Source: a virus. Taken from it: 47,894 nucleotides of DNA. The notes under the pieces were generated by a model. That model was not told where the DNA came from. It worked only from the letters and a program-made list of their open reading frames with translations, and ran no database searches. The translations under genes and the position numbers were made by a program. Below are positions 1-47,894 of the stretch, piece after piece. The stretch is taken from the UHGV virus genome UHGV-1372926; one strand, 5' to 3'. The stretch's first letter is position 1; every line of letters starts with the position of its first letter.

Positions 1-57
1 TCGTTTTAACGATAAAGGCCGAGATATCATCCACAGAAAAGAATTCGGACAAAAAAA

Positions 58-582
58 ATGAACTGGCATGATTATTTTTACTATGAAAATGGCCTTCTGA
101 TATGGAAGGAGAGAGATGTTTCAACTTTTAAGACGAAGAAGTCAGCAGCTACTTGGAATACCAGGTTTGCATATAAAGCGGCAGGCAACAAGTGCCCAAG
201 GTTTGGTTATGTAATGGTCAGAATTGGCAGGGGTCTTTATCGTGCACATAGAATCATATGGGAAATGCATAACGGTCAAATACAAGGAGATATGCAGATT
301 GATCATATCAACCATGTTCGTGATGATAATCGAATAGAAAATCTCAGGCTAGTTAATAATCTTGGGAATGGCATGAATCAAAGTATAGCAACCAATAACA
401 CCTCTGGAGTTACTGGTGTGACATGGAACTCAGACAGGAAGAAATGGATGGCTCAAATAAAAGTAAAGGGTAAAAACATTTATCTTGGGCTATTTGTTGA
501 TTTTAATAATGCAGCAAAAGCAAGAGCGGAAGCCGAGGTTAAGCACGGATTCCATCAAAACCACGGCAGGAGAACAAATTGA
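58..582 (+). CDS. HNH homing endonuclease with C-terminal AP2 DNA-binding domain
   Basis: 174 aa ORF. HNH motif (GYVMVRIGRG...HRIIWEMHNG...IDHINHVRDDNRIENLRLV) followed by an AP2-like motif (SGVTGVTWNSDRKKWMAQI). Start is ATG with a weak RBS. Confidence 0.8.
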   Translation: MNWHDYFYYENGLLIWKERDVSTFKTKKSAATWNTRFAYKAAGNKCPRFGYVMVRIGRGLYRAHRIIWEMHNGQIQGDMQIDHINHVRDDNRIENLRLVNNLGNGMNQSIATNNTSGVTGVTWNSDRKKWMAQIKVKGKNIYLGLFVDFNNAAKARAEAEVKHGFHQNHGRRTN

Positions 583-995
583 AGCAGCTTGATAGTGGAA
601 TATGGGTATTTGATAGCGGTTATCGCGGGGAGTGTCCAAGGGAGGAATCTGACCAGATGGCATATGGCCTTTGGATGCAATACCGATTCCCTGAAGTCCT
701 GTGGTTTCATGTGCCTAACGAAACTGGAACAAAGAGCGGGCCGCAATTCATCGAAAAACGCCGAAAAATGGGCGTCAGGAGCGGTGTAAGCGACAACGTG
801 ATACTAACCAACGGCATTAATCATAAATGCGGCCTGATTGAGCTGAAGAGGCGTGATAAGACAAAATCAAAAGTATCGCCATCGCAGATTGAGGTTCTTG
901 AGTGCGCCATTGCAGAGGGTCACTTTGGCGTCATTGCTTATGGTCTTGAGGAGATAAAAAGAGCGACGTTATTCTATTTTGGGCTTGATGAATGA
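579..995 (+). CDS. VRR-NUC domain (PD-(D/E)XK) nuclease
   Basis: 138 aa ORF overlapping the HNH stop by 4 nt. TTG start with AGGAG 8 nt upstream. D...IELK pattern typical of VRR-NUC. Confidence 0.55.
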   Translation: MKQLDSGIWVFDSGYRGECPREESDQMAYGLWMQYRFPEVLWFHVPNETGTKSGPQFIEKRRKMGVRSGVSDNVILTNGINHKCGLIELKRRDKTKSKVSPSQIEVLECAIAEGHFGVIAYGLEEIKRATLFYFGLDE

Positions 996-1042
996 CGTGT
1001 TTTGATGTAGATTGATTTTACAATAATAATTGAGGTGATGAG

Positions 1043-1486
1043 ATGGGACAAGGTACTGAATCATGTCGTGGTTATGACATAGAGTATGACGAGTACGAAG
1101 AGAATTTGTGCTCTGGTCGCTGGGTTCAGCGTGACGGAAGCAGCATTGAAGTATCAAAAATGCAAACCGGACACATTAAAAACACGCTTCGCATGGTGCG
1201 ATCTCTGGCTTTATCATCGAGCTTCACGAGCGAGGCTGAAAAGTGGGAGGCATGGGCTGAGATATTCGAGGATGAGTTAGCCCGACGCGTGGATTTGCCA
1301 GAAAAAGACAAATCGGCAAGCCATGCGCAACCTGTGCGCGGTTTAAAAGTGCAGATGGTATGCCACTGCGGCAAGCATTATGATGCTCGGGAGGCTGATT
1401 TAAAGCGAGGTTGGGGATTGTCATGTTCAAAAAGCTGTGCAGCGTCGCGTAAAGCACTCAGATTACCAGCGGCAAAAAGGATTTAA
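1043..1486 (+). CDS. hypothetical protein with C-terminal Cys-rich (zinc-ribbon-like) tail
   Basis: 147 aa ORF. RBS GAGGTGA upstream. C-terminal motif CHCGKHY...CSKSC. Confidence 0.5.
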   Translation: MGQGTESCRGYDIEYDEYEENLCSGRWVQRDGSSIEVSKMQTGHIKNTLRMVRSLALSSSFTSEAEKWEAWAEIFEDELARRVDLPEKDKSASHAQPVRGLKVQMVCHCGKHYDAREADLKRGWGLSCSKSCAASRKALRLPAAKRI

Positions 1487-1488
1487 CA

Positions 1489-2445
1489 ATGAAAGTTTAT
1501 TTAAACAACGAACTCAGCAACGAGCAGTACCACGCTGACACCGAGCACATCAACGGCTCTGGTCTGTGGAACATCTACGACCGCTGCCCGGCAGCATGGC
1601 GCTACAAAGACGAAGAAGATGAGCAGTCAAAGGCTCTGATATTTGGTACTGGTAGCCATACCGCTCTACTTGAGCCTGAGCGCTTCGAAGCAGAATATGC
1701 CCGCATGCCAGTTGTCGAAGATTTCCCGAAAGACAAAGATGGCAATCGCACGGTGCTGGTGACAGCTTCCGACATGAACTCATGGGCGAAAGAGCGCGGC
1801 ATTAAAGGGCTTTCAGGTAAGACTAAAGCCGAAGTGATTAAAATTATTCAGGCCACTGGCGAGACAGTGCAGATTTACGATGTTATCCGTGAAGAAGCAG
1901 AGAAGTCCGCTATTGGTAAATCAATGCTGGAAGGCGATGACTACGACGCCATCATGCAGATGCGCGCCGTAATCCATGCAAACAGCTATTACAGCAGCCT
2001 GCTTTCTGGTGCTTATTCCGAGGTGTCAATTCTCGGTCAGTTGCTTGGCGAACCATCAAAGGTGCGCTTTGACTGCCTTACTCGCGGTGGCGACATTATT
2101 GACTACAAAACAGCCGTGAGCGCCAAGCCTGATGAGTTTTTTCGCCATGCAGCGCGGCTCGGGTACTTTATGAAGATGGCGATGCAACACGACATGTTTG
2201 TCGAGGCTTATGGTCATGCTCCTCGCTCGGTAAACCTTCTGGTGCAGGAGAAGAAATCTCCATTCATCCCTGCACTGATTCGTCTGACGGATGAGCAGTT
2301 ACGCATTGGTCGCATTCAGCTGCGCAGCGCGATGGAAATCTATAAGGCATGCAAAAAAGCCAATTCATGGCCCGGTTACTCAATGGGTAATCCGGTCATC
2401 GAAATGGAAACGCCAGAATGGTTCAAAAAGCAATTTAACCTGTAA
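1489..2445 (+). CDS. PD-(D/E)XK recombination exonuclease (RecE/YqaJ/Cas4-like)
   Basis: 318 aa ORF. Motif FDCLTRGGDIIDYKT (D-x-K with Y) consistent with a RecB-family nuclease core. Sits immediately upstream of the SSAP and SSB genes, as in T1-like recombination modules. Confidence 0.6.
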   Translation: MKVYLNNELSNEQYHADTEHINGSGLWNIYDRCPAAWRYKDEEDEQSKALIFGTGSHTALLEPERFEAEYARMPVVEDFPKDKDGNRTVLVTASDMNSWAKERGIKGLSGKTKAEVIKIIQATGETVQIYDVIREEAEKSAIGKSMLEGDDYDAIMQMRAVIHANSYYSSLLSGAYSEVSILGQLLGEPSKVRFDCLTRGGDIIDYKTAVSAKPDEFFRHAARLGYFMKMAMQHDMFVEAYGHAPRSVNLLVQEKKSPFIPALIRLTDEQLRIGRIQLRSAMEIYKACKKANSWPGYSMGNPVIEMETPEWFKKQFNL

Positions 2446-2465
2446 TTTATAGTGAATGAGGTGAA

Positions 2466-3128
2466 GTGATGAGATTTTCAGAACAGAAAGCAAACCTGAT
2501 TAAGGCTTTGGTAGAGGCGCGAAAGGTGATGAGCAGCAGCGCTAAAAAGAACGCGCAAAACCCGCACCTTAAAAGCAACTATGCTAACCTTGAGTCATTC
2601 CTGAATGCCATCAGGCCAGCGCTTGAGGCTAACGGTCTTATCATCATCCAGAACGCCATTGAGAGCGATACGGTTGATGTTTTGAAGCTGGAAACAACAA
2701 TCATGCATGAGTCTGGTGAGTACATGTCTTCAGTCATGCCAATGCCGGTTGCCAAGAAAGACGCGCAGGGTTATGGCTCCGCAATGACTTATGCGCGCCG
2801 CTACTCTATTGCGTCTATGTTCGGTATTGCACAGGCTGATGACGATGGCAATGCCGCGCGGAAGTCTCCTAAAGATGCAGCTGCACTCATTCGTTCAGCA
2901 GCAAACATGGATGAGCTTACTGCCATTTATGGTGAAGAATACAAATCATTTCGTGGTGATGACGCTGCCACTCGCGTAATCGTCGGCGCATACCAGGAAA
3001 TGAAAGCGAAATTCATTGCTGGCGGCAGTGATTTCAACCCGGCCAAACTCCAGAAAGCAGAGGCGCCTGCGCCATCTGCAACCGAAGAGAAGCCATCAAC
3101 ATCTCAACAGAACATCGAAAACTTTTAA
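2466..3128 (+). CDS. single-strand annealing protein (ERF-like)
   Basis: 220 aa ORF with RBS GAGGTGAAG. N-terminal region (NPHLKSNYANLESFLNAIRPALEANGL) resembles the ERF family. Acidic and Ala/Pro-rich tail. Position between exonuclease and SSB. Confidence 0.55.
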   Translation: MMRFSEQKANLIKALVEARKVMSSSAKKNAQNPHLKSNYANLESFLNAIRPALEANGLIIIQNAIESDTVDVLKLETTIMHESGEYMSSVMPMPVAKKDAQGYGSAMTYARRYSIASMFGIAQADDDGNAARKSPKDAAALIRSAANMDELTAIYGEEYKSFRGDDAATRVIVGAYQEMKAKFIAGGSDFNPAKLQKAEAPAPSATEEKPSTSQQNIENF

Positions 3129-3137
3129 GGGTAAATT

Positions 3138-3641
3138 ATGGCATCTCGCGGAATCAACAAAGTAATCATTTTGGGCACTCTCGGACAAGACCCGGAAGTT
3201 AAATATATGCCATCTGGCGGCGCTGTGTGCAATCTTTCTCTTGCAACATCAGAGCAGTGGAATGATAAATCCACAGGGGAAAAGAAAGAGCAGACAGAAT
3301 GGCATCGTGTGGTTATCTTCGGAAAGCTGGCGGAGGTGGCTGGCGAATACCTGCGCAAAGGCTCTCAGGTTTATGTAGAAGGTAAATTACGCACTCGCAA
3401 ATGGACAGATCAAAGCGGTGTTGAAAAATACACTACTGAAATCGTCTTGCAGCCTATGAACGGCGTTATGCAAATGATTGGTGGTAAATCAAGTGATAAT
3501 GGAAACCAACAATCACAGCAGCGGCAACAGTCAGGAAGTAATCAGCAATCAGGGTGGGGTAAACCGCAGCAACCATCAAACACGTCAAAACCACCGTCAA
3601 ACGAGCCGCCGATGGATTTTGATGATGATATTCCGTTTTGA
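3138..3641 (+). CDS. ssb: single-stranded DNA-binding protein
   Basis: 167 aa ORF with an OB-fold SSB N-terminus ([36 protein letters not shown]). Gly/Gln-rich linker. Canonical acidic C-terminal tip DDDIPF. Confidence 0.9.
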
Positions 3642-3877
3642 TCTCTATCACAAATGAATGGTGAATATAATGAAAGTAAAATGCATTAAATAAGAAAATG
3701 AATGTTGGATTGTCGGATCAGTATATTTCGCAGCACCAGAGGGGTCTGGTTACTACTCTGTTGGGCATGATGGCGACGATAATGCAGGGTATAATTTAGT
3801 TTTAAATGGGCACGACATTAACGGTTTAGCATTGTTTTACATACCGGTCATAAATGTTGAGTTTATAGAGCAACGAT

Positions 3878-3907
3878 AAAAAAAAAGGCCGCAAGGCCTT
3901 TTTTTCT
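3878..3907. terminator. bidirectional rho-independent terminator
   Basis: A9-GGCC-GCAA-GGCC-T7. Palindromic stem with GNRA-like loop flanked by A-run and T-run, between convergent ssb (+) and tail fiber (-). Confidence 0.7.
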
Positions 3908-3910
3908 CTA

Positions 3911-6286
3911 TTAAGCTGTTAAATCGTTTAGTTTTACGATCATTTTTGTTATTGTCAATCCATCCGCAGCGTTTCCTTTCCAAGCACGTATTTGCAGATC
4001 AAGACTATTGCTAACTATATCAGTTATAACTGCTAAAACTCTGCTGCCAGATGTTGCGGCGCCAGAGGCCGCGCCTTTACTTATAAAGCCTGAGATAAAC
4101 GCCGATGTTTGCCCCGCCCCTGTGCTGAGAAGAGTAACATCAAGATCCATATCGAAATAGATTTCATCGGAAGCTAGCGCTGCCATCTCCACGTATTTAA
4201 ATACAGAGTCGGAGCCAATGAAACCTACTTGCACGGTTTTTGTACCCAAAAGGCCGCCGGTACTACCAGCAATGTCGATCTTAACTGAATCACTCAGTCT
4301 TAAACTACCAGCTGGATAAATCATATCCCTAACAACATTTCCAGAGGTTGTTGACGATATGCTTAAACTTGCCTCTAATGCGTAATTATTGGCTTTTGCT
4401 GACAGCCGAGATTGACTTACTATCGATATGGCGTTAACCGATGCCGCCGCAACAAGGCTAGGAACTGTTACTGGGCCATTTAATTTTAAAGTGTTATAAC
4501 GTGAGTTTGTAAGGACGACAGGTCCGCCGATATCCGATGATATATCGGCTTTCACTCCATTATTAGAGTTTGCGGCAGTACCTAACGATCGCATTAACGC
4601 CACCGATGGCAAAGCCCCGTAATATCGGATCTTACTGAACTCTATGTTATTTAAAACAGATGAATCTGATGTTTTTTGACAATCACAAACTACCGCGGTG
4701 CTGCCGTATGCGAATACCGAGATGTCATCGAATAAGACATTTTCCACTTCTGACCGGTATCCAGTTCCAACCCCGCCAGGCCCAGAGTTTGCCGCGTTCC
4801 CATATTGCTCTGCGCTAATAATATTATTACTGTTATTATTTACGATAATAACTCCGCGTTTTATGCGGGAATCTCGATGCCCTGAAACACGTAATATGGT
4901 AGATGGGTTAGAGATACTATTAAACATGAATTTAAAGTTATCGAGCGTGCATCGGCGGCCAGATTCGGCCCAGCCTAACATGACATTTTCGCTTACCCCG
5001 GAAGGACTCGCTATTGCGGTAATGTCTGTTAAGTCAGTATCATGGGACCCGAATGCTAATTCGCTTATGCGTCCTGAAAACACGATATTTATTCTGCTAA
5101 ATTTCGTCTTGCAGAAAGTATTACCATATACAACACCCTTAGCCTTGCCCCTTATATTATCAAAAATACAATTATAGGTTGCACTATCCGCGGTCCAATA
5201 ATCCCACGTGTTAACCTCAATATTTCTAACCACCGTATCACGGCAGCAAAATAAAGGCTTATTAAAGCGTGCAAGGTACGAGGGCTGATCAGCATTAGCC
5301 GCTTCTAAAGTCAAAGAGGTTTCTATAGGGCCATCTATTGTTATTGTGCTACCAGATTTACTCAAGACCCTCGCCAACTGTAGGTATTGCGCGACAAAAA
5401 ATCCAGCGCTTAAAATGCCTGTTGTTGATGATAGACGAATAATGTCACCTACTGACACAATAGACGAATCCGCCAATGTCAAAGTGCTTTGCCCTTTCGC
5501 TGCCGTTACTGCCACTTTCGGTACTTCTTCCCAGTAATCAGGGTGATAATTACCAGGTGCAAAAATACTACCGGCCATAAACCCAGCTCCAGACGCAGCC
5601 TGTGTTGATAGCTTCCCGTTTTCAAGAATGCAACCATTAGGTAAATATATGGGACGCGATATAAACCATTCTTTACCTAATAAATCAACGTGTTTAGATG
5701 AAGATAGCGCCATTTCAATAATTTCAGCGTTATCAAAAGATGGATTGTCTGGAATGCCACCTTTAGATAAGGGTGTAATTGCAGATATCGCATCTTGAAT
5801 GCTTCCACCCTGGCTTAAAGGTATGAAATCAGCAGCTTTACCATCACCTATAGTGGTTAGTTCTTGCCTCAGCGTTGCATCACCAACACTTACCAGATGC
5901 GTAACATCGGTGGCCCACGACGTACTATTAACACCCGTGGTTGTGTATGGTGGATTGGTGCCAGCATTTAAACGCCAGAACTCGTTCTGATAACGAATAA
6001 TCTGGTTACGAGCGGAAATTGTATGCGGCCCGTTTTCATAATCCCCTAAAAACTGATAACCAGAGTTTAGAAGGAATTGCTGAAAATCAGATTCTCTTTG
6101 AGTCTGCGCATCCTGGAACTGGTTATTCCTGCCGGTATTCGTCATCCTCTGTACGCCGAATCTGTCGGTGTAGTAATCAGCACTGCCATTGACCTCTTCA
6201 TCAATCTTGCCAGCGTTAAATTTCAGGTCGCGCGGATCTTCAGAGGGGATTGGCTTGTTAGTTGGGGTAGTAGCCATCGGCTGCAA
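3911..6286 (-). CDS. tail fiber / tailspike receptor-binding protein (possible beta-helix depolymerase-type)
   Basis: 791 aa ORF, last gene of the leftward tail operon. Ser/Thr/Gly/Asn-rich repetitive body consistent with a beta-helical fibre. N-terminal about 120 aa looks like a conserved anchor domain. Confidence 0.65.
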   Translation of the reverse strand: MQPMATTPTNKPIPSEDPRDLKFNAGKIDEEVNGSADYYTDRFGVQRMTNTGRNNQFQDAQTQRESDFQQFLLNSGYQFLGDYENGPHTISARNQIIRYQNEFWRLNAGTNPPYTTTGVNSTSWATDVTHLVSVGDATLRQELTTIGDGKAADFIPLSQGGSIQDAISAITPLSKGGIPDNPSFDNAEIIEMALSSSKHVDLLGKEWFISRPIYLPNGCILENGKLSTQAASGAGFMAGSIFAPGNYHPDYWEEVPKVAVTAAKGQSTLTLADSSIVSVGDIIRLSSTTGILSAGFFVAQYLQLARVLSKSGSTITIDGPIETSLTLEAANADQPSYLARFNKPLFCCRDTVVRNIEVNTWDYWTADSATYNCIFDNIRGKAKGVVYGNTFCKTKFSRINIVFSGRISELAFGSHDTDLTDITAIASPSGVSENVMLGWAESGRRCTLDNFKFMFNSISNPSTILRVSGHRDSRIKRGVIIVNNNSNNIISAEQYGNAANSGPGGVGTGYRSEVENVLFDDISVFAYGSTAVVCDCQKTSDSSVLNNIEFSKIRYYGALPSVALMRSLGTAANSNNGVKADISSDIGGPVVLTNSRYNTLKLNGPVTVPSLVAAASVNAISIVSQSRLSAKANNYALEASLSISSTTSGNVVRDMIYPAGSLRLSDSVKIDIAGSTGGLLGTKTVQVGFIGSDSVFKYVEMAALASDEIYFDMDLDVTLLSTGAGQTSAFISGFISKGAASGAATSGSRVLAVITDIVSNSLDLQIRAWKGNAADGLTITKMIVKLNDLTA

Positions 6287-6315
6287 TCTCCATAATCATT
6301 AATTGCCCTATTGTA

Positions 6316-8796
6316 TCACGCAACAGGGTTGGTGTAGGCGTACATAGCGTCATTGTACTCAGTTACAGTCAGTGAGACTGTGCCATCTGTACCTGGAGTC
6401 TTCTGGCTAACTGTCCATAACGTTGAATCAAGCTCAACCTCTGTTGAGATTGCATATCTTGATTCTGACTGAACATTAACACCGTCAAAAATGTTTAACT
6501 CGAAATCAGATGGTAATGCGCACTCGAATGTATTCAATCCAGTAACGGTACAAGCCAGACGCTCTGATACATTCCCATTGGCGCCGGTAATGACCACAAA
6601 CAGACCGCTTCCCGCTGTGAGCTGTTCACTGGTAGTAAATACGTTTCCAGACCTTGAACGGATAACGCCAGTCTGCTGCACTGAATCATAAATGTCGACA
6701 ACAGAAATCATATCGCCAACGTTCACCCACTCGCCATCTGCAAGCGCCTTTATCTCCATTCCGCGACGTGAGTACATCAGGCGATTGCACTCAAGCATGG
6801 CTCTGTCCGTTGCCTGATACAGGTTTCGAACGTATAGCATGTCGAATTTTTTTGGCTTAGTTGGCTCTCCAGGCTCTATACTGGAAGTGCCAACTTTATA
6901 ATAAACGTAAGCCTGTTTGTTTGTGTTTGGGTCGCGGTACTGAACACTTACACCATCATATGACCCAGGCAAAGTCATGTCATAAGACATTTTATAGCCA
7001 TCAGCCTGCGTGTTTCTGGTATTAAACACAGTTTCAGGGGTTGTTTTTTGCTCATCTCTTGAGAAAGACAAGACGCCATCATCCCAAAAAACCGTTACGC
7101 GAGCGGCATCACAGATGGTCTGAATTCTCTCACCAATAGACTTATCCTCATCGTCAAAGGTGTAATCAAAATACCCAAGGCGCTCATCAGGCAGTGCATC
7201 AGCTATTTCATAAAGTCTGGCAATGTCAATGGTGCTTTCAGGCTGACCGGCGGTAATAAGCCAGTTATGCAACACTGAATCTGCAAAACTTCTCGATGGC
7301 GTTAACGTATAGTCGACTGTCCCGGTTGTTCTGTTGTATCCAATAGTCCAGCGGGTGATCAGCGCATTATATTTGCGCTCAGTAACTGATGTGGGCTGAA
7401 GCGTGGCCTTCACCGTGACTTTAACAAGGGTATCATCAGGATAAACCACATTCTCACGGATGTTGATAGCGTGCGCCGCCTGCAACGTTACGCGGTTGCC
7501 AGAGTTTGAGTTGTTTGTCCTTTCAATGCTGATGGCATACTTAGCCAGCCCATAAGCAGGAGTTAACTTATACGTTCGATAATAGGTTTTGGTTGTCTGA
7601 TTGAATGGGTTGTCAATACTATCTGCAAGCTGCTCCTCGGTTCCAGGAATGGCATCACCATTATCATCAACAGCCCATATCTTGATCAGATAATCTGCTG
7701 TGCCGCTGGTAGGCCCAAGCTCAGACTGAACGTGAACCCAAACCTGCGTTGATTCCACAGCCCCAACATATGGGCCAACAACGAGCGCCTCATTATCCAC
7801 AATCTGGAAATAAGTGTTGTTGATGGTTGCGCCGGTCAGGTTGCCAAGATTTGCGCCGGTCAGGTTATTGAAAGTGAAATTATAAAAATACTGAATGTCA
7901 GGAATGACGCCAGTTTCAGTTTCCTCAGCTGAAATGATGTTGCCACTAAGCTGAATGTTTTCAGTGACTGGCCCGGATGTCGAGTTGTAGGTAATATTTA
8001 TTGTTAATGACACGGAGTGAGGCAAAGACAGTCCCATGAAGTAATCGAAATCAGTGTTTTTTGGTATGACCATTAACAGCTGACCGCCAGCATAATCGCC
8101 ACTGGTAACAGATGTCGTGGTCGCTGTCTCTATCGGGGTGTCCTCTGACTCGTTTAGCCCTGGAACCTCCTGACCATCAAGTCCGTCGAACTGGTAAGGC
8201 TCAATGATTTGTCCAATCACATCACCTGGATTGTAGATGACATGAGTGGCCCCGGGCAGAGAACCAAGATTAGTTTCCGCATAGCGAACCGATGAAATAG
8301 TGTATTTCCCAAGGCCAAAATTCATGAACTCAGTGACGTACTTCAAATCGTCAATGTATTCAAAAAGAGATTCCTGAATCAGGTCAGGGAATGCCCTTAT
8401 CTGACCGAAGTTGTCAGGTCTTGCCTCTCCATTGCGCGCGATATTGGTTTGCGATTTCAGGCTGTTATTGGGTGATTCAACCGTCGCTCCAGTGCTGGTT
8501 GACGGCGTTGATGCTTTTGGCAGCAGAAAAGAAAGAACCTTAGTTACAGGCTTGAGTATCGTGCTGATAAGATCGCCAATCGCGCCGCGAGGCTGACAGT
8601 AAATGTTAACAATATCGTTTTGCTTTAACGATATCGACAATTCATCATCAGGGCCAAAAGTGCGGCCATTCAGTGCAATCCTGATATCAGATGGAAGGCC
8701 GGAATTCTCCAGCCATCTCCACAGATTAGTGCCAGCAGGAACATTACCCGTCTCTTTTGGAACCCCTGGCATCTTCTGAATGTGAATAACCGGCAT
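6316..8796 (-). CDS. tail tip / host-specificity protein (lambda J-like)
   Basis: 826 aa ORF directly downstream of the K/L/M-like genes. Size and position match a central tail fibre J-like protein. Confidence 0.6.
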
Positions 8797-9223
8797 AAGT
8801 CAGGAACCTTAATTTTGTTGATAATTTTTCGAGTGTTTTAAGGCGGTCTGTCTTGACTGCCGTTTTCTCTCGCGCATGCAGTATTTTATCACGACCCCAC
8901 CACAGCGCGACATGTACCGGATGACTCCCGCGATATGCAACCACCACATCGCCAATTTTTGGCCAACCGGTGTCTTTCCAGAATGAAACCTCTCCATTGA
9001 AACAAGTGACAAAATCGCCGCCATTTGAATATGAGTCATCATGATGAACATTAACATTCATGCACAGGCGATAGAACAGCACCACCAGACCCCAGCAGTC
9101 CACCGCGTCAACGTGACAACACCTGTCGACGTATGGCTTGCCAAGCATCATCCTTTCAAAATCGTCAAACGGTACGCAGTCCGGGGAATTCTGTGATGTC
9201 ATAAAGTTTTGCCACGTTGCCAT
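8744..9223 (-). CDS. tail assembly protein, NlpC/P60 family (lambda K-like)
   Basis: 159 aa ORF. Conserved Cys...His pattern ([10 protein letters not shown] ... HVALWWG) of an NlpC/P60 peptidase fold. Overlaps the J-like start. Confidence 0.65.
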
Positions 9224-9635
9224 TGATTGGGTTTTTTATGGAGATGGAGACAGTTACATCAGACTGATCAAGCGTCACATCGTTCACATAAAGCGTATAT
9301 GGTTTTAATGGTGTGTCTTTGTCAGTCTCGTCAAAACGCTGGTATAACGCAGTGATAGGCTCAATGCGTCCAGAACCTGACCATAACTTTAAATATTGCT
9401 TAAAGTCATTAGCCAGTCTTGCAAACTTCAGCGTGGCATTGATTACCGGTGTGTTTGATTGCTGGCTTCTGGTTACATCCATGCGCACTGGATGGTAAGT
9501 CTGGCCGCCAAGTACAATATCAGAAAACTCATTGCCAACTAGCCGGACATAACCAAATGAAGAGTGATAAAAGGTTATGGTGTCATACAGCTTCCAGTTT
9601 GGCCTTTTTGACTGGTATTCACGCAATGTTGGCAT
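9165..9635 (-). CDS. minor tail protein (L-like)
   Basis: 156 aa ORF in the conserved M-L-K-J order downstream of the tape measure gene. Confidence 0.5.
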
Positions 9636-10105
9636 TATGGATACTCCGGCAAATCCCTGTTAACGACTTCATCAAGCCATGAATACCATCTCTCATCAAG
9701 CTCAACAAGCACATCATCAAACTCATCCATGGAGTTATTGAGGGTTTTACAGATGACATTTCCAGTCCATGTAACGATGCCGCCATTAATGCTTGTCTGC
9801 ACGGGGTAATCAGTAAAGTGCAAAGTCTGATTCTGTAATCCGCTGCCACCAAGATCGATATCCATCGTGAACCATTCATTGCACTTGTTGAGATAATTTG
9901 GGCTTCTCAACCACTGCATAAATGCCCGCTCCTGCCTGAGCGTGAAAACCCACGTCAAACTCCATGTTACTGCAACATCGGTAGTTAACTTTTGAAATAT
10001 TGGCGCCCCAACCGCAGGCTGATCGCTGCGGAATGGGGTTTGAGTCGTCATGTTCTTGCTGGCACGCTGCGCAAGCGGTAGCCATGATGGATAAGCTATA
10101 GCCAT
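9635..10105 (-). CDS. minor tail protein (M-like)
   Basis: 156 aa ORF immediately downstream of the tape measure gene, start/stop coupled. Confidence 0.5.
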
Positions 10106-13023
10106 TATTCTGTTGCCCTTCTGGTTGCAGTGGTGTTGCTGGTAATAGCCTGAGAAATAGGGCCGCCATTTTCTATGTCGGCAACGATAGTCTCAATTGT
10201 AACAGAGCCGTCACCATTATCTCTTGCTGTTGATGAGGCCGTTGCCCCACTGCTGTTATTGGTGACATTATTATAAATAATGATACCACTGCCACCGCCG
10301 GTAAGGTCTTTATTGCTGATAACCTTTCCGTTGTCCCCGGGTATCATGTACTGATTACCATTGCTGGCCTGGAAGATTTCAGGCAGGTTATTCTCGCCGA
10401 CCTGATACATTGCACCAGCCTGCGCAGGTCCACCATTCTTCAGCGCTCCGGCAACAGACATTGCTTTAGCTACGCCAACAGTGGAAGCAATACCAGCCTG
10501 CGCAGGGATTGCGTTAGCTCCAGATGTAGCAAGAGAGGTCATTGCTGCTGCTGGCGCCATGGCTGCTGCAATAACTTGTGCCTGAGCTGCTGCCATCCCT
10601 GATGCAGCGGTCATTCCAACCTGACCCATGATGACCGATTTAAGCCACTCCACGCCCATCTGAACGAATGAGTTAATCACAGCGTTCAACACAGTGCTGC
10701 CGATTGACTGCAAGGCATCACTTACAGACATTGAGCCAGTCAGAACACCGGTCAATGCATTGCTTGCGGTTTGCCCAAAAGCATCAAATGCAGCAGCTGC
10801 TGCTTGCGTAGCCGCATTCTGCTGGCTCCACTCCTGCCACATGGCATCAAGACGCTGCTGGCGGTATTGTTCCTCAATAGCTGCTCTGGCCTGCTCAACC
10901 TCCGCTATCTTTTGCGGGTAAGCTACTGCGTAAGCATTGAGCGCTGCTAAATCTTTCTGATAATTTGTTTCAACAGCAAACATTGGGGATGTCTGCGATT
11001 TTAATGCAGCGAATCCCTTGACAGCTTCGGCTCTTTTTTTCTCCGCCTCTGCCTGAGCCTTTATCGCATTAGCGTTATCAATGGCCTTGGCTTTATATTC
11101 TCCAGCGAGTCTTATTTGCTCCTCTGTAGCGCCTTTTCCTAGTGATTGTTGAGCCTGTAGTATTGCTTGCTCGCGGCTCAGCTCTTTTGTGCTGTCCGCT
11201 GTTAGCAATGATTCTTGCCGCAGTTTCTCAAGTTTATTGGCGATATTCTCCTGCTCTGTGGCTGCTTTTTTTGCCTCTGAGTTTGCCGCACTTTGCGCGC
11301 TACGCTCATCCTTCAGGGCTTGTGCATTTTTCTCCTGTTGCTGATAAGTTTGTAGGCGAACATTGTAATAGTCACGGAATGCCTGAGTACCGGCTTTTAG
11401 CCCCTGATTCTCAGCATCACGCCATGCGAGCGCCTTCTGTTTCTCTACGCCAGTCTGTCGCTCAATGAAGAGGGTCTGCTTAGCCTGCTGCAACGCCTTA
11501 TCCTGAGAGTCAGTTAACTCATCAGTCATTTGTTTTAAAACTTTTAGGCGCTGTGTTGCATCAGCCGTACTAGTTACAATAGCCAGTAGACTTTTGGCAT
11601 ACTCTCGTGCCGCTGCCGCTCCGCTGGATGTTCCTTCGCTGACTTTTTGTAAAGTGACAATCAGCGCCTTTAGCTTCTCATCAGATGGGTTTTTTGCGAT
11701 ATCAGAAAGCTGTTTTGCGAATTCGAAAGCCTGCTGGTCTGAGAGCTGGAATTTACCAGCCAATGCGCCTACCGTGGCGATCATGCCATTCATTGACGTC
11801 TGACCGGCCTGACCTGCTGCTGACGCTTGTTTAATGGCTTCTGTCCAACTGTTAGTTGTGATATTAAGCTGCGACATGTAGTCATTGAAAAGTTTCACGC
11901 TGGCATAGCCACCACCAAGCGATGAAACAAGCGAATCGCCAAATCCGATAAAGTCACTTGATGCTTTTGTGACTTCCGCTGAGACTTTAGATAGGGCCGC
12001 CTGCAACTCAAGCTGTGCCTGTTGGCGCATCAGGGTGGCTACTGCTGAGTTGGCTTTTGCAAGCTGGGCGAATTTGTCGGTATAGACAGCGACACCAGAA
12101 GATGAAACCGACACGACGCTGTCCATGGTCGCTATGGCCTCTTTCAGTGAATCAACGGCGTTTTTGCCGTTTCCGAGTGACGCTATCAGTGAGCCAGCAA
12201 TAACCGTTGCGATGGTCAGCACGGCGCCTGCCACGGGGCTAAACACAGAAGCCAGCTGCGAACCTTGCTGACTAAATGCCACAAGCGCAGACTGCCCTCC
12301 CTGAACCTGAACGATAAAGTCCTGTATCTGATAGCCACCCTGCTGCATTATATTTTTAAAGTTACCGGTGGACTTCCCAGCGGCTTCTGTGCCATTTTTC
12401 ATGTCGTACAGGCGACCAGTAAGCTCAGCTATTTTTGCTTTCTGTGCGTCAGTGGCGCTATCTCCTGCACGAAGCTGCGCAGCCAGTATCGCCGCACTTC
12501 TTGCGCCTTTTTCCGCTTGTTCGTCGAGGATTGCGATCTGGTTTCCAAGACTCTCAATCATTCTGTCAATGCCAGAGATTGATCCACCTGTTTCAGCTGA
12601 CTGGGCGCCAAGCGCGCGAATTGCCTGAGTGACCTGATTGACTGAGTTTTGAAGTGCAAGGCCGGTTGCGTTCGCGGATACCTGCGCTTGCTGCATCTGT
12701 GCGAGCTGTTGGTTTAGGACAGCAATAACTTGCTCGGCACCAGTTACGCTTGAGGTTGTCGCTTCTACTGAACTGGCAGCAGTCTTCGACGATGAGGCCA
12801 TATCCTTCAGCGTTGCATCAATGGAGCTTACAATTTTTGCCAGGGCTGAAAGCTCTTTGCCGGATGATGATGCCGCGCCATCCAGCTTATCCATGCTTTT
12901 TGATGAGTTCTGCGCTGACTTGTCAATGCTGTCAAGTGCATCCTCTGCCTGTTTAGCGCCAGCAGTGAGGCCAGAGACCTCCATGCCAACCTCATAGACA
13001 ATGCCGCCAACTTCTTCTGCCAT
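10105..13023 (-). CDS. tail tape measure protein
   Basis: 972 aa ORF. Ala/Gln/Ser-rich, highly alpha-helical and repetitive. Located between chaperone and minor tail genes. Confidence 0.85.
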   Translation of the reverse strand: MAEEVGGIVYEVGMEVSGLTAGAKQAEDALDSIDKSAQNSSKSMDKLDGAASSSGKELSALAKIVSSIDATLKDMASSSKTAASSVEATTSSVTGAEQVIAVLNQQLAQMQQAQVSANATGLALQNSVNQVTQAIRALGAQSAETGGSISGIDRMIESLGNQIAILDEQAEKGARSAAILAAQLRAGDSATDAQKAKIAELTGRLYDMKNGTEAAGKSTGNFKNIMQQGGYQIQDFIVQVQGGQSALVAFSQQGSQLASVFSPVAGAVLTIATVIAGSLIASLGNGKNAVDSLKEAIATMDSVVSVSSSGVAVYTDKFAQLAKANSAVATLMRQQAQLELQAALSKVSAEVTKASSDFIGFGDSLVSSLGGGYASVKLFNDYMSQLNITTNSWTEAIKQASAAGQAGQTSMNGMIATVGALAGKFQLSDQQAFEFAKQLSDIAKNPSDEKLKALIVTLQKVSEGTSSGAAAAREYAKSLLAIVTSTADATQRLKVLKQMTDELTDSQDKALQQAKQTLFIERQTGVEKQKALAWRDAENQGLKAGTQAFRDYYNVRLQTYQQQEKNAQALKDERSAQSAANSEAKKAATEQENIANKLEKLRQESLLTADSTKELSREQAILQAQQSLGKGATEEQIRLAGEYKAKAIDNANAIKAQAEAEKKRAEAVKGFAALKSQTSPMFAVETNYQKDLAALNAYAVAYPQKIAEVEQARAAIEEQYRQQRLDAMWQEWSQQNAATQAAAAAFDAFGQTASNALTGVLTGSMSVSDALQSIGSTVLNAVINSFVQMGVEWLKSVIMGQVGMTAASGMAAAQAQVIAAAMAPAAAMTSLATSGANAIPAQAGIASTVGVAKAMSVAGALKNGGPAQAGAMYQVGENNLPEIFQASNGNQYMIPGDNGKVISNKDLTGGGSGIIIYNNVTNNSSGATASSTARDNGDGSVTIETIVADIENGGPISQAITSNTTATRRATE

Positions 13024-13730
13024 TATTTTGCTCCTTTGCTTTTAGCGGCCTTTCTGGCGGCTTTCTCTTTCAGTTTCTGTTTATTCAGCTTAGCCCGCTC
13101 ATAAGACGCATCATACTGCTCGCGCGTCATGCCTTCCGGTTCCGGGTATTTTGATTTTATCATCTGCTGATACTCGGTCATGGTCAGGTCTTCTGCTTCC
13201 TCACGGGTGATTCCGAAATGGGTGCGAGCTGAGATGATGTAATCCGACATTCTCAATTCACTGGTTGTGCGCTTTTGGTTTTCCGAGCGCTGAGGAACCT
13301 TGAGCGGAGACTTGCCGATGATGCCATGCTCCATCAGGTTGCGAGCAATGATAATAATGTCATTTACTGGCATTATTCCGGTGACGTACTTCACACCGCG
13401 CGGAGTTGGCTTCCATGACCCAATGAGCACCGAAATATCATCATCGCAACAGGACTGCATGATGAGGCAGGCTGCGCTTAGCACTTTCTTACCATAGGCA
13501 GGACGTGACAGGATTTTTGCCACCTGAATCTGCGCGCCATACGGCATTGACTGGATGGCACCGAGTATGGCCGCGTATTCATAGCCATTAAGCGTGGCGT
13601 ACAGCTCGACAATCTCTTTCGGTGAGCCAAGCTCATTCATCGCCGCAAATGATGGTTTGAAGAAAAAAGACTTGTCAGCCAGGGAGATGCGCATCTCTCC
13701 GATTTCTGTTAGCGGTGTGCGTTGTCTCAT
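13023..13730 (-). CDS. tail assembly chaperone (G/GT-like)
   Basis: 235 aa ORF immediately upstream of the tape measure gene with start/stop coupling. Lys-rich C-terminal tail. Confidence 0.5.
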   Translation of the reverse strand: MRQRTPLTEIGEMRISLADKSFFFKPSFAAMNELGSPKEIVELYATLNGYEYAAILGAIQSMPYGAQIQVAKILSRPAYGKKVLSAACLIMQSCCDDDISVLIGSWKPTPRGVKYVTGIMPVNDIIIIARNLMEHGIIGKSPLKVPQRSENQKRTTSELRMSDYIISARTHFGITREEAEDLTMTEYQQMIKSKYPEPEGMTREQYDASYERAKLNKQKLKEKAARKAAKSKGAK

Positions 13731-13786
13731 GTCTAAATCCTGTTTTCATAATGACGTAATTATACCATTGACAGGTGACGCAAGAC

Positions 13787-13800
13787 TGACGTAGATTGAA
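13787..13800 (+). promoter_or_regulatory. conserved box cTGACGTAGATTGA upstream of the + strand island
   Basis: One copy of the recurrent TTGACGTAGATTGA motif. A TTGACA lies 19 bp upstream at 13768-13773. Confidence 0.4.
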
Positions 13801-13827
13801 AGCATAAGGTGATTGAGGGTTTGACAT

Positions 13828-13962
13828 ATGAACGAGACTGATGCTGATTTGAGATTTTACATCGACCTTTACATCGATCAGGGTTACACCTATGAAGAGG
13901 CCCGCGTAAAGGCGATTTTGTTGCTGGCTAAGATTGGCGTAGTGGTGGAGGATAAGAGATGA
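13828..13962 (+). CDS. small hypothetical protein (44 aa)
   Basis: ATG preceded by GAGGG. Stop overlaps the next ATG (ATGA). Below the ORF-track length cut-off. Confidence 0.35.
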   Translation: MNETDADLRFYIDLYIDQGYTYEEARVKAILLLAKIGVVVEDKR

Positions 13963-14335
13963 GCACTGATTACAGCAAGATGAGTGATTTTGAGGTTAAT
14001 TTATGTGTTGCAGAGATTGTTGTCGACTACGACTGCATATCAAGGCTCCTTATACGGGAATGGCGGTGCACTGGGGTGACGGTGCAAATTGGCATGCCTT
14101 TAACCCATGCAACAACCCAGCAGATGCATGGCAGATTATTGTTGGCAACAAGATTAGCATCGTATCACTCGATAACAAATGGATTGCGGCTCCGGTTGAT
14201 ACAGTAATTGATGGCATCACCGGAGATTCTGAAGTTTGTTTTTATGCAAGCTATGATGCCGTCTCTGATGTAAATCCATTGCGCGCTGCCATGATTGTCT
14301 TCCTCATGATGCAGGAGTCCAAAAATGCCAGTTAA
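13959..14335 (+). CDS. DUF2591-like phage protein, apparently split across two frames (13959..14207 and 14003..14335)
   Basis: N-terminus MSTDYSKMSDFEVNLCVAEIVVDYDC is in one frame. The protein-like continuation YTGMAVHWGDGANWHAFNPCNNPADAWQIIVGNKISIV... is in the -1 frame. Flanking residues in each frame are low-complexity. Confidence 0.4.
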
Positions 14336-14477
14336 CAAAGACGACGAAGATGTGATATCTGCATATGCAGGCCAGCGCATCGACATAAACTATGCGATAG
14401 CAATTCACCTGAGACGATCTGAGTTTATTGCTAATCTGATTTTGTGGGGCATCAAGAACAAGACGAGGAAAGCATGA
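14325..14477 (+). CDS. small hypothetical protein (50 aa)
   Basis: ATG at 14325. Stop overlaps the ATG of the next gene (ATGA at 14474). Confidence 0.3.
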   Translation: MPVNKDDEDVISAYAGQRIDINYAIAIHLRRSEFIANLILWGIKNKTRKA

Positions 14478-14695
14478 GAATAGCACTTATTCAGGACCAT
14501 GATGTTTTGAAATGCCTTGGGAAAATGAGTGATGGTGAGCCAACGTATTATGTGAGAAATCTACTATCTTACATATACAAAGGAATAGATACGCCTTCCG
14601 TGCTAAGGAAGCTAAAGGATATGGAAAAAAGAGGGCTTGTGAAAAGGGTTAACAGTAAATTCTTTGTTAACAATATCAGCTGGACATTAAAATAA
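14474..14695 (+). CDS. small winged-helix DNA-binding protein (putative transcriptional regulator)
   Basis: 73 aa from the internal ATG of track ORF 14444..14695. Motif NLLSYIYKGIDTPSVLRKLKDMEKRGLVKRV resembles a wHTH recognition helix plus wing. Confidence 0.45.
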   Translation: MRIALIQDHDVLKCLGKMSDGEPTYYVRNLLSYIYKGIDTPSVLRKLKDMEKRGLVKRVNSKFFVNNISWTLK

Positions 14696-14719
14696 ACCCC
14701 CTTTCGGGGGTTTTCTTTA
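14690..14719. terminator. bidirectional rho-independent terminator
   Basis: AAATAAA-CCCCC-TTTC-GGGGG-TTTTCTTTA between convergent + island and major tail gene. Confidence 0.75.
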
Positions 14720-15472
14720 TGCCGTAACGGTAACAACACACTTGGTGGAGTCAACGTAATCAGGACTGGTTGCCGAGTCCATCACGCGGCAGAAGTACGT
14801 ACCAGCATCACCTGCGGCGGCTGTGGCCTTGGTGAACGTGTCGGTAGTAGCACCGCTGATCGGCGAAGTGCCTTTATACCATTGATAGGTATAAGGTTCG
14901 ACACCGCCAGCCGCAACTACCGGACCTAGCGTCAGGGTGGCGCCAGTGGCAACGCTTTTGGTTGCACTGATATCAGTGGTCAGCGTCAAATCTTCGATGC
15001 TGGACACGTCAACGGTAGAGCCATCATACGGCTTAAATTCAACCGAGCCGGTGATGATGTCGTTGGTGCCGCCATCATAGCTCAGCGCGGTGATGTTGCA
15101 GTAGGCCACGACAACGGTATTGCCGGTTGTCTGGCGAACCCACAGCGACGGCTGGCGACGCGCCTTGACTTCGGTGACAAAGTATTTGATGAGGTTATGT
15201 ACGCCATACTCATCAGCCTTGTCAGCCTTGCGAACTTCAAAATCACCTGAAATGGTGAGGTCTGCGGTAGTGACCAGCGTTGCGACAAAGCCATCGCCAT
15301 CATCAGCCTCTGAGGTAGTGGTGCTTGGGCTGAAGTCGACGCCTTTTGAGGTCATGGGAGCAAAAAACTTCCAATCTTCCTCTGCTGGCACAGCATCCCA
15401 GCAGCCATCAGCCAGCTCAATGAGCGACTGGCGACCTGTGATGATGCCGTTATCATTTGCACAAATAGCCAT
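14717..15472 (-). CDS. major tail protein with C-terminal Ig-like (Big_2-type) domain
   Basis: 251 aa ORF. C-terminal motif (VEPYTYQWYKG...GTYFCRVMDSA) typical of Ig-like domains appended to siphophage major tail proteins. Sits between neck genes and chaperone/TMP. Confidence 0.7.
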   Translation of the reverse strand: MAICANDNGIITGRQSLIELADGCWDAVPAEEDWKFFAPMTSKGVDFSPSTTTSEADDGDGFVATLVTTADLTISGDFEVRKADKADEYGVHNLIKYFVTEVKARRQPSLWVRQTTGNTVVVAYCNITALSYDGGTNDIITGSVEFKPYDGSTVDVSSIEDLTLTTDISATKSVATGATLTLGPVVAAGGVEPYTYQWYKGTSPISGATTDTFTKATAAAGDAGTYFCRVMDSATSPDYVDSTKCVVTVTA

Positions 15473-15516
15473 GTTTAGAATCCTCTGTGTTTAGCTAAAC
15501 AATCGCATTATATCAT

Positions 15517-15545
15517 GTTGACAGGTTTTGATTGGTGTTGTAGAT
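15517..15545 (+). promoter_or_regulatory. sigma70-like promoter TTGACA-N17-TAGATT upstream of the tRNA genes
   Basis: -35 TTGACA at 15517-15522. 17 bp spacer. TAGATT at 15540-15545. Same architecture as other phage promoters in this window. Confidence 0.5.
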
Positions 15546-15928
15546 TAAATGGCAGATAGTTTTCGGTGCGACTTTGCGGGTTTTTAGAAACTGACCACAA
15601 AGATAAATGCAAACGAAGAAGTGTATCTGGCAGTAGCCTAACGGCTAAACACCAGCAAGGTCTTCCGACTCCTTGTCAATTAATTCGGCGCACTGGCCCG
15701 GTGTGATTAATAATGGGCACACAACAGGTAAGAGCATTAAATAACTTGCAAAGATCTTAACGGTCTGCGAAAGCGTATCATAGTGGCACAACTGGCAGGT
15801 ACAACTGAGTGCTCTTTCCGTTGTGGTGAAGTACAAGATGACAGTGCTGATGAATCGGGGACATCAAAACCCTTGAGCCGGGTTATATGGGGACGGCAAC
15901 AACGCGACTTCAGCCACCACAACACAAC

Positions 15929-16005
15929 GCACCATTAGCTCATCAGGATAGAGCAATTGCCTTCTAAGCAATCGGTAACTGGTTCGAATCCAGTATGGTG
16001 CACCA
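15929..16005 (+). tRNA. tRNA-Arg (anticodon TCT)
   Basis: Manual cloverleaf fold. Acceptor GCACCAT/ATGGTGC. D-stem GCTC/GAGC. Anticodon stem ATTGC/GCAAT with loop CTTCTAA. T-stem ACTGG/CCAGT with loop TTCGAAT. Discriminator A plus CCA. Confidence 0.8.
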
Positions 16006-16008
16006 AAT

Positions 16009-16085
16009 TCCCGTTTAGCTTAACTGGTTAAAGCACCCGACTCATAATCGGATGATTACAGGTTCGAATCCTGTCGCGGGAACCA
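16009..16085 (+). tRNA. tRNA-Met/fMet or Ile2-type (anticodon CAT)
   Basis: Manual fold. D-stem GCTT/AAGC. Anticodon loop CTCATAA. T-stem ACAGG/CCTGT with loop TTCGAAT. 3' CGCGGGA-A-CCA. One mismatch each in acceptor and anticodon stems. Confidence 0.65.
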
Positions 16086-16469
16086 TTACTCACCAAAAAC
16101 AACCCTCAGCAACAACTCATAAACAGGCCTTTTCTCTGTCGTAAGCGTAGGGCGGCCAAGCGGCGCCTGTAACTGAATCATGCCAATACAACTATCAACG
16201 GGATGCTCTTTGATATATGAGATGACATCAAGCGCTTTTGCTTTTGTTTCCTCGATGTTGTACTGACCCTGCTGACCGACAACATAGAGCGAAAAATAAT
16301 AATCATTGCTGAGGCTTTTGCTTACGCTTGTTCCGCCATTGGATTGCAGCACCATAAACCGGTCGGTGCCAACTTCGGTATCATTCCAGAACTCAAGCTG
16401 AGAAGTCCACCCGTCATAAAGACCGGCATCGCTAAGGTACTGGTCAACAAGCTCAAGCATATCTCTCAT
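16086..16469 (-). CDS. neck / tail completion protein (putative)
   Basis: 127 aa ORF at the distal end of the head-tail joining gene block. Start overlaps the stop of the upstream gp10-like gene. Confidence 0.4.
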   Translation of the reverse strand: MRDMLELVDQYLSDAGLYDGWTSQLEFWNDTEVGTDRFMVLQSNGGTSVSKSLSNDYYFSLYVVGQQGQYNIEETKAKALDVISYIKEHPVDSCIGMIQLQAPLGRPTLTTEKRPVYELLLRVVFGE

Positions 16470-16882
16470 TTTAGTGTCATCTCTTTTTTGATTACCTGTT
16501 CGACAAGCTCGCGTGTGTTTTCGCCAGCCTTGAGAAGGAATTTAGGCTCGCCGCTCGGGTCCCATACATTTCCCTTTCCTTTAAGTTTCCCTGTGCGTGG
16601 CGTGTTCGTGCCCAGCAGCGTACCAGGTGCATTATGGACATACAGGGCGTAATTGGCAGCATACCCAATCTTGCCAGTTATGCGAGTGCCATTAACTTCA
16701 ACGGTGTCATACTGGCTGTTTATCAACGCTGACGTGGCCACTGGCGTCATGGAGGCCGATTCAGTCCTGATGATGTAGTTAGCAGCTTTTATTGCTGATA
16801 CCGCCTTCTCGCCAGTAATCTCGCCGACTATCTGCTGAGTGCGCTTAATAGCCTGCTGGATACCTCGCATTTTGGCGGCCAT
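16466..16882 (-). CDS. head-tail joining protein (HK97 gp10-like)
   Basis: 138 aa ORF. N-terminal MAAKMRGIQQAIKR... and size typical of the gp10-like neck family. Position in the connector cluster. Confidence 0.5.
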   Translation of the reverse strand: MAAKMRGIQQAIKRTQQIVGEITGEKAVSAIKAANYIIRTESASMTPVATSALINSQYDTVEVNGTRITGKIGYAANYALYVHNAPGTLLGTNTPRTGKLKGKGNVWDPSGEPKFLLKAGENTRELVEQVIKKEMTLK

Positions 16883-16885
16883 ACA

Positions 16886-17230
16886 TTACCCCGTTACCAG
16901 CGCAAAATCAGGCAGGTCATTGCGGTCTAACGTATTGCCGTAATTCACGACGTTTCTAATCTGGTCAGCTCCGGAAGCCAAAGGGTCAGCGCTGGTGATA
17001 GTGCCAAGCATGATGAAGTCGCCAACAGACGCATTCTGATATTCCGTCCAGAATGTGTTTTTCTGTGCAATCTCATTGCCAGCTGTGCCGGTGGTCAAAT
17101 TCTTATCGAAGCCATAATCACACATGATGGATTCTGGCGCGGCGAATGTTGGCTTGCCATACTTATCCTTGCCAGTAAGCCGCCAGATTGTGCATGGCTG
17201 CGTATAGCTCCATCTCGCTATTGCTGACAT
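16886..17230 (-). CDS. head-tail adaptor / head completion protein (putative)
   Basis: 114 aa ORF in the connector cluster. Confidence 0.45.
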   Translation of the reverse strand: MSAIARWSYTQPCTIWRLTGKDKYGKPTFAAPESIMCDYGFDKNLTTGTAGNEIAQKNTFWTEYQNASVGDFIMLGTITSADPLASGADQIRNVVNYGNTLDRNDLPDFALVTG

Positions 17231-17348
17231 GGCGCGGCCTCAAGAGTATAAACCCAGCGCGGAACAGGAAGGCGCAGCAACACCAGAATAACCAGCAGCG
17301 GCATGCACCATTTACGGATTGCGATATTTACAGTTAATGTTGACGTTT

Positions 17349-17741
17349 TCATCTACACTTACTCCCGGTAACAACCCGAAACCACGGCTTTGCTGCCCCA
17401 TCAGGCTCCTCCACAAGGTCGCCGGTGCAGCCTGCCGTATCGAGTAGTTTCATCTGATTATAAAGGGCCATCCACGGCTTACTGCCATAGCCAAATGATT
17501 GCGACGCACCAGATGGTGCCCGGTGGCTGGTGATATACCTACCGGCAGTATTTGAGGCGATAAGGATTGAGGCCCATAGCAGAATTGCATCCTGCCTGCA
17601 TGTGTCTTCAGGGTAGTTAAGCTCAAGACACTCTGTGATGCTCGCCACCAGACACAGGATGCCCGTTGCGTCCGCCGTGGTGATAGTTACGCCTCTTGAC
17701 GCCATGGCGGCGACAAGTTCACTTGCTGTCGGTGCTGCCAT
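17349..17741 (-). CDS. head-tail connector protein (gp6-like)
   Basis: 130 aa from internal ATG at 17741, RBS GGGAGAG. Motif ...ILCLVASITECLELNYPED... resembles gp6-like connector proteins. Confidence 0.5.
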   Translation of the reverse strand: MAAPTASELVAAMASRGVTITTADATGILCLVASITECLELNYPEDTCRQDAILLWASILIASNTAGRYITSHRAPSGASQSFGYGSKPWMALYNQMKLLDTAGCTGDLVEEPDGAAKPWFRVVTGSKCR

Positions 17742-18006
17742 TCTTTTTGCTCTCCCGAATCTTCCACCACATCTCAAAAAGGTTTTTTGCCACCAGTGAC
17801 AGCGCGCCAAGTATAGAGGCTACCGCTGCCCATTCGGTAATCGAATGGGGGATCATTGAGGCAATGTATGATTGTGCGACCGGCGTCTGCTCTGCCACCT
17901 TCAGGCCAAGGCCCGTACCAATGGATGTATAACCGGCTTTGTCGATTACCTGGCCGACAGTGCCACTAATTATCTGGTTTGCGGCGTGCTGAAGCGCGTC
18001 TCTCAT
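17719..18006 (-). CDS. hypothetical small membrane-associated protein
   Basis: 95 aa ORF with GGAG RBS. Hydrophobic segment ITEWAAVASILGALSLVA. Confidence 0.4.
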   Translation of the reverse strand: MRDALQHAANQIISGTVGQVIDKAGYTSIGTGLGLKVAEQTPVAQSYIASMIPHSITEWAAVASILGALSLVAKNLFEMWWKIRESKKNGSTDSK

Positions 18007-18167
18007 TAATTATTCTCCGAATGATGAACTTCCAGCATCTGTACACCTGAACCAGCGAAAACGCTATGACGATAACGCCGATTGCTATATCCAATTTCGC
18101 CGCCTTACGTTTTTCAGGACGGAACAGCGCGGGGTGAGTGTTGTTGGTTTAATTTTATCATAAAGTG

Positions 18168-18196
18168 TTGACGTAGATTGAGGGTGTCGCTATAGT
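18168..18196 (+). promoter_or_regulatory. sigma70-like promoter TTGACG-N17-TATAGT containing the conserved GTAGATTGA box
   Basis: -35 TTGACG at 18168-18173. 17 bp spacer starting TAGATTGA. -10 TATAGT at 18191-18196. Upstream of the + operon starting at 18234. Confidence 0.55.
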
Positions 18197-18233
18197 GATG
18201 ACGTAGAAACAACAATAAATGTTAGAGGTGATG

Positions 18234-18545
18234 AGGATGAATGAATTCAAAGGCACGCCGGGGCCGTGGTTTGGAGATAACAGCAGGGCAATAGGGCCAA
18301 AATCAACAGAGGACGACCAGTCTTATGGAATGATTATTCCTGTCGGCTGGGTTGAGTTTGACCCTGAAGTTGAGGTTCAAGTTGCTAACCAACGAATAAT
18401 GGCCGCTGCGCCTGAACTTCTCGATGCGCTCCAGCTTGCTGAAAAGGTGATGGTAGGTCGCAGCAATCTTACATACGATGAGTGGCATGGCGCTGTCGAT
18501 AAGGCTCGCTCCGCCATCACCAAAGCACTCGGAGAATCCCAATGA
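18234..18545 (+). CDS. conserved phage protein (GPW / AAAPELL motif family)
   Basis: ATG at 18234 after GAGGTGATGAGG. Motifs GTPGPW and AAAPELLDAL are seen in Ead/Ea22-like lambdoid proteins. Confidence 0.45.
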   Translation, partial: RMNEFKGTPGPWFGDNSRAIGPKSTEDDQSYGMIIPVGWVEFDPEVEVQVANQRIMAAAPELLDALQLAEKVMVGRSNLTYDEWHGAVDKARSAITKALGESQ

Positions 18546-18658
18546 TTCGCCACGAAATCCGCAAAGAAGACCTGAAGTCGTGGGATAAGTTCAAAATCAA
18601 GCTGGCATTAATCGTTATCGGATTCACCATTGCCAGCGCAATCTGTTTATCGAAGTGA
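18542..18658 (+). CDS. small membrane peptide (38 aa)
   Basis: ATGA-coupled to the upstream gene. Hydrophobic stretch LALIVIGFTIASAICL. Below the track cut-off. Confidence 0.3.
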   Translation: MIRHEIRKEDLKSWDKFKIKLALIVIGFTIASAICLSK

Positions 18659-18665
18659 GGAAAAG

Positions 18666-19481
18666 ATGACATCTCTCGGAAAAATTTACTCAGACAAAGA
18701 AACTCGCGGCGGAATCGTGGTCAACAAAGGTTATCAGGTTCCTGTCGACCAGCTTTATCTTGAGCCGGGGTACAACATCCGCGAAGCCGATGAACAGCAC
18801 GTTGAATACTTCGCGCAGTGCTGGGAATCAGGCCAGCCAATCCCGGCGTTAACTGTTATTCCTGATGCCGACGGAAAGCGCATCAAGATTCTTGACGGCC
18901 AGCATCGTTACCTTGGAGCACTACGTGCCATTGAGCGCGGCGTGCCAATTGCGCGCATTGAGTGCAAAGACTTCACCGGCGATGAAGCGGATAAAATCGC
19001 CTTCATGGTGTCATCCAGTCAGGGTAAGCAGCTTGACCCGCTTGAGCGTGCAAAGGCTTATGTGCGCCTCAAAGGGTTCGGGTGGACGAATGAAGAAATC
19101 GCCAAGAAGGTCGGCCGCTCAGTTTCTGATGTGCAGATGCACCTGTCACTTGGTGATGTACCTGACGCTATCAAGCAGCGCATCAATGCAGGCCAAATCA
19201 GCTATGCCAACGCCGTTGCAGTGGCGCGCGAGCATGGCGATGATGCCGTTAACGTTATTGATACTGCCGTTAAGGAAGCGAAAGCGCAGGGCAAGGATAA
19301 GGTGACGGCTAAAACTCTCAAGGCCAAAAAAGTTAAGCCGATTGACCGCCTGATTCAGCTTCTGAAAGAAGCAGACCACATGGTTGTCGCTGAGGGTCAT
19401 GTGGCACAGGAGACAGAAGAATTTTTGCGCCTTCCTTCCGCTGAGTTGAGTGAAGTGCTGGCGATTCTGGAGAAGCTGTGA
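18666..19481 (+). CDS. ParB-like nuclease domain protein (DGQHR motif) with C-terminal HTH
   Basis: 272 aa from ATG at 18666, RBS GAGGAAAAG. Motif KILDGQHRYLGAL characteristic of the ParB/Srx N-terminal domain. Later segment NEEIAKKVGRSVSDVQMHLSL is HTH-like. Confidence 0.65.
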   Translation: MTSLGKIYSDKETRGGIVVNKGYQVPVDQLYLEPGYNIREADEQHVEYFAQCWESGQPIPALTVIPDADGKRIKILDGQHRYLGALRAIERGVPIARIECKDFTGDEADKIAFMVSSSQGKQLDPLERAKAYVRLKGFGWTNEEIAKKVGRSVSDVQMHLSLGDVPDAIKQRINAGQISYANAVAVAREHGDDAVNVIDTAVKEAKAQGKDKVTAKTLKAKKVKPIDRLIQLLKEADHMVVAEGHVAQETEEFLRLPSAELSEVLAILEKL

Positions 19482-19675
19482 TGATTACAATTGGCACTGT
19501 TGCAAAAAACATAAAAGAAGGCGATCACATCCTAATACGAGACGGCGTGGCTCGCCAGGTGGAGAGAATTCACTATCAGGAGGACATAATCGCATTTGAA
19601 ATGAAACGTTACGAAGAAAAAACAAGGCATTTCTTATTTTATGATGAATGCGCAAACGTGGTGGAGAGTTGGTAA
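19478..19675 (+). CDS. hypothetical protein
   Basis: 65 aa ORF, ATGA-coupled to the ParB-like gene. Confidence 0.4.
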   Translation: MMITIGTVAKNIKEGDHILIRDGVARQVERIHYQEDIIAFEMKRYEEKTRHFLFYDECANVVESW

Positions 19676-19851
19676 TGAACCCCGAACAATTCATAGAGAA
19701 AAACCTGCGCGAAAAACTGCCAGGTATCGACAATGCGGCTATAGAGGCCGCAATTACCCACTACAGGAGCAACCAGAGTGAAAAGAAGGGCAAGATTTTC
19801 GATGAATGCCTGAAGGTTGCAAAACAACACATGGTGAAGGTGAAGAAATGA
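19675..19851 (+). CDS. hypothetical protein (58 aa)
   Basis: Internal ATG (MNPEQF...) of track ORF 19648..19851, coupled to upstream stop. Confidence 0.35.
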   Translation: MNPEQFIEKNLREKLPGIDNAAIEAAITHYRSNQSEKKGKIFDECLKVAKQHMVKVKK

Positions 19852-20384
19852 AATTAAAAGTTAGCAAGTTGCTCCTTGAAGGTTCTTTGATATTTCAGGC
19901 CAAACAGGATGTGCGTTACTACCTGAATGGCATTTGCTTCATGCCTGATGGACGTATCGCAGCAACTGATGGACATCGCGCCATGATTGCCAGTAAGCAT
20001 GAAAATAAGTTGAAAGATAACGTTATCGTTTCTGTCAGCAAGCCTCCAACCAAGCGCTATGCGTATGCGCTACTGGACACCAAAACAGGTATTGTTACTT
20101 ACCATGATGAGCATGAAATCATGGTAGGCGCAGGTATCTGCTCTGAGATTAATGGCCGATTCCCTGACATTGATCGTGTTATCCCAAAGCAGACGGCGGC
20201 AACAGAACAAATCGGCTTCAACGCTAAATATCTGGCAGATGTAGAGAAGCTGGCGAAGCTGTTTAACCCTAAATATGAGGCGGTGCTATTTGAGCTTAAT
20301 GGCAACACCAGCGCCGCCGTCGCAAACATTAATGCGCCTACTGGCGAGACTGCCAAAGTTATTGTTATGCCAATGAGGATTTAG
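19848..20384 (+). CDS. truncated DNA polymerase III beta sliding clamp (DnaN) homolog
   Basis: 178 aa from ATG at 19848, ATGA-coupled. Three segments match E. coli DnaN from memory: QDVRYYLNG...ATDGHR (domain II start), GRFPDxxRVxPK (domain III start), and C-terminal VVMPMR(I/L). The protein covers only part of the three-domain clamp. Confidence 0.7.
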   Translation: MKLKVSKLLLEGSLIFQAKQDVRYYLNGICFMPDGRIAATDGHRAMIASKHENKLKDNVIVSVSKPPTKRYAYALLDTKTGIVTYHDEHEIMVGAGICSEINGRFPDIDRVIPKQTAATEQIGFNAKYLADVEKLAKLFNPKYEAVLFELNGNTSAAVANINAPTGETAKVIVMPMRI

Positions 20385-20386
20385 TG

Positions 20387-20668
20387 ATGAGTATTGAGTA
20401 CGAAGCGCGTTTAATTGTTGGTTGCTCACATGGTGAGGTTGGTGTTGACCAGGATAAACTTGATGACCTTGTTTCTTGCGATGATGTTGCTCGTTATGCC
20501 ACTTTCTATGATGCAGATAACGAATATTGCAACTATGGCGTTGAAATGTCTCCAGAGCAACTATCAACACTGGAAGGGGCTGCAAACGCTGCCAAGTGGA
20601 TTTCAGAGATGAACCGGCTACTGCAAACTGACAAATGCAGACTTCTTGTTACTATCGACTCTTATTAG
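20387..20668 (+). CDS. hypothetical protein
   Basis: 94 aa ORF coupled to the clamp-like gene. Last gene before the terminator. Confidence 0.4.
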   Translation: MSIEYEARLIVGCSHGEVGVDQDKLDDLVSCDDVARYATFYDADNEYCNYGVEMSPEQLSTLEGAANAAKWISEMNRLLQTDKCRLLVTIDSY

Positions 20669-20671
20669 CAG

Positions 20672-20700
20672 AACAAAGCCCCTTTCGGGGCTTTTCTTTT
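20672..20700. terminator. bidirectional rho-independent terminator
   Basis: ACAAA-GCCCC-TTTC-GGGGC-TTTTCTTTT between convergent modules. Confidence 0.75.
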
Positions 20701-20701
20701 A

Positions 20702-21520
20702 TCACGGAAGATAAGCGTCATCCTCAAACCACGAAACGTAAGCATTGATATTTTGCGCCGCAGTATCCAGGGATGTGATGCGCAACAGATAGGTAGTATT
20801 AGGCGCCATGATAATCTGCTCACCAAGTTTTGCCTGCGAATTACCCTGCCCCTGGTTTGATGCGTTCCCTTCACTATACGTCGCGGCCACCGTCAGCTGC
20901 CCAATACTTGTCACCGTGGAGCCAGTCAGAAGCTGCGCCGTTGCAGTATGCGGTGCAACATCATTTGGATTATTAATCTCCGCAGCGGTTCCGCCAGTGG
21001 CTACAGCTCCACGGTAGATTGACGCTACGACACCTTTCCCGGTGTAGCCAATGATGCGCTGATTAAACACAACCTGTTTTGAGCCGGTAATAAAAATGCT
21101 GTCAAGGTTGGCTCCGCCAGCAACGTCAGTCACGCGACGCGATGCGGTGAATAGCTTTCCCTGCTTATTGGCAAGCTCCGAGTAGGACTGCGCGACAACC
21201 TGACTTGACGGCACTGAGGTATCAGCTCGCCACACCAGGACTTTCAGGGATGCAACGCCAGCAGGAAGCTGGGACTTGATTACTTTTAGTCGTAGCGCCA
21301 CGCCATAATAATTATTATTGTTGACGTCAATCCAGAAGTCACCAGATGCAAACGGCGATACCATTACGGAAACAGAGCCGCTTGTTAATGGTGCATGACC
21401 GCCGGAAGAGTTTAATGGCACAATCTGCACCTGCAATGCAGTCCAGTCTGCTGACATGGTTTCACTAAGCAAAACCTCTCCGTCAGCCGGAGTTGTGTTT
21501 ATTTCGTACCTGACAGCCAT
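20702..21520 (-). CDS. putative virion structural protein (function unknown)
   Basis: 272 aa from ATG at 21520, RBS GGGGGT. The track ORF starts at an upstream TTG. Thr/Ser/Gly/Ala/Asn-rich beta-type composition. Lies between head and connector genes. Confidence 0.35.
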   Translation of the reverse strand: MAVRYEINTTPADGEVLLSETMSADWTALQVQIVPLNSSGGHAPLTSGSVSVMVSPFASGDFWIDVNNNNYYGVALRLKVIKSQLPAGVASLKVLVWRADTSVPSSQVVAQSYSELANKQGKLFTASRRVTDVAGGANLDSIFITGSKQVVFNQRIIGYTGKGVVASIYRGAVATGGTAAEINNPNDVAPHTATAQLLTGSTVTSIGQLTVAATYSEGNASNQGQGNSQAKLGEQIIMAPNTTYLLRITSLDTAAQNINAYVSWFEDDAYLP

Positions 21521-21530
21521 GATAACCCCC

Positions 21531-21565
21531 AATAAAAAACCCGCTTGTTTGCGGGTTTATTTTAC
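21531..21565 (-). terminator. rho-independent terminator (leftward)
   Basis: Reverse strand reads AACCCGC-AAACAA-GCGGGTT followed by TTTTTTATT. Sits just downstream of the 64 aa gene. Confidence 0.65.
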
Positions 21566-21756
21566 TTGGTTTTCTTCGCCTTTGGCTGCGATTCTTGCGG
21601 AGTTGCAACTTCCAGAACTTTCTCACTAACCGGGCGAAGTTTTGACTCAATGTGCGGGCTTGATTCGTCAATGACATCGCCAATAGCAAGCTCACGCAGG
21701 CGACCATCTTTATCCTTGACGAAGATTCCGCTGGCGATTACTTCATATTTAGCCAT
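21562..21756 (-). CDS. small hypothetical head-associated protein
   Basis: 64 aa ORF. Acidic N-terminus and Lys-rich C-terminus. Follows the capsid genes. Confidence 0.4.
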   Translation of the reverse strand: MAKYEVIASGIFVKDKDGRLRELAIGDVIDESSPHIESKLRPVSEKVLEVATPQESQPKAKKTK

Positions 21757-22132
21757 TTTTTCCCTCCGAAAGGTTCTGCTTGAGGAGGTACCCCTCCAGC
21801 ATCCATATTTTATTTACCGCATTCTCTCTGGCAATCTTGCGACCAATCTCGGCATCGAAATTAGCGGGACTGGCGCAGGCGCTTTCCCCGGTCACGGTGA
21901 ATCCGTTTTTCAATACCAAGACGCAGAATGTGATTAGTTTTAATGATTCATGGCTCGAAAGCAAGTCAAGTGCTGACTTGTATTTTGCCCACGCACCATC
22001 CCCACCAATGCCATCATAACCCGTAAAGTAGTGCTCACTGACAATGACGTCTTCAATGTGTTGTCTGGTTACTCGTGGTGCTTCACTGCCTTTGTCCTGA
22101 ATCTCTTGCTCAATTTCTTTACTGGTCATCAT
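21749..22132 (-). CDS. hypothetical protein (FI-position head protein?)
   Basis: 127 aa ORF immediately downstream of the major capsid gene. Confidence 0.4.
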   Translation of the reverse strand: MMTSKEIEQEIQDKGSEAPRVTRQHIEDVIVSEHYFTGYDGIGGDGAWAKYKSALDLLSSHESLKLITFCVLVLKNGFTVTGESACASPANFDAEIGRKIARENAVNKIWMLEGYLLKQNLSEGKNG

Positions 22133-22172
22133 AACCTCTGATAGTTAAAAGGGGCTATTCGCCCCTTAATTT

Positions 22173-23261
22173 TTACAGCGCGGTTTGCGTGCCGTATGCG
22201 TTAAACACCTTGCTTCGGCCCGAGAAATCCCGGCGAATTTGCAAACCCATAGCAGCCCACGTTAAGAAGTTAAAGTTAGCGTGAGGCGTGGTACGCGGCT
22301 CTGCATAGGTGGATACCGGCTGAGCGACGCGAGGGCGAATATACAGCGCATTCTTCACATAGCCGACGAAATGGTTCCCGGTCAGCTTGAAGTTGGTGCC
22401 GATAGACGCGATGCGGCCAACGTTGCCAGTTTTGCCGAATGCGAGGATATAATCCTCAATGGTGCCGCCTTTAAAGCCTGCCGCATTGGAGTACGGGCGG
22501 CTGAAGGAGCGGCGGACGGACGGAGAAACCCACAGAGTAACCGGCTCGAACACGTTCTGAGCATCCAGAACCGCCTGAAAATCCTGGTTGAAGAACTCAA
22601 CGATTTCATCAGGGGTTGCAGTTTGCAGGTCGATGTTCAGTGCGCCAGTGCCGGAGGCACTCAGGTTAAGCTGCACGGTGTTCGGGTGGTTGGTGATGCC
22701 GTAAGCAGTATAAACGCCGTTCACGTTCAGGCTTGCATCGCCGACCAGCAGATAATCCGCCATGTCTGCGCGCAGGTTGAAGGTGGTGTTTTCCTGGTCA
22801 TCAATCAGCGGGTCGAAACCTTCAGATTGCATACCCAGCAGCTCACGCCACTCACGGCCATAACCGGTTTTGAAGATCGGGATTACATCGCCGCTGTAGG
22901 AGTAGCGGGTTTTATCCAGGTCTTCAGGCTCCTGCCCGGAGATGGTGCGCACAACCTTACCGGCGTCGGAGGCCATGCGGCTAACTGCCACGGTCTTGCC
23001 GATATTGATGTTGGTCGCCAGCGTCATCAGGTCGGACATCATGTCCATGCCGGACTCGTTGCGGAATACACGGGTGGTCACGTCGTCCACTTCGCGCCAG
23101 TAATCTTTCGTTACCAGCGCGGTGGCGTTCACGCCGTATTCTTTCGCCAGAGCGTTTTCACCATTGATGAAAACCTTGCGGTCAACGGTCAGATGGCGCC
23201 ACTGCTCTCTAACCACCTGCGAATTGGTGATTAAGCCTTTCGTAAAGATAATCTTTTCCAT
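22173..23261 (-). CDS. major capsid protein
   Basis: 362 aa ORF downstream of the decoration and scaffold genes. Order scaffold-decoration-capsid matches lambda C/Nu3-D-E. Confidence 0.65.
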   Translation of the reverse strand: MEKIIFTKGLITNSQVVREQWRHLTVDRKVFINGENALAKEYGVNATALVTKDYWREVDDVTTRVFRNESGMDMMSDLMTLATNINIGKTVAVSRMASDAGKVVRTISGQEPEDLDKTRYSYSGDVIPIFKTGYGREWRELLGMQSEGFDPLIDDQENTTFNLRADMADYLLVGDASLNVNGVYTAYGITNHPNTVQLNLSASGTGALNIDLQTATPDEIVEFFNQDFQAVLDAQNVFEPVTLWVSPSVRRSFSRPYSNAAGFKGGTIEDYILAFGKTGNVGRIASIGTNFKLTGNHFVGYVKNALYIRPRVAQPVSTYAEPRTTPHANFNFLTWAAMGLQIRRDFSGRSKVFNAYGTQTAL

Positions 23262-23272
23262 TGTTCGGCTCC

Positions 23273-23737
23273 TTACGCCGCAGGCATTGCAGCATTGCCA
23301 GCGCGACGAACTGCAACCAGTTCAGCGCCATCAGATGCTACGGTGTAGGCTTCATACGCATAGAACAGGATTTTATCACCTGTGTCAGCAACTTTTAACG
23401 CGCCGGAGCCATTGCTTGCCAGCGGGGTACCTTTTACCAGCGCGGAGGATGCCGCAACCAGAGCGTGATACGTTACGCCAAATTCGCACTGTACTGCCAT
23501 GCCGGTAGCATTCGCCGGTACAGCTTCGCTCACGTCACCGCCACCAACATAGTTGTGTTGCAGGACGTAAGGGAAACCATGACCGCCAGCAGTCGCATGC
23601 GCGATGATTTTGTCAGAGGAGTTGAAGTCGACCAGTGCTCCCGGTTGCAGAGCGACGTTCATCAGCCCTTCGCGCAATTGCGGGTCGTTTTTGCGGGCCG
23701 GGCCGCCGATGATGGTGCCATAACGGATAGTAGCCAT
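23273..23737 (-). CDS. head decoration protein (putative)
   Basis: 154 aa Gly/Ala-rich ORF between scaffold and major capsid genes. Confidence 0.45.
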
Positions 23738-25140
23738 TATTCAGGTGCCTCCATATCAAAATCTTCTTCGGCACGGTTCGGCTGGAACCCGCCGGAAATC
23801 GGAGCCGCTTTACTGGTGAGCGCATAGGTTTCACGCAGTGCTTCGCCAGTCAGCGCATTAACAGCAGATTCCGGCAACTTCAGCTCAGCCATAATGGCGG
23901 CGCGCATTGCGGTTTCTTCCTGTGCGGCATTGGCTTGCAGCTGGTCGCGCAGGGTTTTGTTTTGCGCCTCCACATCGGCCAGTTTCTGGTTGACTGCGGT
24001 CAACGATTCCTGAACCGGTTTGAGGGCATCGGCTAATACAGCCTGTAATTCCTCGTTAGTCATTGAGATTTCCCCTTGAGTTGTTTTTACCGGTTCAAGC
24101 TCTGTCTTATAAACAGCCTTAACCCGTTCACCGACTAATTGTACCACATCATTTATAATAACGTAGGACTGCATATACTTGACGCCATCAATCTCAACGC
24201 CAAACTTATCATCATAAACAGCAAACACAAAAGGCCAGCTATCCTGGGATAACTCCTCTTTTATTTTTCTACGTATCTGATCGGCAATCTCATCAAATGA
24301 CAGGTCGCTATTTCTGGTGATGTAGTTGATGGCACGCTGCCACCATTTGATTTTGTTTGCACTTTCGTCTGGCATTGCCGATTCCTCAAGATTAACCACA
24401 ACGCGCTCAATGTCTTCGCCGTTAGCAGCAAAGATACCGACACCATCAGCAGGGCCACCAGCACCGGGAATCCCCGGCGGAAGAATGGCGAGGTGATCCC
24501 ACTCCATATTCCGGGCAATCCAGGAATATTTTTTACCCTTGGAGGTTCCTGATGCCTGCTCGCGGTTGAGCAACAGGCCCGTGGAGACTTGCACAGGTTC
24601 AGCATCAGCGCTGTTAACTTTGAGGCCATCAATTCTCGACAGCAATTCCTTGCCTTTATCAGAGCGCTCAGCTACCACCTTATTAATATAAAGGTCTACC
24701 AGCGCCTTGCTGCCGTCATGAGATGAGTTCTCAATCCATGCGCCAACACTGAACTGGTTGGCGGCTCGCGTCATGTTGGCTGACACATATTTGCCATCAA
24801 TCTTCGGGTGGTCATATGGCGCCGGTTTCCCGTCAAGACCATGGAATGACTTTTTAATCTCATCACCAGGATACAGGCCGCCATTCATGACAATGTCGTC
24901 CACAACCGGCACAACATTCTTGATGACATAATGCGGGTCGCCATCAATGATTTTTTCACTGATGTTGCTTGCTGAGTTGATGGTATACAGGATGTTAACC
25001 TGTAATTTATTATTCATGTGCTTGAATGCCTCCACCTCAGCAAGGCGCTTTTTCGCCGCCTCTTCGGTGTCGTACTCGCCAAACTGGTGCGAGCCATCCT
25101 TAGATTTAACGACCCACTTGTCGCCAATTTTGACAATCAT
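23737..25140 (-). CDS. capsid scaffolding protein / prohead protease (putative)
   Basis: 467 aa ORF. C-terminal third is coiled-coil-like ([38 protein letters not shown]). First gene of the head block downstream of the portal and morphogenesis genes. Confidence 0.45.
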
Positions 25141-25322
25141 GACCTTTCTCCGCGCTTACTTTATGCCCGGATTATAACACACCATGAATATGCACCACGA
25201 AACGGACGCGAGAAGGTAAAGCGGAGATGCGGTAAAGGCGAAAAGAGTAGCAAAGAATGATATCAGGATGATTGGCATGGCTGCTACCTCCTGAATGCAA
25301 GGTAACAGCCACGGAATAGAAT

Positions 25323-25667
25323 TTATTGAGGACTATTCTTATTTAACATTCCGCAGTTAACTTTTGCGCGGTTTACGGCATCCATGAATTTCCCTACAGG
25401 CATCGTTTTGCGGATTTCAGCCAGAATGGCGCCGTGTAACATTCTTTCTTCGCCGTAGTAGAGCTTATCAAGTCGAGTGCGAACCAGCGCACGGGTGCGC
25501 TGCATATGCCCCTTCGCCTTCATGGCCTTCTCTCTCCATACCTTATTTCCATTCTGATTGCCAGCAAGCTGGCGCTCGATAGCCTCAATCTCAAAGGCAA
25601 GCGTCATGTCAATGTCATCCAGCTCGCTAATTGTTGCTTCCATGATTTCGTTAAGTTGTAGTTTCAT
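25323..25667 (-). CDS. hypothetical protein
   Basis: 114 aa ORF, ATGA-coupled to the upstream gene in the leftward early operon. Confidence 0.4.
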   Translation of the reverse strand: MKLQLNEIMEATISELDDIDMTLAFEIEAIERQLAGNQNGNKVWREKAMKAKGHMQRTRALVRTRLDKLYYGEERMLHGAILAEIRKTMPVGKFMDAVNRAKVNCGMLNKNSPQ

Positions 25668-25906
25668 ACTTTCACCTTTAATCCATGTTTAGTTAATTCA
25701 GATACAACATCATTCTGATCACATAACAATAGATGCATTTTGCTCAAGTCTACTGTGATTAACCCTCTTGACCCTTGCCATGCACACCAGGCAAGATGAA
25801 TGCCAAATTTAGCGTAGCAATTGCGCTCCGGCTGCCACTCGACATCTTCCCCGTATAATCCGTGGACATCTTCGAGCCATGATTCAAACTGCTCTCTACT
25901 CGTCAT
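25664..25906 (-). CDS. conserved phage early protein (Ead/Ea22-like motif)
   Basis: 80 aa ORF. Motif EQFESWL...HLAWCAWQGSRG is seen in lambdoid early-region proteins. Confidence 0.4.
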   Translation of the reverse strand: MTSREQFESWLEDVHGLYGEDVEWQPERNCYAKFGIHLAWCAWQGSRGLITVDLSKMHLLLCDQNDVVSELTKHGLKVKV

Positions 25907-26178
25907 TTCTCCTCCTCATCAAAATATTTAATCTCGCCATCAACCATGTTTTGCCATGGGATATGCAAATCAGTGCCATTAACTGACAGCATGATGCTGT
26001 TATCCATCTCCGCGCATCCATCAGCGAAGAAGGTGCTTTTCTTTCCGTTTAGCCACTCAATTGTTACTCTGCATTTTCTTTGTTCCACTATCCACCCCAT
26101 CTCTCTGCGATTATTGGCCGTGCGTTCACAATTGGTGACAAACAGCACGGTTCCTGATTTATGCTTTACCGCCCACAT
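25903..26178 (-). CDS. hypothetical protein
   Basis: 91 aa ORF, coupled in the operon. Confidence 0.4.
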   Translation of the reverse strand: MWAVKHKSGTVLFVTNCERTANNRREMGWIVEQRKCRVTIEWLNGKKSTFFADGCAEMDNSIMLSVNGTDLHIPWQNMVDGEIKYFDEEEK

Positions 26179-26690
26179 GACTGGCGCGCCCCGGCAAGCA
26201 GCCTTTCAAACATCATCCTGTCACGGCTCATGCCAAACGGGATAACCTCCTGCCAGTAATATTTCCATGCGCCGCCGGGAAGCATTTCACGGTCAACCTG
26301 ACCAATGCTTGCTAGGTAGCGCATGCGTGCTTTGATGGTGGTGTAACTCACCCCAATGGCTGATGATATCTGTTTGCTTTTGCTGCCCGGGTGCGCCTCA
26401 AGATGTTGCTGAATAGCCAAATCAAGCGCAGTATTATCGGGATTGAGGAAATACTTAAAGCAGCGCCTGCCATGGCTTATCCCTTCCTCTTTGACAATAA
26501 ACCCCATTTTTTCCATCTCTACCAGGCAGAGATTTATTCTGACTCGGTCATTGACGCCGGTCTGCTTGCGAAGCATTGCATTAGTCGCGCCGGGGTGCCG
26601 TTCGATAATGCTGATGAGCTGGGTCTTAAAGTCCATTTGCGCGCTCCATTGCATCCTGTTTGTAGTCGTCAGCAGTATAGAGATGGCCAC
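26166..26690 (-). CDS. winged-helix DNA-binding protein (putative transcription regulator)
   Basis: 174 aa ORF, likely starting at the internal MDFKTQ (ATG about 26636). Two HTH-like segments (GATNAMLRKQTGVNDRVRINLCLVEMEKMGFI and ISSAIGVSYTTIKARMRYLASIGQV). Confidence 0.45.
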   Translation of the reverse strand: MAISILLTTTNRMQWSAQMDFKTQLISIIERHPGATNAMLRKQTGVNDRVRINLCLVEMEKMGFIVKEEGISHGRRCFKYFLNPDNTALDLAIQQHLEAHPGSKSKQISSAIGVSYTTIKARMRYLASIGQVDREMLPGGAWKYYWQEVIPFGMSRDRMMFERLLAGARQSCGR

Positions 26691-26874
26691 GTCTGGTATT
26701 CCATGACTTCATGGCCAATGATGGTTTAAACCATCCATCAGTTCCGCAACTGCACTGAGGGCAAGCGACGTAGTACCCAATATCACTGCTATCCGCGTAT
26801 GCTTCGTTGCTACCGCAAAACGGACACTCAAGCAGCCCGTCACCATTCATCATTGGTTTCATTTCGCCACCCAT
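26626..26874 (-). CDS. Lar-like restriction alleviation protein (zinc ribbon)
   Basis: 82 aa ORF. Motif CPFCG...ACPQCSC resembles the Lar family from Rac-like prophages. Confidence 0.5.
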   Translation of the reverse strand: MGGEMKPMMNGDGLLECPFCGSNEAYADSSDIGYYVACPQCSCGTDGWFKPSLAMKSWNTRRGHLYTADDYKQDAMERANGL

Positions 26875-27050
26875 TCACCAATATTGCTGAAATGCGGGCG
26901 CCCTTCTCGCCATTCGATAATTTCTCGGTTAACCTGCCGCTGCATGCGGTTGCGAACCTCGCGCAATTCGCTTTCAACCCAAGCGCGAGTACGGTCAAGT
27001 TCTTCCAGCTTGTTCAGCAATTCTTTTTCGTACACCTGATCAGTAGTCAT
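26859..27050 (-). CDS. hypothetical coiled-coil protein
   Basis: 63 aa helical, charged ORF. Confidence 0.4.
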   Translation of the reverse strand: MTTDQVYEKELLNKLEELDRTRAWVESELREVRNRMQRQVNREIIEWREGRPHFSNIGEWVAK

Positions 27051-27282
27051 TTTTTCTCTCCATCAGCACTTTATAGTGAACGCCATAATATTTGAGCACC
27101 TGACTATGGTTGTGCAGATACCCGTCATCATCTTCAATTGGTAGTCTTACCACGATGTAAAACGCCCGGTAGAGTTCTGTCCATCCATGACAACATTTGC
27201 GCTTCCTCGGCTTCATGGGCGGCCTCCATAGCAGCCAGATCAATGCGCTGCTCGATAGATTTAATGATTGACTCAGGCACAT
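27040..27282 (-). CDS. hypothetical protein (true start probably at internal M23)
   Basis: 80 aa ORF. The N-terminal 22 aa look non-protein-like. Overlaps the next gene. Confidence 0.3.
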   Translation of the reverse strand: MCLSQSLNLSSSALIWLLWRPPMKPRKRKCCHGWTELYRAFYIVVRLPIEDDDGYLHNHSQVLKYYGVHYKVLMERKNDY

Positions 27283-27349
27283 TAAGCATTTGCAGAGTCT
27301 CCCGGCAATCGCGCTTATGAACCTCTGTCACCTCCTGCCACTTCTTCAT
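27134..27349 (-). CDS. hypothetical acidic protein, first gene of the leftward early operon
   Basis: 72 aa from ATG at 27349 with strong RBS AAGGTGGTG. Confidence 0.45.
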   Translation of the reverse strand: MKKWQEVTEVHKRDCRETLQMLNVPESIIKSIEQRIDLAAMEAAHEAEEAQMLSWMDRTLPGVLHRGKTTN

Positions 27350-27395
27350 TCCACACCACCTTTTATCATTATGGTACAATCTACAACACAGAGTA

Positions 27396-27421
27396 TTGAC
27401 TAATTGACGTAGATTCGTCAA
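27396..27421. promoter_or_regulatory. divergent early control region with perfect palindrome TTGACGTAGATTCGTCAA
   Basis: TTGACT at 27396. TTGACG-N6-CGTCAA inverted repeat at 27404-27421 between divergent operons 27349 (-) and 27445 (+). Confidence 0.5.
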
Positions 27422-27444
27422 GATGATTTCACAGGAGAGCGACA

Positions 27445-27645
27445 ATGGCGAGACAACGCAAAGAACCACTGGAAGCACTGACTGAGATTATCGCTAAGCG
27501 CCAGCCGTTAAGCCTGCGAGATGTCAGATATTACGCGCACTGCTATGTAGCAATGCGGGAATGGAGCGCTGAAGAAATGTATGCGTTTGTGCGCGAACAC
27601 TTCAGCGTGGATGAGAAAAACAAGGTCACGTTGAGAGGTGAGTGA
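27445..27645 (+). CDS. hypothetical protein, first gene of the rightward early operon
   Basis: 66 aa ORF with RBS GGAGAG. Confidence 0.45.
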   Translation: MARQRKEPLEALTEIIAKRQPLSLRDVRYYAHCYVAMREWSAEEMYAFVREHFSVDEKNKVTLRGE

Positions 27646-28028
27646 TGAAATACGAATGCCACAAAGGAAGTGAAGTTAATGCCATTGGCGAGCATGGGCG
27701 CATCAAGTGCGGAGAACTGATAATGGATGGCAAGGAGCATTATGCCACCCTTTGCGGTGGAGATGAAACAGAAACCCTCACCACCGAGCGCGGAAGCCGT
27801 TATGGCAAATTCAAAGACGGCGCGGATATCATGCAGTCACTGAAAGACACCATGCGTGACGTTGACGGCTGGAACAACCTGACGGCAAGTCAGAAGGAAG
27901 CTCTCGACATGATTCAGCATAAAATCGGTCGAATCCTGAATGGCGACCCGACATACGACGACAGCTGGAAAGACATTGCTGGCTATGCAACATTAATTGT
28001 TAATGAACTGAATGGGGATGCAAAATGA
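27642..28028 (+). CDS. hypothetical protein
   Basis: 128 aa ORF, ATGA-coupled. Confidence 0.45.
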   Translation: MMKYECHKGSEVNAIGEHGRIKCGELIMDGKEHYATLCGGDETETLTTERGSRYGKFKDGADIMQSLKDTMRDVDGWNNLTASQKEALDMIQHKIGRILNGDPTYDDSWKDIAGYATLIVNELNGDAK

Positions 28029-28288
28029 GCAAGTATGCCGAGTTGGATAAGCTAATTTTGGATAAGATTGATAATGATACTCCGACTCCATTCTGTGAAA
28101 TTCATTTCTACGAACGCGGTCGCATTGATTTTAATAGCAATGTATTTACCATGTGTGAGGGTTTTGCAACAAAAACAGGCGAGGGTTTTCGAGTGCTAGA
28201 CCGACGCCTGCAGGCGCTACGCAAGGCTGGCAAAATCAAAAGTGTACCAGGCAAAGGCTGGATTAAACTGAATGGGGAGGTAAAGTGA
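28025..28288 (+). CDS. hypothetical protein
   Basis: 87 aa ORF, ATGA-coupled. Confidence 0.4.
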   Translation: MSKYAELDKLILDKIDNDTPTPFCEIHFYERGRIDFNSNVFTMCEGFATKTGEGFRVLDRRLQALRKAGKIKSVPGKGWIKLNGEVK

Positions 28289-28482
28289 TGGCGGATTTCG
28301 GAAGCACCAAAAGAGATGCAACATGGACAGAGTGGCAGGAGCAGCTCATTTCAATGCTGGAAATTAACGGTTATAACCCTGATTTCTGCGATATTGCGGA
28401 GGATAGCGTTGCGCATTCAGCATATGAGCGCGGCGTGGCGGTTAGTGACTTCTTTTATGATAATTATGAGGCCGATGAGTGA
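28285..28482 (+). CDS. hypothetical acidic protein
   Basis: 65 aa ORF, coupled. Confidence 0.4.
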   Translation: MMADFGSTKRDATWTEWQEQLISMLEINGYNPDFCDIAEDSVAHSAYERGVAVSDFFYDNYEADE

Positions 28483-28844
28483 TGAAAAGACTCCTGAGAA
28501 ACATCGCGTGGGATATCTTCCTGACGTGGCCGCTGATTTACTTCGGCCTGTTTATGCAGAATGTGTATGCATACAATATGGCTGTGGCTTTTTTCTGGTT
28601 CATGTCGATTGCGTCAATCATTGCATCAGTTGGCTTACTATCAAGCAAAGACCTGCTTGACAAATCCGTTGCTCGCTACAAAAAGCCGCTATGGATTCAT
28701 CATAAATACCAGGTTGTGACGACATTTTGCGAAATAGCAGCAATGGTCGCGCTTGGTTATTTCTGGCTTGGTGGTTTTTACGCTGCTTCAGTTATCTTCA
28801 TGATGGCGATGAAAGAAAAGGTAGCGGAGGAGGCTGGTAAATAA
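28479..28844 (+). CDS. integral membrane protein (3-4 TM segments)
   Basis: 121 aa ORF with hydrophobic stretches WDIFLTWPLIYFGLF, AVAFFWFMSIASIIASVGLL and VALGYFWLGGFYAASVIFM. Confidence 0.45.
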   Translation: MMKRLLRNIAWDIFLTWPLIYFGLFMQNVYAYNMAVAFFWFMSIASIIASVGLLSSKDLLDKSVARYKKPLWIHHKYQVVTTFCEIAAMVALGYFWLGGFYAASVIFMMAMKEKVAEEAGK

Positions 28845-29056
28845 TGCTAATCAAAAATCCAACGCCACGCATTGAAATTGACATGGTAGAGCTACACGAG
28901 CCTGCCCGGCGAGATTATCATGTCCCGAGGTTTGCCGAACCAGTAGCCTACATCATCACCAGCAATCGTGGTCGCCGCTATCTGGCGTTTGCTGGTAGTG
29001 TTGAGCATCAGAATGCAATCATGTTTGGTTACAAAATGGAGGAGCTTTATGCATAA
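28844..29056 (+). CDS. hypothetical protein
   Basis: 70 aa ORF, last gene before the terminator. Confidence 0.4.
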   Translation: MLIKNPTPRIEIDMVELHEPARRDYHVPRFAEPVAYIITSNRGRRYLAFAGSVEHQNAIMFGYKMEELYA

Positions 29057-29072
29057 CTCCGTGGAACTAATT

Positions 29073-29103
29073 TAAAACAAAGCCCCTTTACGGGGCTTTT
29101 TTA
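29073..29103. terminator. bidirectional rho-independent terminator
   Basis: AAAACAAA-GCCCC-TTTAC-GGGGC-TTTTTTATT. Near-identical to the hairpin at 20672. Confidence 0.75.
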
Positions 29104-29582
29104 TTGCGTAGGGAGTTATATTGCGCCTCACAAGTCAACCCTGCTTCTCTTGCTGAGTCAGCATATTCCGCCAGTTGTCTGTTTCTTTCGACAGATTTGC
29201 TGAGCACGATGGAGAGCAAAACTCCGGTACTGGCGGCTGGATTGCCAATGGACTCAGTGCGGGAATAATCGACGAGCTGCTTTCTGATTGTGGTGAGCTG
29301 TTGCTGCAACCTGCCAGACTTAACAGCAGCAGCGGAAGCATCAGCACGCGCGGCATCAATGCGGCCTTGCGCTTCCTGCTCGATGGTCTTTTTGTCTTGC
29401 TCATGTTGTTCGCTTGCCTCTTTGTCTTTGAGCTTCTGCGCCTCTACGGCGGCCAGATATCCAGAGTTATATTTTTCCTTGCCGTAATTGACCCACTTTC
29501 CATAGATAATCAGCGCGAGAAGCGCTACGCCGACGATAGCGGCAACAACCTTCCAGTTATCCTTGAGGATTTGCAGAATCAT
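29088..29582 (-). CDS. i-spanin (Rz-like)
   Basis: 164 aa ORF with N-terminal TM (VVAAIVGVALLALIIYG) and coiled-coil periplasmic domain. Downstream of holin and endolysin. Confidence 0.65.
   Translation of the reverse strand: MILQILKDNWKVVAAIVGVALLALIIYGKWVNYGKEKYNSGYLAAVEAQKLKDKEASEQHEQDKKTIEQEAQGRIDAARADASAAAVKSGRLQQQLTTIRKQLVDYSRTESIGNPAASTGVLLSIVLSKSVERNRQLAEYADSAREAGLTCEAQYNSLRNKKAP
29135..29356 (-). CDS. o-spanin (Rz1-like lipoprotein) nested in the i-spanin gene
   Basis: 73 aa from internal ATG. Lipobox LAGC in MPRVLMLPLLLLSLAGCSNSS. Pro-rich. Encoded in the +1 frame inside the Rz-like gene. Confidence 0.6.
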   Translation of the reverse strand: MPRVLMLPLLLLSLAGCSNSSPQSESSSSIIPALSPLAIQPPVPEFCSPSCSANLSKETDNWRNMLTQQEKQG

Positions 29583-29802
29583 TTTTCAGCGCCTTATTCT
29601 CTTTCTTCATGCCGTGCATTTTCGCAAGCATGGAGACGACCAGTACTGAATAGCTGATTGCCTTAACCGTAAATGGCGGTAATGCGCTCTTTAGGTCATC
29701 AGGCATCATCATCCAGACCTGCATCGCCACGTCCGGGAACATCTGGAGGGCGGAGCATATTGCCATCCAGATACCGATAAGCCAGTTACTGAGGCGCTTC
29801 AT
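29557..29802 (-). CDS. holin
   Basis: 81 aa ORF with two hydrophobic segments (WLIGIWMAICSALQMF and AISYSVLVVSML) and a charged C-terminus. Adjacent to the endolysin. Confidence 0.55.
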   Translation of the reverse strand: MKRLSNWLIGIWMAICSALQMFPDVAMQVWMMMPDDLKSALPPFTVKAISYSVLVVSMLAKMHGMKKENKALKNDSANPQG

Positions 29803-30233
29803 GACATGTATACCTCACGTTCAGCTGCGCGGCGCTTGGTGAGTCCGTTCATGACCTTGCCATTAGCACGATTCCACACCCGGAACTGGTCGGCGGCGCA
29901 GGTGTAGCAGCGGGCGTTATGCTTTTTCAGCAGAGTTGATTTGCCAAAGTTACCAAGCCCGATGTTATAGGCCAGCGACACCATTGCATCAAACTGGCCC
30001 TGAGTTGTTGGGGATGTGATGAGTGACGAAACGCCGCTTTCAAATTTCGCTACGTCGTCACGAAGCATCTTTTCCGCTTGCTCTGCGGTGATAACCATGC
30101 CTGGCTTAACGCCACGGGTTGTGCCGTAACCGATAGTCCACGGTGCGCCGCCAGTAGCTGGGTCCGGGTATGCCTTCGAGCTGTAACCCTCGAATTGTTT
30201 AATTAGTTCAATGCCATTTTGAGATAATTTCAT
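29799..30233 (-). CDS. endolysin (phage lysozyme, GH24/T4-lambda type)
   Basis: 144 aa ORF with lysozyme motifs IKQFEGYSSKAYPD and TIGYGTT. Confidence 0.75.
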   Translation of the reverse strand: MKLSQNGIELIKQFEGYSSKAYPDPATGGAPWTIGYGTTRGVKPGMVITAEQAEKMLRDDVAKFESGVSSLITSPTTQGQFDAMVSLAYNIGLGNFGKSTLLKKHNARCYTCAADQFRVWNRANGKVMNGLTKRRAAEREVYMS

Positions 30234-30234
30234 C

Positions 30235-30959
30235 CTAAGCCTCCCGGGAAAATTCTTTGTGGTGTCTCATTCTAACATTTTTTATCCACTCTGCGGCTTC
30301 ATTCAGGTCGTCAAATACCCTCTCTGCCACCAACACCCTTGATGCGTAGACCCTGGCTTTCCATTTTGATAACCTTTTGTCCCAGCAGACGCCTTTGACG
30401 CCTGACTTATTGCTTGCTGAAAGGCCTTTGTTTTGTTGATTTTCACAAAAAGTGGCAAGCCTAAGATTTTTAATTCTGTTATCTGTTTTGATGCAGTTAA
30501 TGTGATCTATCTCACCTGTTGGCCATGCTCCATAGTGCATAAACCACGCCAGTCTATGTAGTAAGTACCTCTCACCCTGAATCTGACATTCAAGATAACC
30601 ATTCTTGGTTTTGCTACCAACCTTCCTATTGATTCTCGAATTGTTGTGTTCTTAACCCAAATAAAATCACCAGTTTCAGGTTCATATTTAACGATATCGG
30701 AAATATCAAGGTCTCTCACCTTGCTCCTGCACCTCTCTGATGATCTCCTTCCATGCTGAATCCTTGCGCACTTATCACATCCTCCATGCTTTCCCTTTAA
30801 GTGGGTATCTGGATGAGTGAGGAAAGCCCCGTGCATCCTACAAATTATTATTAATTTGTTCTTTTTACCGTCATAAACACACTTTTCGTACTTGAATCTA
30901 CTCCCGTGCGCTGCCCTGGCGGATGCCACAAAGTCTTCGTTTGACATTTTTTTTGACAT
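30235..30959 (-). pseudogene. HNH/AP2 homing endonuclease interrupted by a frameshift (ORFs 30507..30959 and 30235..30540)
   Basis: N-terminal Cys-rich and NUMOD-like part in one frame (...YEPETGDFIWVKNTTIRESIGRLV). Continuation ...KNGYLECQIQGERYLLHRLAWFMHYGAWPTGEIDHINCIKTDNRIKNLRLA plus AP2 motif (SGVKGVCWDKRLSKWKARV) in the +2 frame. Switch point at T4 run 30609-30612. Aligns collinearly with the intact HNH at 58-582. Confidence 0.6.
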
Positions 30960-30998
30960 AATGATTTACTCAACCGATAACTTCCTAACCCATGTGTC

Positions 30999-31007
30999 AT
31001 TATATCA
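30999..31007 (-). promoter_or_regulatory. extended -10 promoter element TGATATAAT (leftward, for the HNH gene)
   Basis: Reverse strand reads TGATATAAT with no good -35. Extended -10 class. Confidence 0.4.
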
Positions 31008-31016
31008 TAAAAATAC

Positions 31017-31030
31017 TTGACGTAGATTGA
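31017..31030 (+). promoter_or_regulatory. conserved box TTGACGTAGATTGA (promoter -35 region) upstream of the 31074 operon
   Basis: Exact copy of the recurrent 14-mer, 44 bp upstream of the ATG at 31074. RBS GGAGAG. Confidence 0.5.
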
Positions 31031-31073
31031 ATCGTAAGCGATGATGTAGATACACAAACACAGGAGAGTAAAA

Positions 31074-31364
31074 ATGAAAAAATTAATCGCAGCAGCAATT
31101 ATCGCAATGGCTTCATTTGGCGCATCAGCTGGTGAAGTGTGTAACAAAGTTGGTGATGTTGGATTCGCCGCGGCCGACGCTCGTGATTCCGGCGTACCTC
31201 AGAGCGTGGCAATGGCGGTAGCACAAAGCCCTGAGTACGGAGTGGACGCCAACAAGGTGCTTGGTGCAACAGTGAAGATGACCTACTCAATGCCGAACAA
31301 GACACCAAAAGAAATCAAGGCAATCACAATTGCGCTTTGCGTATCAAGCATGGGTGACTTGTAA
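31074..31364 (+). CDS. small secreted/periplasmic protein (signal peptide)
   Basis: 96 aa ORF. N-terminal MKKLIAAAIIAMASFGASA|GEV matches a signal peptidase I signal. Two Cys in the mature part. Confidence 0.5.
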   Translation: MKKLIAAAIIAMASFGASAGEVCNKVGDVGFAAADARDSGVPQSVAMAVAQSPEYGVDANKVLGATVKMTYSMPNKTPKEIKAITIALCVSSMGDL

Positions 31365-31495
31365 TGTGCCATCGCCTGATGTTTAAGGCCCGCAACCGCT
31401 ACGTTAAGCTGGTGATGCGCGGCATGGATGAGCATGCAGCATGGCTGAATGTGATGGGTGAACTGAAAAGCATTTATAACGGAGAGAAGAAATGA
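31364..31495 (+). CDS. small hypothetical protein (43 aa)
   Basis: ATG-coupled at both ends (TAATG / ATGA). Below the track cut-off. Confidence 0.3.
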   Translation: MCHRLMFKARNRYVKLVMRGMDEHAAWLNVMGELKSIYNGEKK

Positions 31496-32328
31496 AGCTG
31501 ATTGATGTTTTGGTTGAAGAACTGCCGAAGCGTGGTGGCTGGCCTAAACGTGCAAATTGCATTACCCAAGATGGCGACTTGAAAGTTGAGCCGGCATCCT
31601 GCCATCCATCTATTGCTAAATGTGACGAAGATGGCTTTTGGTTTCTCGACTCGTCACGCACCGGTGGTTTCGAGGTTGACACCTTAGCCAGTGATTACAC
31701 CACTGCTATCATCACCCGCGAACAGTACGAAGCCGCGCTGGCTGCCAAAAATGACGGCTGGATTGATTGGGGTGGTGGTGAGTGTCCGGTGGAGGAAGGT
31801 GTACTGGTTGATGTGCGCTTGCGTAATGGCAATACATTTGAAGGACTTGCTGCTTTAGTTGAATCTCGCGCGACATTACCATTTTGGCTAAGTTATGATG
31901 CTGGCGCAGATATCATCGCCTACCGCCTGCACAAGCCGCAGGAAGCAGAGCAGGCCAAAGCGGATGACGAAACCGACCTTAATGAGTGCATCGGTCAGGA
32001 TGCTGCGCCGGTCTGGAATGGCGAAGGATTGCCGCCGGTTGGAGTTGAGTGTGAATATAAATGGCAGAATGACAGATGGAGAATAGGTAAAGTTTGTTAC
32101 ATATCAAAACACACTGTACTGATGTTGGAAATATTCGACGGGGAAGAATCTGAATCCGCTTACGGCGCGTGCGACGTCACATTCCGCCCACTCCGCACCG
32201 AAGCAGATCGGAAGCGCGAAGAGGCAGTGAAAGCAATTATGTTAACAGGATGGTGCCAGGCTGCCGCTGAGGAAATTTACGACCTCGTTGCTGCTGGGAA
32301 AGTTCCGGGCATGAAGCTGGAGGATTGA
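31492..32328 (+). CDS. hypothetical acidic protein
   Basis: 278 aa ORF, coupled to the upstream small ORF. No recognisable motif. Confidence 0.5.
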   Translation: MKLIDVLVEELPKRGGWPKRANCITQDGDLKVEPASCHPSIAKCDEDGFWFLDSSRTGGFEVDTLASDYTTAIITREQYEAALAAKNDGWIDWGGGECPVEEGVLVDVRLRNGNTFEGLAALVESRATLPFWLSYDAGADIIAYRLHKPQEAEQAKADDETDLNECIGQDAAPVWNGEGLPPVGVECEYKWQNDRWRIGKVCYISKHTVLMLEIFDGEESESAYGACDVTFRPLRTEADRKREEAVKAIMLTGWCQAAAEEIYDLVAAGKVPGMKLED

Positions 32329-32528
32329 TAAGTATAGAGTGAGCAAGAAAAGCCTCGCCGGAAGAATTGTTATGGCGCCACTGTTTTTCATTGTTTTGGT
32401 TATCGAGGTAACGCTGAATAAAGCTGATGACTGGAGCTGCCATGTAAGACGATTCAGGATTAAGATGACTGACTTTGTTGATAAGAAGTTTCCGCTGGAA
32501 AACAACAAAAAAAACTAATATTTGACAG

Positions 32529-32553
32529 AAGCCGCCATCAGGCGGCTTTCTTG
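32529..32553. terminator. rho-independent terminator-like hairpin
   Basis: AAGCCGCC-ATCA-GGCGGCTT followed by TCTTGTGTG. Overlaps the stop of the head morphogenesis gene. Confidence 0.45.
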
Positions 32554-33482
32554 TGTGTATCCTGCCATGCCTCACGCTGCTTATCGAGCCTTTCCTGCGT
32601 CTTCTCAAGTATCACAGGCTTGCCATCCATTACCAATGCGGGTATCTGAGCGCAGTGACAATTCCTGCGGTTTGCGCCTTCGCTGTAGAACTCATCAATC
32701 TCTTCCGGGGTGTAATACTTCCCATGACGCGCGGCATGAGTGGCGCGGGTGGTCTTCATCAGCGCCGACTGCCAGAGCATGATGGTATCCATACCCAGCG
32801 TGACTTGTGCCTCTTTCACTTCGCGCCTGTTAGCTTCACGCAGTGTGTTGGTGATTTCAGTCTGAGCAATTGATCGCGCATAGCTCCTTGATACGTCCAT
32901 GCGGTTAACGATGTTTTGCTCAACCACTCCCGGGGCGTCGCCATTTGCAATGCCAGCAGTGATGACTTCCGCCACCTGTTGCCGCGTGTAATCAGAGAGG
33001 CCACCCCAATCGTTATATGTGCGCGTGTACGCAAGCTGAAGCCGGTCGAGATACGGCTGAGAGTACAGGATTTCAGCAAGCGGCCTGCTGTCTTTGTATG
33101 CCGACGACAGGTCGCCAAGGTCTGAGTTAGCTTTCTGCGTACCAGCATACATGGCGTCGCTGACATAGGATGATGCCCACAACCTTCCATGCGTGAAATC
33201 ATCACCTTCCAGCAGCTGACCATCAAGAATGCGCTGAAGCTCATCAAAGAATGTCGATGCACGGTATGCAGAGAAATCATAATAATAATTTCCACCCTCC
33301 GCATTGCCGGTCGCCACAGGAATCGTGCGGAACAGATCGGCAACCTTCGATTTTAGCGTCACATATCTGGCGTCAACATCGCGCACCATCTTACTGACGC
33401 GACCCACTGCGCCGAGTGGGTCTGTCAGGCTCATACTTAATTTTGGCTGCGGAAGCCGGGCATTAATTTTGAGGAGGTGCAT
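32538..33482 (-). CDS. head morphogenesis protein (SPP1 gp7 / Mu F-like minor head protein)
   Basis: 314 aa ORF immediately downstream of the portal with overlapping start. Conserved central region typical of F-like proteins. Confidence 0.6.
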
Positions 33483-34905
33483 CGGTCTGGTCCTGCTGTT
33501 GGTCGTCTGTCTGGTCTTGCTGCTGACCTTCCTGCAATCCGTCAGGAAGCCGCTCTTTCAGAGGCTCCATGCCAACAATGCCGCGCATCTCATCTGCGGT
33601 CATCAGGGCCATCTGACCTGCGTCGAATACGGATTTGTTTGCAGTGGCCAGCTTAACCAGCAGCTCGGCCTTGTTCAGCTCGGAAGGTGCAAGCAGGTCG
33701 TCCCATTTGCAGTAATAGCCGCTCTCTGGCGCCTTATCCAGAATGCCAAAGGAAATCATCCGGTCGATGAACACCGAAATGATGTAGTCCAGCCAGTCCT
33801 CACGACGCTGTTTGGCACTCATGGCGTCGTCGGTTTTATCCTCATCGGATGCAAGGCGGCCAGTCTGCTGACCAAACAGGATGGTGAATGGCTTCTTAAT
33901 GGATGCTGCAAACTGGTTAGCTGCAATAGTCCATGTCGGGCTTGGGTCGGCTGGCGTCACTGAGAGCACCTTGACATCAGCGCCCATTGTAAACATGGCG
34001 GCGTCGATTGCCTCATTCAGGCGCGCCACATCCTCATTGAGCACATCTGCCAGTTCTTCCAGTGGTACACCCATTTGCTGCGCCAGAGACTGAGCGGAAA
34101 CGCTGTCTTTATTATAATTAACGTTGAGCTGTCGGCTCGCATTCTTCAGGAAGCCCTCGGCGCTTGAGCCGGTGACTTTCGCCATGTCGATGAGGTGATT
34201 GTAACCAGCTCGCAGAAGCGGGACGCCAGAGTAAATGGAGCCATCCATCGCACCCTCGGCAAATACGATAATGCGATCTGGATGAATGCTCAGGGAGCGC
34301 GTTGGCTTACCGTCGCTGTTGCAGGCGCCAACTACCGACTCCTGATATTCGTACATCTTCGGCTGACCATAGTCTTCGCTGGATTCGTCATTTTCCCACT
34401 CACTAACACGAAGCTGTTCTTCCCATGCCGGAATGTAGCGGACAATGGCAGCATCCTTGATGCGTTTTGTTTTCGTGGTGTCTACCGGCTCATTCCACTG
34501 CTTTCCGTCTCGGATTTGCAGGATAAGGCCGGAGTAGCGGTTGATGAGGTTGCGGCGGTCAGCATCCTTGATGAATGGCGCAGCGCGCTTAAACAGCTTG
34601 TTGGCGGCTTTCTCCCACGGGGTGCTGGCCTTATCATCGGCACCTTCCTGAAGGATTTGCGGCGGAGTCTGCCAGCACTTATCGAGTACGCGGTTGACGC
34701 CAGCTGTTGCCGGTGCATAGCGCTCGTAGGCATAGCGGAACATCTCGGCGGTGATTTCTTCAGGATAGCCACATTCGACCCAAAGACGATCGTGTTTGTG
34801 GTCGACATTCTTCCCGCCAAACTCCCGGCGCTGCCGCTCGATGAGCCTGTTATTGTTCGCCACTCGCTGCTGAATATAGGCGTTTACCGCCTCTAACTTT
34901 GACAT
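33463..34905 (-). CDS. portal protein
   Basis: 480 aa ORF, the size and position upstream of head morphogenesis expected for a portal. Acidic Gln-rich C-terminus. Confidence 0.7.
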
Positions 34906-34954
34906 TTCGTCACCATAAAAAATCCCATCGCATGGATGGGATTATAGCATGGTA

Positions 34955-35170
34955 TCAGTCACCAAAGGCTCTCTCTTGAAGAGCCTGGTCATTGTTATGG
35001 AATATAGCAAGCTCTATTCTATCCCCAAGAACCAAACCGCGACATTTGGCGTACAATTTATAGCGCTTTCCACTGAATCCAGGCTTAAACCATATCTCCT
35101 CAATCCACTTCCTGCAACCAACCGCCACATCATGAATCTGTTTTCTTGTCATCACTTCACCTCTACGCAT
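34955..35170 (-). CDS. hypothetical small protein (island gene 6)
   Basis: 71 aa ORF, coupled. Likely starts at internal MTRKQI. Confidence 0.35.
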   Translation of the reverse strand: MRRGEVMTRKQIHDVAVGCRKWIEEIWFKPGFSGKRYKLYAKCRGLVLGDRIELAIFHNNDQALQERAFGD

Positions 35171-35337
35171 TGTAAACTGTCAACATCTGGACTTACATCA
35201 TGCCACGTCCGCTTTTCCTCGGCGATTTTCATTGCCGTAACGGCCGCCCGGCACTGCTCCATGCTTTGCATCGGCACCACCTGCATATTGGACGTATTGC
35301 TTGTGATTACGAATATCAGGAAGAAATACGACATCAC
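35152..35337 (-). CDS. hypothetical small protein with N-terminal hydrophobic segment (island gene 5)
   Basis: 61 aa ORF. Hydrophobic stretch MMSYFFLIFVITS, possible signal or TM. Confidence 0.35.
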   Translation of the reverse strand: MMSYFFLIFVITSNTSNMQVVPMQSMEQCRAAVTAMKIAEEKRTWHDVSPDVDSLQCVEVK

Positions 35338-35555
35338 TTCACCTCATCATCAACAAGCGATCTGAACCATGCGGGATATGACTTCGCGCCGAGTTTATGA
35401 TCAACATTCTGAATGTAACGTGCAGCATCATTCAGCTTGTCGGAAAGATAATAAAGTGACTTCCTTGCTCCAAGAAGCATGGCATCGAATACCAGCATCA
35501 CAATCAGGTGCGGGTTGATGATGCAGAACAGGATTGTTTTGACAGCTTTCATCAC
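35334..35555 (-). CDS. small membrane protein (island gene 4)
   Basis: 73 aa ORF with TM segment ILFCIINPHLIVMLVFDAMLL. Confidence 0.4.
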   Translation of the reverse strand: MMKAVKTILFCIINPHLIVMLVFDAMLLGARKSLYYLSDKLNDAARYIQNVDHKLGAKSYPAWFRSLVDDEVK

Positions 35556-35743
35556 TCCACCTTTTCGAATTTGTCGATTACGACTTTGATGCCTTGGTCG
35601 GTTAACGCTGCCACGCTATCATCTGACCAAAACTGAGTAAGCGCAGCAACCGCATTAGTAGCAGTTACCACTTTCCCGACCTTCTCGGCAACACAGCCAT
35701 TTCTGAGAATGGCTTCCGCATGAATAAAGTAAATGCTCATCAC
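35552..35743 (-). CDS. hypothetical small protein (island gene 3)
   Basis: 63 aa ORF, ATGA-coupled. Confidence 0.35.
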   Translation of the reverse strand: MMSIYFIHAEAILRNGCVAEKVGKVVTATNAVAALTQFWSDDSVAALTDQGIKVVIDKFEKVE

Positions 35744-35922
35744 TCAATCTCCTCGCCATTAACCCAGCGTTGCAGGACTCCGATAAGCTGCGCGGCCTGG
35801 TGTTTGTCGATGATTAACTTGTCATCTCTTCCGGTCCCATCATTTTGCTGCGAACAATGCAGCGCTCCGCTGTCGCTTAGAAACAACTTAACATCGTGAA
35901 AATATTCACCTTCAATAATCAT
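35740..35922 (-). CDS. hypothetical small protein (island gene 2)
   Basis: 60 aa ORF, ATGA-coupled. Confidence 0.35.
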   Translation of the reverse strand: MIIEGEYFHDVKLFLSDSGALHCSQQNDGTGRDDKLIIDKHQAAQLIGVLQRWVNGEEIE

Positions 35923-36158
35923 AAATCGCCACCCTCATCGTTATTTAACTCAACATTCCGGAAGAAATCATTAATCGTCTTTAGGCCACTATAACCACGG
36001 CGCCGCTGTAACTCACACAGCACTTCATCATACATGCGCAGAAGAATGGCCTCATCCACATCGTACCTTTCGCACAGTACCTCATCAGACACACCAGCCC
36101 TTGCGAGTGAGTATATTTTTTCCTTCTGCTCCCACGAAAAAGATGAGTATGCCTTCAT
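35919..36158 (-). CDS. small HTH DNA-binding protein (island gene 1)
   Basis: 79 aa ORF. Motif SWEQKEKIYSLARAGVSDEVLCERYDVDEAILLRM resembles Tnp/sigma-r4-type HTH. Confidence 0.45.
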   Translation of the reverse strand: MKAYSSFSWEQKEKIYSLARAGVSDEVLCERYDVDEAILLRMYDEVLCELQRRRGYSGLKTINDFFRNVELNNDEGGDL

Positions 36159-36191
36159 GATGCCCCGGTGATGTAGTTATGTCAATGCGCC

Positions 36192-36220
36192 TTGACGTAG
36201 ATTCTAGCATGGCGTAGATT
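36192..36220 (+). promoter_or_regulatory. sigma70-like promoter TTGACG-N17-TAGATT
   Basis: -35 TTGACG at 36192-36197. Spacer begins with TAGATT. -10 TAGATT at 36215-36220. Upstream of the gene at 36247. Confidence 0.5.
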
Positions 36221-36246
36221 AAAATGAAACCTCTCGGAGAAATCTT

Positions 36247-36537
36247 ATGAAATGTGTCATTTTCGAGCTTGATGGGGTGCTGCGTGATGCAGAAGGAAAT
36301 GCTATTTCTGGCAACGTTGCGCTGGCTAAGTCACTCTACTCTGCCGGGCATGATGTGCTTATCATGAGGGCAAAGCATGCGTATGAGTGGCTGCATGCTA
36401 ACGATGTTTTCTATGATGACATTATGGCTTCGCACCAGCAGATTGACGCAGAAAGGGTGGCAATGGCGGTCGTGTCTGATGACGTGATTTATGCCGCCAT
36501 GCGCAACGCGGGGATTCATTGTTGGCTTTACAAATAA
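36247..36537 (+). CDS. hypothetical protein with HAD-like DxDG motif
   Basis: 96 aa ORF. N-terminal VIFELDGVL resembles HAD phosphatase motif I, but the protein is too short for a complete HAD fold. Confidence 0.4.
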   Translation: MKCVIFELDGVLRDAEGNAISGNVALAKSLYSAGHDVLIMRAKHAYEWLHANDVFYDDIMASHQQIDAERVAMAVVSDDVIYAAMRNAGIHCWLYK

Positions 36538-36550
36538 TTTATTATAAATG

Positions 36551-36579
36551 TTGACGTGGGTTCATGGTTGACGTAGATT
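36551..36579 (+). promoter_or_regulatory. sigma70-like promoter TTGACG-N17-TAGATT
   Basis: -35 TTGACG at 36551-36556. 17 bp spacer ending in a second TTGACG. TAGATT at 36574-36579. Confidence 0.5.
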
Positions 36580-36627
36580 GTAGTCATTGAGGCGGCAATG
36601 GTTCCGCGAATGAATGAGGATAAAAAA

Positions 36628-36816
36628 ATGAACACATACGACCTGACCACTAAAAACGTACCAGCTTTCGAGGTTGTAGAGAATGGCCCAGACTCCACAG
36701 ACTACGTTGTTGCAACCGTTAAGGGTGAGGCTGCTGCCCGTCTGCGCGCCTCATCTTTTCAGGAGAGAAATGCTTATCTTGGATATGGGTATACCATTCG
36801 CCCAGTCGCGGCATAA
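36628..36816 (+). CDS. hypothetical small protein
   Basis: 62 aa from ATG at 36628, RBS GAGGA. Confidence 0.4.
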   Translation: MNTYDLTTKNVPAFEVVENGPDSTDYVVATVKGEAAARLRASSFQERNAYLGYGYTIRPVAA

Positions 36817-36836
36817 AGACAAATTGAGCCCCGGCA
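36806..36836 (+). terminator. rho-independent terminator
   Basis: GCCCCG-GCAA-CGGGGC followed by TTTTTCTT. Confidence 0.7.
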
Positions 36837-36849
36837 ACGGGGCTTTTTC

Positions 36850-38274
36850 TTATCTCCTGCTTCTTCTAATCCAACCAGAGCCACGCTGTACAATATAGTC
36901 ATTCAGTGCATAGCGCACAGCATCCCAATAGTGGTTGTATTTATCAACTATTTCAGTGAGCACAAGGCCTGTGTTCTTGTCGACCTTATGGCTGTACATC
37001 GCAGCCTCGTTTTTCATTTCCGTGCAGCGGTCGTGAATGATGATGTTGTCGCAACCCCTGAGCCATGTCACGCCATCCTCAACGCTGCCGGGCCATTTGT
37101 TGCACGGGTGAATATCGAACCCAGCTCTCTTAATGTGGCTGATGGTTTCCGGCCTTGATGAGTCAGCATACCAGCGAGCCTTGCGCGCCATCGGAAATGC
37201 CTGGTCCATTGCTGCCGGGTGATCGGTAATCTCAAGATGAACCTTGCCATACTCACGATTAATATAAACGTTGCGCCGGTCGCCGGGCAGGTTTTCCACC
37301 CAAACCTCAACCATTGCGGCAGGGTCGCCAGAGAAACCGAAGTCCATGCCGTGATACGGGCCATGCCATTCAGGCTTAACCTCAAACGATGCAGTACGCC
37401 ATTTCCCGCCGAAGACCTGCTCATCACTGCGTTTATTAAACTTTCCTTCCCAAATCCAGAGATAGCGGTCGAAGTCGACTGCCTTCATTTTCTCCATGGA
37501 CGCCGGGAGCGGGGTGTCATAAAACCACGGGTTATCGCGGTAATTACACTCAATGATTAATGTGTCATCGTCCTCATAGATACCATCAACCATCTTATCG
37601 TAATAGGGCGCCACCCACTGAGTCCACGTGGCATCGGTTTCTTTGTTGGGGTTGAATGTCACCCATATCTCAGAACCTTCTGCGCGGATGGTAGGCTCAA
37701 GGATGTCCCACGATGCCTGGCTGACGTTTTCTGCCTCCTCCACCCACGCTTTCGATATGCCGGCAAAACCCTTGACGCCAGTGATGTTGCGATAAAGGCC
37801 ACGGAACCTGAATTTTGATTTCGTTCGTTTGTGGGTTATCTTGCCATCGATACAGCGATATTCTGATGATTCGCCTTTACGGTCGATTTCATCCACCAGC
37901 TCCTGATAGCTGGAGTCCTCGATAGACTGCTGAATTTCACGGAAGCAGCCAATACGCTCCGGCCTGAATCGCGCGGACTCGGTGAGTATGGTTGCCACGG
38001 TACGGGTCTTTGTTGATGCACGACCGCCAAAGACGACCTTATTACGCTTCGGATAAAGCAGCCTTTCGAGTTTTGCGGGGATTAAATGGTCGGCCTGCGT
38101 GGTTGCATGGGTGACATCTTCAACGCCGTTAGCGGTCATTCTGAGGCGCTTGATGACATTCTTCTGCATATCGCAGATGCCGAAGATGGCCGACTCCGCA
38201 ACATCGGTCATCGCATCATCCACCTGCGCCTCCAGCTTTTCGATTGCCAGTGCAGAGAGGCGCTTACGAGCCAT
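36850..38274 (-). CDS. terminase large subunit
   Basis: 474 aa ORF with ATPase N-terminal half and nuclease C-terminal half. Overlapped by the small subunit gene. Confidence 0.75.
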   Translation of the reverse strand: MARKRLSALAIEKLEAQVDDAMTDVAESAIFGICDMQKNVIKRLRMTANGVEDVTHATTQADHLIPAKLERLLYPKRNKVVFGGRASTKTRTVATILTESARFRPERIGCFREIQQSIEDSSYQELVDEIDRKGESSEYRCIDGKITHKRTKSKFRFRGLYRNITGVKGFAGISKAWVEEAENVSQASWDILEPTIRAEGSEIWVTFNPNKETDATWTQWVAPYYDKMVDGIYEDDDTLIIECNYRDNPWFYDTPLPASMEKMKAVDFDRYLWIWEGKFNKRSDEQVFGGKWRTASFEVKPEWHGPYHGMDFGFSGDPAAMVEVWVENLPGDRRNVYINREYGKVHLEITDHPAAMDQAFPMARKARWYADSSRPETISHIKRAGFDIHPCNKWPGSVEDGVTWLRGCDNIIIHDRCTEMKNEAAMYSHKVDKNTGLVLTEIVDKYNHYWDAVRYALNDYIVQRGSGWIRRSRR

Positions 38275-38713
38275 TCGCGCTCTCCATCATCTTTTCAAGT
38301 CGCTCCAGCCTCTCGGCAAGCTCAGTAAGCTCTTTGACGTCGAGGCCAACCTTAATCATTGATACAACCTGAGACGCAACATCAATGGGAAGCTCACCAA
38401 GCGAGACTGACTGAATGACATCTTCAATCTGCTGCACTGGTGTTGCACCCTTCTGATACTTGAACTCAACAGGAGGGGCCATTGTCTTCTGCATGGGGCT
38501 AATGCGAAGAAATATTTCTTTCAGCATTTGCACGCCCTGAGTTGGATTTTCCTCCACCATTCTGATTGACGTGCGAATGAATGCGTCAAGAAACTCCTCT
38601 TCACCCATCCCGCAGCGCTTTAATGCTTCTATTAACCTGTTCCTGTAGCTTAAGCCTCTTCCTGCTGGCTGGTATTCAGCAGAAAACTTCATAATCGGAT
38701 TTGGATTTGCCAT
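38264..38713 (-). CDS. terminase small subunit (putative)
   Basis: 149 aa from internal ATG at 38713. Helical acidic C-terminus. Immediately upstream of and overlapping the large subunit. Confidence 0.5.
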   Translation of the reverse strand: MANPNPIMKFSAEYQPAGRGLSYRNRLIEALKRCGMGEEEFLDAFIRTSIRMVEENPTQGVQMLKEIFLRISPMQKTMAPPVEFKYQKGATPVQQIEDVIQSVSLGELPIDVASQVVSMIKVGLDVKELTELAERLERLEKMMESANGS

Positions 38714-38776
38714 GTCGTTTTCGTCTTTTCGTAAACCGAATACAGATATATTAACACATGGCGTAGATAAAAAAAG

Positions 38777-38794
38777 AACCCGCCGAAGCGGGTT
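38777..38794 (-). terminator. rho-independent terminator (leftward)
   Basis: Reverse strand reads AACCCGC-TTCG-GCGGGTT followed by CTTTTTTTAT. A GGCGTAGAT copy lies adjacent on the + strand at 38758-38766. Confidence 0.55.
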
Positions 38795-38987
38795 AAAGGG
38801 TGGTGGGTGATGATTGATGAGATGATTGTACATCAGTTTTCGCATAACACCAAACATTACAGTTATTGCTTTTAACGTGAACCACCTCAATCGCACCAGG
38901 AAAAACCTTGGCGATTGCTGCTATGAAGTGGTCGACTCCTTCAATCTGCGCAGCATGCCACACCTCCTGCTTTGATTTTTGCGGCAT
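38793..38987 (-). CDS. hypothetical small protein
   Basis: 64 aa ORF. TAATG-coupled to an unlisted 51 aa ORF (about 38989-39144), which follows a 29 aa TM peptide (39151-39240). Confidence 0.35.
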   Translation of the reverse strand: MPQKSKQEVWHAAQIEGVDHFIAAIAKVFPGAIEVVHVKSNNCNVWCYAKTDVQSSHQSSPTTL

Positions 38988-39237
38988 TACTGATACCTCG
39001 TCGTTGAGTACATATGCCGAAGCATGCTGTTATGCTCAACCACCAGCATCATACTGCCAACCTGAATGACGGCATGATGCTTCCCGGTCTCCTCATACAG
39101 AAAGTCAGCTTCTTCGCACGCTGCCTGAATGTCGCTCCACAGCATAAATCACCTCACGATAAAGTAGGCGGCCAACGCAACAGAAATCCAGAATGCAATG
39201 CAGGCTACGGCAATAAGCCTTCGGATGATGTAGGGTT

Positions 39238-39903
39238 TCATGGCTTAACTCCGTTGAGCATGGCGGCGCGGCAGGCTAATGCTTCAGCCCGGTTGTTCGC
39301 CTCTTGTGGCGTAGCACCATACACACGCGCCAATACTTCGTCAGAATCCTCGCCAATGCGAAGTTGAACCCACCAATCGCCCAGGCCAGGGTAATCATCC
39401 TGATTCATTGTAGGGAGGCGACCGACGCGGATTTCACCCATATCATCCGATACGGCTGGCACTACCGGCGCTGGCTGCGGGCTGGCGTAGACTGGCATGA
39501 CATCATTCTGACCCTTGTTACTTTCATCCGTCAGCGCCCAGAACAGCCTTCCTGCCGGATGCTTAAAGATGTAGGCCACCGGCTCGCTGTCCGCTACCGG
39601 CTGCACTGGCGGCATATCTGGGCCTTTGCGAATAGCTTTTGCCAGTTCGATAGGGTCATCGTAAAGCCAGTCCCCGGTCTCAGGGTGATTGGCTTCTGCC
39701 AGTTGGGTGGCCCATTCCAGACCGTCTTTGTGTCCCTGCAGGTAGTCGAGAGGCAAATACCCAGACTCGCTGTCCATTGCGGCCAGCCTGAATGCAGCCA
39801 ACTCCCTGACGATTAGATTACCAAAATCAATTCCCACAACAGCCTCGCCGCTACTGATTCTCTGAAGCAGTTCTCTGTTGTAGATGCTAAATTTGCTGGT
39901 CAT
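39238..39903 (-). CDS. hypothetical protein
   Basis: 222 aa from ATG at 39903 with RBS GGAAGGGGAG. Pro-rich central linker. Confidence 0.5.
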   Translation of the reverse strand: MTSKFSIYNRELLQRISSGEAVVGIDFGNLIVRELAAFRLAAMDSESGYLPLDYLQGHKDGLEWATQLAEANHPETGDWLYDDPIELAKAIRKGPDMPPVQPVADSEPVAYIFKHPAGRLFWALTDESNKGQNDVMPVYASPQPAPVVPAVSDDMGEIRVGRLPTMNQDDYPGLGDWWVQLRIGEDSDEVLARVYGATPQEANNRAEALACRAAMLNGVKP

Positions 39904-40076
39904 TGTCTGGCTCCCCTTCCAAGTTCTGCGCAAATAAATCCTGCTATAGTCGCGCCGCAGTGCCCGTAAATAAGCGCCCAAACAGGCACGTCAATCTTTG
40001 CCGCTACCATGCTTATCGGCGTAGCTCCCAAGCCGATGAATGCAATAGTGAGATAAATTTTCCAACGCTCCGTCAT
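39900..40076 (-). CDS. small membrane protein (58 aa)
   Basis: Two hydrophobic helices (IYLTIAFIGLGATPISMVAA and VWALIYGHCGATIAGFICA). ATGA-coupled at both ends. Confidence 0.4.
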   Translation of the reverse strand: MTERWKIYLTIAFIGLGATPISMVAAKIDVPVWALIYGHCGATIAGFICAELGRGARQ

Positions 40077-40561
40077 CACTCAGCCTCCACCTTGATGCCA
40101 GCGGCGCGACGAATTTCCCAGAGCACCCTGGGAACTCCGCCATTACCAACCGGGTCACGCTTGTCTTTCAATGCCACGCTTGACGCCGCCCAACCGGGCC
40201 TGGCTGGCAACTCTTTGACGCGGACGAAACCAGCAGCGCGCAGCGATGCACCGGATTCGTCAGCCTGGGTGTATGTGATGCAGCGGTGATAGCCCATTGC
40301 GCGAGCCGCTCGCCATACCGCGCCGTACAGAGCGCTGTTGGCGTTACGCTCACCAGTAGTGCAGGTGCGATTGACCTCAATTGTCAGGCCGTCGTCAAAG
40401 TGGCGAGCAACCGGGCGACCAGCCGTCGCAACGCCAATCAGTTCGCCCGCGGCGTTTTTCAGCCCGATACTGAATTTGTGTCCGCGTGGCGGTTTGTTAT
40501 GTCTGTGATGCTGGGCGATAAATGCCTGCGCCGTCTTCAGCGTTATTGGTGAGATGACCAT
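40076..40561 (-). CDS. hypothetical protein (possible acyltransferase-like fold)
   Basis: 161 aa ORF. Basic, Gly/Ala-rich. Fold assignment is tentative. Confidence 0.4.
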   Translation of the reverse strand: MVISPITLKTAQAFIAQHHRHNKPPRGHKFSIGLKNAAGELIGVATAGRPVARHFDDGLTIEVNRTCTTGERNANSALYGAVWRAARAMGYHRCITYTQADESGASLRAAGFVRVKELPARPGWAASSVALKDKRDPVGNGGVPRVLWEIRRAAGIKVEAE

Positions 40562-41115
40562 TATTCAAACTCCACGTTAACGCCAGCAGAAGAGCAGGAC
40601 AGAGCGAAAGAGGTCTTTAAATCCGCCGCCGATTTGTTGTATCCATCCGCATAAGCCATTGACTCACTGGAGCCCCAGTAATGAGCCGGTGCCGCTTCTG
40701 GTGGCATGATGTCTGGCAACTTCACGGTGACGGTGAGGGACTCCATCTCGGCGATGCGCTTAGCCTGCCAGTCAACGAAGTCTGCAAGTCCAACGCCTTT
40801 TTCGCGCAAACCGTAGTCATCCCTAAGCATGTCATATACATCTGCTTTGGCCTGCGCCTTCTCCAGCACCTCTACCAGCGCGAGGATGTTGGCAGGGTTA
40901 GCCAGGGCGATGAAATCCAGGTTATCTATGCGCTGATATTTTGGGATTGCGTTATATTCACTGGTTGCTTCGCAAACAGCAGAGCCTAACGCATCATCGC
41001 AATACACCAGTAATTCGCCACCATGCTTGCCATCTCCGCGCTCCCACTGCCCCGGAGTCGCTTTCTCTGCTGCCGCCTTCATACGCTGCGCCAGTTCGTT
41101 GATATCAGTTGTCAT
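40561..41115 (-). CDS. Ead/Ea22-like family protein
   Basis: 184 aa ORF. N-terminal ELAQRMKAAAEKATPGQWE motif typical of this lambdoid family. Confidence 0.5.
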   Translation of the reverse strand: MTTDINELAQRMKAAAEKATPGQWERGDGKHGGELLVYCDDALGSAVCEATSEYNAIPKYQRIDNLDFIALANPANILALVEVLEKAQAKADVYDMLRDDYGLREKGVGLADFVDWQAKRIAEMESLTVTVKLPDIMPPEAAPAHYWGSSESMAYADGYNKSAADLKTSFALSCSSAGVNVEFE

Positions 41116-41399
41116 GCTGCTTTCTCCTGTTTTGGCATCAGCGCATCACGGACGCTCTGGCGGTAGTAGTGGTGAAAGGCGAACGTCAGACCGAGCTTTG
41201 TAGCGCTCTGGTTCTTTTCGCTCAGCAGGCCAAGGCGCATGCAGATGTTCGTCGCCGTCCAGCCAGAGTGATAACCGGCGGCTCGCTTCATAACGGTTTC
41301 CGCCAGAATGGTGCGAAAGTCGTCTCGCCCGAAATTAGTGTTTCCGAATGCGGCGTTGATCACTTCGTCAGTGAGATGTGCATCGATAGCGTGGCTCAT
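41112..41399 (-). CDS. hypothetical protein
   Basis: 95 aa ORF, coupled. Confidence 0.4.
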   Translation of the reverse strand: MSHAIDAHLTDEVINAAFGNTNFGRDDFRTILAETVMKRAAGYHSGWTATNICMRLGLLSEKNQSATKLGLTFAFHHYYRQSVRDALMPKQEKAA

Positions 41400-41812
41400 T
41401 TGGACCCCTCGCGCAGCTGCTTGGCAAATGCGTAGGCAACTTTAACGTAGTCATGGTGCCTACCACGTGATTCAAGCTTTTTAGCAAACTCCTCCACCCC
41501 ATCAGCCTTAATCCCGGCTACAATGCGGTCGGTGGCGGGGGTTTCCACGTCGAGCACAAACTGGAATTCATGGAGCGTCTGACCGTCAACAAAATCACCG
41601 ATTGATGGATCAATCAGTTTATTGAGCTTCGAGTAAACTGCGCACGCTTCGCCGAGCAATTCCTTACCCTTTGACTTCAGCGCCACATTCTCCGACGCCA
41701 GCTGCACGCACAGTTTTGCAACCTTGAGGTATTTTTCCTCTTTGATTGAGAGTCCACCGCCACTCTCAAGGTTTTTAATAATTTCCTGAACTTCGTTAAT
41801 TTCGATATCCAT
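41396..41812 (-). CDS. hypothetical protein
   Basis: 138 aa ORF, coupled. Confidence 0.4.
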   Translation of the reverse strand: MDIEINEVQEIIKNLESGGGLSIKEEKYLKVAKLCVQLASENVALKSKGKELLGEACAVYSKLNKLIDPSIGDFVDGQTLHEFQFVLDVETPATDRIVAGIKADGVEEFAKKLESRGRHHDYVKVAYAFAKQLREGSK

Positions 41813-41818
41813 AAATCC

Positions 41819-42097
41819 TCACTTAACCGCCTGTAAACGCTCAAGCTCACGCATCAGCGCAGATACACGGCGTTGCCGCAAAGTTTCTGCATGCTCTTTT
41901 GCCTGCTGCTCATCAAGCCAGTACTCACCACGTTTAAAGTAAACATCGCCAACCACAGCCACCTGACCATCTGCGAATAGCTGTGCGCTTTCGTACTTCT
42001 GAATGCCACGGGTCAATGCATACTTCGTGACCCATATAGTCTCAGCGCTTGCCGCGTTAGCGATAACCAGTAGAACCACTGCCAGTAATTTATTCAT
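41819..42097 (-). CDS. small secreted periplasmic protein (signal peptide, no lipobox)
   Basis: 92 aa ORF. N-terminal MNKLLAVVLLVIANAASA|ETIW matches a signal peptidase I signal. Confidence 0.5.
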   Translation of the reverse strand: MNKLLAVVLLVIANAASAETIWVTKYALTRGIQKYESAQLFADGQVAVVGDVYFKRGEYWLDEQQAKEHAETLRQRRVSALMRELERLQAVK

Positions 42098-42112
42098 CGT
42101 TGCTAAACCGGT

Positions 42113-42313
42113 TTAGTTTCCACCAGATGACACGATAACCTGCTCAAGCACTCTCTGCTTGCCTTCGCCTATAAAAACGCGACAGACGCGCTTACCGTTG
42201 CTGTATGCATGCATTGCCTGCGCCATCATAAAGTTTTGCGCTTTCACTGCGCCCATTTCTGGCTCCAGTTGTGTGCGTGTGTAGATTGCTTTGGTCATTC
42301 TGAGATACTCCAT
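42113..42313 (-). CDS. hypothetical small protein
   Basis: 66 aa ORF. Confidence 0.4.
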   Translation of the reverse strand: MEYLRMTKAIYTRTQLEPEMGAVKAQNFMMAQAMHAYSNGKRVCRVFIGEGKQRVLEQVIVSSGGN

Positions 42314-42333
42314 TTAGCGTGAAGGCATTCTGG

Positions 42334-42517
42334 TTACAGGCAGAAGCTTTTCGTACCCATATCATTTACGATTTCGAATCCAAATTCTGTTTTTATTTTT
42401 CCGTACTGGCATTCATCACCAATAGCAGAAACAATCTCATAAGACTTACCCTCTGTCAGATAGCCGCCTGAGCCAAGTTTTACTTCTGTTGCTGTAACAA
42501 TTTGTCCTTTTTTTCAT
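42334..42517 (-). CDS. small protein gene requiring a +1 shift at an A7 run (ATG AAA AAA AGG ...)
   Basis: ATG with RBS AAGAGGTGA opens a frame that terminates after 23 codons. The +1 frame encodes a protein-like 60 aa continuation (KKGQIVTATEVKLGSGGYLTEGKSYEIVSAIGDECQYGKIKTEFGFEIVNDMGTKSFCL). The T7 run is at 42508-42514 on the + strand. Confidence 0.4.
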
Positions 42518-42548
42518 TCTTCATCACCTCTTTGTTGTTGGTGTGGTA

Positions 42549-42577
42549 ACTATACGATGGCGCTCAATCTACGTCAA
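42549..42577 (-). promoter_or_regulatory. sigma70-like promoter TTGACG-N17-TATAGT (leftward) with the GTAGATTGA box
   Basis: Reverse strand reads TTGACGTAGATTGAGCGCCATCGTATAGT. Drives the 42517 to 41396 leftward operon. Confidence 0.55.
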
Positions 42578-42633
42578 TATGGTGGTGAAAATAAATCCGA
42601 TTGGGGTAGTTTTTTGCTCGTGGGGCAGGCCTT

Positions 42634-42894
42634 GGGGAAGGTCGTCTTCCCCATATTTTTTACACATTTCCTTTGTTTTTATTGGTTTTTTTTGAAAAGG
42701 GTTAAAAGGGTTAGATTTGACCAGCATCCACTTATAAACATCCCCAATAATCCATATTTTAATTTAATGTTAAATTACTATCTATAATATGAATAATAAT
42801 ATTCCCCTTTAACCCTAATAATAATATTATTGTTATATTACATATACTTAGATAGTTAATGCGTGGGGAAGGTGGTGCGCCCCACGGCTTCCCC
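42634..42894. repeat. candidate replication origin: two TGGGGAAGG...CTTCCCCA inverted repeats flanking tandem AAAGGGTTA iterons and an AT-rich tract
   Basis: IR1 at 42634-42652 (GGGGAAG-gtcgt-CTTCCCC). IR2 at 42865-42894. Tandem 9-mers AAAGGGTTA at 42696-42713 with inverted copies TTAACCCT at 42809 and TAACCCT at 42898. Long AT-rich stretch 42740-42860 with AATAATAATATT x2. Confidence 0.45.
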
Positions 42895-42925
42895 AGCTAA
42901 CCCTGTAGCCAGCAAAAACGTAGCA

Positions 42926-42954
42926 TTGCTATCTCTGCTATATTTTTATATAAT
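42926..42954 (+). promoter_or_regulatory. near-consensus sigma70 promoter TTGCTA-N17-TATAAT
   Basis: -35 TTGCTA at 42926-42931. 17 bp spacer. -10 TATAAT at 42949-42954. Upstream of the small HTH gene and the DUF3987-like gene. Confidence 0.55.
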
Positions 42955-42986
42955 CATGGCAACCAATGAGGCTGGAAGGAGGTATC

Positions 42987-43199
42987 GTGTTAAAGAAAAA
43001 ATCAAAAATGAACACCGTGAGGGATGCTGTGTCAACCATGAAGGTTGATGAGTGTAAGGTTGTAAACCTTTCAACTATTGGTATTGAGGCTGCTTTATTC
43101 AGAATGTGCCTTTCGAAGATTTCAAAAAACAGCACTCGAATTTACTGGACAAAGTACAACAGAGATAATTCTGAAATTACTATTTTAAGGGTTCAGTGA
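42987..43199 (+). CDS. small HTH-like protein (putative origin-binding or regulator)
   Basis: GTG at 42987 7 nt after GGAAGGAGG. Alternative ATG at 43008. Segment STIGIEAALFRMCLSKI is HTH-like. ATGA-coupled to the next gene. Confidence 0.4.
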   Translation: MLKKKSKMNTVRDAVSTMKVDECKVVNLSTIGIEAALFRMCLSKISKNSTRIYWTKYNRDNSEITILRVQ

Positions 43200-44752
43200 T
43201 GATTACAGCTCAGGACATATTCAATCAGGCAAGAGAAGCGCACACCTCTGCTGCGCGCGTAGCCATTCATCATGGCATGACACCAAGCCATAACATGTGG
43301 CCGGAAATCAAGGAGGGTCAGGAGAAGGATGTAACATACTCGGAGATAGAACTTACCAGCGACAACAGGAAAGACCTGATAACCCGCTACTCAGTTGCAG
43401 CAGCAAGGGCTGTGCAATTCCCCGTTAGCACATCATTCATGCACCTGCTGGGATGCGTAGCCAGTGCCATGACGCGAAATTTTAGCGTTGAATACTACGG
43501 TTCTGAATTGCCTGTTTCCTTGTACGTGGTGACGTCGCAGCCTCCATCTGCTGGCAAGACAGCTATCAACTCAATGCACATGAACCCGATAAAAATTGAG
43601 TATGACAACCTGTCAAAAAAGATGGAGAAGGAAATTGTAAAGATAAACATTCGCATTGAAGACCTGATGAAGGCTTACAAGGAGGCGACGAATCAGAACG
43701 CGAAGGCCATCATTGGAGATGATATTGCGAAAGAGAAGGAGAAACTGGAAAGCCTTTACACCATCACCTACCCGTTAACCGACGCAACACCAGAAGCTGT
43801 GCAGCACCAGGCAATTCATGAAGGTGGATTTTTCAACCTGATAAGTGATGAAGCAAGCGTTTTAAATACATGTCTTGGCCTTTCGTATGGCAAAGATGGT
43901 GGAAAGTCTAACGCCGAGGTCATCCTGAAAGGCTGGGATGGCGGTTTTGTTGGCTCAGCTCGCGTTGGTCGCGGTGTTTCATCTGGCTATGTGCTTGGTA
44001 ATATCAGCGTCATTGCGCAGGATGAAAGTATTGACGCCATTCTGTCTGCTGGTGACAGAGGTAATGGATTGTCAGAGCGATTCCTGATGCTTCGTGAGCA
44101 GTCAATGCTGGGTTATCGTGAGCATTGGGATGTGGAAAATGATTGCCCGGTAAGTAAGCCAATGCCTAAAGAACTAAAGGCAGAATATGCCAGATTTGTG
44201 CATAACCTTGTGGTTTCTGAGAAGGTTGTTTTCTCTCTCGCTAAAGAATCTCAACGTATGATTGGACTTTTGCGAAACCAGTGGGAAAAGAATTTTCTGC
44301 CTGGTGGCAAATGGGATCACGTTTTGCTTCGTGGCGCCATGGGTAAGGCTGACAAACAGATAATCAGGCTTTCGGCAATATTCCATGCCGCTGAAAACTG
44401 GTGCGATGGCGGTCGTCGCTCAAAAATTATTGGTGAGGAGCATATAAGCCGCGCCATAAGCGTTTATGATGCACTAACAAAAACATTTACCGATGCCGTT
44501 GAGTCAAATGGATACGCTGGCGAGAAATCTGAAATTGATGTTGTTGCTGAAAAATTGCGTACAGCTGCGCAAAAAGGAAAGACAAATGTCACGGTGAAAT
44601 GGCTTTATGATTCACTAAAAAACGTTAGGCCATTCAAGGGCATACCGCATATTTACGACAGACTCAAGTCAAACGTTTTGCCGTCTCTTGAAGAAGATGG
44701 ATATTGCGTATTCCTCAATAATACTGTTTACCTGAATCCAAGGCTTAAATGA
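43196..44752 (+). CDS. replication ATPase / helicase-like protein (DUF3987 / P4 alpha C-terminal-like)
   Basis: 518 aa ORF with P-loop TSQPPSAGKT and downstream acidic LISDEAS (Walker B-like). Adjacent to the candidate origin and the primase. Confidence 0.55.
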   Translation: MMITAQDIFNQAREAHTSAARVAIHHGMTPSHNMWPEIKEGQEKDVTYSEIELTSDNRKDLITRYSVAAARAVQFPVSTSFMHLLGCVASAMTRNFSVEYYGSELPVSLYVVTSQPPSAGKTAINSMHMNPIKIEYDNLSKKMEKEIVKINIRIEDLMKAYKEATNQNAKAIIGDDIAKEKEKLESLYTITYPLTDATPEAVQHQAIHEGGFFNLISDEASVLNTCLGLSYGKDGGKSNAEVILKGWDGGFVGSARVGRGVSSGYVLGNISVIAQDESIDAILSAGDRGNGLSERFLMLREQSMLGYREHWDVENDCPVSKPMPKELKAEYARFVHNLVVSEKVVFSLAKESQRMIGLLRNQWEKNFLPGGKWDHVLLRGAMGKADKQIIRLSAIFHAAENWCDGGRRSKIIGEEHISRAISVYDALTKTFTDAVESNGYAGEKSEIDVVAEKLRTAAQKGKTNVTVKWLYDSLKNVRPFKGIPHIYDRLKSNVLPSLEEDGYCVFLNNTVYLNPRLK

Positions 44753-45048
44753 TGAATAGATTACAAAGAAGAGTTGTATGTGCAGCAAATAAATATGATT
44801 GCGGATACGGCGGGATTGATATGGTTTTTATAGGTGTTAGACATTTCTGCCCGGTAATGCGTCAGAATATGGAGCCACATAAGGATTTCATAAAGCGAGA
44901 ATCTGAAGTGCAAGGGTTCATTGACCAATTCGGTGTGTTTATGGACAGGAAAGAGGCGCTTGAGGTAGCAAGAAATGCGGGACAACTAAATATTGCTCGA
45001 ATAAAGACATGGCCTGATAATGAGTTGTTCAGCGAAGATTTATATTGA
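44749..45048 (+). CDS. hypothetical protein
   Basis: 99 aa ORF, ATGA-coupled. Confidence 0.4.
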   Translation: MMNRLQRRVVCAANKYDCGYGGIDMVFIGVRHFCPVMRQNMEPHKDFIKRESEVQGFIDQFGVFMDRKEALEVARNAGQLNIARIKTWPDNELFSEDLY

Positions 45049-45051
45049 ACA

Positions 45052-45085
45052 AAAAACCCTCCTGATGGAGGGTTTATTTTTTTAG
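45052..45085. terminator. bidirectional rho-independent terminator
   Basis: AAAAAA-CCCTCC-TGAT-GGAGGG-TTTATTTTTTT between the convergent + gene and the primase. Confidence 0.75.
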
Positions 45086-45958
45086 TGCTTCAAATAGCTC
45101 TTCTGGTTTGTACAGCCTTTTTCTGATGGCGCCACTGTAACGAATATCCCGCCCGTCATCAGTAATCAGTATTGGCAGGCCGGCATTCTCGGCGGCGCAT
45201 ACCTCATCGAAATCATTATTAATGATGCAGCGCAGTTTAGTTCGCTGTTCATCGCTCACATTGCGCACAACTTCCCACATGTTCTCCGGCGACCAGCAAC
45301 ACCAGACATGTGCGCCGGTAAGCCGGTGTGCTCGCCAGGCATCGAAGTAATCCGCAACCAGGTATGTCCACTCCGAATTATTGCCAATCGGTGTCACTGC
45401 GCCGCGCGTAAGTCTTCCGCGAGTGTACTCATGGCTGAAACCCGCGCGAAATGACACGCTTTCATCATCAGCCAGAAAAGCCACATTGCATGGTGTCATA
45501 GTTCCAGCAATATAGAGCGGTATCGCCACCAGTTCACCGGTTTTACCGGTTATGGTGTCGCCTCCTGCTTTTTCCATGATGGCCTCCACTTCTGCCTCTG
45601 TCAGGTAGTCAGAAGCATGGTTGACCTTCGGAAGTTGCTTTCTAATCGCCTCAAGTTTTTCGCGTGGGTGCATGTTCAGAAATCCGGCCAGTGCCTCCAT
45701 TGACTCTGGAAACGTCATTCCTGACAGCTTCATTAGCCAGGTGATGCCGCTGCCGTTTCCGCACTGGTTGCAGATGGCGCCGCCGTCGCCTTTGTAGTCT
45801 AAGTGGTCATCGAATCTAAACCTGTCCTTTCCAGCGCAACTTGGGCATGGCTGATGTTTACCATTGAAAATTCTCACGTCGACATTGACTATCGACATGA
45901 TGGCCGCCTGCCAGTTACCTACCATTAAAGGCTCTATATCCTTCCAGTCGTATCGCAT
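45074..45958 (-). CDS. DNA primase (CHC2 zinc finger + Toprim, P4 alpha N-terminal-like)
   Basis: 294 aa ORF with zinc-binding CPSCAGKDRFRF...CNQCG. Acidic Toprim-like segment (LVADYF..., ITDDGRD). Confidence 0.7.
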   Translation of the reverse strand: MRYDWKDIEPLMVGNWQAAIMSIVNVDVRIFNGKHQPCPSCAGKDRFRFDDHLDYKGDGGAICNQCGNGSGITWLMKLSGMTFPESMEALAGFLNMHPREKLEAIRKQLPKVNHASDYLTEAEVEAIMEKAGGDTITGKTGELVAIPLYIAGTMTPCNVAFLADDESVSFRAGFSHEYTRGRLTRGAVTPIGNNSEWTYLVADYFDAWRAHRLTGAHVWCCWSPENMWEVVRNVSDEQRTKLRCIINNDFDEVCAAENAGLPILITDDGRDIRYSGAIRKRLYKPEELFEALKK

Positions 45959-45974
45959 AATTTAACCTTGATTA

Positions 45975-46014
45975 TTGCCGTAGATTCAGTCTACTATTGT
46001 GACGTAGATTGAGC
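45975..46014 (+). promoter_or_regulatory. divergent control region with two copies of the GTAGATT box (TTGCCGTAGATT and TGTGACGTAGATTGAGC)
   Basis: Between the primase (-) and helicase (+) starts. No clean -10 spacing could be assigned. Confidence 0.4.
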
Positions 46015-46032
46015 AACACAAAGGTGGATGAA

Positions 46033-47894
46033 GTGCAAAAAATTGATGCAATGATTGCTGAGCTGGATATGGATAAGCTGCGGTCCAGCATCCATACCGG
46101 GGAAATTGAACCGCGCCCCTATCAGTGGCTGGTATATGAAAAGACAGCAGAGGTTATCCGCAAGTTTGGTAAGCAGCCAAAGCCAAGTTATGTTACCGCT
46201 TCAGTTGGCGCCGGTAAGACCATCATGATAGCCATGATTGCCCGTCGTTTCCAGGATATGGGATGGGAGGGTCTTGTCATCGCGCGCCAAGGCGAAATTA
46301 TTGAGCAGGATGCAGAGGAACTCTGGAATCTGAGCGTAAAAAACTCTGTGTTTAGCGCTTCACTTGGGCGTAAGGCTTATGCCTACCCGCTTATCGCGGG
46401 AACAGAGGGCACAATAATAAATGGCCTTTTTGATAAGACAGCCGATGATGGAACCGTGACGAAATCACTGTTATCAGACTTTTCCCCGCGCTACATACTG
46501 GTTGATGAATGCCATCAGGTTAACTGGCAGGACATAATATCAGAGCAGCCAGAGACGCAGTACGGCGTCATCATGAATGAACTTAACCGGCGCTGCAAAG
46601 CAAAATATGGGCATGAGGTGATTGTCATTGGCTACACCGGCAGCCCATTTCGCGGCGTTGAGTCGATCAAGGGGGCTTACTGGAAACACGAAATCGTCAA
46701 CATCAGCACGAAATACCTTGTCGATCTTGGGTTTCTTGTTCCTACCATATTTGGTGGGCAGGATATCGAGGACTTGCAATACGATCTGCATGATTTTGCC
46801 AGTAGTGACGTTGACGGAGTGCAGGACTTCACTGATAGCCAGCTAAAAGAGATGCAGGAAGAAATCCTCAAGCAAGGTACATTGACGCAAAAAATAATGC
46901 TCAAAGTCATGGAGCTTACGCGCGACAGGCTCGGTGTACTCATTACCTGCGCCGGTAAAAAACATTGCAAGGAGGCTGCAAAATACTTACCAGAAGGAAG
47001 TTATTCCATTGTTACCGAGGATATGGGGCAGAAAGCCAGACGGAAAGCACTGAAAGATGCGGCCACCGGGCGTAAAAAATACACGCTGCAAATAGGTTGC
47101 CTGACGACTGGCGTCAACATCCCATATTGGGACACGTCTGTCATCCTGAGAAAAATCATGTCCCTGACTCTTCTTACGCAGTTGCTTGGCCGACCAATGC
47201 GCCTGTTGAAGCCTGAGCAGATTGCCGCAGGTCTGGTGAAAGAAAACCATCTTTGCCTTGACTTCACCGGAACCATGTTCGAGTTGGGCGGTCTGTACGA
47301 AGACCCGATTCTGGAAGAGGCAGAAGCGCAACGCTCAAAACGTAGCGGAGAGCAGGTTCCATGTCCTAAATGCCAGACGATGAACAGCCCATATGCACGG
47401 CGTTGCATCGGTAAAGACTCAACGTCTCCAGATGGACGATGCGAAGAGTTTTTCAGCTTCATTCGCTGTGGTTTCGACAAGCACGGCATCCGTATTTTTG
47501 ATGATGGTTGCGGCACAAAAAACGACCCGACAGCTCGTTATTGCCGTCAATGCGATCACGTTTTGCGCGACCCTAACGCGGCGCTTAATGAGCGTGCATA
47601 TACCGATTCTGAATGGACCGAAGTCAAGGATTTCAAGATTGAGCTAACGAAAGATGAGAAGGGTGTTGTTTATCGTTATTTCATCACGAAAGAAAACGGA
47701 AAGGATGGCTGGGCCAGTGAGGTGTTCTATCCATTTGGCAGGCAGGAGAAGTACCTTAAAAATCAGTTTAAGATTAAAGGATTACTAAACCACGTATCAG
47801 ACAGGAATCTGATTGATAACCTCATGAATTGCCACAACGCAAAAGCATTCATGGCGTTCACTGGTCTTATCCGCGCGCCAAAACGCATAACGCA
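46033..47894 (+). CDS. SF2 (DEAD/DEAH-box, DECH) helicase, 3' partial (runs off window end)
   Basis: GTG start 5 nt after AAGGTGG. Open frame to the window end, so absent from the ORF track. Walker A ASVGAGKT. Motif II LVDECHQV. C-terminal region has several CxxC pairs (CPKCQ, RRC, CRQCDH). Confidence 0.75.
   Translation, partial: MQKIDAMIAELDMDKLRSSIHTGEIEPRPYQWLVYEKTAEVIRKFGKQPKPSYVTASVGAGKTIMIAMIARRFQDMGWEGLVIARQGEIIEQDAEELWNLSVKNSVFSASLGRKAYAYPLIAGTEGTIINGLFDKTADDGTVTKSLLSDFSPRYILVDECHQVNWQDIISEQPETQYGVIMNELNRRCKAKYGHEVIVIGYTGSPFRGVESIKGAYWKHEIVNISTKYLVDLGFLVPTIFGGQDIEDLQYDLHDFASSDVDGVQDFTDSQLKEMQEEILKQGTLTQKIMLKVMELTRDRLGVLITCAGKKHCKEAAKYLPEGSYSIVTEDMGQKARRKALKDAATGRKKYTLQIGCLTTGVNIPYWDTSVILRKIMSLTLLTQLLGRPMRLLKPEQIAAGLVKENHLCLDFTGTMFELGGLYEDPILEEAEAQRSKRSGEQVPCPKCQTMNSPYARRCIGKDSTSPDGRCEEFFSFIRCGFDKHGIRIFDDGCGTKNDPTARYCRQCDHVLRDPNAALNERAYTDSEWTEVKDFKIELTKDEKGVVYRYFITKENGKDGWASEVFYPFGRQEKYLKNQFKIKGLLNHVSDRNLIDNLMNCHNAKAFMAFTGLIRAPKRIT

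Follow-up and report, generated by a model that had tools for sequence, protein, structure and literature searches.

What is a short sequence doing when it recurs ahead of one operon after another in a phage genome, and is it read by anything besides RNA polymerase? The question is raised by TTGAYGTAGATTGA, a sequence of 13-14 bp (hereafter, the box) that recurs in promoters across a Klebsiella siphophage genome and its relatives, and of which our targeted full-text searches found no description. The window, that is, the whole stretch of 47,894 nucleotides that was analysed, is a nearly complete phage genome of the Roufvirus/Skatevirus type. Judging from sequence patterns, nearly all early and middle transcription units of this phage and its relatives probably have the box in their promoters, and a phage-encoded regulator probably reads it as well.

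A sequence-only reading of the window had listed copies of one 14-mer. Their recurrence is real, but the exact 14-mer, TTGACGTAGATTGA, is present at only three sites (18168 and 31017 on the plus strand, 42564-42577 on the minus strand; 0 expected). The others are near-copies: CTGACG.. at 13786 (not 13787), ..TTCG at 27404, ..TTCT at 36192, TTGACGTGGGTTCA with three mismatches at 36551, ..TTGT at 36568, TTGCCG..TTCA at 45975 and GTGACG.. at 45999 (not 46001). A variant reported at two places is genuine at 36209-36222, where it pairs with the box at 36192, whereas the one at 38758 scores 8.9, is antisense to the neighbouring genes and probably occurs by chance. The core GACGTAGATT has 8 exact sites and, with at most one mismatch, 12 sites against 1.84 expected, a number reached in none of 100 shuffles. 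Scanning with a weight matrix at a score of at least 12 yielded 16 boxes against 2.1 expected, with the consensus (T)TGAYGTAGATT(G/c)(A), in which the central GTAGA is the most conserved part; boxes at 1002, 15535, 18198 and 31041 (plus) and 27376 (minus) are additional to the earlier list. Box words are also the most over-represented 7- to 9-mers of the genome, led by GTAGATT (17 vs 2.8 expected) among 7-mers and TGACGTAGA (9 vs 0.13 expected) among 9-mers.

Boxes are not found at similar density in coding DNA: 15 of the 16 weight-matrix matches are intergenic in a genome whose intergenic share is only about 11-14%, and six genomes together contain 77 intergenic and 12 coding boxes. All 15 intergenic boxes of the window are oriented toward the next gene; in divergent regions, box orientation cannot be tied to a single gene. 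Across the six genomes, a start codon on the same strand lies within 75 nt of 58 of the 77 intergenic boxes. The four exceptions in the window concern the promoter of the tRNA genes, a small ORF that is frameshifted, and the helicase gene, which runs off the window's end. The earlier proposal that the boxes mark promoter regions is further borne out by the plus-strand gene islands, every one of which opens with a box and closes with a strong intrinsic terminator. The predicted promoters and terminators are:

1002..1015, plus strand: box TTGATGTAGATTGA, with TAGATT (1008-1013) as -10 and TTGATG (985-990) 17 bp upstream; 29 nt ahead of the ATG at 1043, within the replication/recombination block.
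13768..13799, plus strand: promoter TTGACA (13768-13773)-N18-TAGATT; box CTGACGTAGATTGA (13786-13799) lies 30 nt ahead of the ATG at 13828.
14694..14713, both strands: bidirectional intrinsic terminator closing the island 13828-14695; equivalent terminators at 20675-20694, 29079-29099, 32528-32549, 36826-36845 and 45054-45075.
15518..15548, plus strand: promoter TTGACA-N17-TAGATT; box GTGTTGTAGATTAA (15535-15548), upstream of tRNA-Arg and tRNA-Met (15929-16085).
18168..18211, plus strand: promoter of the ParB-like operon; box TTGACGTAGATTGA (18168-18181) as -35, TATAGT (18191-18196) 17 bp downstream and a second box ATGACGTAGAAACA (18198-18211) at about +1.
27376..27417, both strands: back-to-back box pair in a divergent region; GTGTTGTAGATTGT (27376-27389, minus) is 28 nt from the ATG at 27349, and TTGACGTAGATTCG (27404-27417, plus), with TTGACT (27394-27399) upstream, is 29 nt from the p66 ATG at 27445.
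31017..31054, plus strand: box TTGACGTAGATTGA (31017-31030) as -35, weak -10 GATGAT (31040-45), second box ATGATGTAGATACA (31041-31054), ATG at 31074.
36192..36222, plus strand: tandem boxes 17 bp apart; TTGACG of box 1 (36192-36205) as -35, TAGATT (36215-36220) of box 2, ATGGCGTAGATTAA, as -10; ATG at 36247.
36551..36581, plus strand: tandem boxes 17 bp apart; the degenerate TTGACGTGGGTTCA as -35, then TTGACGTAGATTGT with TAGATT (36574-36579) as -10; ATG at 36598.
42549..42577, minus strand: promoter TTGACG-N17-TATAGT with box TTGACGTAGATTGA (42577-42564) and ATG at 42517; it heads the small-gene/HNH/terminase block.
45975..46016, both strands: helicase/primase divergent region; boxes TTGCCGTAGATTCA (45975-45988) and GTGACGTAGATTGA (45999-46012) are 24 bp apart, the latter 22 nt from the helicase GTG at 46033. 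A candidate primase promoter on the minus strand, TTGCTC (46016-46011)-N17-TAGACT (45993-45988), carries a box between its hexamers and another at about +1.

These sites reveal two uses of the box. In one, its TAGATT, which retains T-12, A-11 and T-7, serves as the -10, usually with TTGACA, TTGACG or TTGATG 17-18 bp upstream; in the other, the -35 is provided by its TTGACG, with TATAGT or TAGATT exactly 17 bp downstream and the partner sometimes supplied by a second box. The sequence-only reading had recognized only the latter. Its assignment of TTGACG to the -35 holds at 18168, 42577(-), 36192, 36551 and, more weakly, 31017, and the exact 17-bp distance to a downstream -10 is seen with TATAGT at 18168 and 42577(-) and with TAGATT at 36192 and 36551. 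At about half of the sites, however (1002, 13786, 15535, 36209 and 36568), TAGATT is itself the -10 and thus not spacer; were TTGACG the -35 at 1002, 13786 or 27404, the transcript would begin within or past the Shine-Dalgarno sequence. In the six genomes, the stretch between the last base of TAGATT and the start codon is most often 26-31 nt long, with a second peak at 43-49 nt. This shift of about 17 nt is what would be expected if the start site moves between -10 and -35 use, leaving the leader, predicted at about 11-24 nt under either use, constant in length. Together with the finding that the promoters at 13768, 15518, 18168 and 42577(-) are the best intergenic sigma70-type matches in the window (each 10/12), these patterns suggest that the box promoters are active.

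The box has been retained at orthologous promoters in phages MK54, pIS4-A, VLCpiS13d, ASO78B and Skate, despite nucleotide identity between genomes of only about 75%. MK54, ASO78B and Skate have a tandem GAYGTAGATTGATGTAGATT at the site corresponding to 1002, the tRNA promoter at 15518 is kept in all five relatives examined, and in Skate both partners of the 27376/27404 pair are full boxes. At the 13786 locus TGAYG is kept as the spacer drifts and shortens from 18 to 17 bp (TTGACA-N17-GTGATGTAGATTCA in ASO78B and Skate). At 18168, TATAGT and both boxes persist in all five phages, and TAGATTG is invariant whereas the remaining spacer varies, in line with the earlier claim of conservation beyond the needs of sigma70. 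The -10 of the 42564 locus is TATAGT in the Klebsiella phages but a second box in ASO78B and Skate (TTGACGTAGAGT/ATA-N-GATGTAGATTGA, i.e. TTGACG-N17-TAGATT). The same two phages have TTGACG-N17-CATAGT followed by an inverted ATCTACATC in place of the 31017 promoter, and on the primase strand pIS4-A has TACAAT-G-AATCTACATC. In general, the half of the box lying outside the hexamer in use (TGAYG at -10 sites, TAGATTGA at -35 sites) is as conserved as the used half, whereas the neighbouring spacer drifts. In a third lineage, which is uncultured and whose portal is about 66% identical, both uses occur and GTAGATT is again the top 7-mer (16 vs 2.8), but the TTGA part is without conservation. Some boxes of these relatives cannot, by their placement, act as directional promoter elements: in L264, one is inverted after TTGACG-N17-TACATT between two co-directional genes and another, 13 nt from an ATG, is paired with an inverted box across a hairpin, and in L210 and L212 two antisense boxes follow the tail-fibre stop codon. 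Inverted boxes could also have been left behind when islands were deleted, or be antisense promoters, and the enrichment of a -10 hexamer directly next to an inverted box is no more than about 2-fold (15/191 vs ~7.5). The earlier description of the genome as T1-like is valid only remotely, its helicase being 42% identical to T1-type helicases, but the genome of T1 itself lacks the box.

Three proteins of the window are candidates for reading the box:

18666..19481, plus strand: ParB/Spo0J/KorB-like protein with a ParB N-terminal domain and HTH_ParB/KorB.
26166..26636, minus strand: tandem winged-helix protein of 156 aa, annotated as 'MarR family' in relatives.
27445..27645, plus strand: p66, 66 aa long, with a basic arm at its N terminus and a predicted winged-helix fold; the first gene behind the 27404 box.

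By co-occurrence, p66 is the best candidate. A p66-like gene was found in every box-bearing genome examined. Only 16 representatives of this tiny family exist among 1.84 billion proteins, and GTAGA[TA] is present in the ~90-nt upstream region of six of seven distant p66-like genes, compared with 0.15 per 100 nt in the background. In L149/L212, L273 and L274/275 the p66-like gene is divergent from the ParB-like gene with boxes between them; L276 has the same intergenic layout, its upstream gene being cut off. The AlphaFold2 model of p66 (pLDDT 83) has a helix-helix-helix-wing layout, and its Foldseek neighbours are all winged-helix DNA-binding domains, with TM-scores of 0.55-0.70 and non-significant E-values (>0.1). 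However, p66 belongs to the early genes, and its promoter would be expected to carry a box even if the box were simply the promoter type of these phages. The ParB/KorB-like protein may be a partner of p66 or an alternative binder, and the tandem winged-helix protein, not detected in the third-lineage loci, is a weaker candidate. Four helix-turn-helix candidates had been proposed earlier; 26166-26690 does show a DNA-binding fold, but 14474-14695, 35919-36158 and 42987-43199 have no match to a DNA-binding family, and that list omitted the two best-fitting candidates, 27445-27645 and the ParB-like 18666-19481.

Could the box simply be this lineage's preferred sigma70 promoter sequence, with no dedicated factor? 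TTGACG and TAGATT are competent hexamers, box promoters are the best intergenic sigma70-type matches, and leader length is the same under both uses; T4 early promoters, too, have more conserved positions than E. coli promoters. The extra bases would then tune RNA polymerase through spacer or discriminator, or persist because boxes serve overlapping promoters. However, TGAYG, at -17 to -13 of a box used as -10, fails the extended -10 TGn (-15/-14 are A and Y), and TAGATTG is invariant within an otherwise variable spacer where the box is the -35. Except for 1002, -10-use sites have no usable -10 17 bp past their TTGAYG, so that double use cannot account for the conservation. With the inverted and too-close boxes of the third lineage also speaking against it, we regard this explanation as rather unlikely, if the strongest of the rivals. 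Alternatively, the box might always be a -10-type element for a phage-modified RNA polymerase or sigma-like factor, as in T4 late or phiEco32 middle and late promoters, any nearby canonical -35 or TATAGT belonging to a separate host-only promoter. The strong conservation of 11-13 bp around a -10-like hexamer, the strong orientation toward genes with a sharp ATG-distance peak at 26-31 nt and the boxes without any -35 (27404, 27376- and 45999) would fit. Yet the second peak is shifted as expected for -35 use, the N17-spaced TATAGT is conserved across lineages, and boxes 13-15 nt from an ATG (L264 8919, VLCpiS13d 44706) would yield transcripts without a Shine-Dalgarno sequence. Moreover, Pfam and PHROGs revealed no credible sigma-like or RNA polymerase-binding protein among the candidates scanned, the sole sigma match being Sigma70_r4_2 on the ParB-like HTH, below its cutoff. 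We therefore consider such a factor improbable.

Slightly less probable still is that the ParB/KorB-like protein is the sole binder and the boxes are its dispersed sites, akin to parS or OB, with a role in silencing or DNA organisation. The protein combines HTH_ParB with KorB domains and is similar to Spo0J, Noc and KorB; its own promoter has two boxes, L149 has a palindromic pair GGTAGAT-ATTA-ATCTACC directly upstream of the gene, and in jilinviruses the promoter spacer of the ParB-like operon contains an inverted TGATGTAGAATGA. But known ParB, Noc and KorB sites are palindromes of 13-16 bp, unlike the asymmetric box; boxes are absent from 60 loci with ParB-like homologues at 41-50% identity, and in VLCpiS13d they survive the replacement of the ParB-like gene by a 19%-identical paralogue. 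Boxes also border plus-strand islands that hold different genes in different relatives, and the third lineage has just two boxes and a hairpin in place of the 36247-36816 island of the window. This could mean that they are mainly sequences for recombination or module exchange, comparable to the promoter-stem-loop cassettes of T4-type phages, with promoter activity secondary. We find this very improbable, since 13-14 bp is very short for homologous exchange, and the tight start-codon distance and the partner hexamers at exactly N17 indicate that selection has acted on transcription. Hardly credible at all is a host regulator such as one of the CRP/FNR family. The FNR consensus is TTGAT-N4-ATCAA, which the box form TTGAT-N4-ATTGA resembles, and TTGATGTAGATTGA agrees with it at 8 of 10 positions. 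The box, however, is not palindromic, its most conserved bases would fall in the spacer of an FNR site, which is non-specific, its centre lies at about -28 or -11 from the predicted start rather than at -41.5, and the third lineage keeps GTAGATT rather than the TTGA part.

We thus favor, at roughly even odds of being correct, a reading in which the box is a shared promoter core and also the putative site of a phage-encoded, probably repressing protein, for which p66 is the best candidate. Host sigma70 RNA polymerase would take the box as -10 (TAGATT) or -35 (TTGACG), and the whole 13 bp would double as the binding site of a trans-acting protein, because the half that the promoter leaves unused is conserved like the used half. 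Such a factor need not sit at the -35 alone, as proposed earlier. An operator of 13 bp holding both -35-like and -10-like hexamers is not an obviously parsimonious design. Protein binding, the identity of the protein and repression rather than activation are what we infer here, not what we observed; repression seems most likely because the site overlaps the -35 or -10 or sits at +1. By analogy with the KorA/KorB pair, p66 may work together with the ParB/KorB-like protein. The box would then be the common promoter core of the small-gene islands, the tRNA genes, the ParB-like operon, the replication/recombination genes and the block leading into terminase, and the protein bound to it would most likely repress these promoters jointly, providing shut-off or feedback control.

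Among all 7-, 8- and 9-mers in the window, the most over-represented are words of a single short promoter-region sequence, referred to here as the box, in which a TTGACG-type half is followed by a TAGATT half. Its consensus, (T)TGAYGTAGATT(G/c)(A), is asymmetric and comes from a weight matrix based on exact cores in five genomes. At a cut-off score of at least 12 this matrix finds 16 sites in the window against 2.1 expected, 15 of them intergenic in a genome whose intergenic share is 11–14%. The core GACGTAGATT occurs exactly at 8 sites and with at most one mismatch at 12 (1.84 expected). The sequence-only reading had described a recurrent 14-mer; three of its occurrences are exact, whereas the other copies it listed are near-copies with one to three mismatches. 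Its variant at 38758 could not be upheld as a box, having a low score, an antisense orientation and an orthologous region not conserved in relatives, and is probably due to chance. On the other hand, boxes at 1002, 15535, 27376 (minus strand), 31041 and 18198 had been absent from its list. Scanning IMG/VR with the exact 14-mer returned mostly relatives together with chance matches. Sequence-string and keyword searches of the searchable literature found no description of the box, which is not mentioned in the papers on ASO78B, ZCKp20p or the BASEL collection either; the GenBank record of ASO78B lists three of the sites, but only as generic matches to sigma70.

The window (47.9 kb) represents a nearly complete Klebsiella siphophage genome, with a helicase gene that exits at the right end and resumes at the left end. 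Its gene blocks alternate by strand: the backbone (small genes, terminase, portal, head, lysis and tail) is on the minus strand, whereas islands and the replication and recombination genes are on the plus strand. Phages vB_KpnS_MK54, DP01 and 'Aeromonas' phage pIS4-A (genus Roufvirus) are 93–95% identical to the window across about 75% of its length, while E. coli phage ASO78B and Salmonella phage Skate are about 75% identical to it in the compared 2.6-kb region. A third lineage consists of uncultured IMG/VR contigs with a portal 65–67% and a ParB-like protein 67–73% identical to those of the window. The description of the genome as T1-like is true at long range only, since its helicase is just 42% identical to those of T1-type Drexlerviridae. 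The records of the relatives contain no annotated integrase or repressor gene, and according to one paper lysogeny genes are absent from ASO78B.

Boxes by predicted use, terminators and candidate proteins in the window
1002, 13786, 15535, 36209, 36568: box as −10, TAGATT lying 17–18 bp downstream of TTGATG, TTGACA or TTGACG
18168, 42577 (minus strand): box as −35, TATAGT exactly 17 bp downstream of TTGACG
36192, 36551: box as −35, TAGATT of a second box 17 bp downstream of TTGACG
31017: box as −35, weak GATGAT 17 bp downstream of TTGACG
14694, 20675, 29079, 32528, 36826, 45054: hairpin-T terminators of plus-strand islands
18666–19481, plus strand: ParB-like protein, a Spo0J/Noc/KorB relative
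26166–26636, minus strand: MarR-like protein, 156 aa
27445–27645, plus strand: p66, a 66-aa protein

All 15 intergenic boxes point to the next gene, and every plus-strand island has a box at its start and a strong hairpin-T terminator at its end, which bears out the earlier suggestion that the boxes mark promoter regions. The two tRNA genes are preceded by box 15535, and the only strong minus-strand box, at 42564, heads the block leading to the terminase. Over six genomes, 77 boxes are intergenic and 12 coding, and 58 of the 77 have a same-strand start codon at most 75 nt away. The exception is the plus-strand block from 42987 (DUF3987 primase/helicase), which has no box and is preceded by the classical promoter TTGCTA-N17-TATAAT at 42926–42954.

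Several other features of these intergenic regions deserve mention. The box-less promoter, which may be an immediate-early one, faces the DUF3987 block from within 400 bp of AT-rich non-coding sequence (42578–42986) containing the inverted repeats GGGGAAGG...CTTCCCC; this region may be a replication origin or a genome-end region. The first gene behind box 42564 (42517–42445, minus strand) has seven A at 42514–42508, compared with six in pIS4-A. Because of this run, the reading frame from the ATG at 42517 ends after 23 codons and the conserved sequence continues in a different frame; the cause is a sequencing error or else a genuine frameshift at the homopolymer. About 380 nt (15549–15928) separate the box promoter at 15518–15548 from tRNA-Arg; no ORF is called there and neither Rfam nor ARAGORN gives a match, but since relatives annotate a tRNA-Ser at this place, the segment may be a decayed tRNA or another small RNA. 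The words GGTGATGA and GAGGTGATGAG, over-represented genome-wide (about 30 copies versus 9 expected) and located directly before start codons, are the ribosome-binding-site consensus of the phage. Just upstream of the portal gene, at 34906–34954 on the minus strand, an extended −10 promoter is immediately followed by a hairpin-T terminator (34943–34921), a layout expected for late genes under antitermination. The promoter of the tail operon (13745–13765, minus strand) is a perfect extended −10 with the inverted box just upstream of its −35 position, so that both of these divergent promoters could be influenced by a box-binding protein.

How the box contributes to a promoter appears to differ between sites. 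It had been proposed that TTGACG serves as the −35 with a hexamer 17 bp downstream. This holds at 18168, 42577 (minus strand), 36192 and 36551 and weakly at 31017, but 1002, 13786, 15535, 36209 and 36568 appear to use TAGATT as the −10 instead. As a −10 hexamer, TAGATT retains T−12, A−11 and T−7, and from its end to the start codon there are 18–30 nt, compared with 35–49 nt to the start codon at the five sites using the box as −35. Reading TTGACG as the −35 at 1002, 13786 or 27404 would place the transcript start inside or after the Shine-Dalgarno sequence. TTGACA- and TATAAT-like hexamers 16–18 bp apart, as sigma70 requires, are found at 13768 (TTGACA-18-TAGATT), 15518 (TTGACA-17-TAGATT), 18168, 42577 (minus strand), 36192 and 36551, with 1002 and 31017 matching at 9 of 12 positions; 27404, 27376 (minus strand), 45975 and 45999 are without a good partner hexamer on their own strand. 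In the six genomes, the distance from box to start codon peaks at 26–31 nt and again at 43–49 nt. Since the difference of about 17 nt is the expected shift in transcript start, the leader would be about equal in both uses (predicted 11–24 nt or so), and this shift is the best evidence available for both uses being real. Very probably, the boxes form the core of the phage's early and middle promoters, serving the host sigma70 polymerase alternately as −10 or −35.

The box is present at orthologous promoters in MK54, pIS4-A, VLCpiS13d, ASO78B and Skate. At the 18168 locus, nine variable bases separate two invariant elements, TTGACGTAGATTG and TATAGT, in agreement with the initial impression that conservation goes beyond what sigma70 needs. 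The 13786 locus retains TGAYGTAGATT, but the remainder of the spacer is variable and goes from 18 to 17 bp in length. In the Klebsiella phages, the 42564 locus has TATAGT; in ASO78B and Skate it has a second box 17 bp downstream. In the third lineage the top 7-mer is again GTAGATT (16 vs 2.8), TGACGTAG is enriched and both uses of the box occur. The leader of the ParB-like operon (18198–18236, GTAGAAACAACAATAAATGTTAGAGGTGATGAG) is almost invariant across genomes that are otherwise about 75% identical; as this exceeds what its second box requires, the 5′ UTR of this operon may have a function of its own.

Could the conserved bases belong to an already known element? In view of their position, we rejected extended −10, FNR/CRP, IHF and CII-type readings. 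With TAGATT as −10, positions −15/−14 are A and C/T in the matrix, so the TGAYG before the −10 is not the extended −10 motif (TGnTATAAT). TG does occupy −15/−14 in promoters without a box, on the minus strand at 13755 (TGGTATAAT) and 34950 (TGCTATAAT). The lambda CII site is TTGC-N6-TTGC with a non-conserved spacer at the −35; the box does contain TTGA-N6-TTGA, but its conservation is highest in the central CGTAGA and lowest in the second TTGA. ParB parS and KorB OB sites are 13–16-bp palindromes for a helix-turn-helix dimer, unlike the asymmetric box, and inverted box pairs occur at variable spacings of 4, 12 and 17 bp. A role at the RNA level is unlikely because in either use the box lies upstream of the predicted transcript start and because Rfam finds only the two tRNAs.

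In both uses, conservation extends to the half of the box not employed as a promoter hexamer. This cannot be put down to double promoter use, since the sites using the box as −10 are, except for 1002, without a −10 seventeen bp after TTGAYG. On balance, these patterns lean toward a phage protein that would also bind the whole box; its simplest role, given the overlap of the box with core promoter elements, would be coordinated repression or shut-off. In the third lineage, two genes transcribed in the same direction are separated by TTGACG-N17-TACATT with an inverted box immediately behind it. Past the terminase stop codon and ahead of the next gene lies a hairpin with an inverted box on one side and a direct box on the other, the direct one only 13 nt from the ATG. 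Two antisense boxes lie just past the tail-fibre stop codon in two contigs. These boxes cannot be directional promoter elements, although the inverted ones could be relics or antisense promoters. In the helicase/primase region of the window, the minus strand can be read as TTGCTC-N17-TAGACT, in which one box occupies the spacer and another lies at +1. We did not rely on an apparent rule that a −10 hexamer abuts an inverted box, which is only 2-fold enriched.

Which protein might read the box? The region 26166–26690 had been named among the candidates, and its MarR-like protein was made attractive as a binder by a two-domain fold, with tandem winged helices, together with the TTGA-N6-TTGA repeat; no homologue was found, however, in the syntenic part of the third lineage, and we rejected it. 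The ParB-like gene is present in all three lineages and its own promoter has two boxes, but three points count against this protein as sole reader. The box is asymmetric. Boxes are absent from 60 distant homologous loci (41–50% identity), where a search for TGAYGTAGA or GTAGAT[TA] revealed no enrichment (6 vs 7.5 expected), eight apparent upstream matches being a single coding-region match in near-identical loci. Finally, in the close relative VLCpiS13d (L124, 15979–16629) a 216-aa paralogue, 19% identical and with a different helix-turn-helix, has taken the place of the 271-aa ParB-like gene together with the small genes preceding it, and yet the boxes, including the same two-box promoter, are retained.

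Encoded by the first gene behind box 27404, the remaining candidate, p66, combines a basic N-terminal arm with a predicted winged-helix fold (pLDDT 83), and its fold neighbours are all winged-helix DNA-binding domains, with E-values that are not significant. The protein is found in every box-bearing genome examined, at 60–68% identity in the third lineage, and its family has 16 representatives among 1.84 billion proteins. The upstream regions (about 90 nt) of six of seven distant p66-like genes contain GTAGA[TA], for which the background is 0.15 per 100 nt. In the window the p66 and ParB-like genes are 8 kb apart; in phage contigs that are only distantly related (L149/L212, L273 and L274/275) they are divergent, with boxes between them.

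Divergent p66-like (62–67 aa) and ParB-like (269–283 aa) gene pairs, with GTAGATT boxes in the 71–86 bp or so between them
L149, 3702–4783
L273, 2063–3204
L274, 570–1689

The L149 boxes comprise a palindromic pair, GGTAGAT-ATTA-ATCTACC, and a third copy; L276 has the same intergenic layout as these pairs, with a truncated upstream gene. Thus, it is with p66-like genes that the box co-occurs, ParB-like genes on their own not being sufficient. Such co-occurrence would also fit an early gene that is itself under this type of promoter, so p66 is a lead rather than a result. We consider p66, possibly with the ParB/KorB-like protein, to be the best candidate reader, an assignment that is possible rather than likely.

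Among known systems, the closest are RK2's KorA/KorB regulon, the C1 operators of phage P1 and the early and middle promoters of T4, and the box belongs to none of them by sequence or defining geometry. In RK2/RP4, a small HTH repressor (KorA) and a ParB-family repressor (KorB) have operators at many promoters. The window resembles this arrangement in having one short putative operator type spread over many promoters of one replicon, overlapping or abutting core promoter elements, and in encoding a ParB/KorB homologue to which a small protein with a DNA-binding fold is linked through the divergent pairs of L149, L273 and L274. It differs in that KorA and KorB operators are palindromic, whereas the asymmetric box itself supplies the −35 or −10; moreover, p66 is a winged-helix protein without detectable KorA homology, the replicon is a virulent phage and not a plasmid, and the regulon is a putative one. 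The C1 repressor of P1 recognizes a 17-bp site, likewise asymmetric, at more than ten scattered promoters. The box partly shares these functional features, being an asymmetric site with many dispersed copies that overlap core elements of promoters of unrelated operons in a phage genome, but its sequence is different and no C1-like protein is present among the candidates scanned. As in T4, a phage-specific consensus exceeds the needs of sigma70, probably marks one temporal class and can replace the −35. Unlike the box, which lies at −35, −10 or +1, the MotA box is fixed with its centre at about −30, 11–13 bp from the sigma70 −10, and needs both MotA and AsiA. Neither has a Pfam or PHROGs match among the scanned proteins, and the sole link to MotA/AsiA is the N-terminal domain of MotA as a weak fold neighbour of p66 (TM-score 0.58). 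Phage T1 (L125, NC_005833) also has a repeated intergenic word of its own near −10-like hexamers. This word, GTGCTATT, has 16 copies, which take the form AATAGCAC-TTTTTGTTAAAAC upstream of TATAGT-like hexamers and are mostly intergenic. The box is unrelated to it in sequence and position and is absent from T1, with just 2 chance-level matches, so that a motif common to both phages was dismissed. A further T1 word, CTGAYTGGT, is found 25 times on both strands, mostly inside genes.

A bolder and rather doubtful reading is that a very small winged-helix family (p66), ancestrally paired with a ParB/KorB-like protein, might run a KorA/KorB-style global regulon in virulent Roufvirus/Skatevirus-type siphophages, its asymmetric operator being fused with −35- and −10-like hexamers into a portable 14-bp module usable at either sigma70 position. 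Under the same doubtful reading, the p66 family would be a previously unrecognised one. The box itself provides a map that can be tested directly, covering about a dozen promoters in each genome and the early/middle regulon in widespread siphophages of Klebsiella, Salmonella and E. coli, several of which are being proposed for therapy. It also points to two or three concrete candidate regulators and, being only 14 bp long, is a compact element with which expression in these phages could be timed by engineering. If the pair of p66 and the ParB-like protein does act as regulator, global control of the KorA/KorB type would exist in lytic phages as well as in plasmids.

Follow-up and report, generated by a model that had tools for sequence, protein, structure and literature searches.

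Introduction

The clients of the bacterial beta sliding clamp, DnaN, include the alpha and epsilon subunits of Pol III, the delta subunit of the clamp loader, Pol II, Pol IV and Pol V, Hda, and MutS and MutL. Clamp folds that do not encircle DNA occur in the herpesviruses, where the monomeric UL42 and the C-shaped dimer UL44 act as processivity factors with a basic DNA-binding face and hold the polymerase peptide in a pocket equivalent to the client site of clamps. In E. coli, a shortened clamp named beta* was reportedly described by the Livneh laboratory in 1996 as a 26 kDa protein made from a start codon inside dnaN and induced by UV; it is said to comprise complete domains II and III, and a PCNA-like trimer was reportedly proposed for it. 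Lambdoid phages rely on the Pol III holoenzyme and the clamp loading of their host. To our knowledge, little has been described, beyond helicase loading, of how polymerase-less phages of the T1-like and lambdoid kinds win the host replicase. Several phage proteins act on the clamp or its loader, and we know of no clamp homology in Twort gp168, G1 gp240 or N4 gp8.

Closure of the DnaN ring requires Ile78 and Phe106 of domain I together with Ile272, Leu273, Glu298 and Glu304 of the first half of domain III (PMC11139829). The monomeric beta mutant I272A/L273A still binds DNA, and its affinity for delta is about 50-fold that of the dimer (PMC11139829). Twort gp168 and G1 gp240, both of Staphylococcus phages, bind DnaN, and the target of N4 gp8 is HolA, the delta subunit (PMC3594737).

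Here, we analysed a 178 aa protein encoded in a 47,894-nucleotide stretch of DNA from a T1-like phage (the window). It is best read as a monomer-sized, non-ring derivative of the proteobacterial beta sliding clamp, referred to below as the mini-clamp, in which the retained unit, a sheet across the domain II/III boundary with two flanking helices, carries the hydrophobic pocket that receives the clamp-binding motif of clients.

A shortened DnaN homologue

The open reading frame lies at 19848..20384 on the + strand, ends with the stop codon TAG (20382-20384) and encodes DnaN domain II followed by the C-terminal half of domain III. A sequence-only reading had taken the product for a truncated DnaN homologue, and both sequence comparison and the predicted structure confirm a homologue with a clamp fold. 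A phmmer search against the clamps in the PDB gave E = 2.2e-13. The match to the TIGR00663 profile was significant (E = 1.7e-10) but, at 40.4 bits, fell short of the cutoff of 137.65, the Pfam clamp domains PF02767 (19) and PF02768 (17.8) scored under their cutoff of 27, and the Pfam search gave no match to PF00712, which places the mini-clamp below all curated cutoffs of the DnaN family (TIGR00663 and PF00712+PF02767+PF02768).

The AlphaFold2 model is a compact single chain of very high confidence (pLDDT 97.1, pTM 0.91). When it was compared with the PDB using Foldseek, beta clamps were the only matches (E about 1e-8, probability 1.0, TM about 0.65), and in BFVD viral proteins of 178-196 aa share the fold (TM 0.82-0.89). 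In place of the three-domain architecture of ~366 aa, the model predicts one beta-alpha-beta-beta-beta unit after the linker, and no helix is predicted at aa 64-72, the position of the second domain-II helix of DnaN.

The near-identical segments named in the sequence-only reading were borne out by alignment with E. coli DnaN, all on the + strand. QDVRYYLNG (aa 20-28, 19905..19931) is identical to DnaN 149-157 at 9/9 positions, GRFPDIDRVIPK (aa 103-114, 20154..20189) matches GRFPDYRRVLPK (239-250) at 9/12, and within VIVMPMRI (aa 171-178, 20358..20381; DnaN 359-366) the stretch VMPMR is identical to 361-365. Two more blocks common to both proteins, beyond those listed at first, are ATDGHR (aa 39-44, 19962..19979; DnaN 171-176) and IGFNxxY, which reads IGFNAKY in the mini-clamp (aa 122-128, 20211..20231; DnaN 317-323).

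The protein also matches phrog_3007, labelled 'RusA-like Holliday junction resolvase', over its full length (E = 6.4e-58; aa 1-178 against profile positions 1-186 of 190). This label, together with the sub-threshold Pfam and TIGRFAM scores, would agree with a RusA-like resolvase or with a functionless, decaying remnant of a captured host dnaN. However, the fold is that of a clamp and the Pfam search gave no match to RusA (PF05866) at E up to 10, so that the resolvase was rejected and the PHROG/RefSeq label regarded as an annotation error. Decay, in turn, is opposed by hundreds of diverged members of uniform length that share one deletion map, by the confident and compact model, and by conservation that is targeted on the client pocket. 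Either variant of this explanation is barely credible. Hundreds of phage records carry the labels 'DNA polymerase III beta subunit', 'DNA polymerase' or 'RusA-like resolvase', and the present assignment corrects this annotation. In the full-text literature we found no functional study of the family, only genome notes that name Pol III beta.

Gene start and operon

The ATG at 19848 overlaps the stop codon of an upstream gene (ATGA) and lies 3' of a Shine-Dalgarno-like stretch, GAAGGTGAAG. Many gene callers choose the alternative ATG at 19806, which yields 192 aa; since diverged homologues begin with MK[IL]K and are ~178 aa long, 19848 is the likelier start. The overlapping gene (19648..19851, + strand) encodes a 67 aa protein of phrog_4439, found immediately 5' of the mini-clamp in 40/40 T1-like loci examined. 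Because it also occurs in 16/21 relatives without a mini-clamp, it was rejected as an obligate partner.

Further upstream, on the same strand, a ParB-like protein (HTH_ParB/KorB, with the DGQHR motif in KILDGQHRY; 18630..19481) forms the conserved head of the operon, and the cargo downstream of it varies. It is co-directional with the mini-clamp gene, and the pair is bracketed by a promoter and a strong terminator. The former is a sigma70-like TTGACG-17-TATAGT (18168..18196, + strand), 10/12 as a consensus match only, which precedes the first operon gene (18219). The terminator-like site at 20675..20694 consists of a GC-rich hairpin, AAAGCCCCTTTCGGGGCTTT, with a run of T residues after it, and separates the operon from the convergent late genes. 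The last operon gene (20384..20668, + strand) encodes a 94 aa protein with no assigned function and is not conserved beside the clamp in relatives. The operon linkage to the ParB-like gene proposed in the sequence-only reading holds in the window; it is specific to the T1-like lineage, and in lambdoid phages the mini-clamp gene lies between cII and O.

The window encodes a primase, an SF2 helicase, a DUF3987 helicase-like protein, a PD-(D/E)XK exonuclease and ERF, and no DNA polymerase was detected among the ten ORFs scanned against Pfam. The largest ORFs (about 470-970 aa) were outside that scan; their synteny with two annotated close relatives led us to take them as structural. [quoted passage not shown] The conclusion drawn from it, that the phage must use host Pol III, is too narrow as an account of the family, which also occurs in phages that encode their own PolA, Acinetobacter phage 4316 and Salmonella phage SE1.

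No canonical QLxLF clamp-binding motif was found in the phage's own proteins; across the window ORFs the pattern Q[LIVMA]x[LIVM]F gave 3 matches, each within a short open stretch (47-129 codons). The anti-phage defence and counter-defence models of PADLOC-DB gave no match to the mini-clamp or to the five other operon proteins.

Loss of both ring-closing regions

Where parts of domains II and III had been named at first, the alignment allows a sharper statement. Residues 1-114 (19848..20189, + strand) correspond to the whole of E. coli domain II (about 127-250), including the interdomain linker, and residues 116-178 (20193..20381, + strand) form the single beta-alpha-beta-beta-beta unit of DnaN 311-366, which is the second half only of domain III. 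The mini-clamp therefore aligns to DnaN ~127-250 joined to 311-366, with domain I and 251-310 missing. The same map was found in 105 representatives, family members at 50% identity or less, which show 0% occupancy over DnaN 1-136 (with a few N-terminal residues scattered there by the aligner), 256-293 and 300-313; at 251-255 and 294-299 only a few linker residues land. The mini-clamp is not a random DnaN fragment.

Both ring-closing regions are thus absent from the mini-clamp and from all 105 representatives, which disfavours co-assembly with host DnaN, and the proposal in the sequence-only reading that the protein co-assembles with or poisons the host clamp is not sustained. Homology to DnaN and one exposed free beta edge of domain II, the latter suggested by the domain layout, might allow a mini-clamp to join host DnaN monomers and to cap or open their ring. 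However, it has no counterpart of I78, F106, I272, L273, E298 or E304, and the model lacks the helix of domain II expected to imitate the interface helix of domain I, which makes such a subunit poison very improbable. The mini-clamp is probably monomeric.

A second way to a ring would be a true sliding clamp of four copies acting as a processivity factor, each contributing three beta-alpha-beta-beta-beta units to a ring of twelve that would close by dyad-related contacts, between the half-domains III of neighbours and between their domain II edges. The arithmetic is suggestive, since 4 x 1.5 domains would make six. The clamp fold and the proximity to PolA in phage 4316 would agree with it, as would the basic character of the protein (pI 8.98 versus 5.25 for DnaN; family median 8.4) and the conserved lysines K19, K134 and K137 on the two retained channel-side helices. 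Against this assembly, both canonical interfaces are deleted, the missing second domain-II helix would leave the ring lining incomplete, conservation is poor along the outer edge strand (aa 92-101), and the exposed face of helix 126-139 appears charged rather than hydrophobic. The gene is also accessory and occurs in phages without their own polymerase. We consider the four-copy ring improbable; if true, it would be a fourth clamp architecture, with both faces equivalent.

Conservation of the client pocket

The residues of the clamp-binding-motif pocket (18 positions, subsites I and II) were taken from PMC11139829. Those in the blocks described above are R152 and L155 in QDVRYYLNG; T172, G174, H175 and R176 in ATDGHR; P242, R246 and V247 in GRFPDIDRVIPK; N320 and Y323 of subsite II in IGFNAKY; and V360 (here I), M362, P363, M364 and R365 in VIVMPMRI. 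The mini-clamp is identical to E. coli DnaN at 15/18 pocket positions and at 40/147 positions (27%) elsewhere (Fisher p=5.6e-6), and the three exceptions are conservative (L177A, V344A and V360I).

The same residues stand out across the family. Pocket positions are the top-conserved columns among the 105 diverged members, in which D150, R152, Y154, L155, G157, T172, G174, H175, G239, P242, D243, Y323, M362, P363 and R365 are conserved at 80% or more, and P106 of the mini-clamp is invariant. Our key result, at the level of sequence, is that the conserved segments are exactly the residues of the clamp-binding-motif pocket.

The pocket is the most conserved part of cellular DnaN as well, and part of the signal could be inheritance. 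Pure inheritance is opposed by the persistence of pocket conservation at ~30% overall identity.

Distribution of the family

Among the proteins searched, 161 cluster representatives scored below 1e-10, nearly all of them 170-210 aa long. The long matches P0246 and P0260 were discarded as WD40 repeat proteins with a chance match to 'VCFSPDGR'. The mini-clamp is carried by 24/38 of the closest relatives and missing from 14/38, and it occurs in 2/70 lambdoid phages with one helicase type. ZCKp20p and MK54 are one natural pair of relatives that differ in its presence. This distribution shows an accessory early gene that is dispensable in close relatives, so that any role in replication would be auxiliary. 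One genome paper treats it, despite this accessory status, as a conserved phylogenetic marker (PMC9901506).

The genomic setting differs between lineages. In lambdoid phages the gene has an early position linked to replication, in the order Cro-CII-miniclamp-O-DnaB, with CII directly upstream in 31/41 loci. In phage Sortsne the mini-clamp adjoins the primase, a dUTPase and methyltransferases, in Acinetobacter phage 4316 it is adjacent to PolA, and the genome of Salmonella phage SE1 holds both PolA and a family member. T1-like and Jersey-like phages carry it away from their replication module. Several types of replication module thus co-occur with the mini-clamp, with a phage polymerase present or absent, and this independence points to a host partner or to DNA as the common ligand.

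The slot itself is variable, and sibling phages carry a C5-cytosine methyltransferase there. Klebsiella phage KlebP_265 has a 172 aa 'YppF-like' protein in this position, which was rejected as a diverged mini-clamp on a BLASTP E of 0.23 and the lack of any Pfam match. The DnaB-like helicases beside lambdoid mini-clamps end in a C-terminal basic linker and GGF. This tail was rejected as a pocket ligand, being present in 69/70 helicases (67/68 without a mini-clamp and 2/2 with one).

Proposed function

We tentatively favour, at a little less than an even chance, a role for the mini-clamp as a detached client-binding pocket, which captures the clamp clients of the host outside the ring and diverts host factors towards phage use. 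The mini-clamp would be produced early from the sigma70-type operon and bind, away from the ring, host proteins of replication and repair through their clamp-binding motifs. Scarce host factors, above all Pol III* and the clamp loader, would then be drawn from host clamps to phage use. Meanwhile, the protein may sit on DNA, because it is basic (pI 9.0 versus 5.25 for DnaN). Binding of client motifs by the pocket is suggested by its residues and binding of DNA by the charge, and the direction of the effect is presumed to be recruitment rather than inhibition.

A pocket so close to that of the host should compete for delta and alpha and thereby harm T1-like and lambdoid phages, which depend on host Pol III. 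This harm would be avoided if the mini-clamp were localised or its level tuned. Three further observations speak against the proposal, namely the dispensability of the gene in close relatives, its place apart from the replication module in T1-like and Jersey-like phages, and the lack of a canonical QLxLF motif among the proteins of the phage.

The sequence-only reading had also offered a clamp-binding decoy, which fits the pocket conservation (15/18). As a purely inhibitory decoy, the free pocket would soak up clients, the delta wrench first, and shut down host replication or repair, much as N4 gp8 does through HolA and Twort gp168 and G1 gp240 do through DnaN. The same pocket conservation would be expected, monomeric beta holds delta at ~7.5 nM compared with ~460 nM for the dimer (PMC11139829), and host shut-off by phage proteins aimed at DnaN or delta has precedents (PMC3594737). 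The variable accessory slot, filled by a C5-cytosine methyltransferase in sibling phages, and the occurrence of the family in phages with their own PolA, which have no need of host Pol III, also agree with inhibition. However, T1-like carriers lack a polymerase, a strong client sink would block replication of the lambdoid carriers, in which the gene lies between cII and O, and a decoy would not need the basic charge. Pure inhibition is rather unlikely.

Client capture could extend to a new class of loader-independent, non-encircling, 'pocket-only' clamp mimics that sit on phage DNA or the replisome and commandeer the few Pol III*/clamp-loader assemblies of the cell and other clients. This wider claim is possible but doubtful; if true, it would describe a portable hijack of the host replicase for polymerase-less phages. 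A natural minimal copy of the client pocket would offer a testable handle on host-replicase capture. It may also represent the minimal part of DnaN retained in evolution when nothing but client binding counts, which is relevant to antibiotics directed at the beta-clamp pocket.

Comparison with known systems

In comparison with E. coli DnaN (P0A988; PDB 1MMI, 2POL and 6AMQ), the mini-clamp shows 34% identity over the aligned parts, the same fold and a pocket identical at 15 of 18 positions, the C-terminal MPMR strand included. It differs in being half the size, in lacking domain I, the first half of domain III and the dimer interface, in being basic instead of acidic and without a predicted second domain-II helix, and in being an accessory phage gene as opposed to an essential cellular one. 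A comparable truncation is the reported E. coli beta*, which is likewise said to be shortened at the N-terminus, with a start near the domain I/II boundary close to that of the mini-clamp; the mini-clamp additionally lacks half of domain III.

A tether variant of our explanation would work in the manner of UL42 and UL44. However, these proteins have two full domains and no sequence relationship to the mini-clamp and serve a virus-encoded polymerase, and DNA binding by the mini-clamp is suggested by charge.

The monomeric beta I272A/L273A (PDB 1JQL, with delta) is similarly a non-ring clamp that keeps the pocket (PMC11139829), but it was engineered and retains all three domains, whereas the mini-clamp is natural and has 1.5. 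Twort gp168, G1 gp240 and N4 gp8 would resemble the mini-clamp in being phage proteins that redirect host replication, or shut it off, by way of the clamp and its clients. Their target is the clamp or its loader, whereas the mini-clamp would mimic the docking site. Finally, a clamp fold is also encoded by phages as T4 gp45, as DnaN of 350-400 aa, and as BFVD forms of about 240-290 aa (such as those of Rhodococcus phage REQ2 and Burkholderia phage BcepNazgul), and some of these phage clamps share the homology network of the mini-clamp. Those clamps contain whole numbers of domains that fit dimeric or trimeric rings, in contrast to the 1.5 domains of the mini-clamp family.

Homology of the mini-clamp to DnaN

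The mini-clamp, the 178 aa product of the ORF at 19848..20384 (+), had been proposed in a sequence-only reading to be a truncated homologue of the beta sliding clamp DnaN. This proposal is borne out, as the ORF is real, its similarity to clamps is significant and its predicted fold is that of a clamp. All three DnaN segments named in that reading are present in the protein (residue numbers refer to E. coli DnaN, those preceded by aa to the mini-clamp). QDVRYYLNG is identical to residues 149-157 at 9/9 positions, GRFPDIDRVIPK matches residues 239-250 at 9 of 12, and VMPMR equals residues 361-365. Two further blocks, ATDGHR (171-176) and IGFNxxY (317-323), are also common to both proteins. The profile search against the DnaN family gave significant matches (TIGR00663, 1.7e-10); phrog_947 ('processivity factor') matched at 2.5e-11 and the clamps of the PDB, searched with phmmer, at 2.2e-13. 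Despite this significant similarity, none of the curated DnaN cutoffs was reached. As judged from its sequence, the mini-clamp is a relative of DnaN and not a member.

The AlphaFold2 model, built from the family alignment, shows a compact chain with a pLDDT of 97.1 and a pTM of 0.91. Long helices are limited to aa 7-16 and aa 126-139, and aa 64-72, which correspond to the second domain II helix of DnaN, are not helical. The structural comparison likewise gave a clamp fold, since Foldseek against the PDB returned beta clamps only (E ~1e-8, TM ~0.65 on the query); none of these solved structures has the mini-clamp architecture. Viral proteins of 178-196 aa in BFVD share the same fold (TM 0.82-0.89).

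Deletion map and retention of the binding pocket

In pairwise and family alignments, aa 1-114 align to DnaN 127-250, which is the complete domain II and the interdomain linker, and aa 116-178 align to DnaN 311-366, which makes up the second half of domain III (one beta-alpha-beta-beta-beta unit). Nothing in the mini-clamp corresponds to domain I or to residues 251-310 in these alignments. The earlier description as parts of domains II and III only is thereby sharpened to all of II and the second half of III. An alignment of E. coli DnaN with 105 representatives of the family (clustered at ≤50% identity) was then examined. Residues 137-250 and 314-366 are occupied in 105/105 representatives, and residues 14-100, 256-293 and 300-313 in 0/105. 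A few N-terminal residues are placed elsewhere in 1-136, scattered by the aligner, and a few linker residues fall at 251-255 and 294-299. Because the deletion map is common to the 105 representatives, it is a family trait and not an accident of one phage. Phage clamp relatives of intermediate size also occur, namely P0261 (289 aa) from the family search and the BFVD entries G9FGZ4 (266 aa) and Q6UYL9 (237 aa). In P0261, an extra ~55 aa seem to have been kept between linker and last half-domain, so that its domain III may be complete. These relatives suggest that phage clamps form a series shortened step by step.

The clamp-binding-motif pocket of DnaN is formed by subsite I (R152, L155, T172, G174, H175, R176, L177, P242, R246, V247, V360 and M362) and subsite II (H175, N320, Y323, V344, M362, P363, M364 and R365), and the ring is closed by pairing of I78 and F106 of domain I with I272, L273, E298 and E304 of the first half of domain III (PMC11139829). 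The mini-clamp is identical to E. coli DnaN at 15 of the 18 pocket residues, the other three being conservative changes (L177A, V344A and V360I), compared with 40/147 residues outside the pocket (Fisher p=5.6e-6). The family columns conserved at ≥80% are D150, R152, Y154, L155, G157, T172, G174, H175, G239, P242, D243, Y323, M362, P363 and R365. By the known clamp topology, the pocket would lie on the sheet that the domain II strand with residues 172-177 builds together with the C-terminal strand of domain III. Given this topology, the mini-clamp appears to keep exactly the cross-boundary unit that bears the pocket.

The ring-interface residues, on the other hand, all fall in the deleted regions. 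Co-assembly with host DnaN, which the sequence-only reading had considered, is therefore disfavoured, because the interfaces for such a hetero-assembly are absent. A homo-oligomeric ring of four mini-clamps is topologically conceivable, with 4 x 3 = 12 repeat units, but three features speak against it: the model lacks the helix at aa 64-72, conservation of the outer edge is poor and the exposed helix face is charged.

Genomic context in the window

The mini-clamp belongs to a + strand unit of six genes, antisense among head and tail genes, with the ParB-like gene in second place, in line with the operon described before. The unit starts with a sigma70-like promoter (18168-18196, +), followed on the + strand by genes for a 108 aa protein, the ParB-like/KorB-like protein, a 65 aa protein, a 67 aa protein of phrog_4439 (19648-19851), the mini-clamp and a 94 aa protein, and is closed by a hairpin terminator (20675-20694). 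The mini-clamp ATG and the TGA of the 67 aa gene overlap as ATGA, downstream of the Shine-Dalgarno-like stretch GAAGGTGAAG. Many gene callers choose an ATG 42 nt upstream, giving a 192 aa form. The start at 19848 was adopted because homologues at 40-50% identity are ~178 aa long and begin with MK[IL]K. T1-like phages keep the phrog_4439 protein whether or not they carry the mini-clamp, and the EKLPGIxNAAIEAA segment of this protein recurs at the N-terminus of a 172 aa 'YppF-like' protein of KlebP_265 (L012, 2839-3357).

The window is a T1-like siphovirus genome with 92-95% nucleotide identity to Klebsiella phages, Aeromonas phage pIS4-A and Vibrio phage pYD38-A. Its replication and recombination genes encode an SF2 helicase, a DUF3987 protein, a primase, a PD-(D/E)XK exonuclease and ERF. 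As previously stated for this phage, no DNA polymerase was found among the ten ORFs scanned against Pfam, and two annotated relatives list no polymerase gene other than the mini-clamp; the largest ORFs, outside the scan, are assumed from synteny with these relatives to be structural. The SF2 helicase ORF (46003-47892) runs off the 3' end without a stop, and an HNH endonuclease with an AP2-like domain is encoded at 58-579. Relatives have these two genes side by side, which suggests that the window is a complete genome, circularly permuted and cut where the helicase gene ends. Adjacent tRNA-Arg(TCT) and tRNA-Met(CAT) genes lie at 15929-16085 (+), and relatives carry the same pair or tRNA-Arg only. 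The region from the major capsid gene to the mini-clamp operon includes a gene (21749-22132, -) for a 127 aa member of the N4 gp49 / Sf6 gp66 family (PF13876, 8e-34); this family also occurs near a mini-clamp in the unrelated contig L008. Klebsiella phage ZCKp20p (L001), which is closely related, carries a TnpB-family RNA-guided endonuclease gene (24132-25262) inserted among head-tail connector genes; the corresponding window region (~16.1-18.0 kb) holds no ORF of ≥200 aa.

Family and distribution

An exhaustive HMMER search gave 161 cluster representatives below 1e-10, almost all of 170-210 aa, and full-length DnaN enters only at ~1e-11. P0246 and P0260 (>1000 aa, ~1e-11) were rejected as false positives: both are WD40 repeat proteins, and the 'VCFSPDGR' of their repeats is similar to 'ICFMPDGR'. 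Homologues occur in 280 GenBank phage records, many of which label them 'DNA polymerase III beta subunit' and others 'DNA polymerase'. 'RusA-like Holliday junction resolvase', the label of phrog_3007 in PHROGs v4, has spread into many RefSeq phage records, including NC_042037.1, NC_071143.1, NC_071150.1 and NC_048178.1. This identity was rejected, as no RusA Pfam match was obtained at E up to 10 and the fold is that of a clamp.

Among T1-like siblings, the cargo 3' of the ParB-like gene differs, with three small ORFs in Klebsiella phage MK54 (L011) and, in Klebsiella phage KlebP_265, genes for a C5-cytosine methyltransferase and for an unrelated protein of 172 aa. The contents of this variable slot (window 18630-20668; L011, L012, L016, L022, L036-L040) are the mini-clamp, a C5-cytosine DNA methyltransferase, the two together or nothing but small ORFs, and phages differing in its content have flanks >90% identical. 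The mini-clamp is present in 54/75 assessable IMG/VR loci with the ParB-like gene and absent from 21/75; the closest relatives (ParB-like protein at ≥90% identity) divide into 24 with and 14 without it.

In a second large lineage, the mini-clamp sits in the lambdoid early-right operon. By Pfam, locus L078 reads cI(S24) leftward, then Cro, CII, mini-clamp, replication protein O and DnaB-like helicase rightward. CII lies directly upstream in 31 of 41 non-T1 loci, and the helicase lies within 3.5 kb in 18 of these 41; phages with the same helicase family (≥68% identity) carry the mini-clamp in only 2/70 cases. These DnaB-like helicases (L095-L174, e.g. L064 11551-12996) end in a basic low-complexity linker and a C-terminal GGF (e.g. 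...EEKPRNRKGGF) in 69/70 cases, a tail that resembles a conserved docking tail and whose occurrence is unrelated to mini-clamp presence. Elsewhere, the gene lies between two methyltransferases, adjoining primase and dUTPase (phage Sortsne), near Dam and SSB (a temperate Vibrio myovirus), immediately after phage PolA (Acinetobacter phage 4316), alone and antisense beside the major capsid gene (Salmonella phage SE1, with its own PolA), or in plasmid-borne prophages, within the early-left operon. The mini-clamp is an early-expressed, sporadic accessory gene, indifferent to the type of replication module.

Proposed mode of action

Because the host-type client pocket is kept and both ring interfaces are discarded, the simplest reading is that the mini-clamp would bind clamp-binding motifs without acting as a clamp. 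Its independence of the replication-module type points to a host protein or DNA, and not a particular phage protein, as the common partner. Client binding could result in sequestration or in diversion and recruitment. The former, with the mini-clamp as a decoy, is a strong rival, as the accessory distribution and the slot shared with a methyltransferase fit a takeover factor equally well. However, many carriers, namely the T1-like phages without a polymerase and the lambdoid phages, require the host Pol III holoenzyme and clamp loading, so that a strong client sink would be self-defeating. The mini-clamp also often heads or adjoins replication modules. In addition, it is basic (pI 9.0, family median 8.4, versus 5.25 for DnaN), and lysines on the two helices that remain are conserved in the family, which makes DNA or an acidic partner a putative second ligand. 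On these grounds, and given the independence of the module type, we lean towards diversion of clamp clients. The prediction of motif binding is sharp and cheap to test.

Comparison with known systems

The mini-clamp shares with DnaN the predicted fold and the pocket residues, but differs in score, domain count, dimer interface and essential-gene status. Full-text literature searches turned up no study that addresses the 1.5-domain architecture, the conservation confined to the pocket or the function; one genome paper uses the mini-clamp as a conserved marker with no comment on its size (PMC9901506). The phage anti-clamp proteins Twort gp168, G1 gp240 and N4 gp8 bind the clamp or its loader (PMC3594737), whereas the mini-clamp would mimic the docking site. 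E. coli beta*, an N-terminally truncated clamp, keeps both remaining domains complete, in contrast to the 1.5 domains found here. Monomeric beta (I272A/L273A) binds DNA and does not support processive Pol III synthesis, and it is bound by the delta wrench ~50-fold more tightly than the ring (PMC11139829). We propose, by analogy, that the mini-clamp may work most like this engineered monomer. For a tether variant of the motif-binding reading, the likeness would be herpesvirus UL42.

Follow-up and report, generated by a model that had tools for sequence, protein, structure and literature searches.

The genome considered here raises the question of where its replication begins and which of its proteins recognizes the starting point. 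The window, meaning the whole 47 894-nucleotide stretch of viral DNA that was analysed, belongs to a Roufvirus-like Klebsiella siphophage with 93% identity to MK54. The phage is virulent and not a satellite, and no terminal repeat or terminal redundancy is present in the window. The original prediction placed an origin beside the replication genes, in a non-coding stretch ending at 43199. The gap itself is real and spans approximately 42518–42986; the more distant end is that of a small open reading frame (ORF). Within the gap lies the candidate origin element, 42597–42905, a non-coding, intergenic segment of approximately 310–350 bp with the gene for a DUF3987 helicase 290 bp downstream. The sequence features first noticed in the gap are all present, within 1 nt of where they had been placed, and cluster far above chance. 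The near-consensus promoter upstream of the small ORF, the DUF3987 ATPase, the Zn-ribbon primase and the SF2 helicase are likewise where they were expected (table 1). A polymerase gene has not been reported in relatives. Rfam models detected two tRNAs alone in the window at gathering thresholds. The evidence discussed below, which is comparative and sequence-based, suggests that 42597–42905 is the replication origin of the phage, specific to the DUF3987 (MCM-like) helicase, with a probability of about 0.75.

Table 1. Features of the candidate origin element, its promoters and the neighbouring genes. Positions are those of the window.
Feature	Position	Strand	Remarks
Leftward divergent promoter, TTGACG-17-TATAGT	42549–42577	-	outside swapped cassette
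Exchangeable replication cassette	42597–45047		element, rightward promoter, small ORF, helicase, 99-aa ORF
Two direct outer-left G-boxes	42602–42628	+	TGGGGTAG at 42602, TGGGGCAG at 42621
Left palindrome, TGGGGAAG-GTCGT-CTTCCCCA	42633–42653		two inverted G-boxes
Inner-left tandem boxes, AAAGGGTTA twice	42696–42713	+	9-bp spacing; degenerate G-boxes
Single inverted G-box, CCCCA	42742–42746	-	
AT-rich core, candidate DNA unwinding element	42754–42853		15% GC
Inner-right inverted box pair, CCCCTTTAACCCT	42804–42816	-	inside AT-rich core
Outer-right cluster	42862–42904		overlapping palindromes, then inverted TAACCCT 42898–42904
Rightward promoter, TTGCTA-17-TATAAT	42926–42954	+	10/12 matches
Small ORF, 70 aa	42987–43199	+	most likely start GTG 42987, behind GGAAGGAGG; 77 aa if from ATG 42966
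DUF3987 helicase (SF6, MCM-like AAA+)	43196–44752	+	Pfam 5.8e-35; phrog_2373 1.9e-194
99-aa ORF	44749–45048	+	phrog_839; last cassette gene; border at 45048
DnaG-type primase, N-terminal zinc ribbon (Zn_Ribbon_Prim)	45074–45958	-	profile match
SF2 helicase (ResIII + Helicase_C)	46051–47894	+	cut by window end

The element is an array of short G-rich boxes. Twelve of these (TGGGGNA or AGGGTTA), six per strand, lie within 42597–42905; the left side has mainly direct copies and the right side mainly inverted ones, converging on an AT-rich core. The arrangement around the core is roughly symmetric: (i) an outer-left cluster with a palindrome, (ii) an inner-left tandem pair, (iii) an inner-right inverted pair and (iv) an outer-right palindrome with inverted boxes. 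The clustering is pronounced. Eight of the 40 genomic copies of TGGGG fall in 42540–42960, where 0.35 would be expected, and four of 12 copies of AGGGTTA fall in the region (0.11 expected). Six of nine copies of TGGGGNAG lie inside 300 bp, and all four copies of TGGGGAAG are within the element. Genome-wide there is no second cluster: the few other 400-bp windows with more than five boxes overlap this locus, and the helicase gene itself (43196–44752) contains no box cluster. The right palindrome, TGGGGAAG-N16-CTTCCCCA at 42864–42895, starts 231 bp after the left one and overlaps a CGTGGGG-N11-CCCCACG dyad at 42862–42886. Among the inner sites, inverted TAACCCT copies occur at 42810 and, in the outer-right cluster, at 42898. 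An additional ATCCCC box approximately 12 nt upstream of the 42742 box is conserved in relatives and is degenerate (ATCCAC) in the window; similarly, relatives carry TGGGGAAGTGGGGCAA at the position of the inner-left tandem boxes. The TGGGG cores of the outer-left boxes are invariant in an alignment of 31 sequences. Palindrome spacing in the 28 of these that were assigned to a spacing class is either 231–232 bp (n = 19) or 222 bp (n = 9), a difference of approximately one helical turn.

As single-stranded DNA, the palindrome arms fold with z-scores of -2.8 and -2.3, and a T-run (42654–42661) lies directly 3' of the left palindrome. The element might be taken to encode a small non-coding RNA, with the left hairpin and T-run (42633–42661) as intrinsic terminator. 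A scan does report a terminator-like site here on the plus strand, and the stems contain some compensatory changes; the left dyad is maintained in relatives through A:T to C:G exchanges. Such changes, however, are equally expected of a dyad-symmetric protein site, and the scatter of single, unpaired boxes of the same sequence over both strands suits protein sites better than a single RNA. Nine of the 28 spacing-classed relatives, those with 222-bp spacing, have lost the T-run, which is also missing from L047, a locus with a distant homologue of the helicase. No conserved plus-strand promoter lies upstream, and no Rfam family matches 42400–43100 even at E ≤ 1. An RNA-coding role for the element is very improbable.

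No other 100 bp of the 47.9 kb form a duplex as weak as the AT-rich core, which has -98.3 kcal/mol; the genome mean is -140.3 kcal/mol (s.d. 7.6). The core lies 5.5 s.d. from that mean, and the next least stable segment has -115.9 kcal/mol. The core contains AT-rich inverted arms (42779–42803 and 42820–42844) and both genomic copies of AATAATAATATT, at 42792 and 42817. Its identity to eight relatives, 0.85–0.88, equals or exceeds that of the helicase gene. This near-invariance exceeds what simple meltability needs. The sole candidate for a promoter inside the core, TAGATA-17-TAAAAT, is weak and lies on the minus strand; the -35 hexamers near a conserved TATAAT are poor by eye, and the candidate was rejected. 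Cumulative GC skew, proposed earlier as a check on the origin, does reach its minimum at 42530, with the maximum at 3888. Both extremes coincide with switches in gene orientation, and skew is therefore non-discriminating for replication.

Conservation across relatives provides the first main argument for an origin. Absence of the repeats from otherwise syntenic genomes would have spoken against this function. The boxes are instead retained in all 31 distinct relatives whose helicase is at least 63% identical, and relatives without the boxes have lost the helicase too. In the IMG/VR subset, comprising loci of this helicase group (at least 63% identity) with enough upstream DNA, every locus has its densest box cluster (6–14 per 400 bp) and its lowest GC content 400–570 bp upstream of the helicase. 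The element forms a conserved island, with identities of 0.68–0.88 flanked by 0.3–0.5 in the left arm and 0.22–0.45 in the promoter and small-ORF stretch. The layout of boxes and AT-rich core recurs beside helicases just 38–64% identical. GGGG(G)TA boxes are found in L044 (helicase 64%), Ymer (51%) and L047 (38%), whereas L132 (39%) carries a drifted TGGGAT box. L044, L047, L130 and Ymer each have an equivalent of the inner-right pair, which in L132 takes an ATCC/CCC form. In L130 (helicase 40%), the element is located downstream of the helicase gene, after a terminator, and thus follows the gene and not the divergent promoters. No G-box cluster occurs within 3.5 kb in LL5-like DUF3987 phages (36–41% identity; approximately 35 IMG/VR loci), so the association of boxes with helicase holds for some lineages and not for the whole DUF3987 family. 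Parts of the element are visible in public records. Those of Salmonella phage E1 (NC_010495) and Akira (NC_054647) contain repeat features, to which the E1 record assigns no function; the two 25-bp repeats of E1, 'GTGGGGCAACCAACCTGCCCCACGA', are 231 bp apart and are the counterparts of the palindromes.

The second argument comes from exchange of the replication cassette. In three relatives, Tbat1_6, BUCT541 and VLCpiS13c, the cassette has been swapped as one unit. In Tbat1_6 and BUCT541 homology breaks off at 42595/42596 and begins again at 45048, the flanks being 91–97% identical; in VLCpiS13c the left border is seen at 42596, and the locus ends before any right-hand resumption. The primase gene (45074–45958) stays in place when the cassette changes. 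Every replacement brings iterons of its own, with an AT-rich gap between them. BUCT541, for example, carries GTTCCC 11 times in its gap: six copies in direct orientation precede an AT-rich stretch of 110 bp, and most of those that follow are inverted. The replacement proteins of BUCT541 and Tbat1_6 match PHROG 'DNA primase' families over the C-terminal, non-primase half alone, and VLCpiS13c carries a large protein annotated as a primase. Profile comparison found no significant similarity between the Tbat1_6 protein and DUF3987. Clustered repeats, an adjoining AT-rich segment and co-variation with the helicase gene, three features of an iteron-type origin, are found together. Island conservation, recurrence beside distant helicases and joint exchange argue for the predicted placement of an origin next to the replication genes.

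The same comparison bears on whether the element could mark a physical end of the genome or serve in packaging, as a cos site, a pac site or a terminal repeat. Public records of ZCKP8, Akira, Ymer and KpV2811 are opened inside the element, as might be expected of a terminus. Tbat1_6, however, has a TerL 94% identical and a different element, while GP-1 has a TerL 74% identical and the same element. By this measure the element is independent of the packaging genes and tracks the helicase cassette, not the terminase. The large terminase is of the Terminase_3 family, and the window lacks the terminal repeat that one form of this reading calls for. PhageTerm analyses of three relatives indicate headful packaging of permuted, terminally redundant genomes; KlebP_265 had no obvious termini, and STGO-35-1 had preferred termini whose position is unstated (PMC11769527, PMC9901506, PMC8954984). 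A packaging function is hardly to be expected.

Because the element lies between divergent promoters, it could alternatively be a transcription control region and nothing else, with operators or activator sites for two early promoters. Each predicted transcription start has outermost boxes centred approximately 60 bp upstream, boxes lie just upstream of both -35 hexamers, and palindromes would suit a dimeric regulator. The leftward -35 (CTACGTCAA on the plus strand) is invariant in 10 relatives, and relatives whose replication cassette differs still share 96–98% identity in this promoter. In the rightward promoter the TTGC of the -35 is conserved and the surrounding sequence is poorly conserved (0.28–0.33 identity). 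The number of promoter-like sites in the region does not exceed that in shuffled sequence. Several observations disfavour a purely regulatory role. Some 350 bp, 12 sites and the weakest duplex of the genome far exceed the needs of two sigma-70 promoters. DNA proximal to the right promoter is poorly conserved, whereas the distal core is nearly invariant. In L130 core and boxes do not lie between divergent promoters at all. The candidate regulator encoded by the small ORF switches type while the boxes remain constant, and the swapped cassettes have classic layouts of iterons, AT-rich gap and inverted iterons. This reading is improbable.

If the element is an origin, the protein that reads its boxes must be identified. 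The DUF3987 helicase is the candidate for an origin-specific helicase or initiator. G120, K121 and E219 of its Walker A and B motifs are invariant. A sequence search against solved structures returned no match for it. Its AlphaFold2 model (pLDDT 89) has every significant PDB match to an MCM subunit (best E = 4e-5), and the C-terminal region has the order H-E-H-H-E-E, resembling a winged helix. Domain match, Walker motifs, modelled MCM-like AAA+ fold and predicted C-terminal winged helix together place the protein in the DUF3987 group. DUF3987 proteins have been described as replicative SF6 helicases with a C-terminal wHTH (PMC4889955), and 5'-3' helicase activity was demonstrated for one member (PMC11724360). 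The literature searched contains no characterized origin for any DUF3987 helicase. The C-terminus is moderately conserved also in phage LL5, which has no boxes, and comparison of this region is therefore not decisive.

The boxes might also be read by another protein that recruits the helicase: the small 70–77-aa protein, the 99-aa protein or a host factor. Dedicated binding proteins are common at phage and plasmid origins, and both ORFs are inside the swapped cassette. The small protein had been labelled a helix–turn–helix protein. Its AlphaFold2 model, from a three-sequence alignment, reaches pLDDT 87 (other models 50–75) and has the winged-helix-like order alpha-beta-alpha-alpha-beta-beta. 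The label finds no clear support: there is no match in Pfam, PHROG or NCBIfam, and the best PDB match has E = 0.35, among weak matches that mix KH, EPSP-synthase and MarR folds. Homologues form two clusters among 5.8 billion proteins. Relatives encode at least three unrelated types of small protein with the boxes unchanged; the inner boxes of DS8 (type B) are the same as those of Bas78 (type C), despite different small proteins. As box reader this protein was rejected, because homologue, family, model and fold searches gave no DNA-binding assignment and its type does not track the boxes. No 99-aa ORF adjoins the element in L047, L132 or L044. Among host-factor sites, DnaA boxes (TTWTNCACA) form no cluster, the one relaxed match at 42658 is not conserved in relatives, and genome-wide matches number 5 against 5.1 expected; an IHF consensus was not found. 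The sole protein always adjoining the element is the helicase. An origin read by a separate protein is accordingly unlikely, though it deserves more weight than the readings that deny an origin altogether.

For an origin whose specificity resides in the helicase, the following steps can be proposed. (i) Helicase protomers would bind the boxes, with the C-terminal winged-helix domain (approximately residues 440–518) as the favoured candidate for contact. (ii) The converging boxes would place a pair of helicase rings, facing opposite ways, on the AT-rich core, which would melt. (iii) The separately encoded DnaG-type primase would prime synthesis, and a host polymerase would extend. (iv) Replication would be bidirectional and would precede later concatemer formation and headful packaging. 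Transcription from the flanking divergent promoters might conceivably aid opening. A bolder model, offered tentatively and with the odds against it, makes the DUF3987 helicase its own initiator. The winged helix would read the G-boxes, and helically phased, converging arrays would bring two rings onto the conserved AT-rich core in head-to-head orientation. The locus would then do without an Orc/Cdc6-type loader, and its near-invariant core would act as a specific site of helicase entry or primase start and not just as DNA that melts easily. If this is true, a bacterial virus initiates replication much as a pared-down MCM origin of archaea or eukaryotes does.

Iterons flanking an AT-rich core beside a replication gene are a textbook arrangement that will not surprise the specialist. 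The literature found describes no origin for this phage group, and none is annotated for Roufvirus, Skatevirus, Deseoctovirus, Macdonaldcampvirus or Akiravirus. Many such phages of Klebsiella, Escherichia coli and Salmonella are in development for therapy and biocontrol. The 2.45-kb origin-plus-helicase cassette, with its sharp exchange borders, offers a concrete unit for engineering and a case of replication-module swapping between otherwise near-identical phages. It also provides a tractable bacterial system in which to study origin recognition and opening by an MCM-like SF6 helicase.

Several known systems share parts of this organization. At archaeal origins, inverted ORB or mini-ORB sites with G-rich strings flank a DNA unwinding element on which MCM is loaded. 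The present element similarly has a putative AT-rich unwinding element between converging G-rich boxes and is paired with a helicase of MCM-like fold. It is Orc1/Cdc6, however, and not MCM that binds archaeal ORBs, and this phage showed no Orc/Cdc6 homologue. The likeness is one of layout only and does not imply common descent.

The original prediction compared the locus with the ori/alpha arrangement of phage P4. Direct and inverted short repeats are common to both, as are phage-encoded primase and helicase functions, and in P4 the repeats are recognized by a C-terminal DNA-binding domain of the helicase-containing protein. The closer parallel fails. TGTTCACC iterons are present on neither strand of the window, and the genome has no second crr-like cluster. 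Helicase and primase are encoded by separate genes on opposite strands and do not form a fused polypeptide. The helicase of P4 alpha is of SF3 and the present one is SF6-like. Here the element is adjacent to the helicase gene, whereas in P4 it is kilobases away.

The lambda origin has dyad-symmetric sites of approximately 20 bp by an AT-rich segment; initiator and origin co-vary, and nearby transcription may help, as may be the case here. It lies inside the O gene with the AT-rich region on one side, whereas the present element is intergenic and symmetric. In lambda a dedicated binding protein, O, brings in host DnaB via P; the element described here is paired with a phage helicase.

In the origins of SaPIs and other PICIs, iterons flank an AT-rich region next to the rep helicase gene of the island. 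The present helicase is of the DUF3987/MCM-like type (SF6) and not of the SaPI Rep type, and its carrier is a virulent phage instead of a satellite. The element is upstream, between divergent promoters (downstream in L130), and has two tiers, outer palindromes and inner double boxes, around a sequence-conserved core. Shared with the island origins are the repeats on both sides of an AT-rich stretch and the pairing of origin and helicase as a matched unit of specificity.

A repeat array, the element (42597–42905), lies in the non-coding gap of ~470 bp (42518–42986) that separates two divergent gene arms. With a probability of about three in four, it is the replication origin used by this phage group, not annotated as such before. 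The element is a unique, conserved and symmetric set of repeats around the weakest duplex of the genome, inherited and exchanged with the gene for a replicative helicase. Over the surrounding 3.3 kb, identity is 93% to Klebsiella phage vB_KpnS_MK54 and 92% to Vibrio phage pYD38-A, a member of the genus Roufvirus. The window probably represents an entire genome, circularly permuted and opened within the SF2 helicase gene, because this ORF overruns the window end and would join the window start in frame, its continuation being expected at position 1. The left arm consists of small minus-strand genes and reaches a Mom-like gene and the large terminase (TerL); an HNH endonuclease is also annotated in the homologous region of MK54. 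The first gene of this arm, a homologue of pYD38-A VPRG_00051 (73 aa), is disrupted in the window: seven A residues follow the ATG, against six in pYD38-A and GP-1, shifting the frame, and a TAC-to-TAA change creates an extra stop close to the 3′ end. The cause is either an error in sequencing the homopolymer or decay of the gene to a pseudogene.

The original prediction of an origin in this gap named two TGGGGAAG...CTTCCCCA inverted repeats, tandem AAAGGGTTA repeats with inverted partners and an AT-rich core, and all of these are borne out. The two palindromes are 231 bp apart and contain all four genomic copies of TGGGGAAG. Six of the nine copies of TGGGGNAG fall inside 300 bp, and eight of the genome's 40 TGGGG boxes occupy 421 bp, where 0.35 would be expected. 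Alignment with relatives, in which GP-1 has TGGGGAAGTGGGGCAA where the window has AGGGTTA, shows the latter to be a degenerate version of the same G-box. The 12 boxes of both types, six per strand, form four groups. No other 100-bp duplex in the genome is as unstable as the AT core between them (−98.3 kcal/mol, versus a mean of −140.3, sd 7.6); the runner-up reaches −115.9 kcal/mol. Shuffled sequence predicts 2.7 copies of AGGGTTA genome-wide, and there are 12. Eight of these are outside the element (2767, 13880, 14645, 20264, 25760, 28374, 30184 and 40894), and no extended motif shared by their flanks was found.

Features of the element and of the genes discussed in the text
Feature	Position	Strand or arm	Remarks
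tRNA genes Arg(TCT) and Met(CAT)	15929–16085		side by side
TerL	36850–38274	left arm	Terminase_3
Mom-like DNA-modification protein	40076–40561	minus; leftward early arm	phrog_1384, 1.3e-39; Pfam Mom slightly under cut-off
VPRG_00051 homologue	42300–42517	minus	first gene of leftward arm
Leftward promoter	42577–42549		consensus-like
Left inverted repeat	42633–42653
Outer-left group			three direct boxes and one inverted box, making palindrome
Tandem AAAGGGTTA	42696–42713
Inner-left group			tandem pair
AT core	42754–42853		15% GC
Inverted partners TAACCCT	42810, 42898
Inner-right group			inverted pair
Right inverted repeat	42864–42895
Outer-right group			palindrome, then inverted boxes
Rightward promoter	42926–42954		consensus-like
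Small ORF	42966–43199	right arm	first of five genes
DUF3987 protein	43196–44752	right arm	518 aa
99-aa ORF		right arm	between DUF3987 gene and primase
DnaG-type primase	45074–45958	minus	zinc ribbon
SF2 helicase	46051 to window end	right arm

When the window is aligned with eight relatives, which represent several genera, the element forms a conserved island (0.68–0.88 identity) between left-arm genes at 0.3–0.5 and the rightward promoter and small ORF at 0.22–0.45. The AT core, at 0.85–0.88, equals or exceeds the helicase gene (average ~0.8); its near-invariant sequence is more than meltability alone needs. TGGGG/CCCCA cores are retained in 31 of 31 distinct element versions, taken from phages with public records, from IMG/VR contigs and from a single Logan contig (assembled sequencing reads). 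Palindrome pairing holds in 86.6% of cells across relatives, versus 33–53% with partner columns slid, and two-sided changes occur at four positions, mostly A:T to C:G at the sixth stem position. A dyad protein site would fit this covariation as well as a hairpin. A small RNA terminated by the left hairpin is disfavoured: the T-run is missing in nine of the 28 relatives classed by spacing and in locus L047, and there is no Rfam match. Inter-palindrome spacing falls into two classes, 231–232 bp (n=19) and 222 bp (n=9), which differ by about one helical turn. The GenBank record of Salmonella phage E1 marks both palindromes, 231 bp apart, merely as repeats. In KpV2811 (L012/L015, joined sequence ~270–290), ~40 bp of the core is missing, including the inner-right inverted boxes, despite a helicase 99% identical; this part may be dispensable or collapsed in assembly. 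The window core (42775–42850) and that of the otherwise different Tbat1_6 element (L127, 3320–3375) have short strings in common, TACTATCTAT..ATAATA..ACATATAC, the resemblance covering ACTATCTAT...ATAATA...ACATATAC. These strings may be a site for a shared primase or host factor.

Of the neighbouring proteins, the DUF3987 helicase alone accompanies the element in every case. The small ORF ahead of it is of at least three unrelated types with the boxes constant throughout, and the 99-aa ORF is absent from several distant loci. The window's small-ORF type has two homologue clusters only in 5.8 billion proteins; that of pYD38-A, VLCpiS13e and DS8 displays, by eye, an AP2-like pattern. Across all IMG/VR loci with a helicase at least 63% identical and sufficient upstream DNA, the densest box cluster (6–14 per 400 bp) lies 400–570 bp upstream of the gene and coincides with the lowest-GC 100 bp. 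The same four groups, with GGGG(G)TA boxes and AT tracts, recur in locus L044 (helicase 64% identical), Pectobacterium phage Ymer (51%) and L047 (38%); L132 (39%) keeps the grammar with the box drifted to TGGGAT/ATCC. LL5-type DUF3987 phages (36–41%) have no such cluster nearby, so the association is limited to some helicase lineages. In L130 (40%), a recognizably similar core, with inverted double boxes set within AT-rich trinucleotide repeats, is found on the downstream side of the helicase, after a terminator. This arrangement speaks against a function that depends on divergent promoters, such as those on either side of the window's element.

The element and the helicase gene are exchanged as a cassette in some relatives. 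Tbat1_6 and BUCT541 match the window at 91–97% identity on both flanks, as far as 42595/42596 on the left and from 45048 on the right, and the whole interval is replaced; the left border in VLCpiS13c is also 42596. The first two retain the gene order (small ORF, then a ~500-aa protein matching PHROG ‘DNA primase’ families over its C-terminal, non-primase half only), with primase and SF2 helicase unmoved; VLCpiS13c has a large primase gene on the opposite strand. Each carries its own repeats around an AT-rich gap: TTATCCAA and AACC-type in Tbat1_6, CTAAAGTC in VLCpiS13c and GTTCCC in BUCT541, where the gap holds 11 of the 12 copies present in 6.1 kb (six direct copies, 110 bp of AT, then mostly inverted ones). 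A pure promoter/operator region is disfavoured by these swapped sets, by the L130 arrangement, by the element's size and by conservation of the distal core but not of promoter-proximal DNA. A packaging site or genome end is suggested only by four independent public records that open inside the ~300-bp element (ZCKP8, Akira, Ymer and KpV2811; loci L005, L004, L045 and L012/L015), which may reflect annotators' convention or assembly breaks in the 15%-GC core. Against it, PhageTerm analyses of three related phages give headful, permuted genomes (PMC11769527, PMC9901506, PMC8954984). Nor does the element track the terminase: Tbat1_6 has the TerL most similar to the window's (94%) yet a different element, and GP-1 and VLCpiS13a have TerL 74% identical yet the same element.

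DUF3987 proteins are classed in the literature as replicative SF6 helicases, distant relatives of MCM with a C-terminal wHTH (PMC4889955), and 5′–3′ helicase activity has been demonstrated for one member (PMC11724360). The 518-aa protein matches DUF3987 (5.8e-35), with Walker A residues G120 and K121 and the acidic E219 of the Walker B region invariant. Its AF2 model (pLDDT 89) has significant PDB matches to MCM subunits only (best E = 4e-5) and ends in the helix-strand-helix-helix-strand-strand order typical of a winged helix. That the helicase itself reads the boxes is a tentative proposal, at slightly under even odds. For the origin, the following steps are envisaged. (i) The helicase would bind the boxes, probably via its winged-helix domain. 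(ii) Converging arrays and helical phasing would position two rings on the AT core. (iii) The core would open. (iv) Phage primase and host polymerase would begin bidirectional synthesis. GC skew, put forward earlier as a check, decides nothing, since its extremes fall where gene orientation switches.

The kind of element described here is already well known. The P4-like ori/alpha layout originally proposed fails on P4's defining features. The layout also resembles that of archaeal origins, in that converging G-rich boxes flank an unwinding element and the helicase is MCM-like; no Orc/Cdc6 homologue is seen in this phage, and nothing indicates common descent. In lambda, origin and initiator co-vary, as they do here. 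The closest layout is that of SaPI/PICI origins, in which iterons flank an AT tract on each side and the gene for a specific helicase adjoins.
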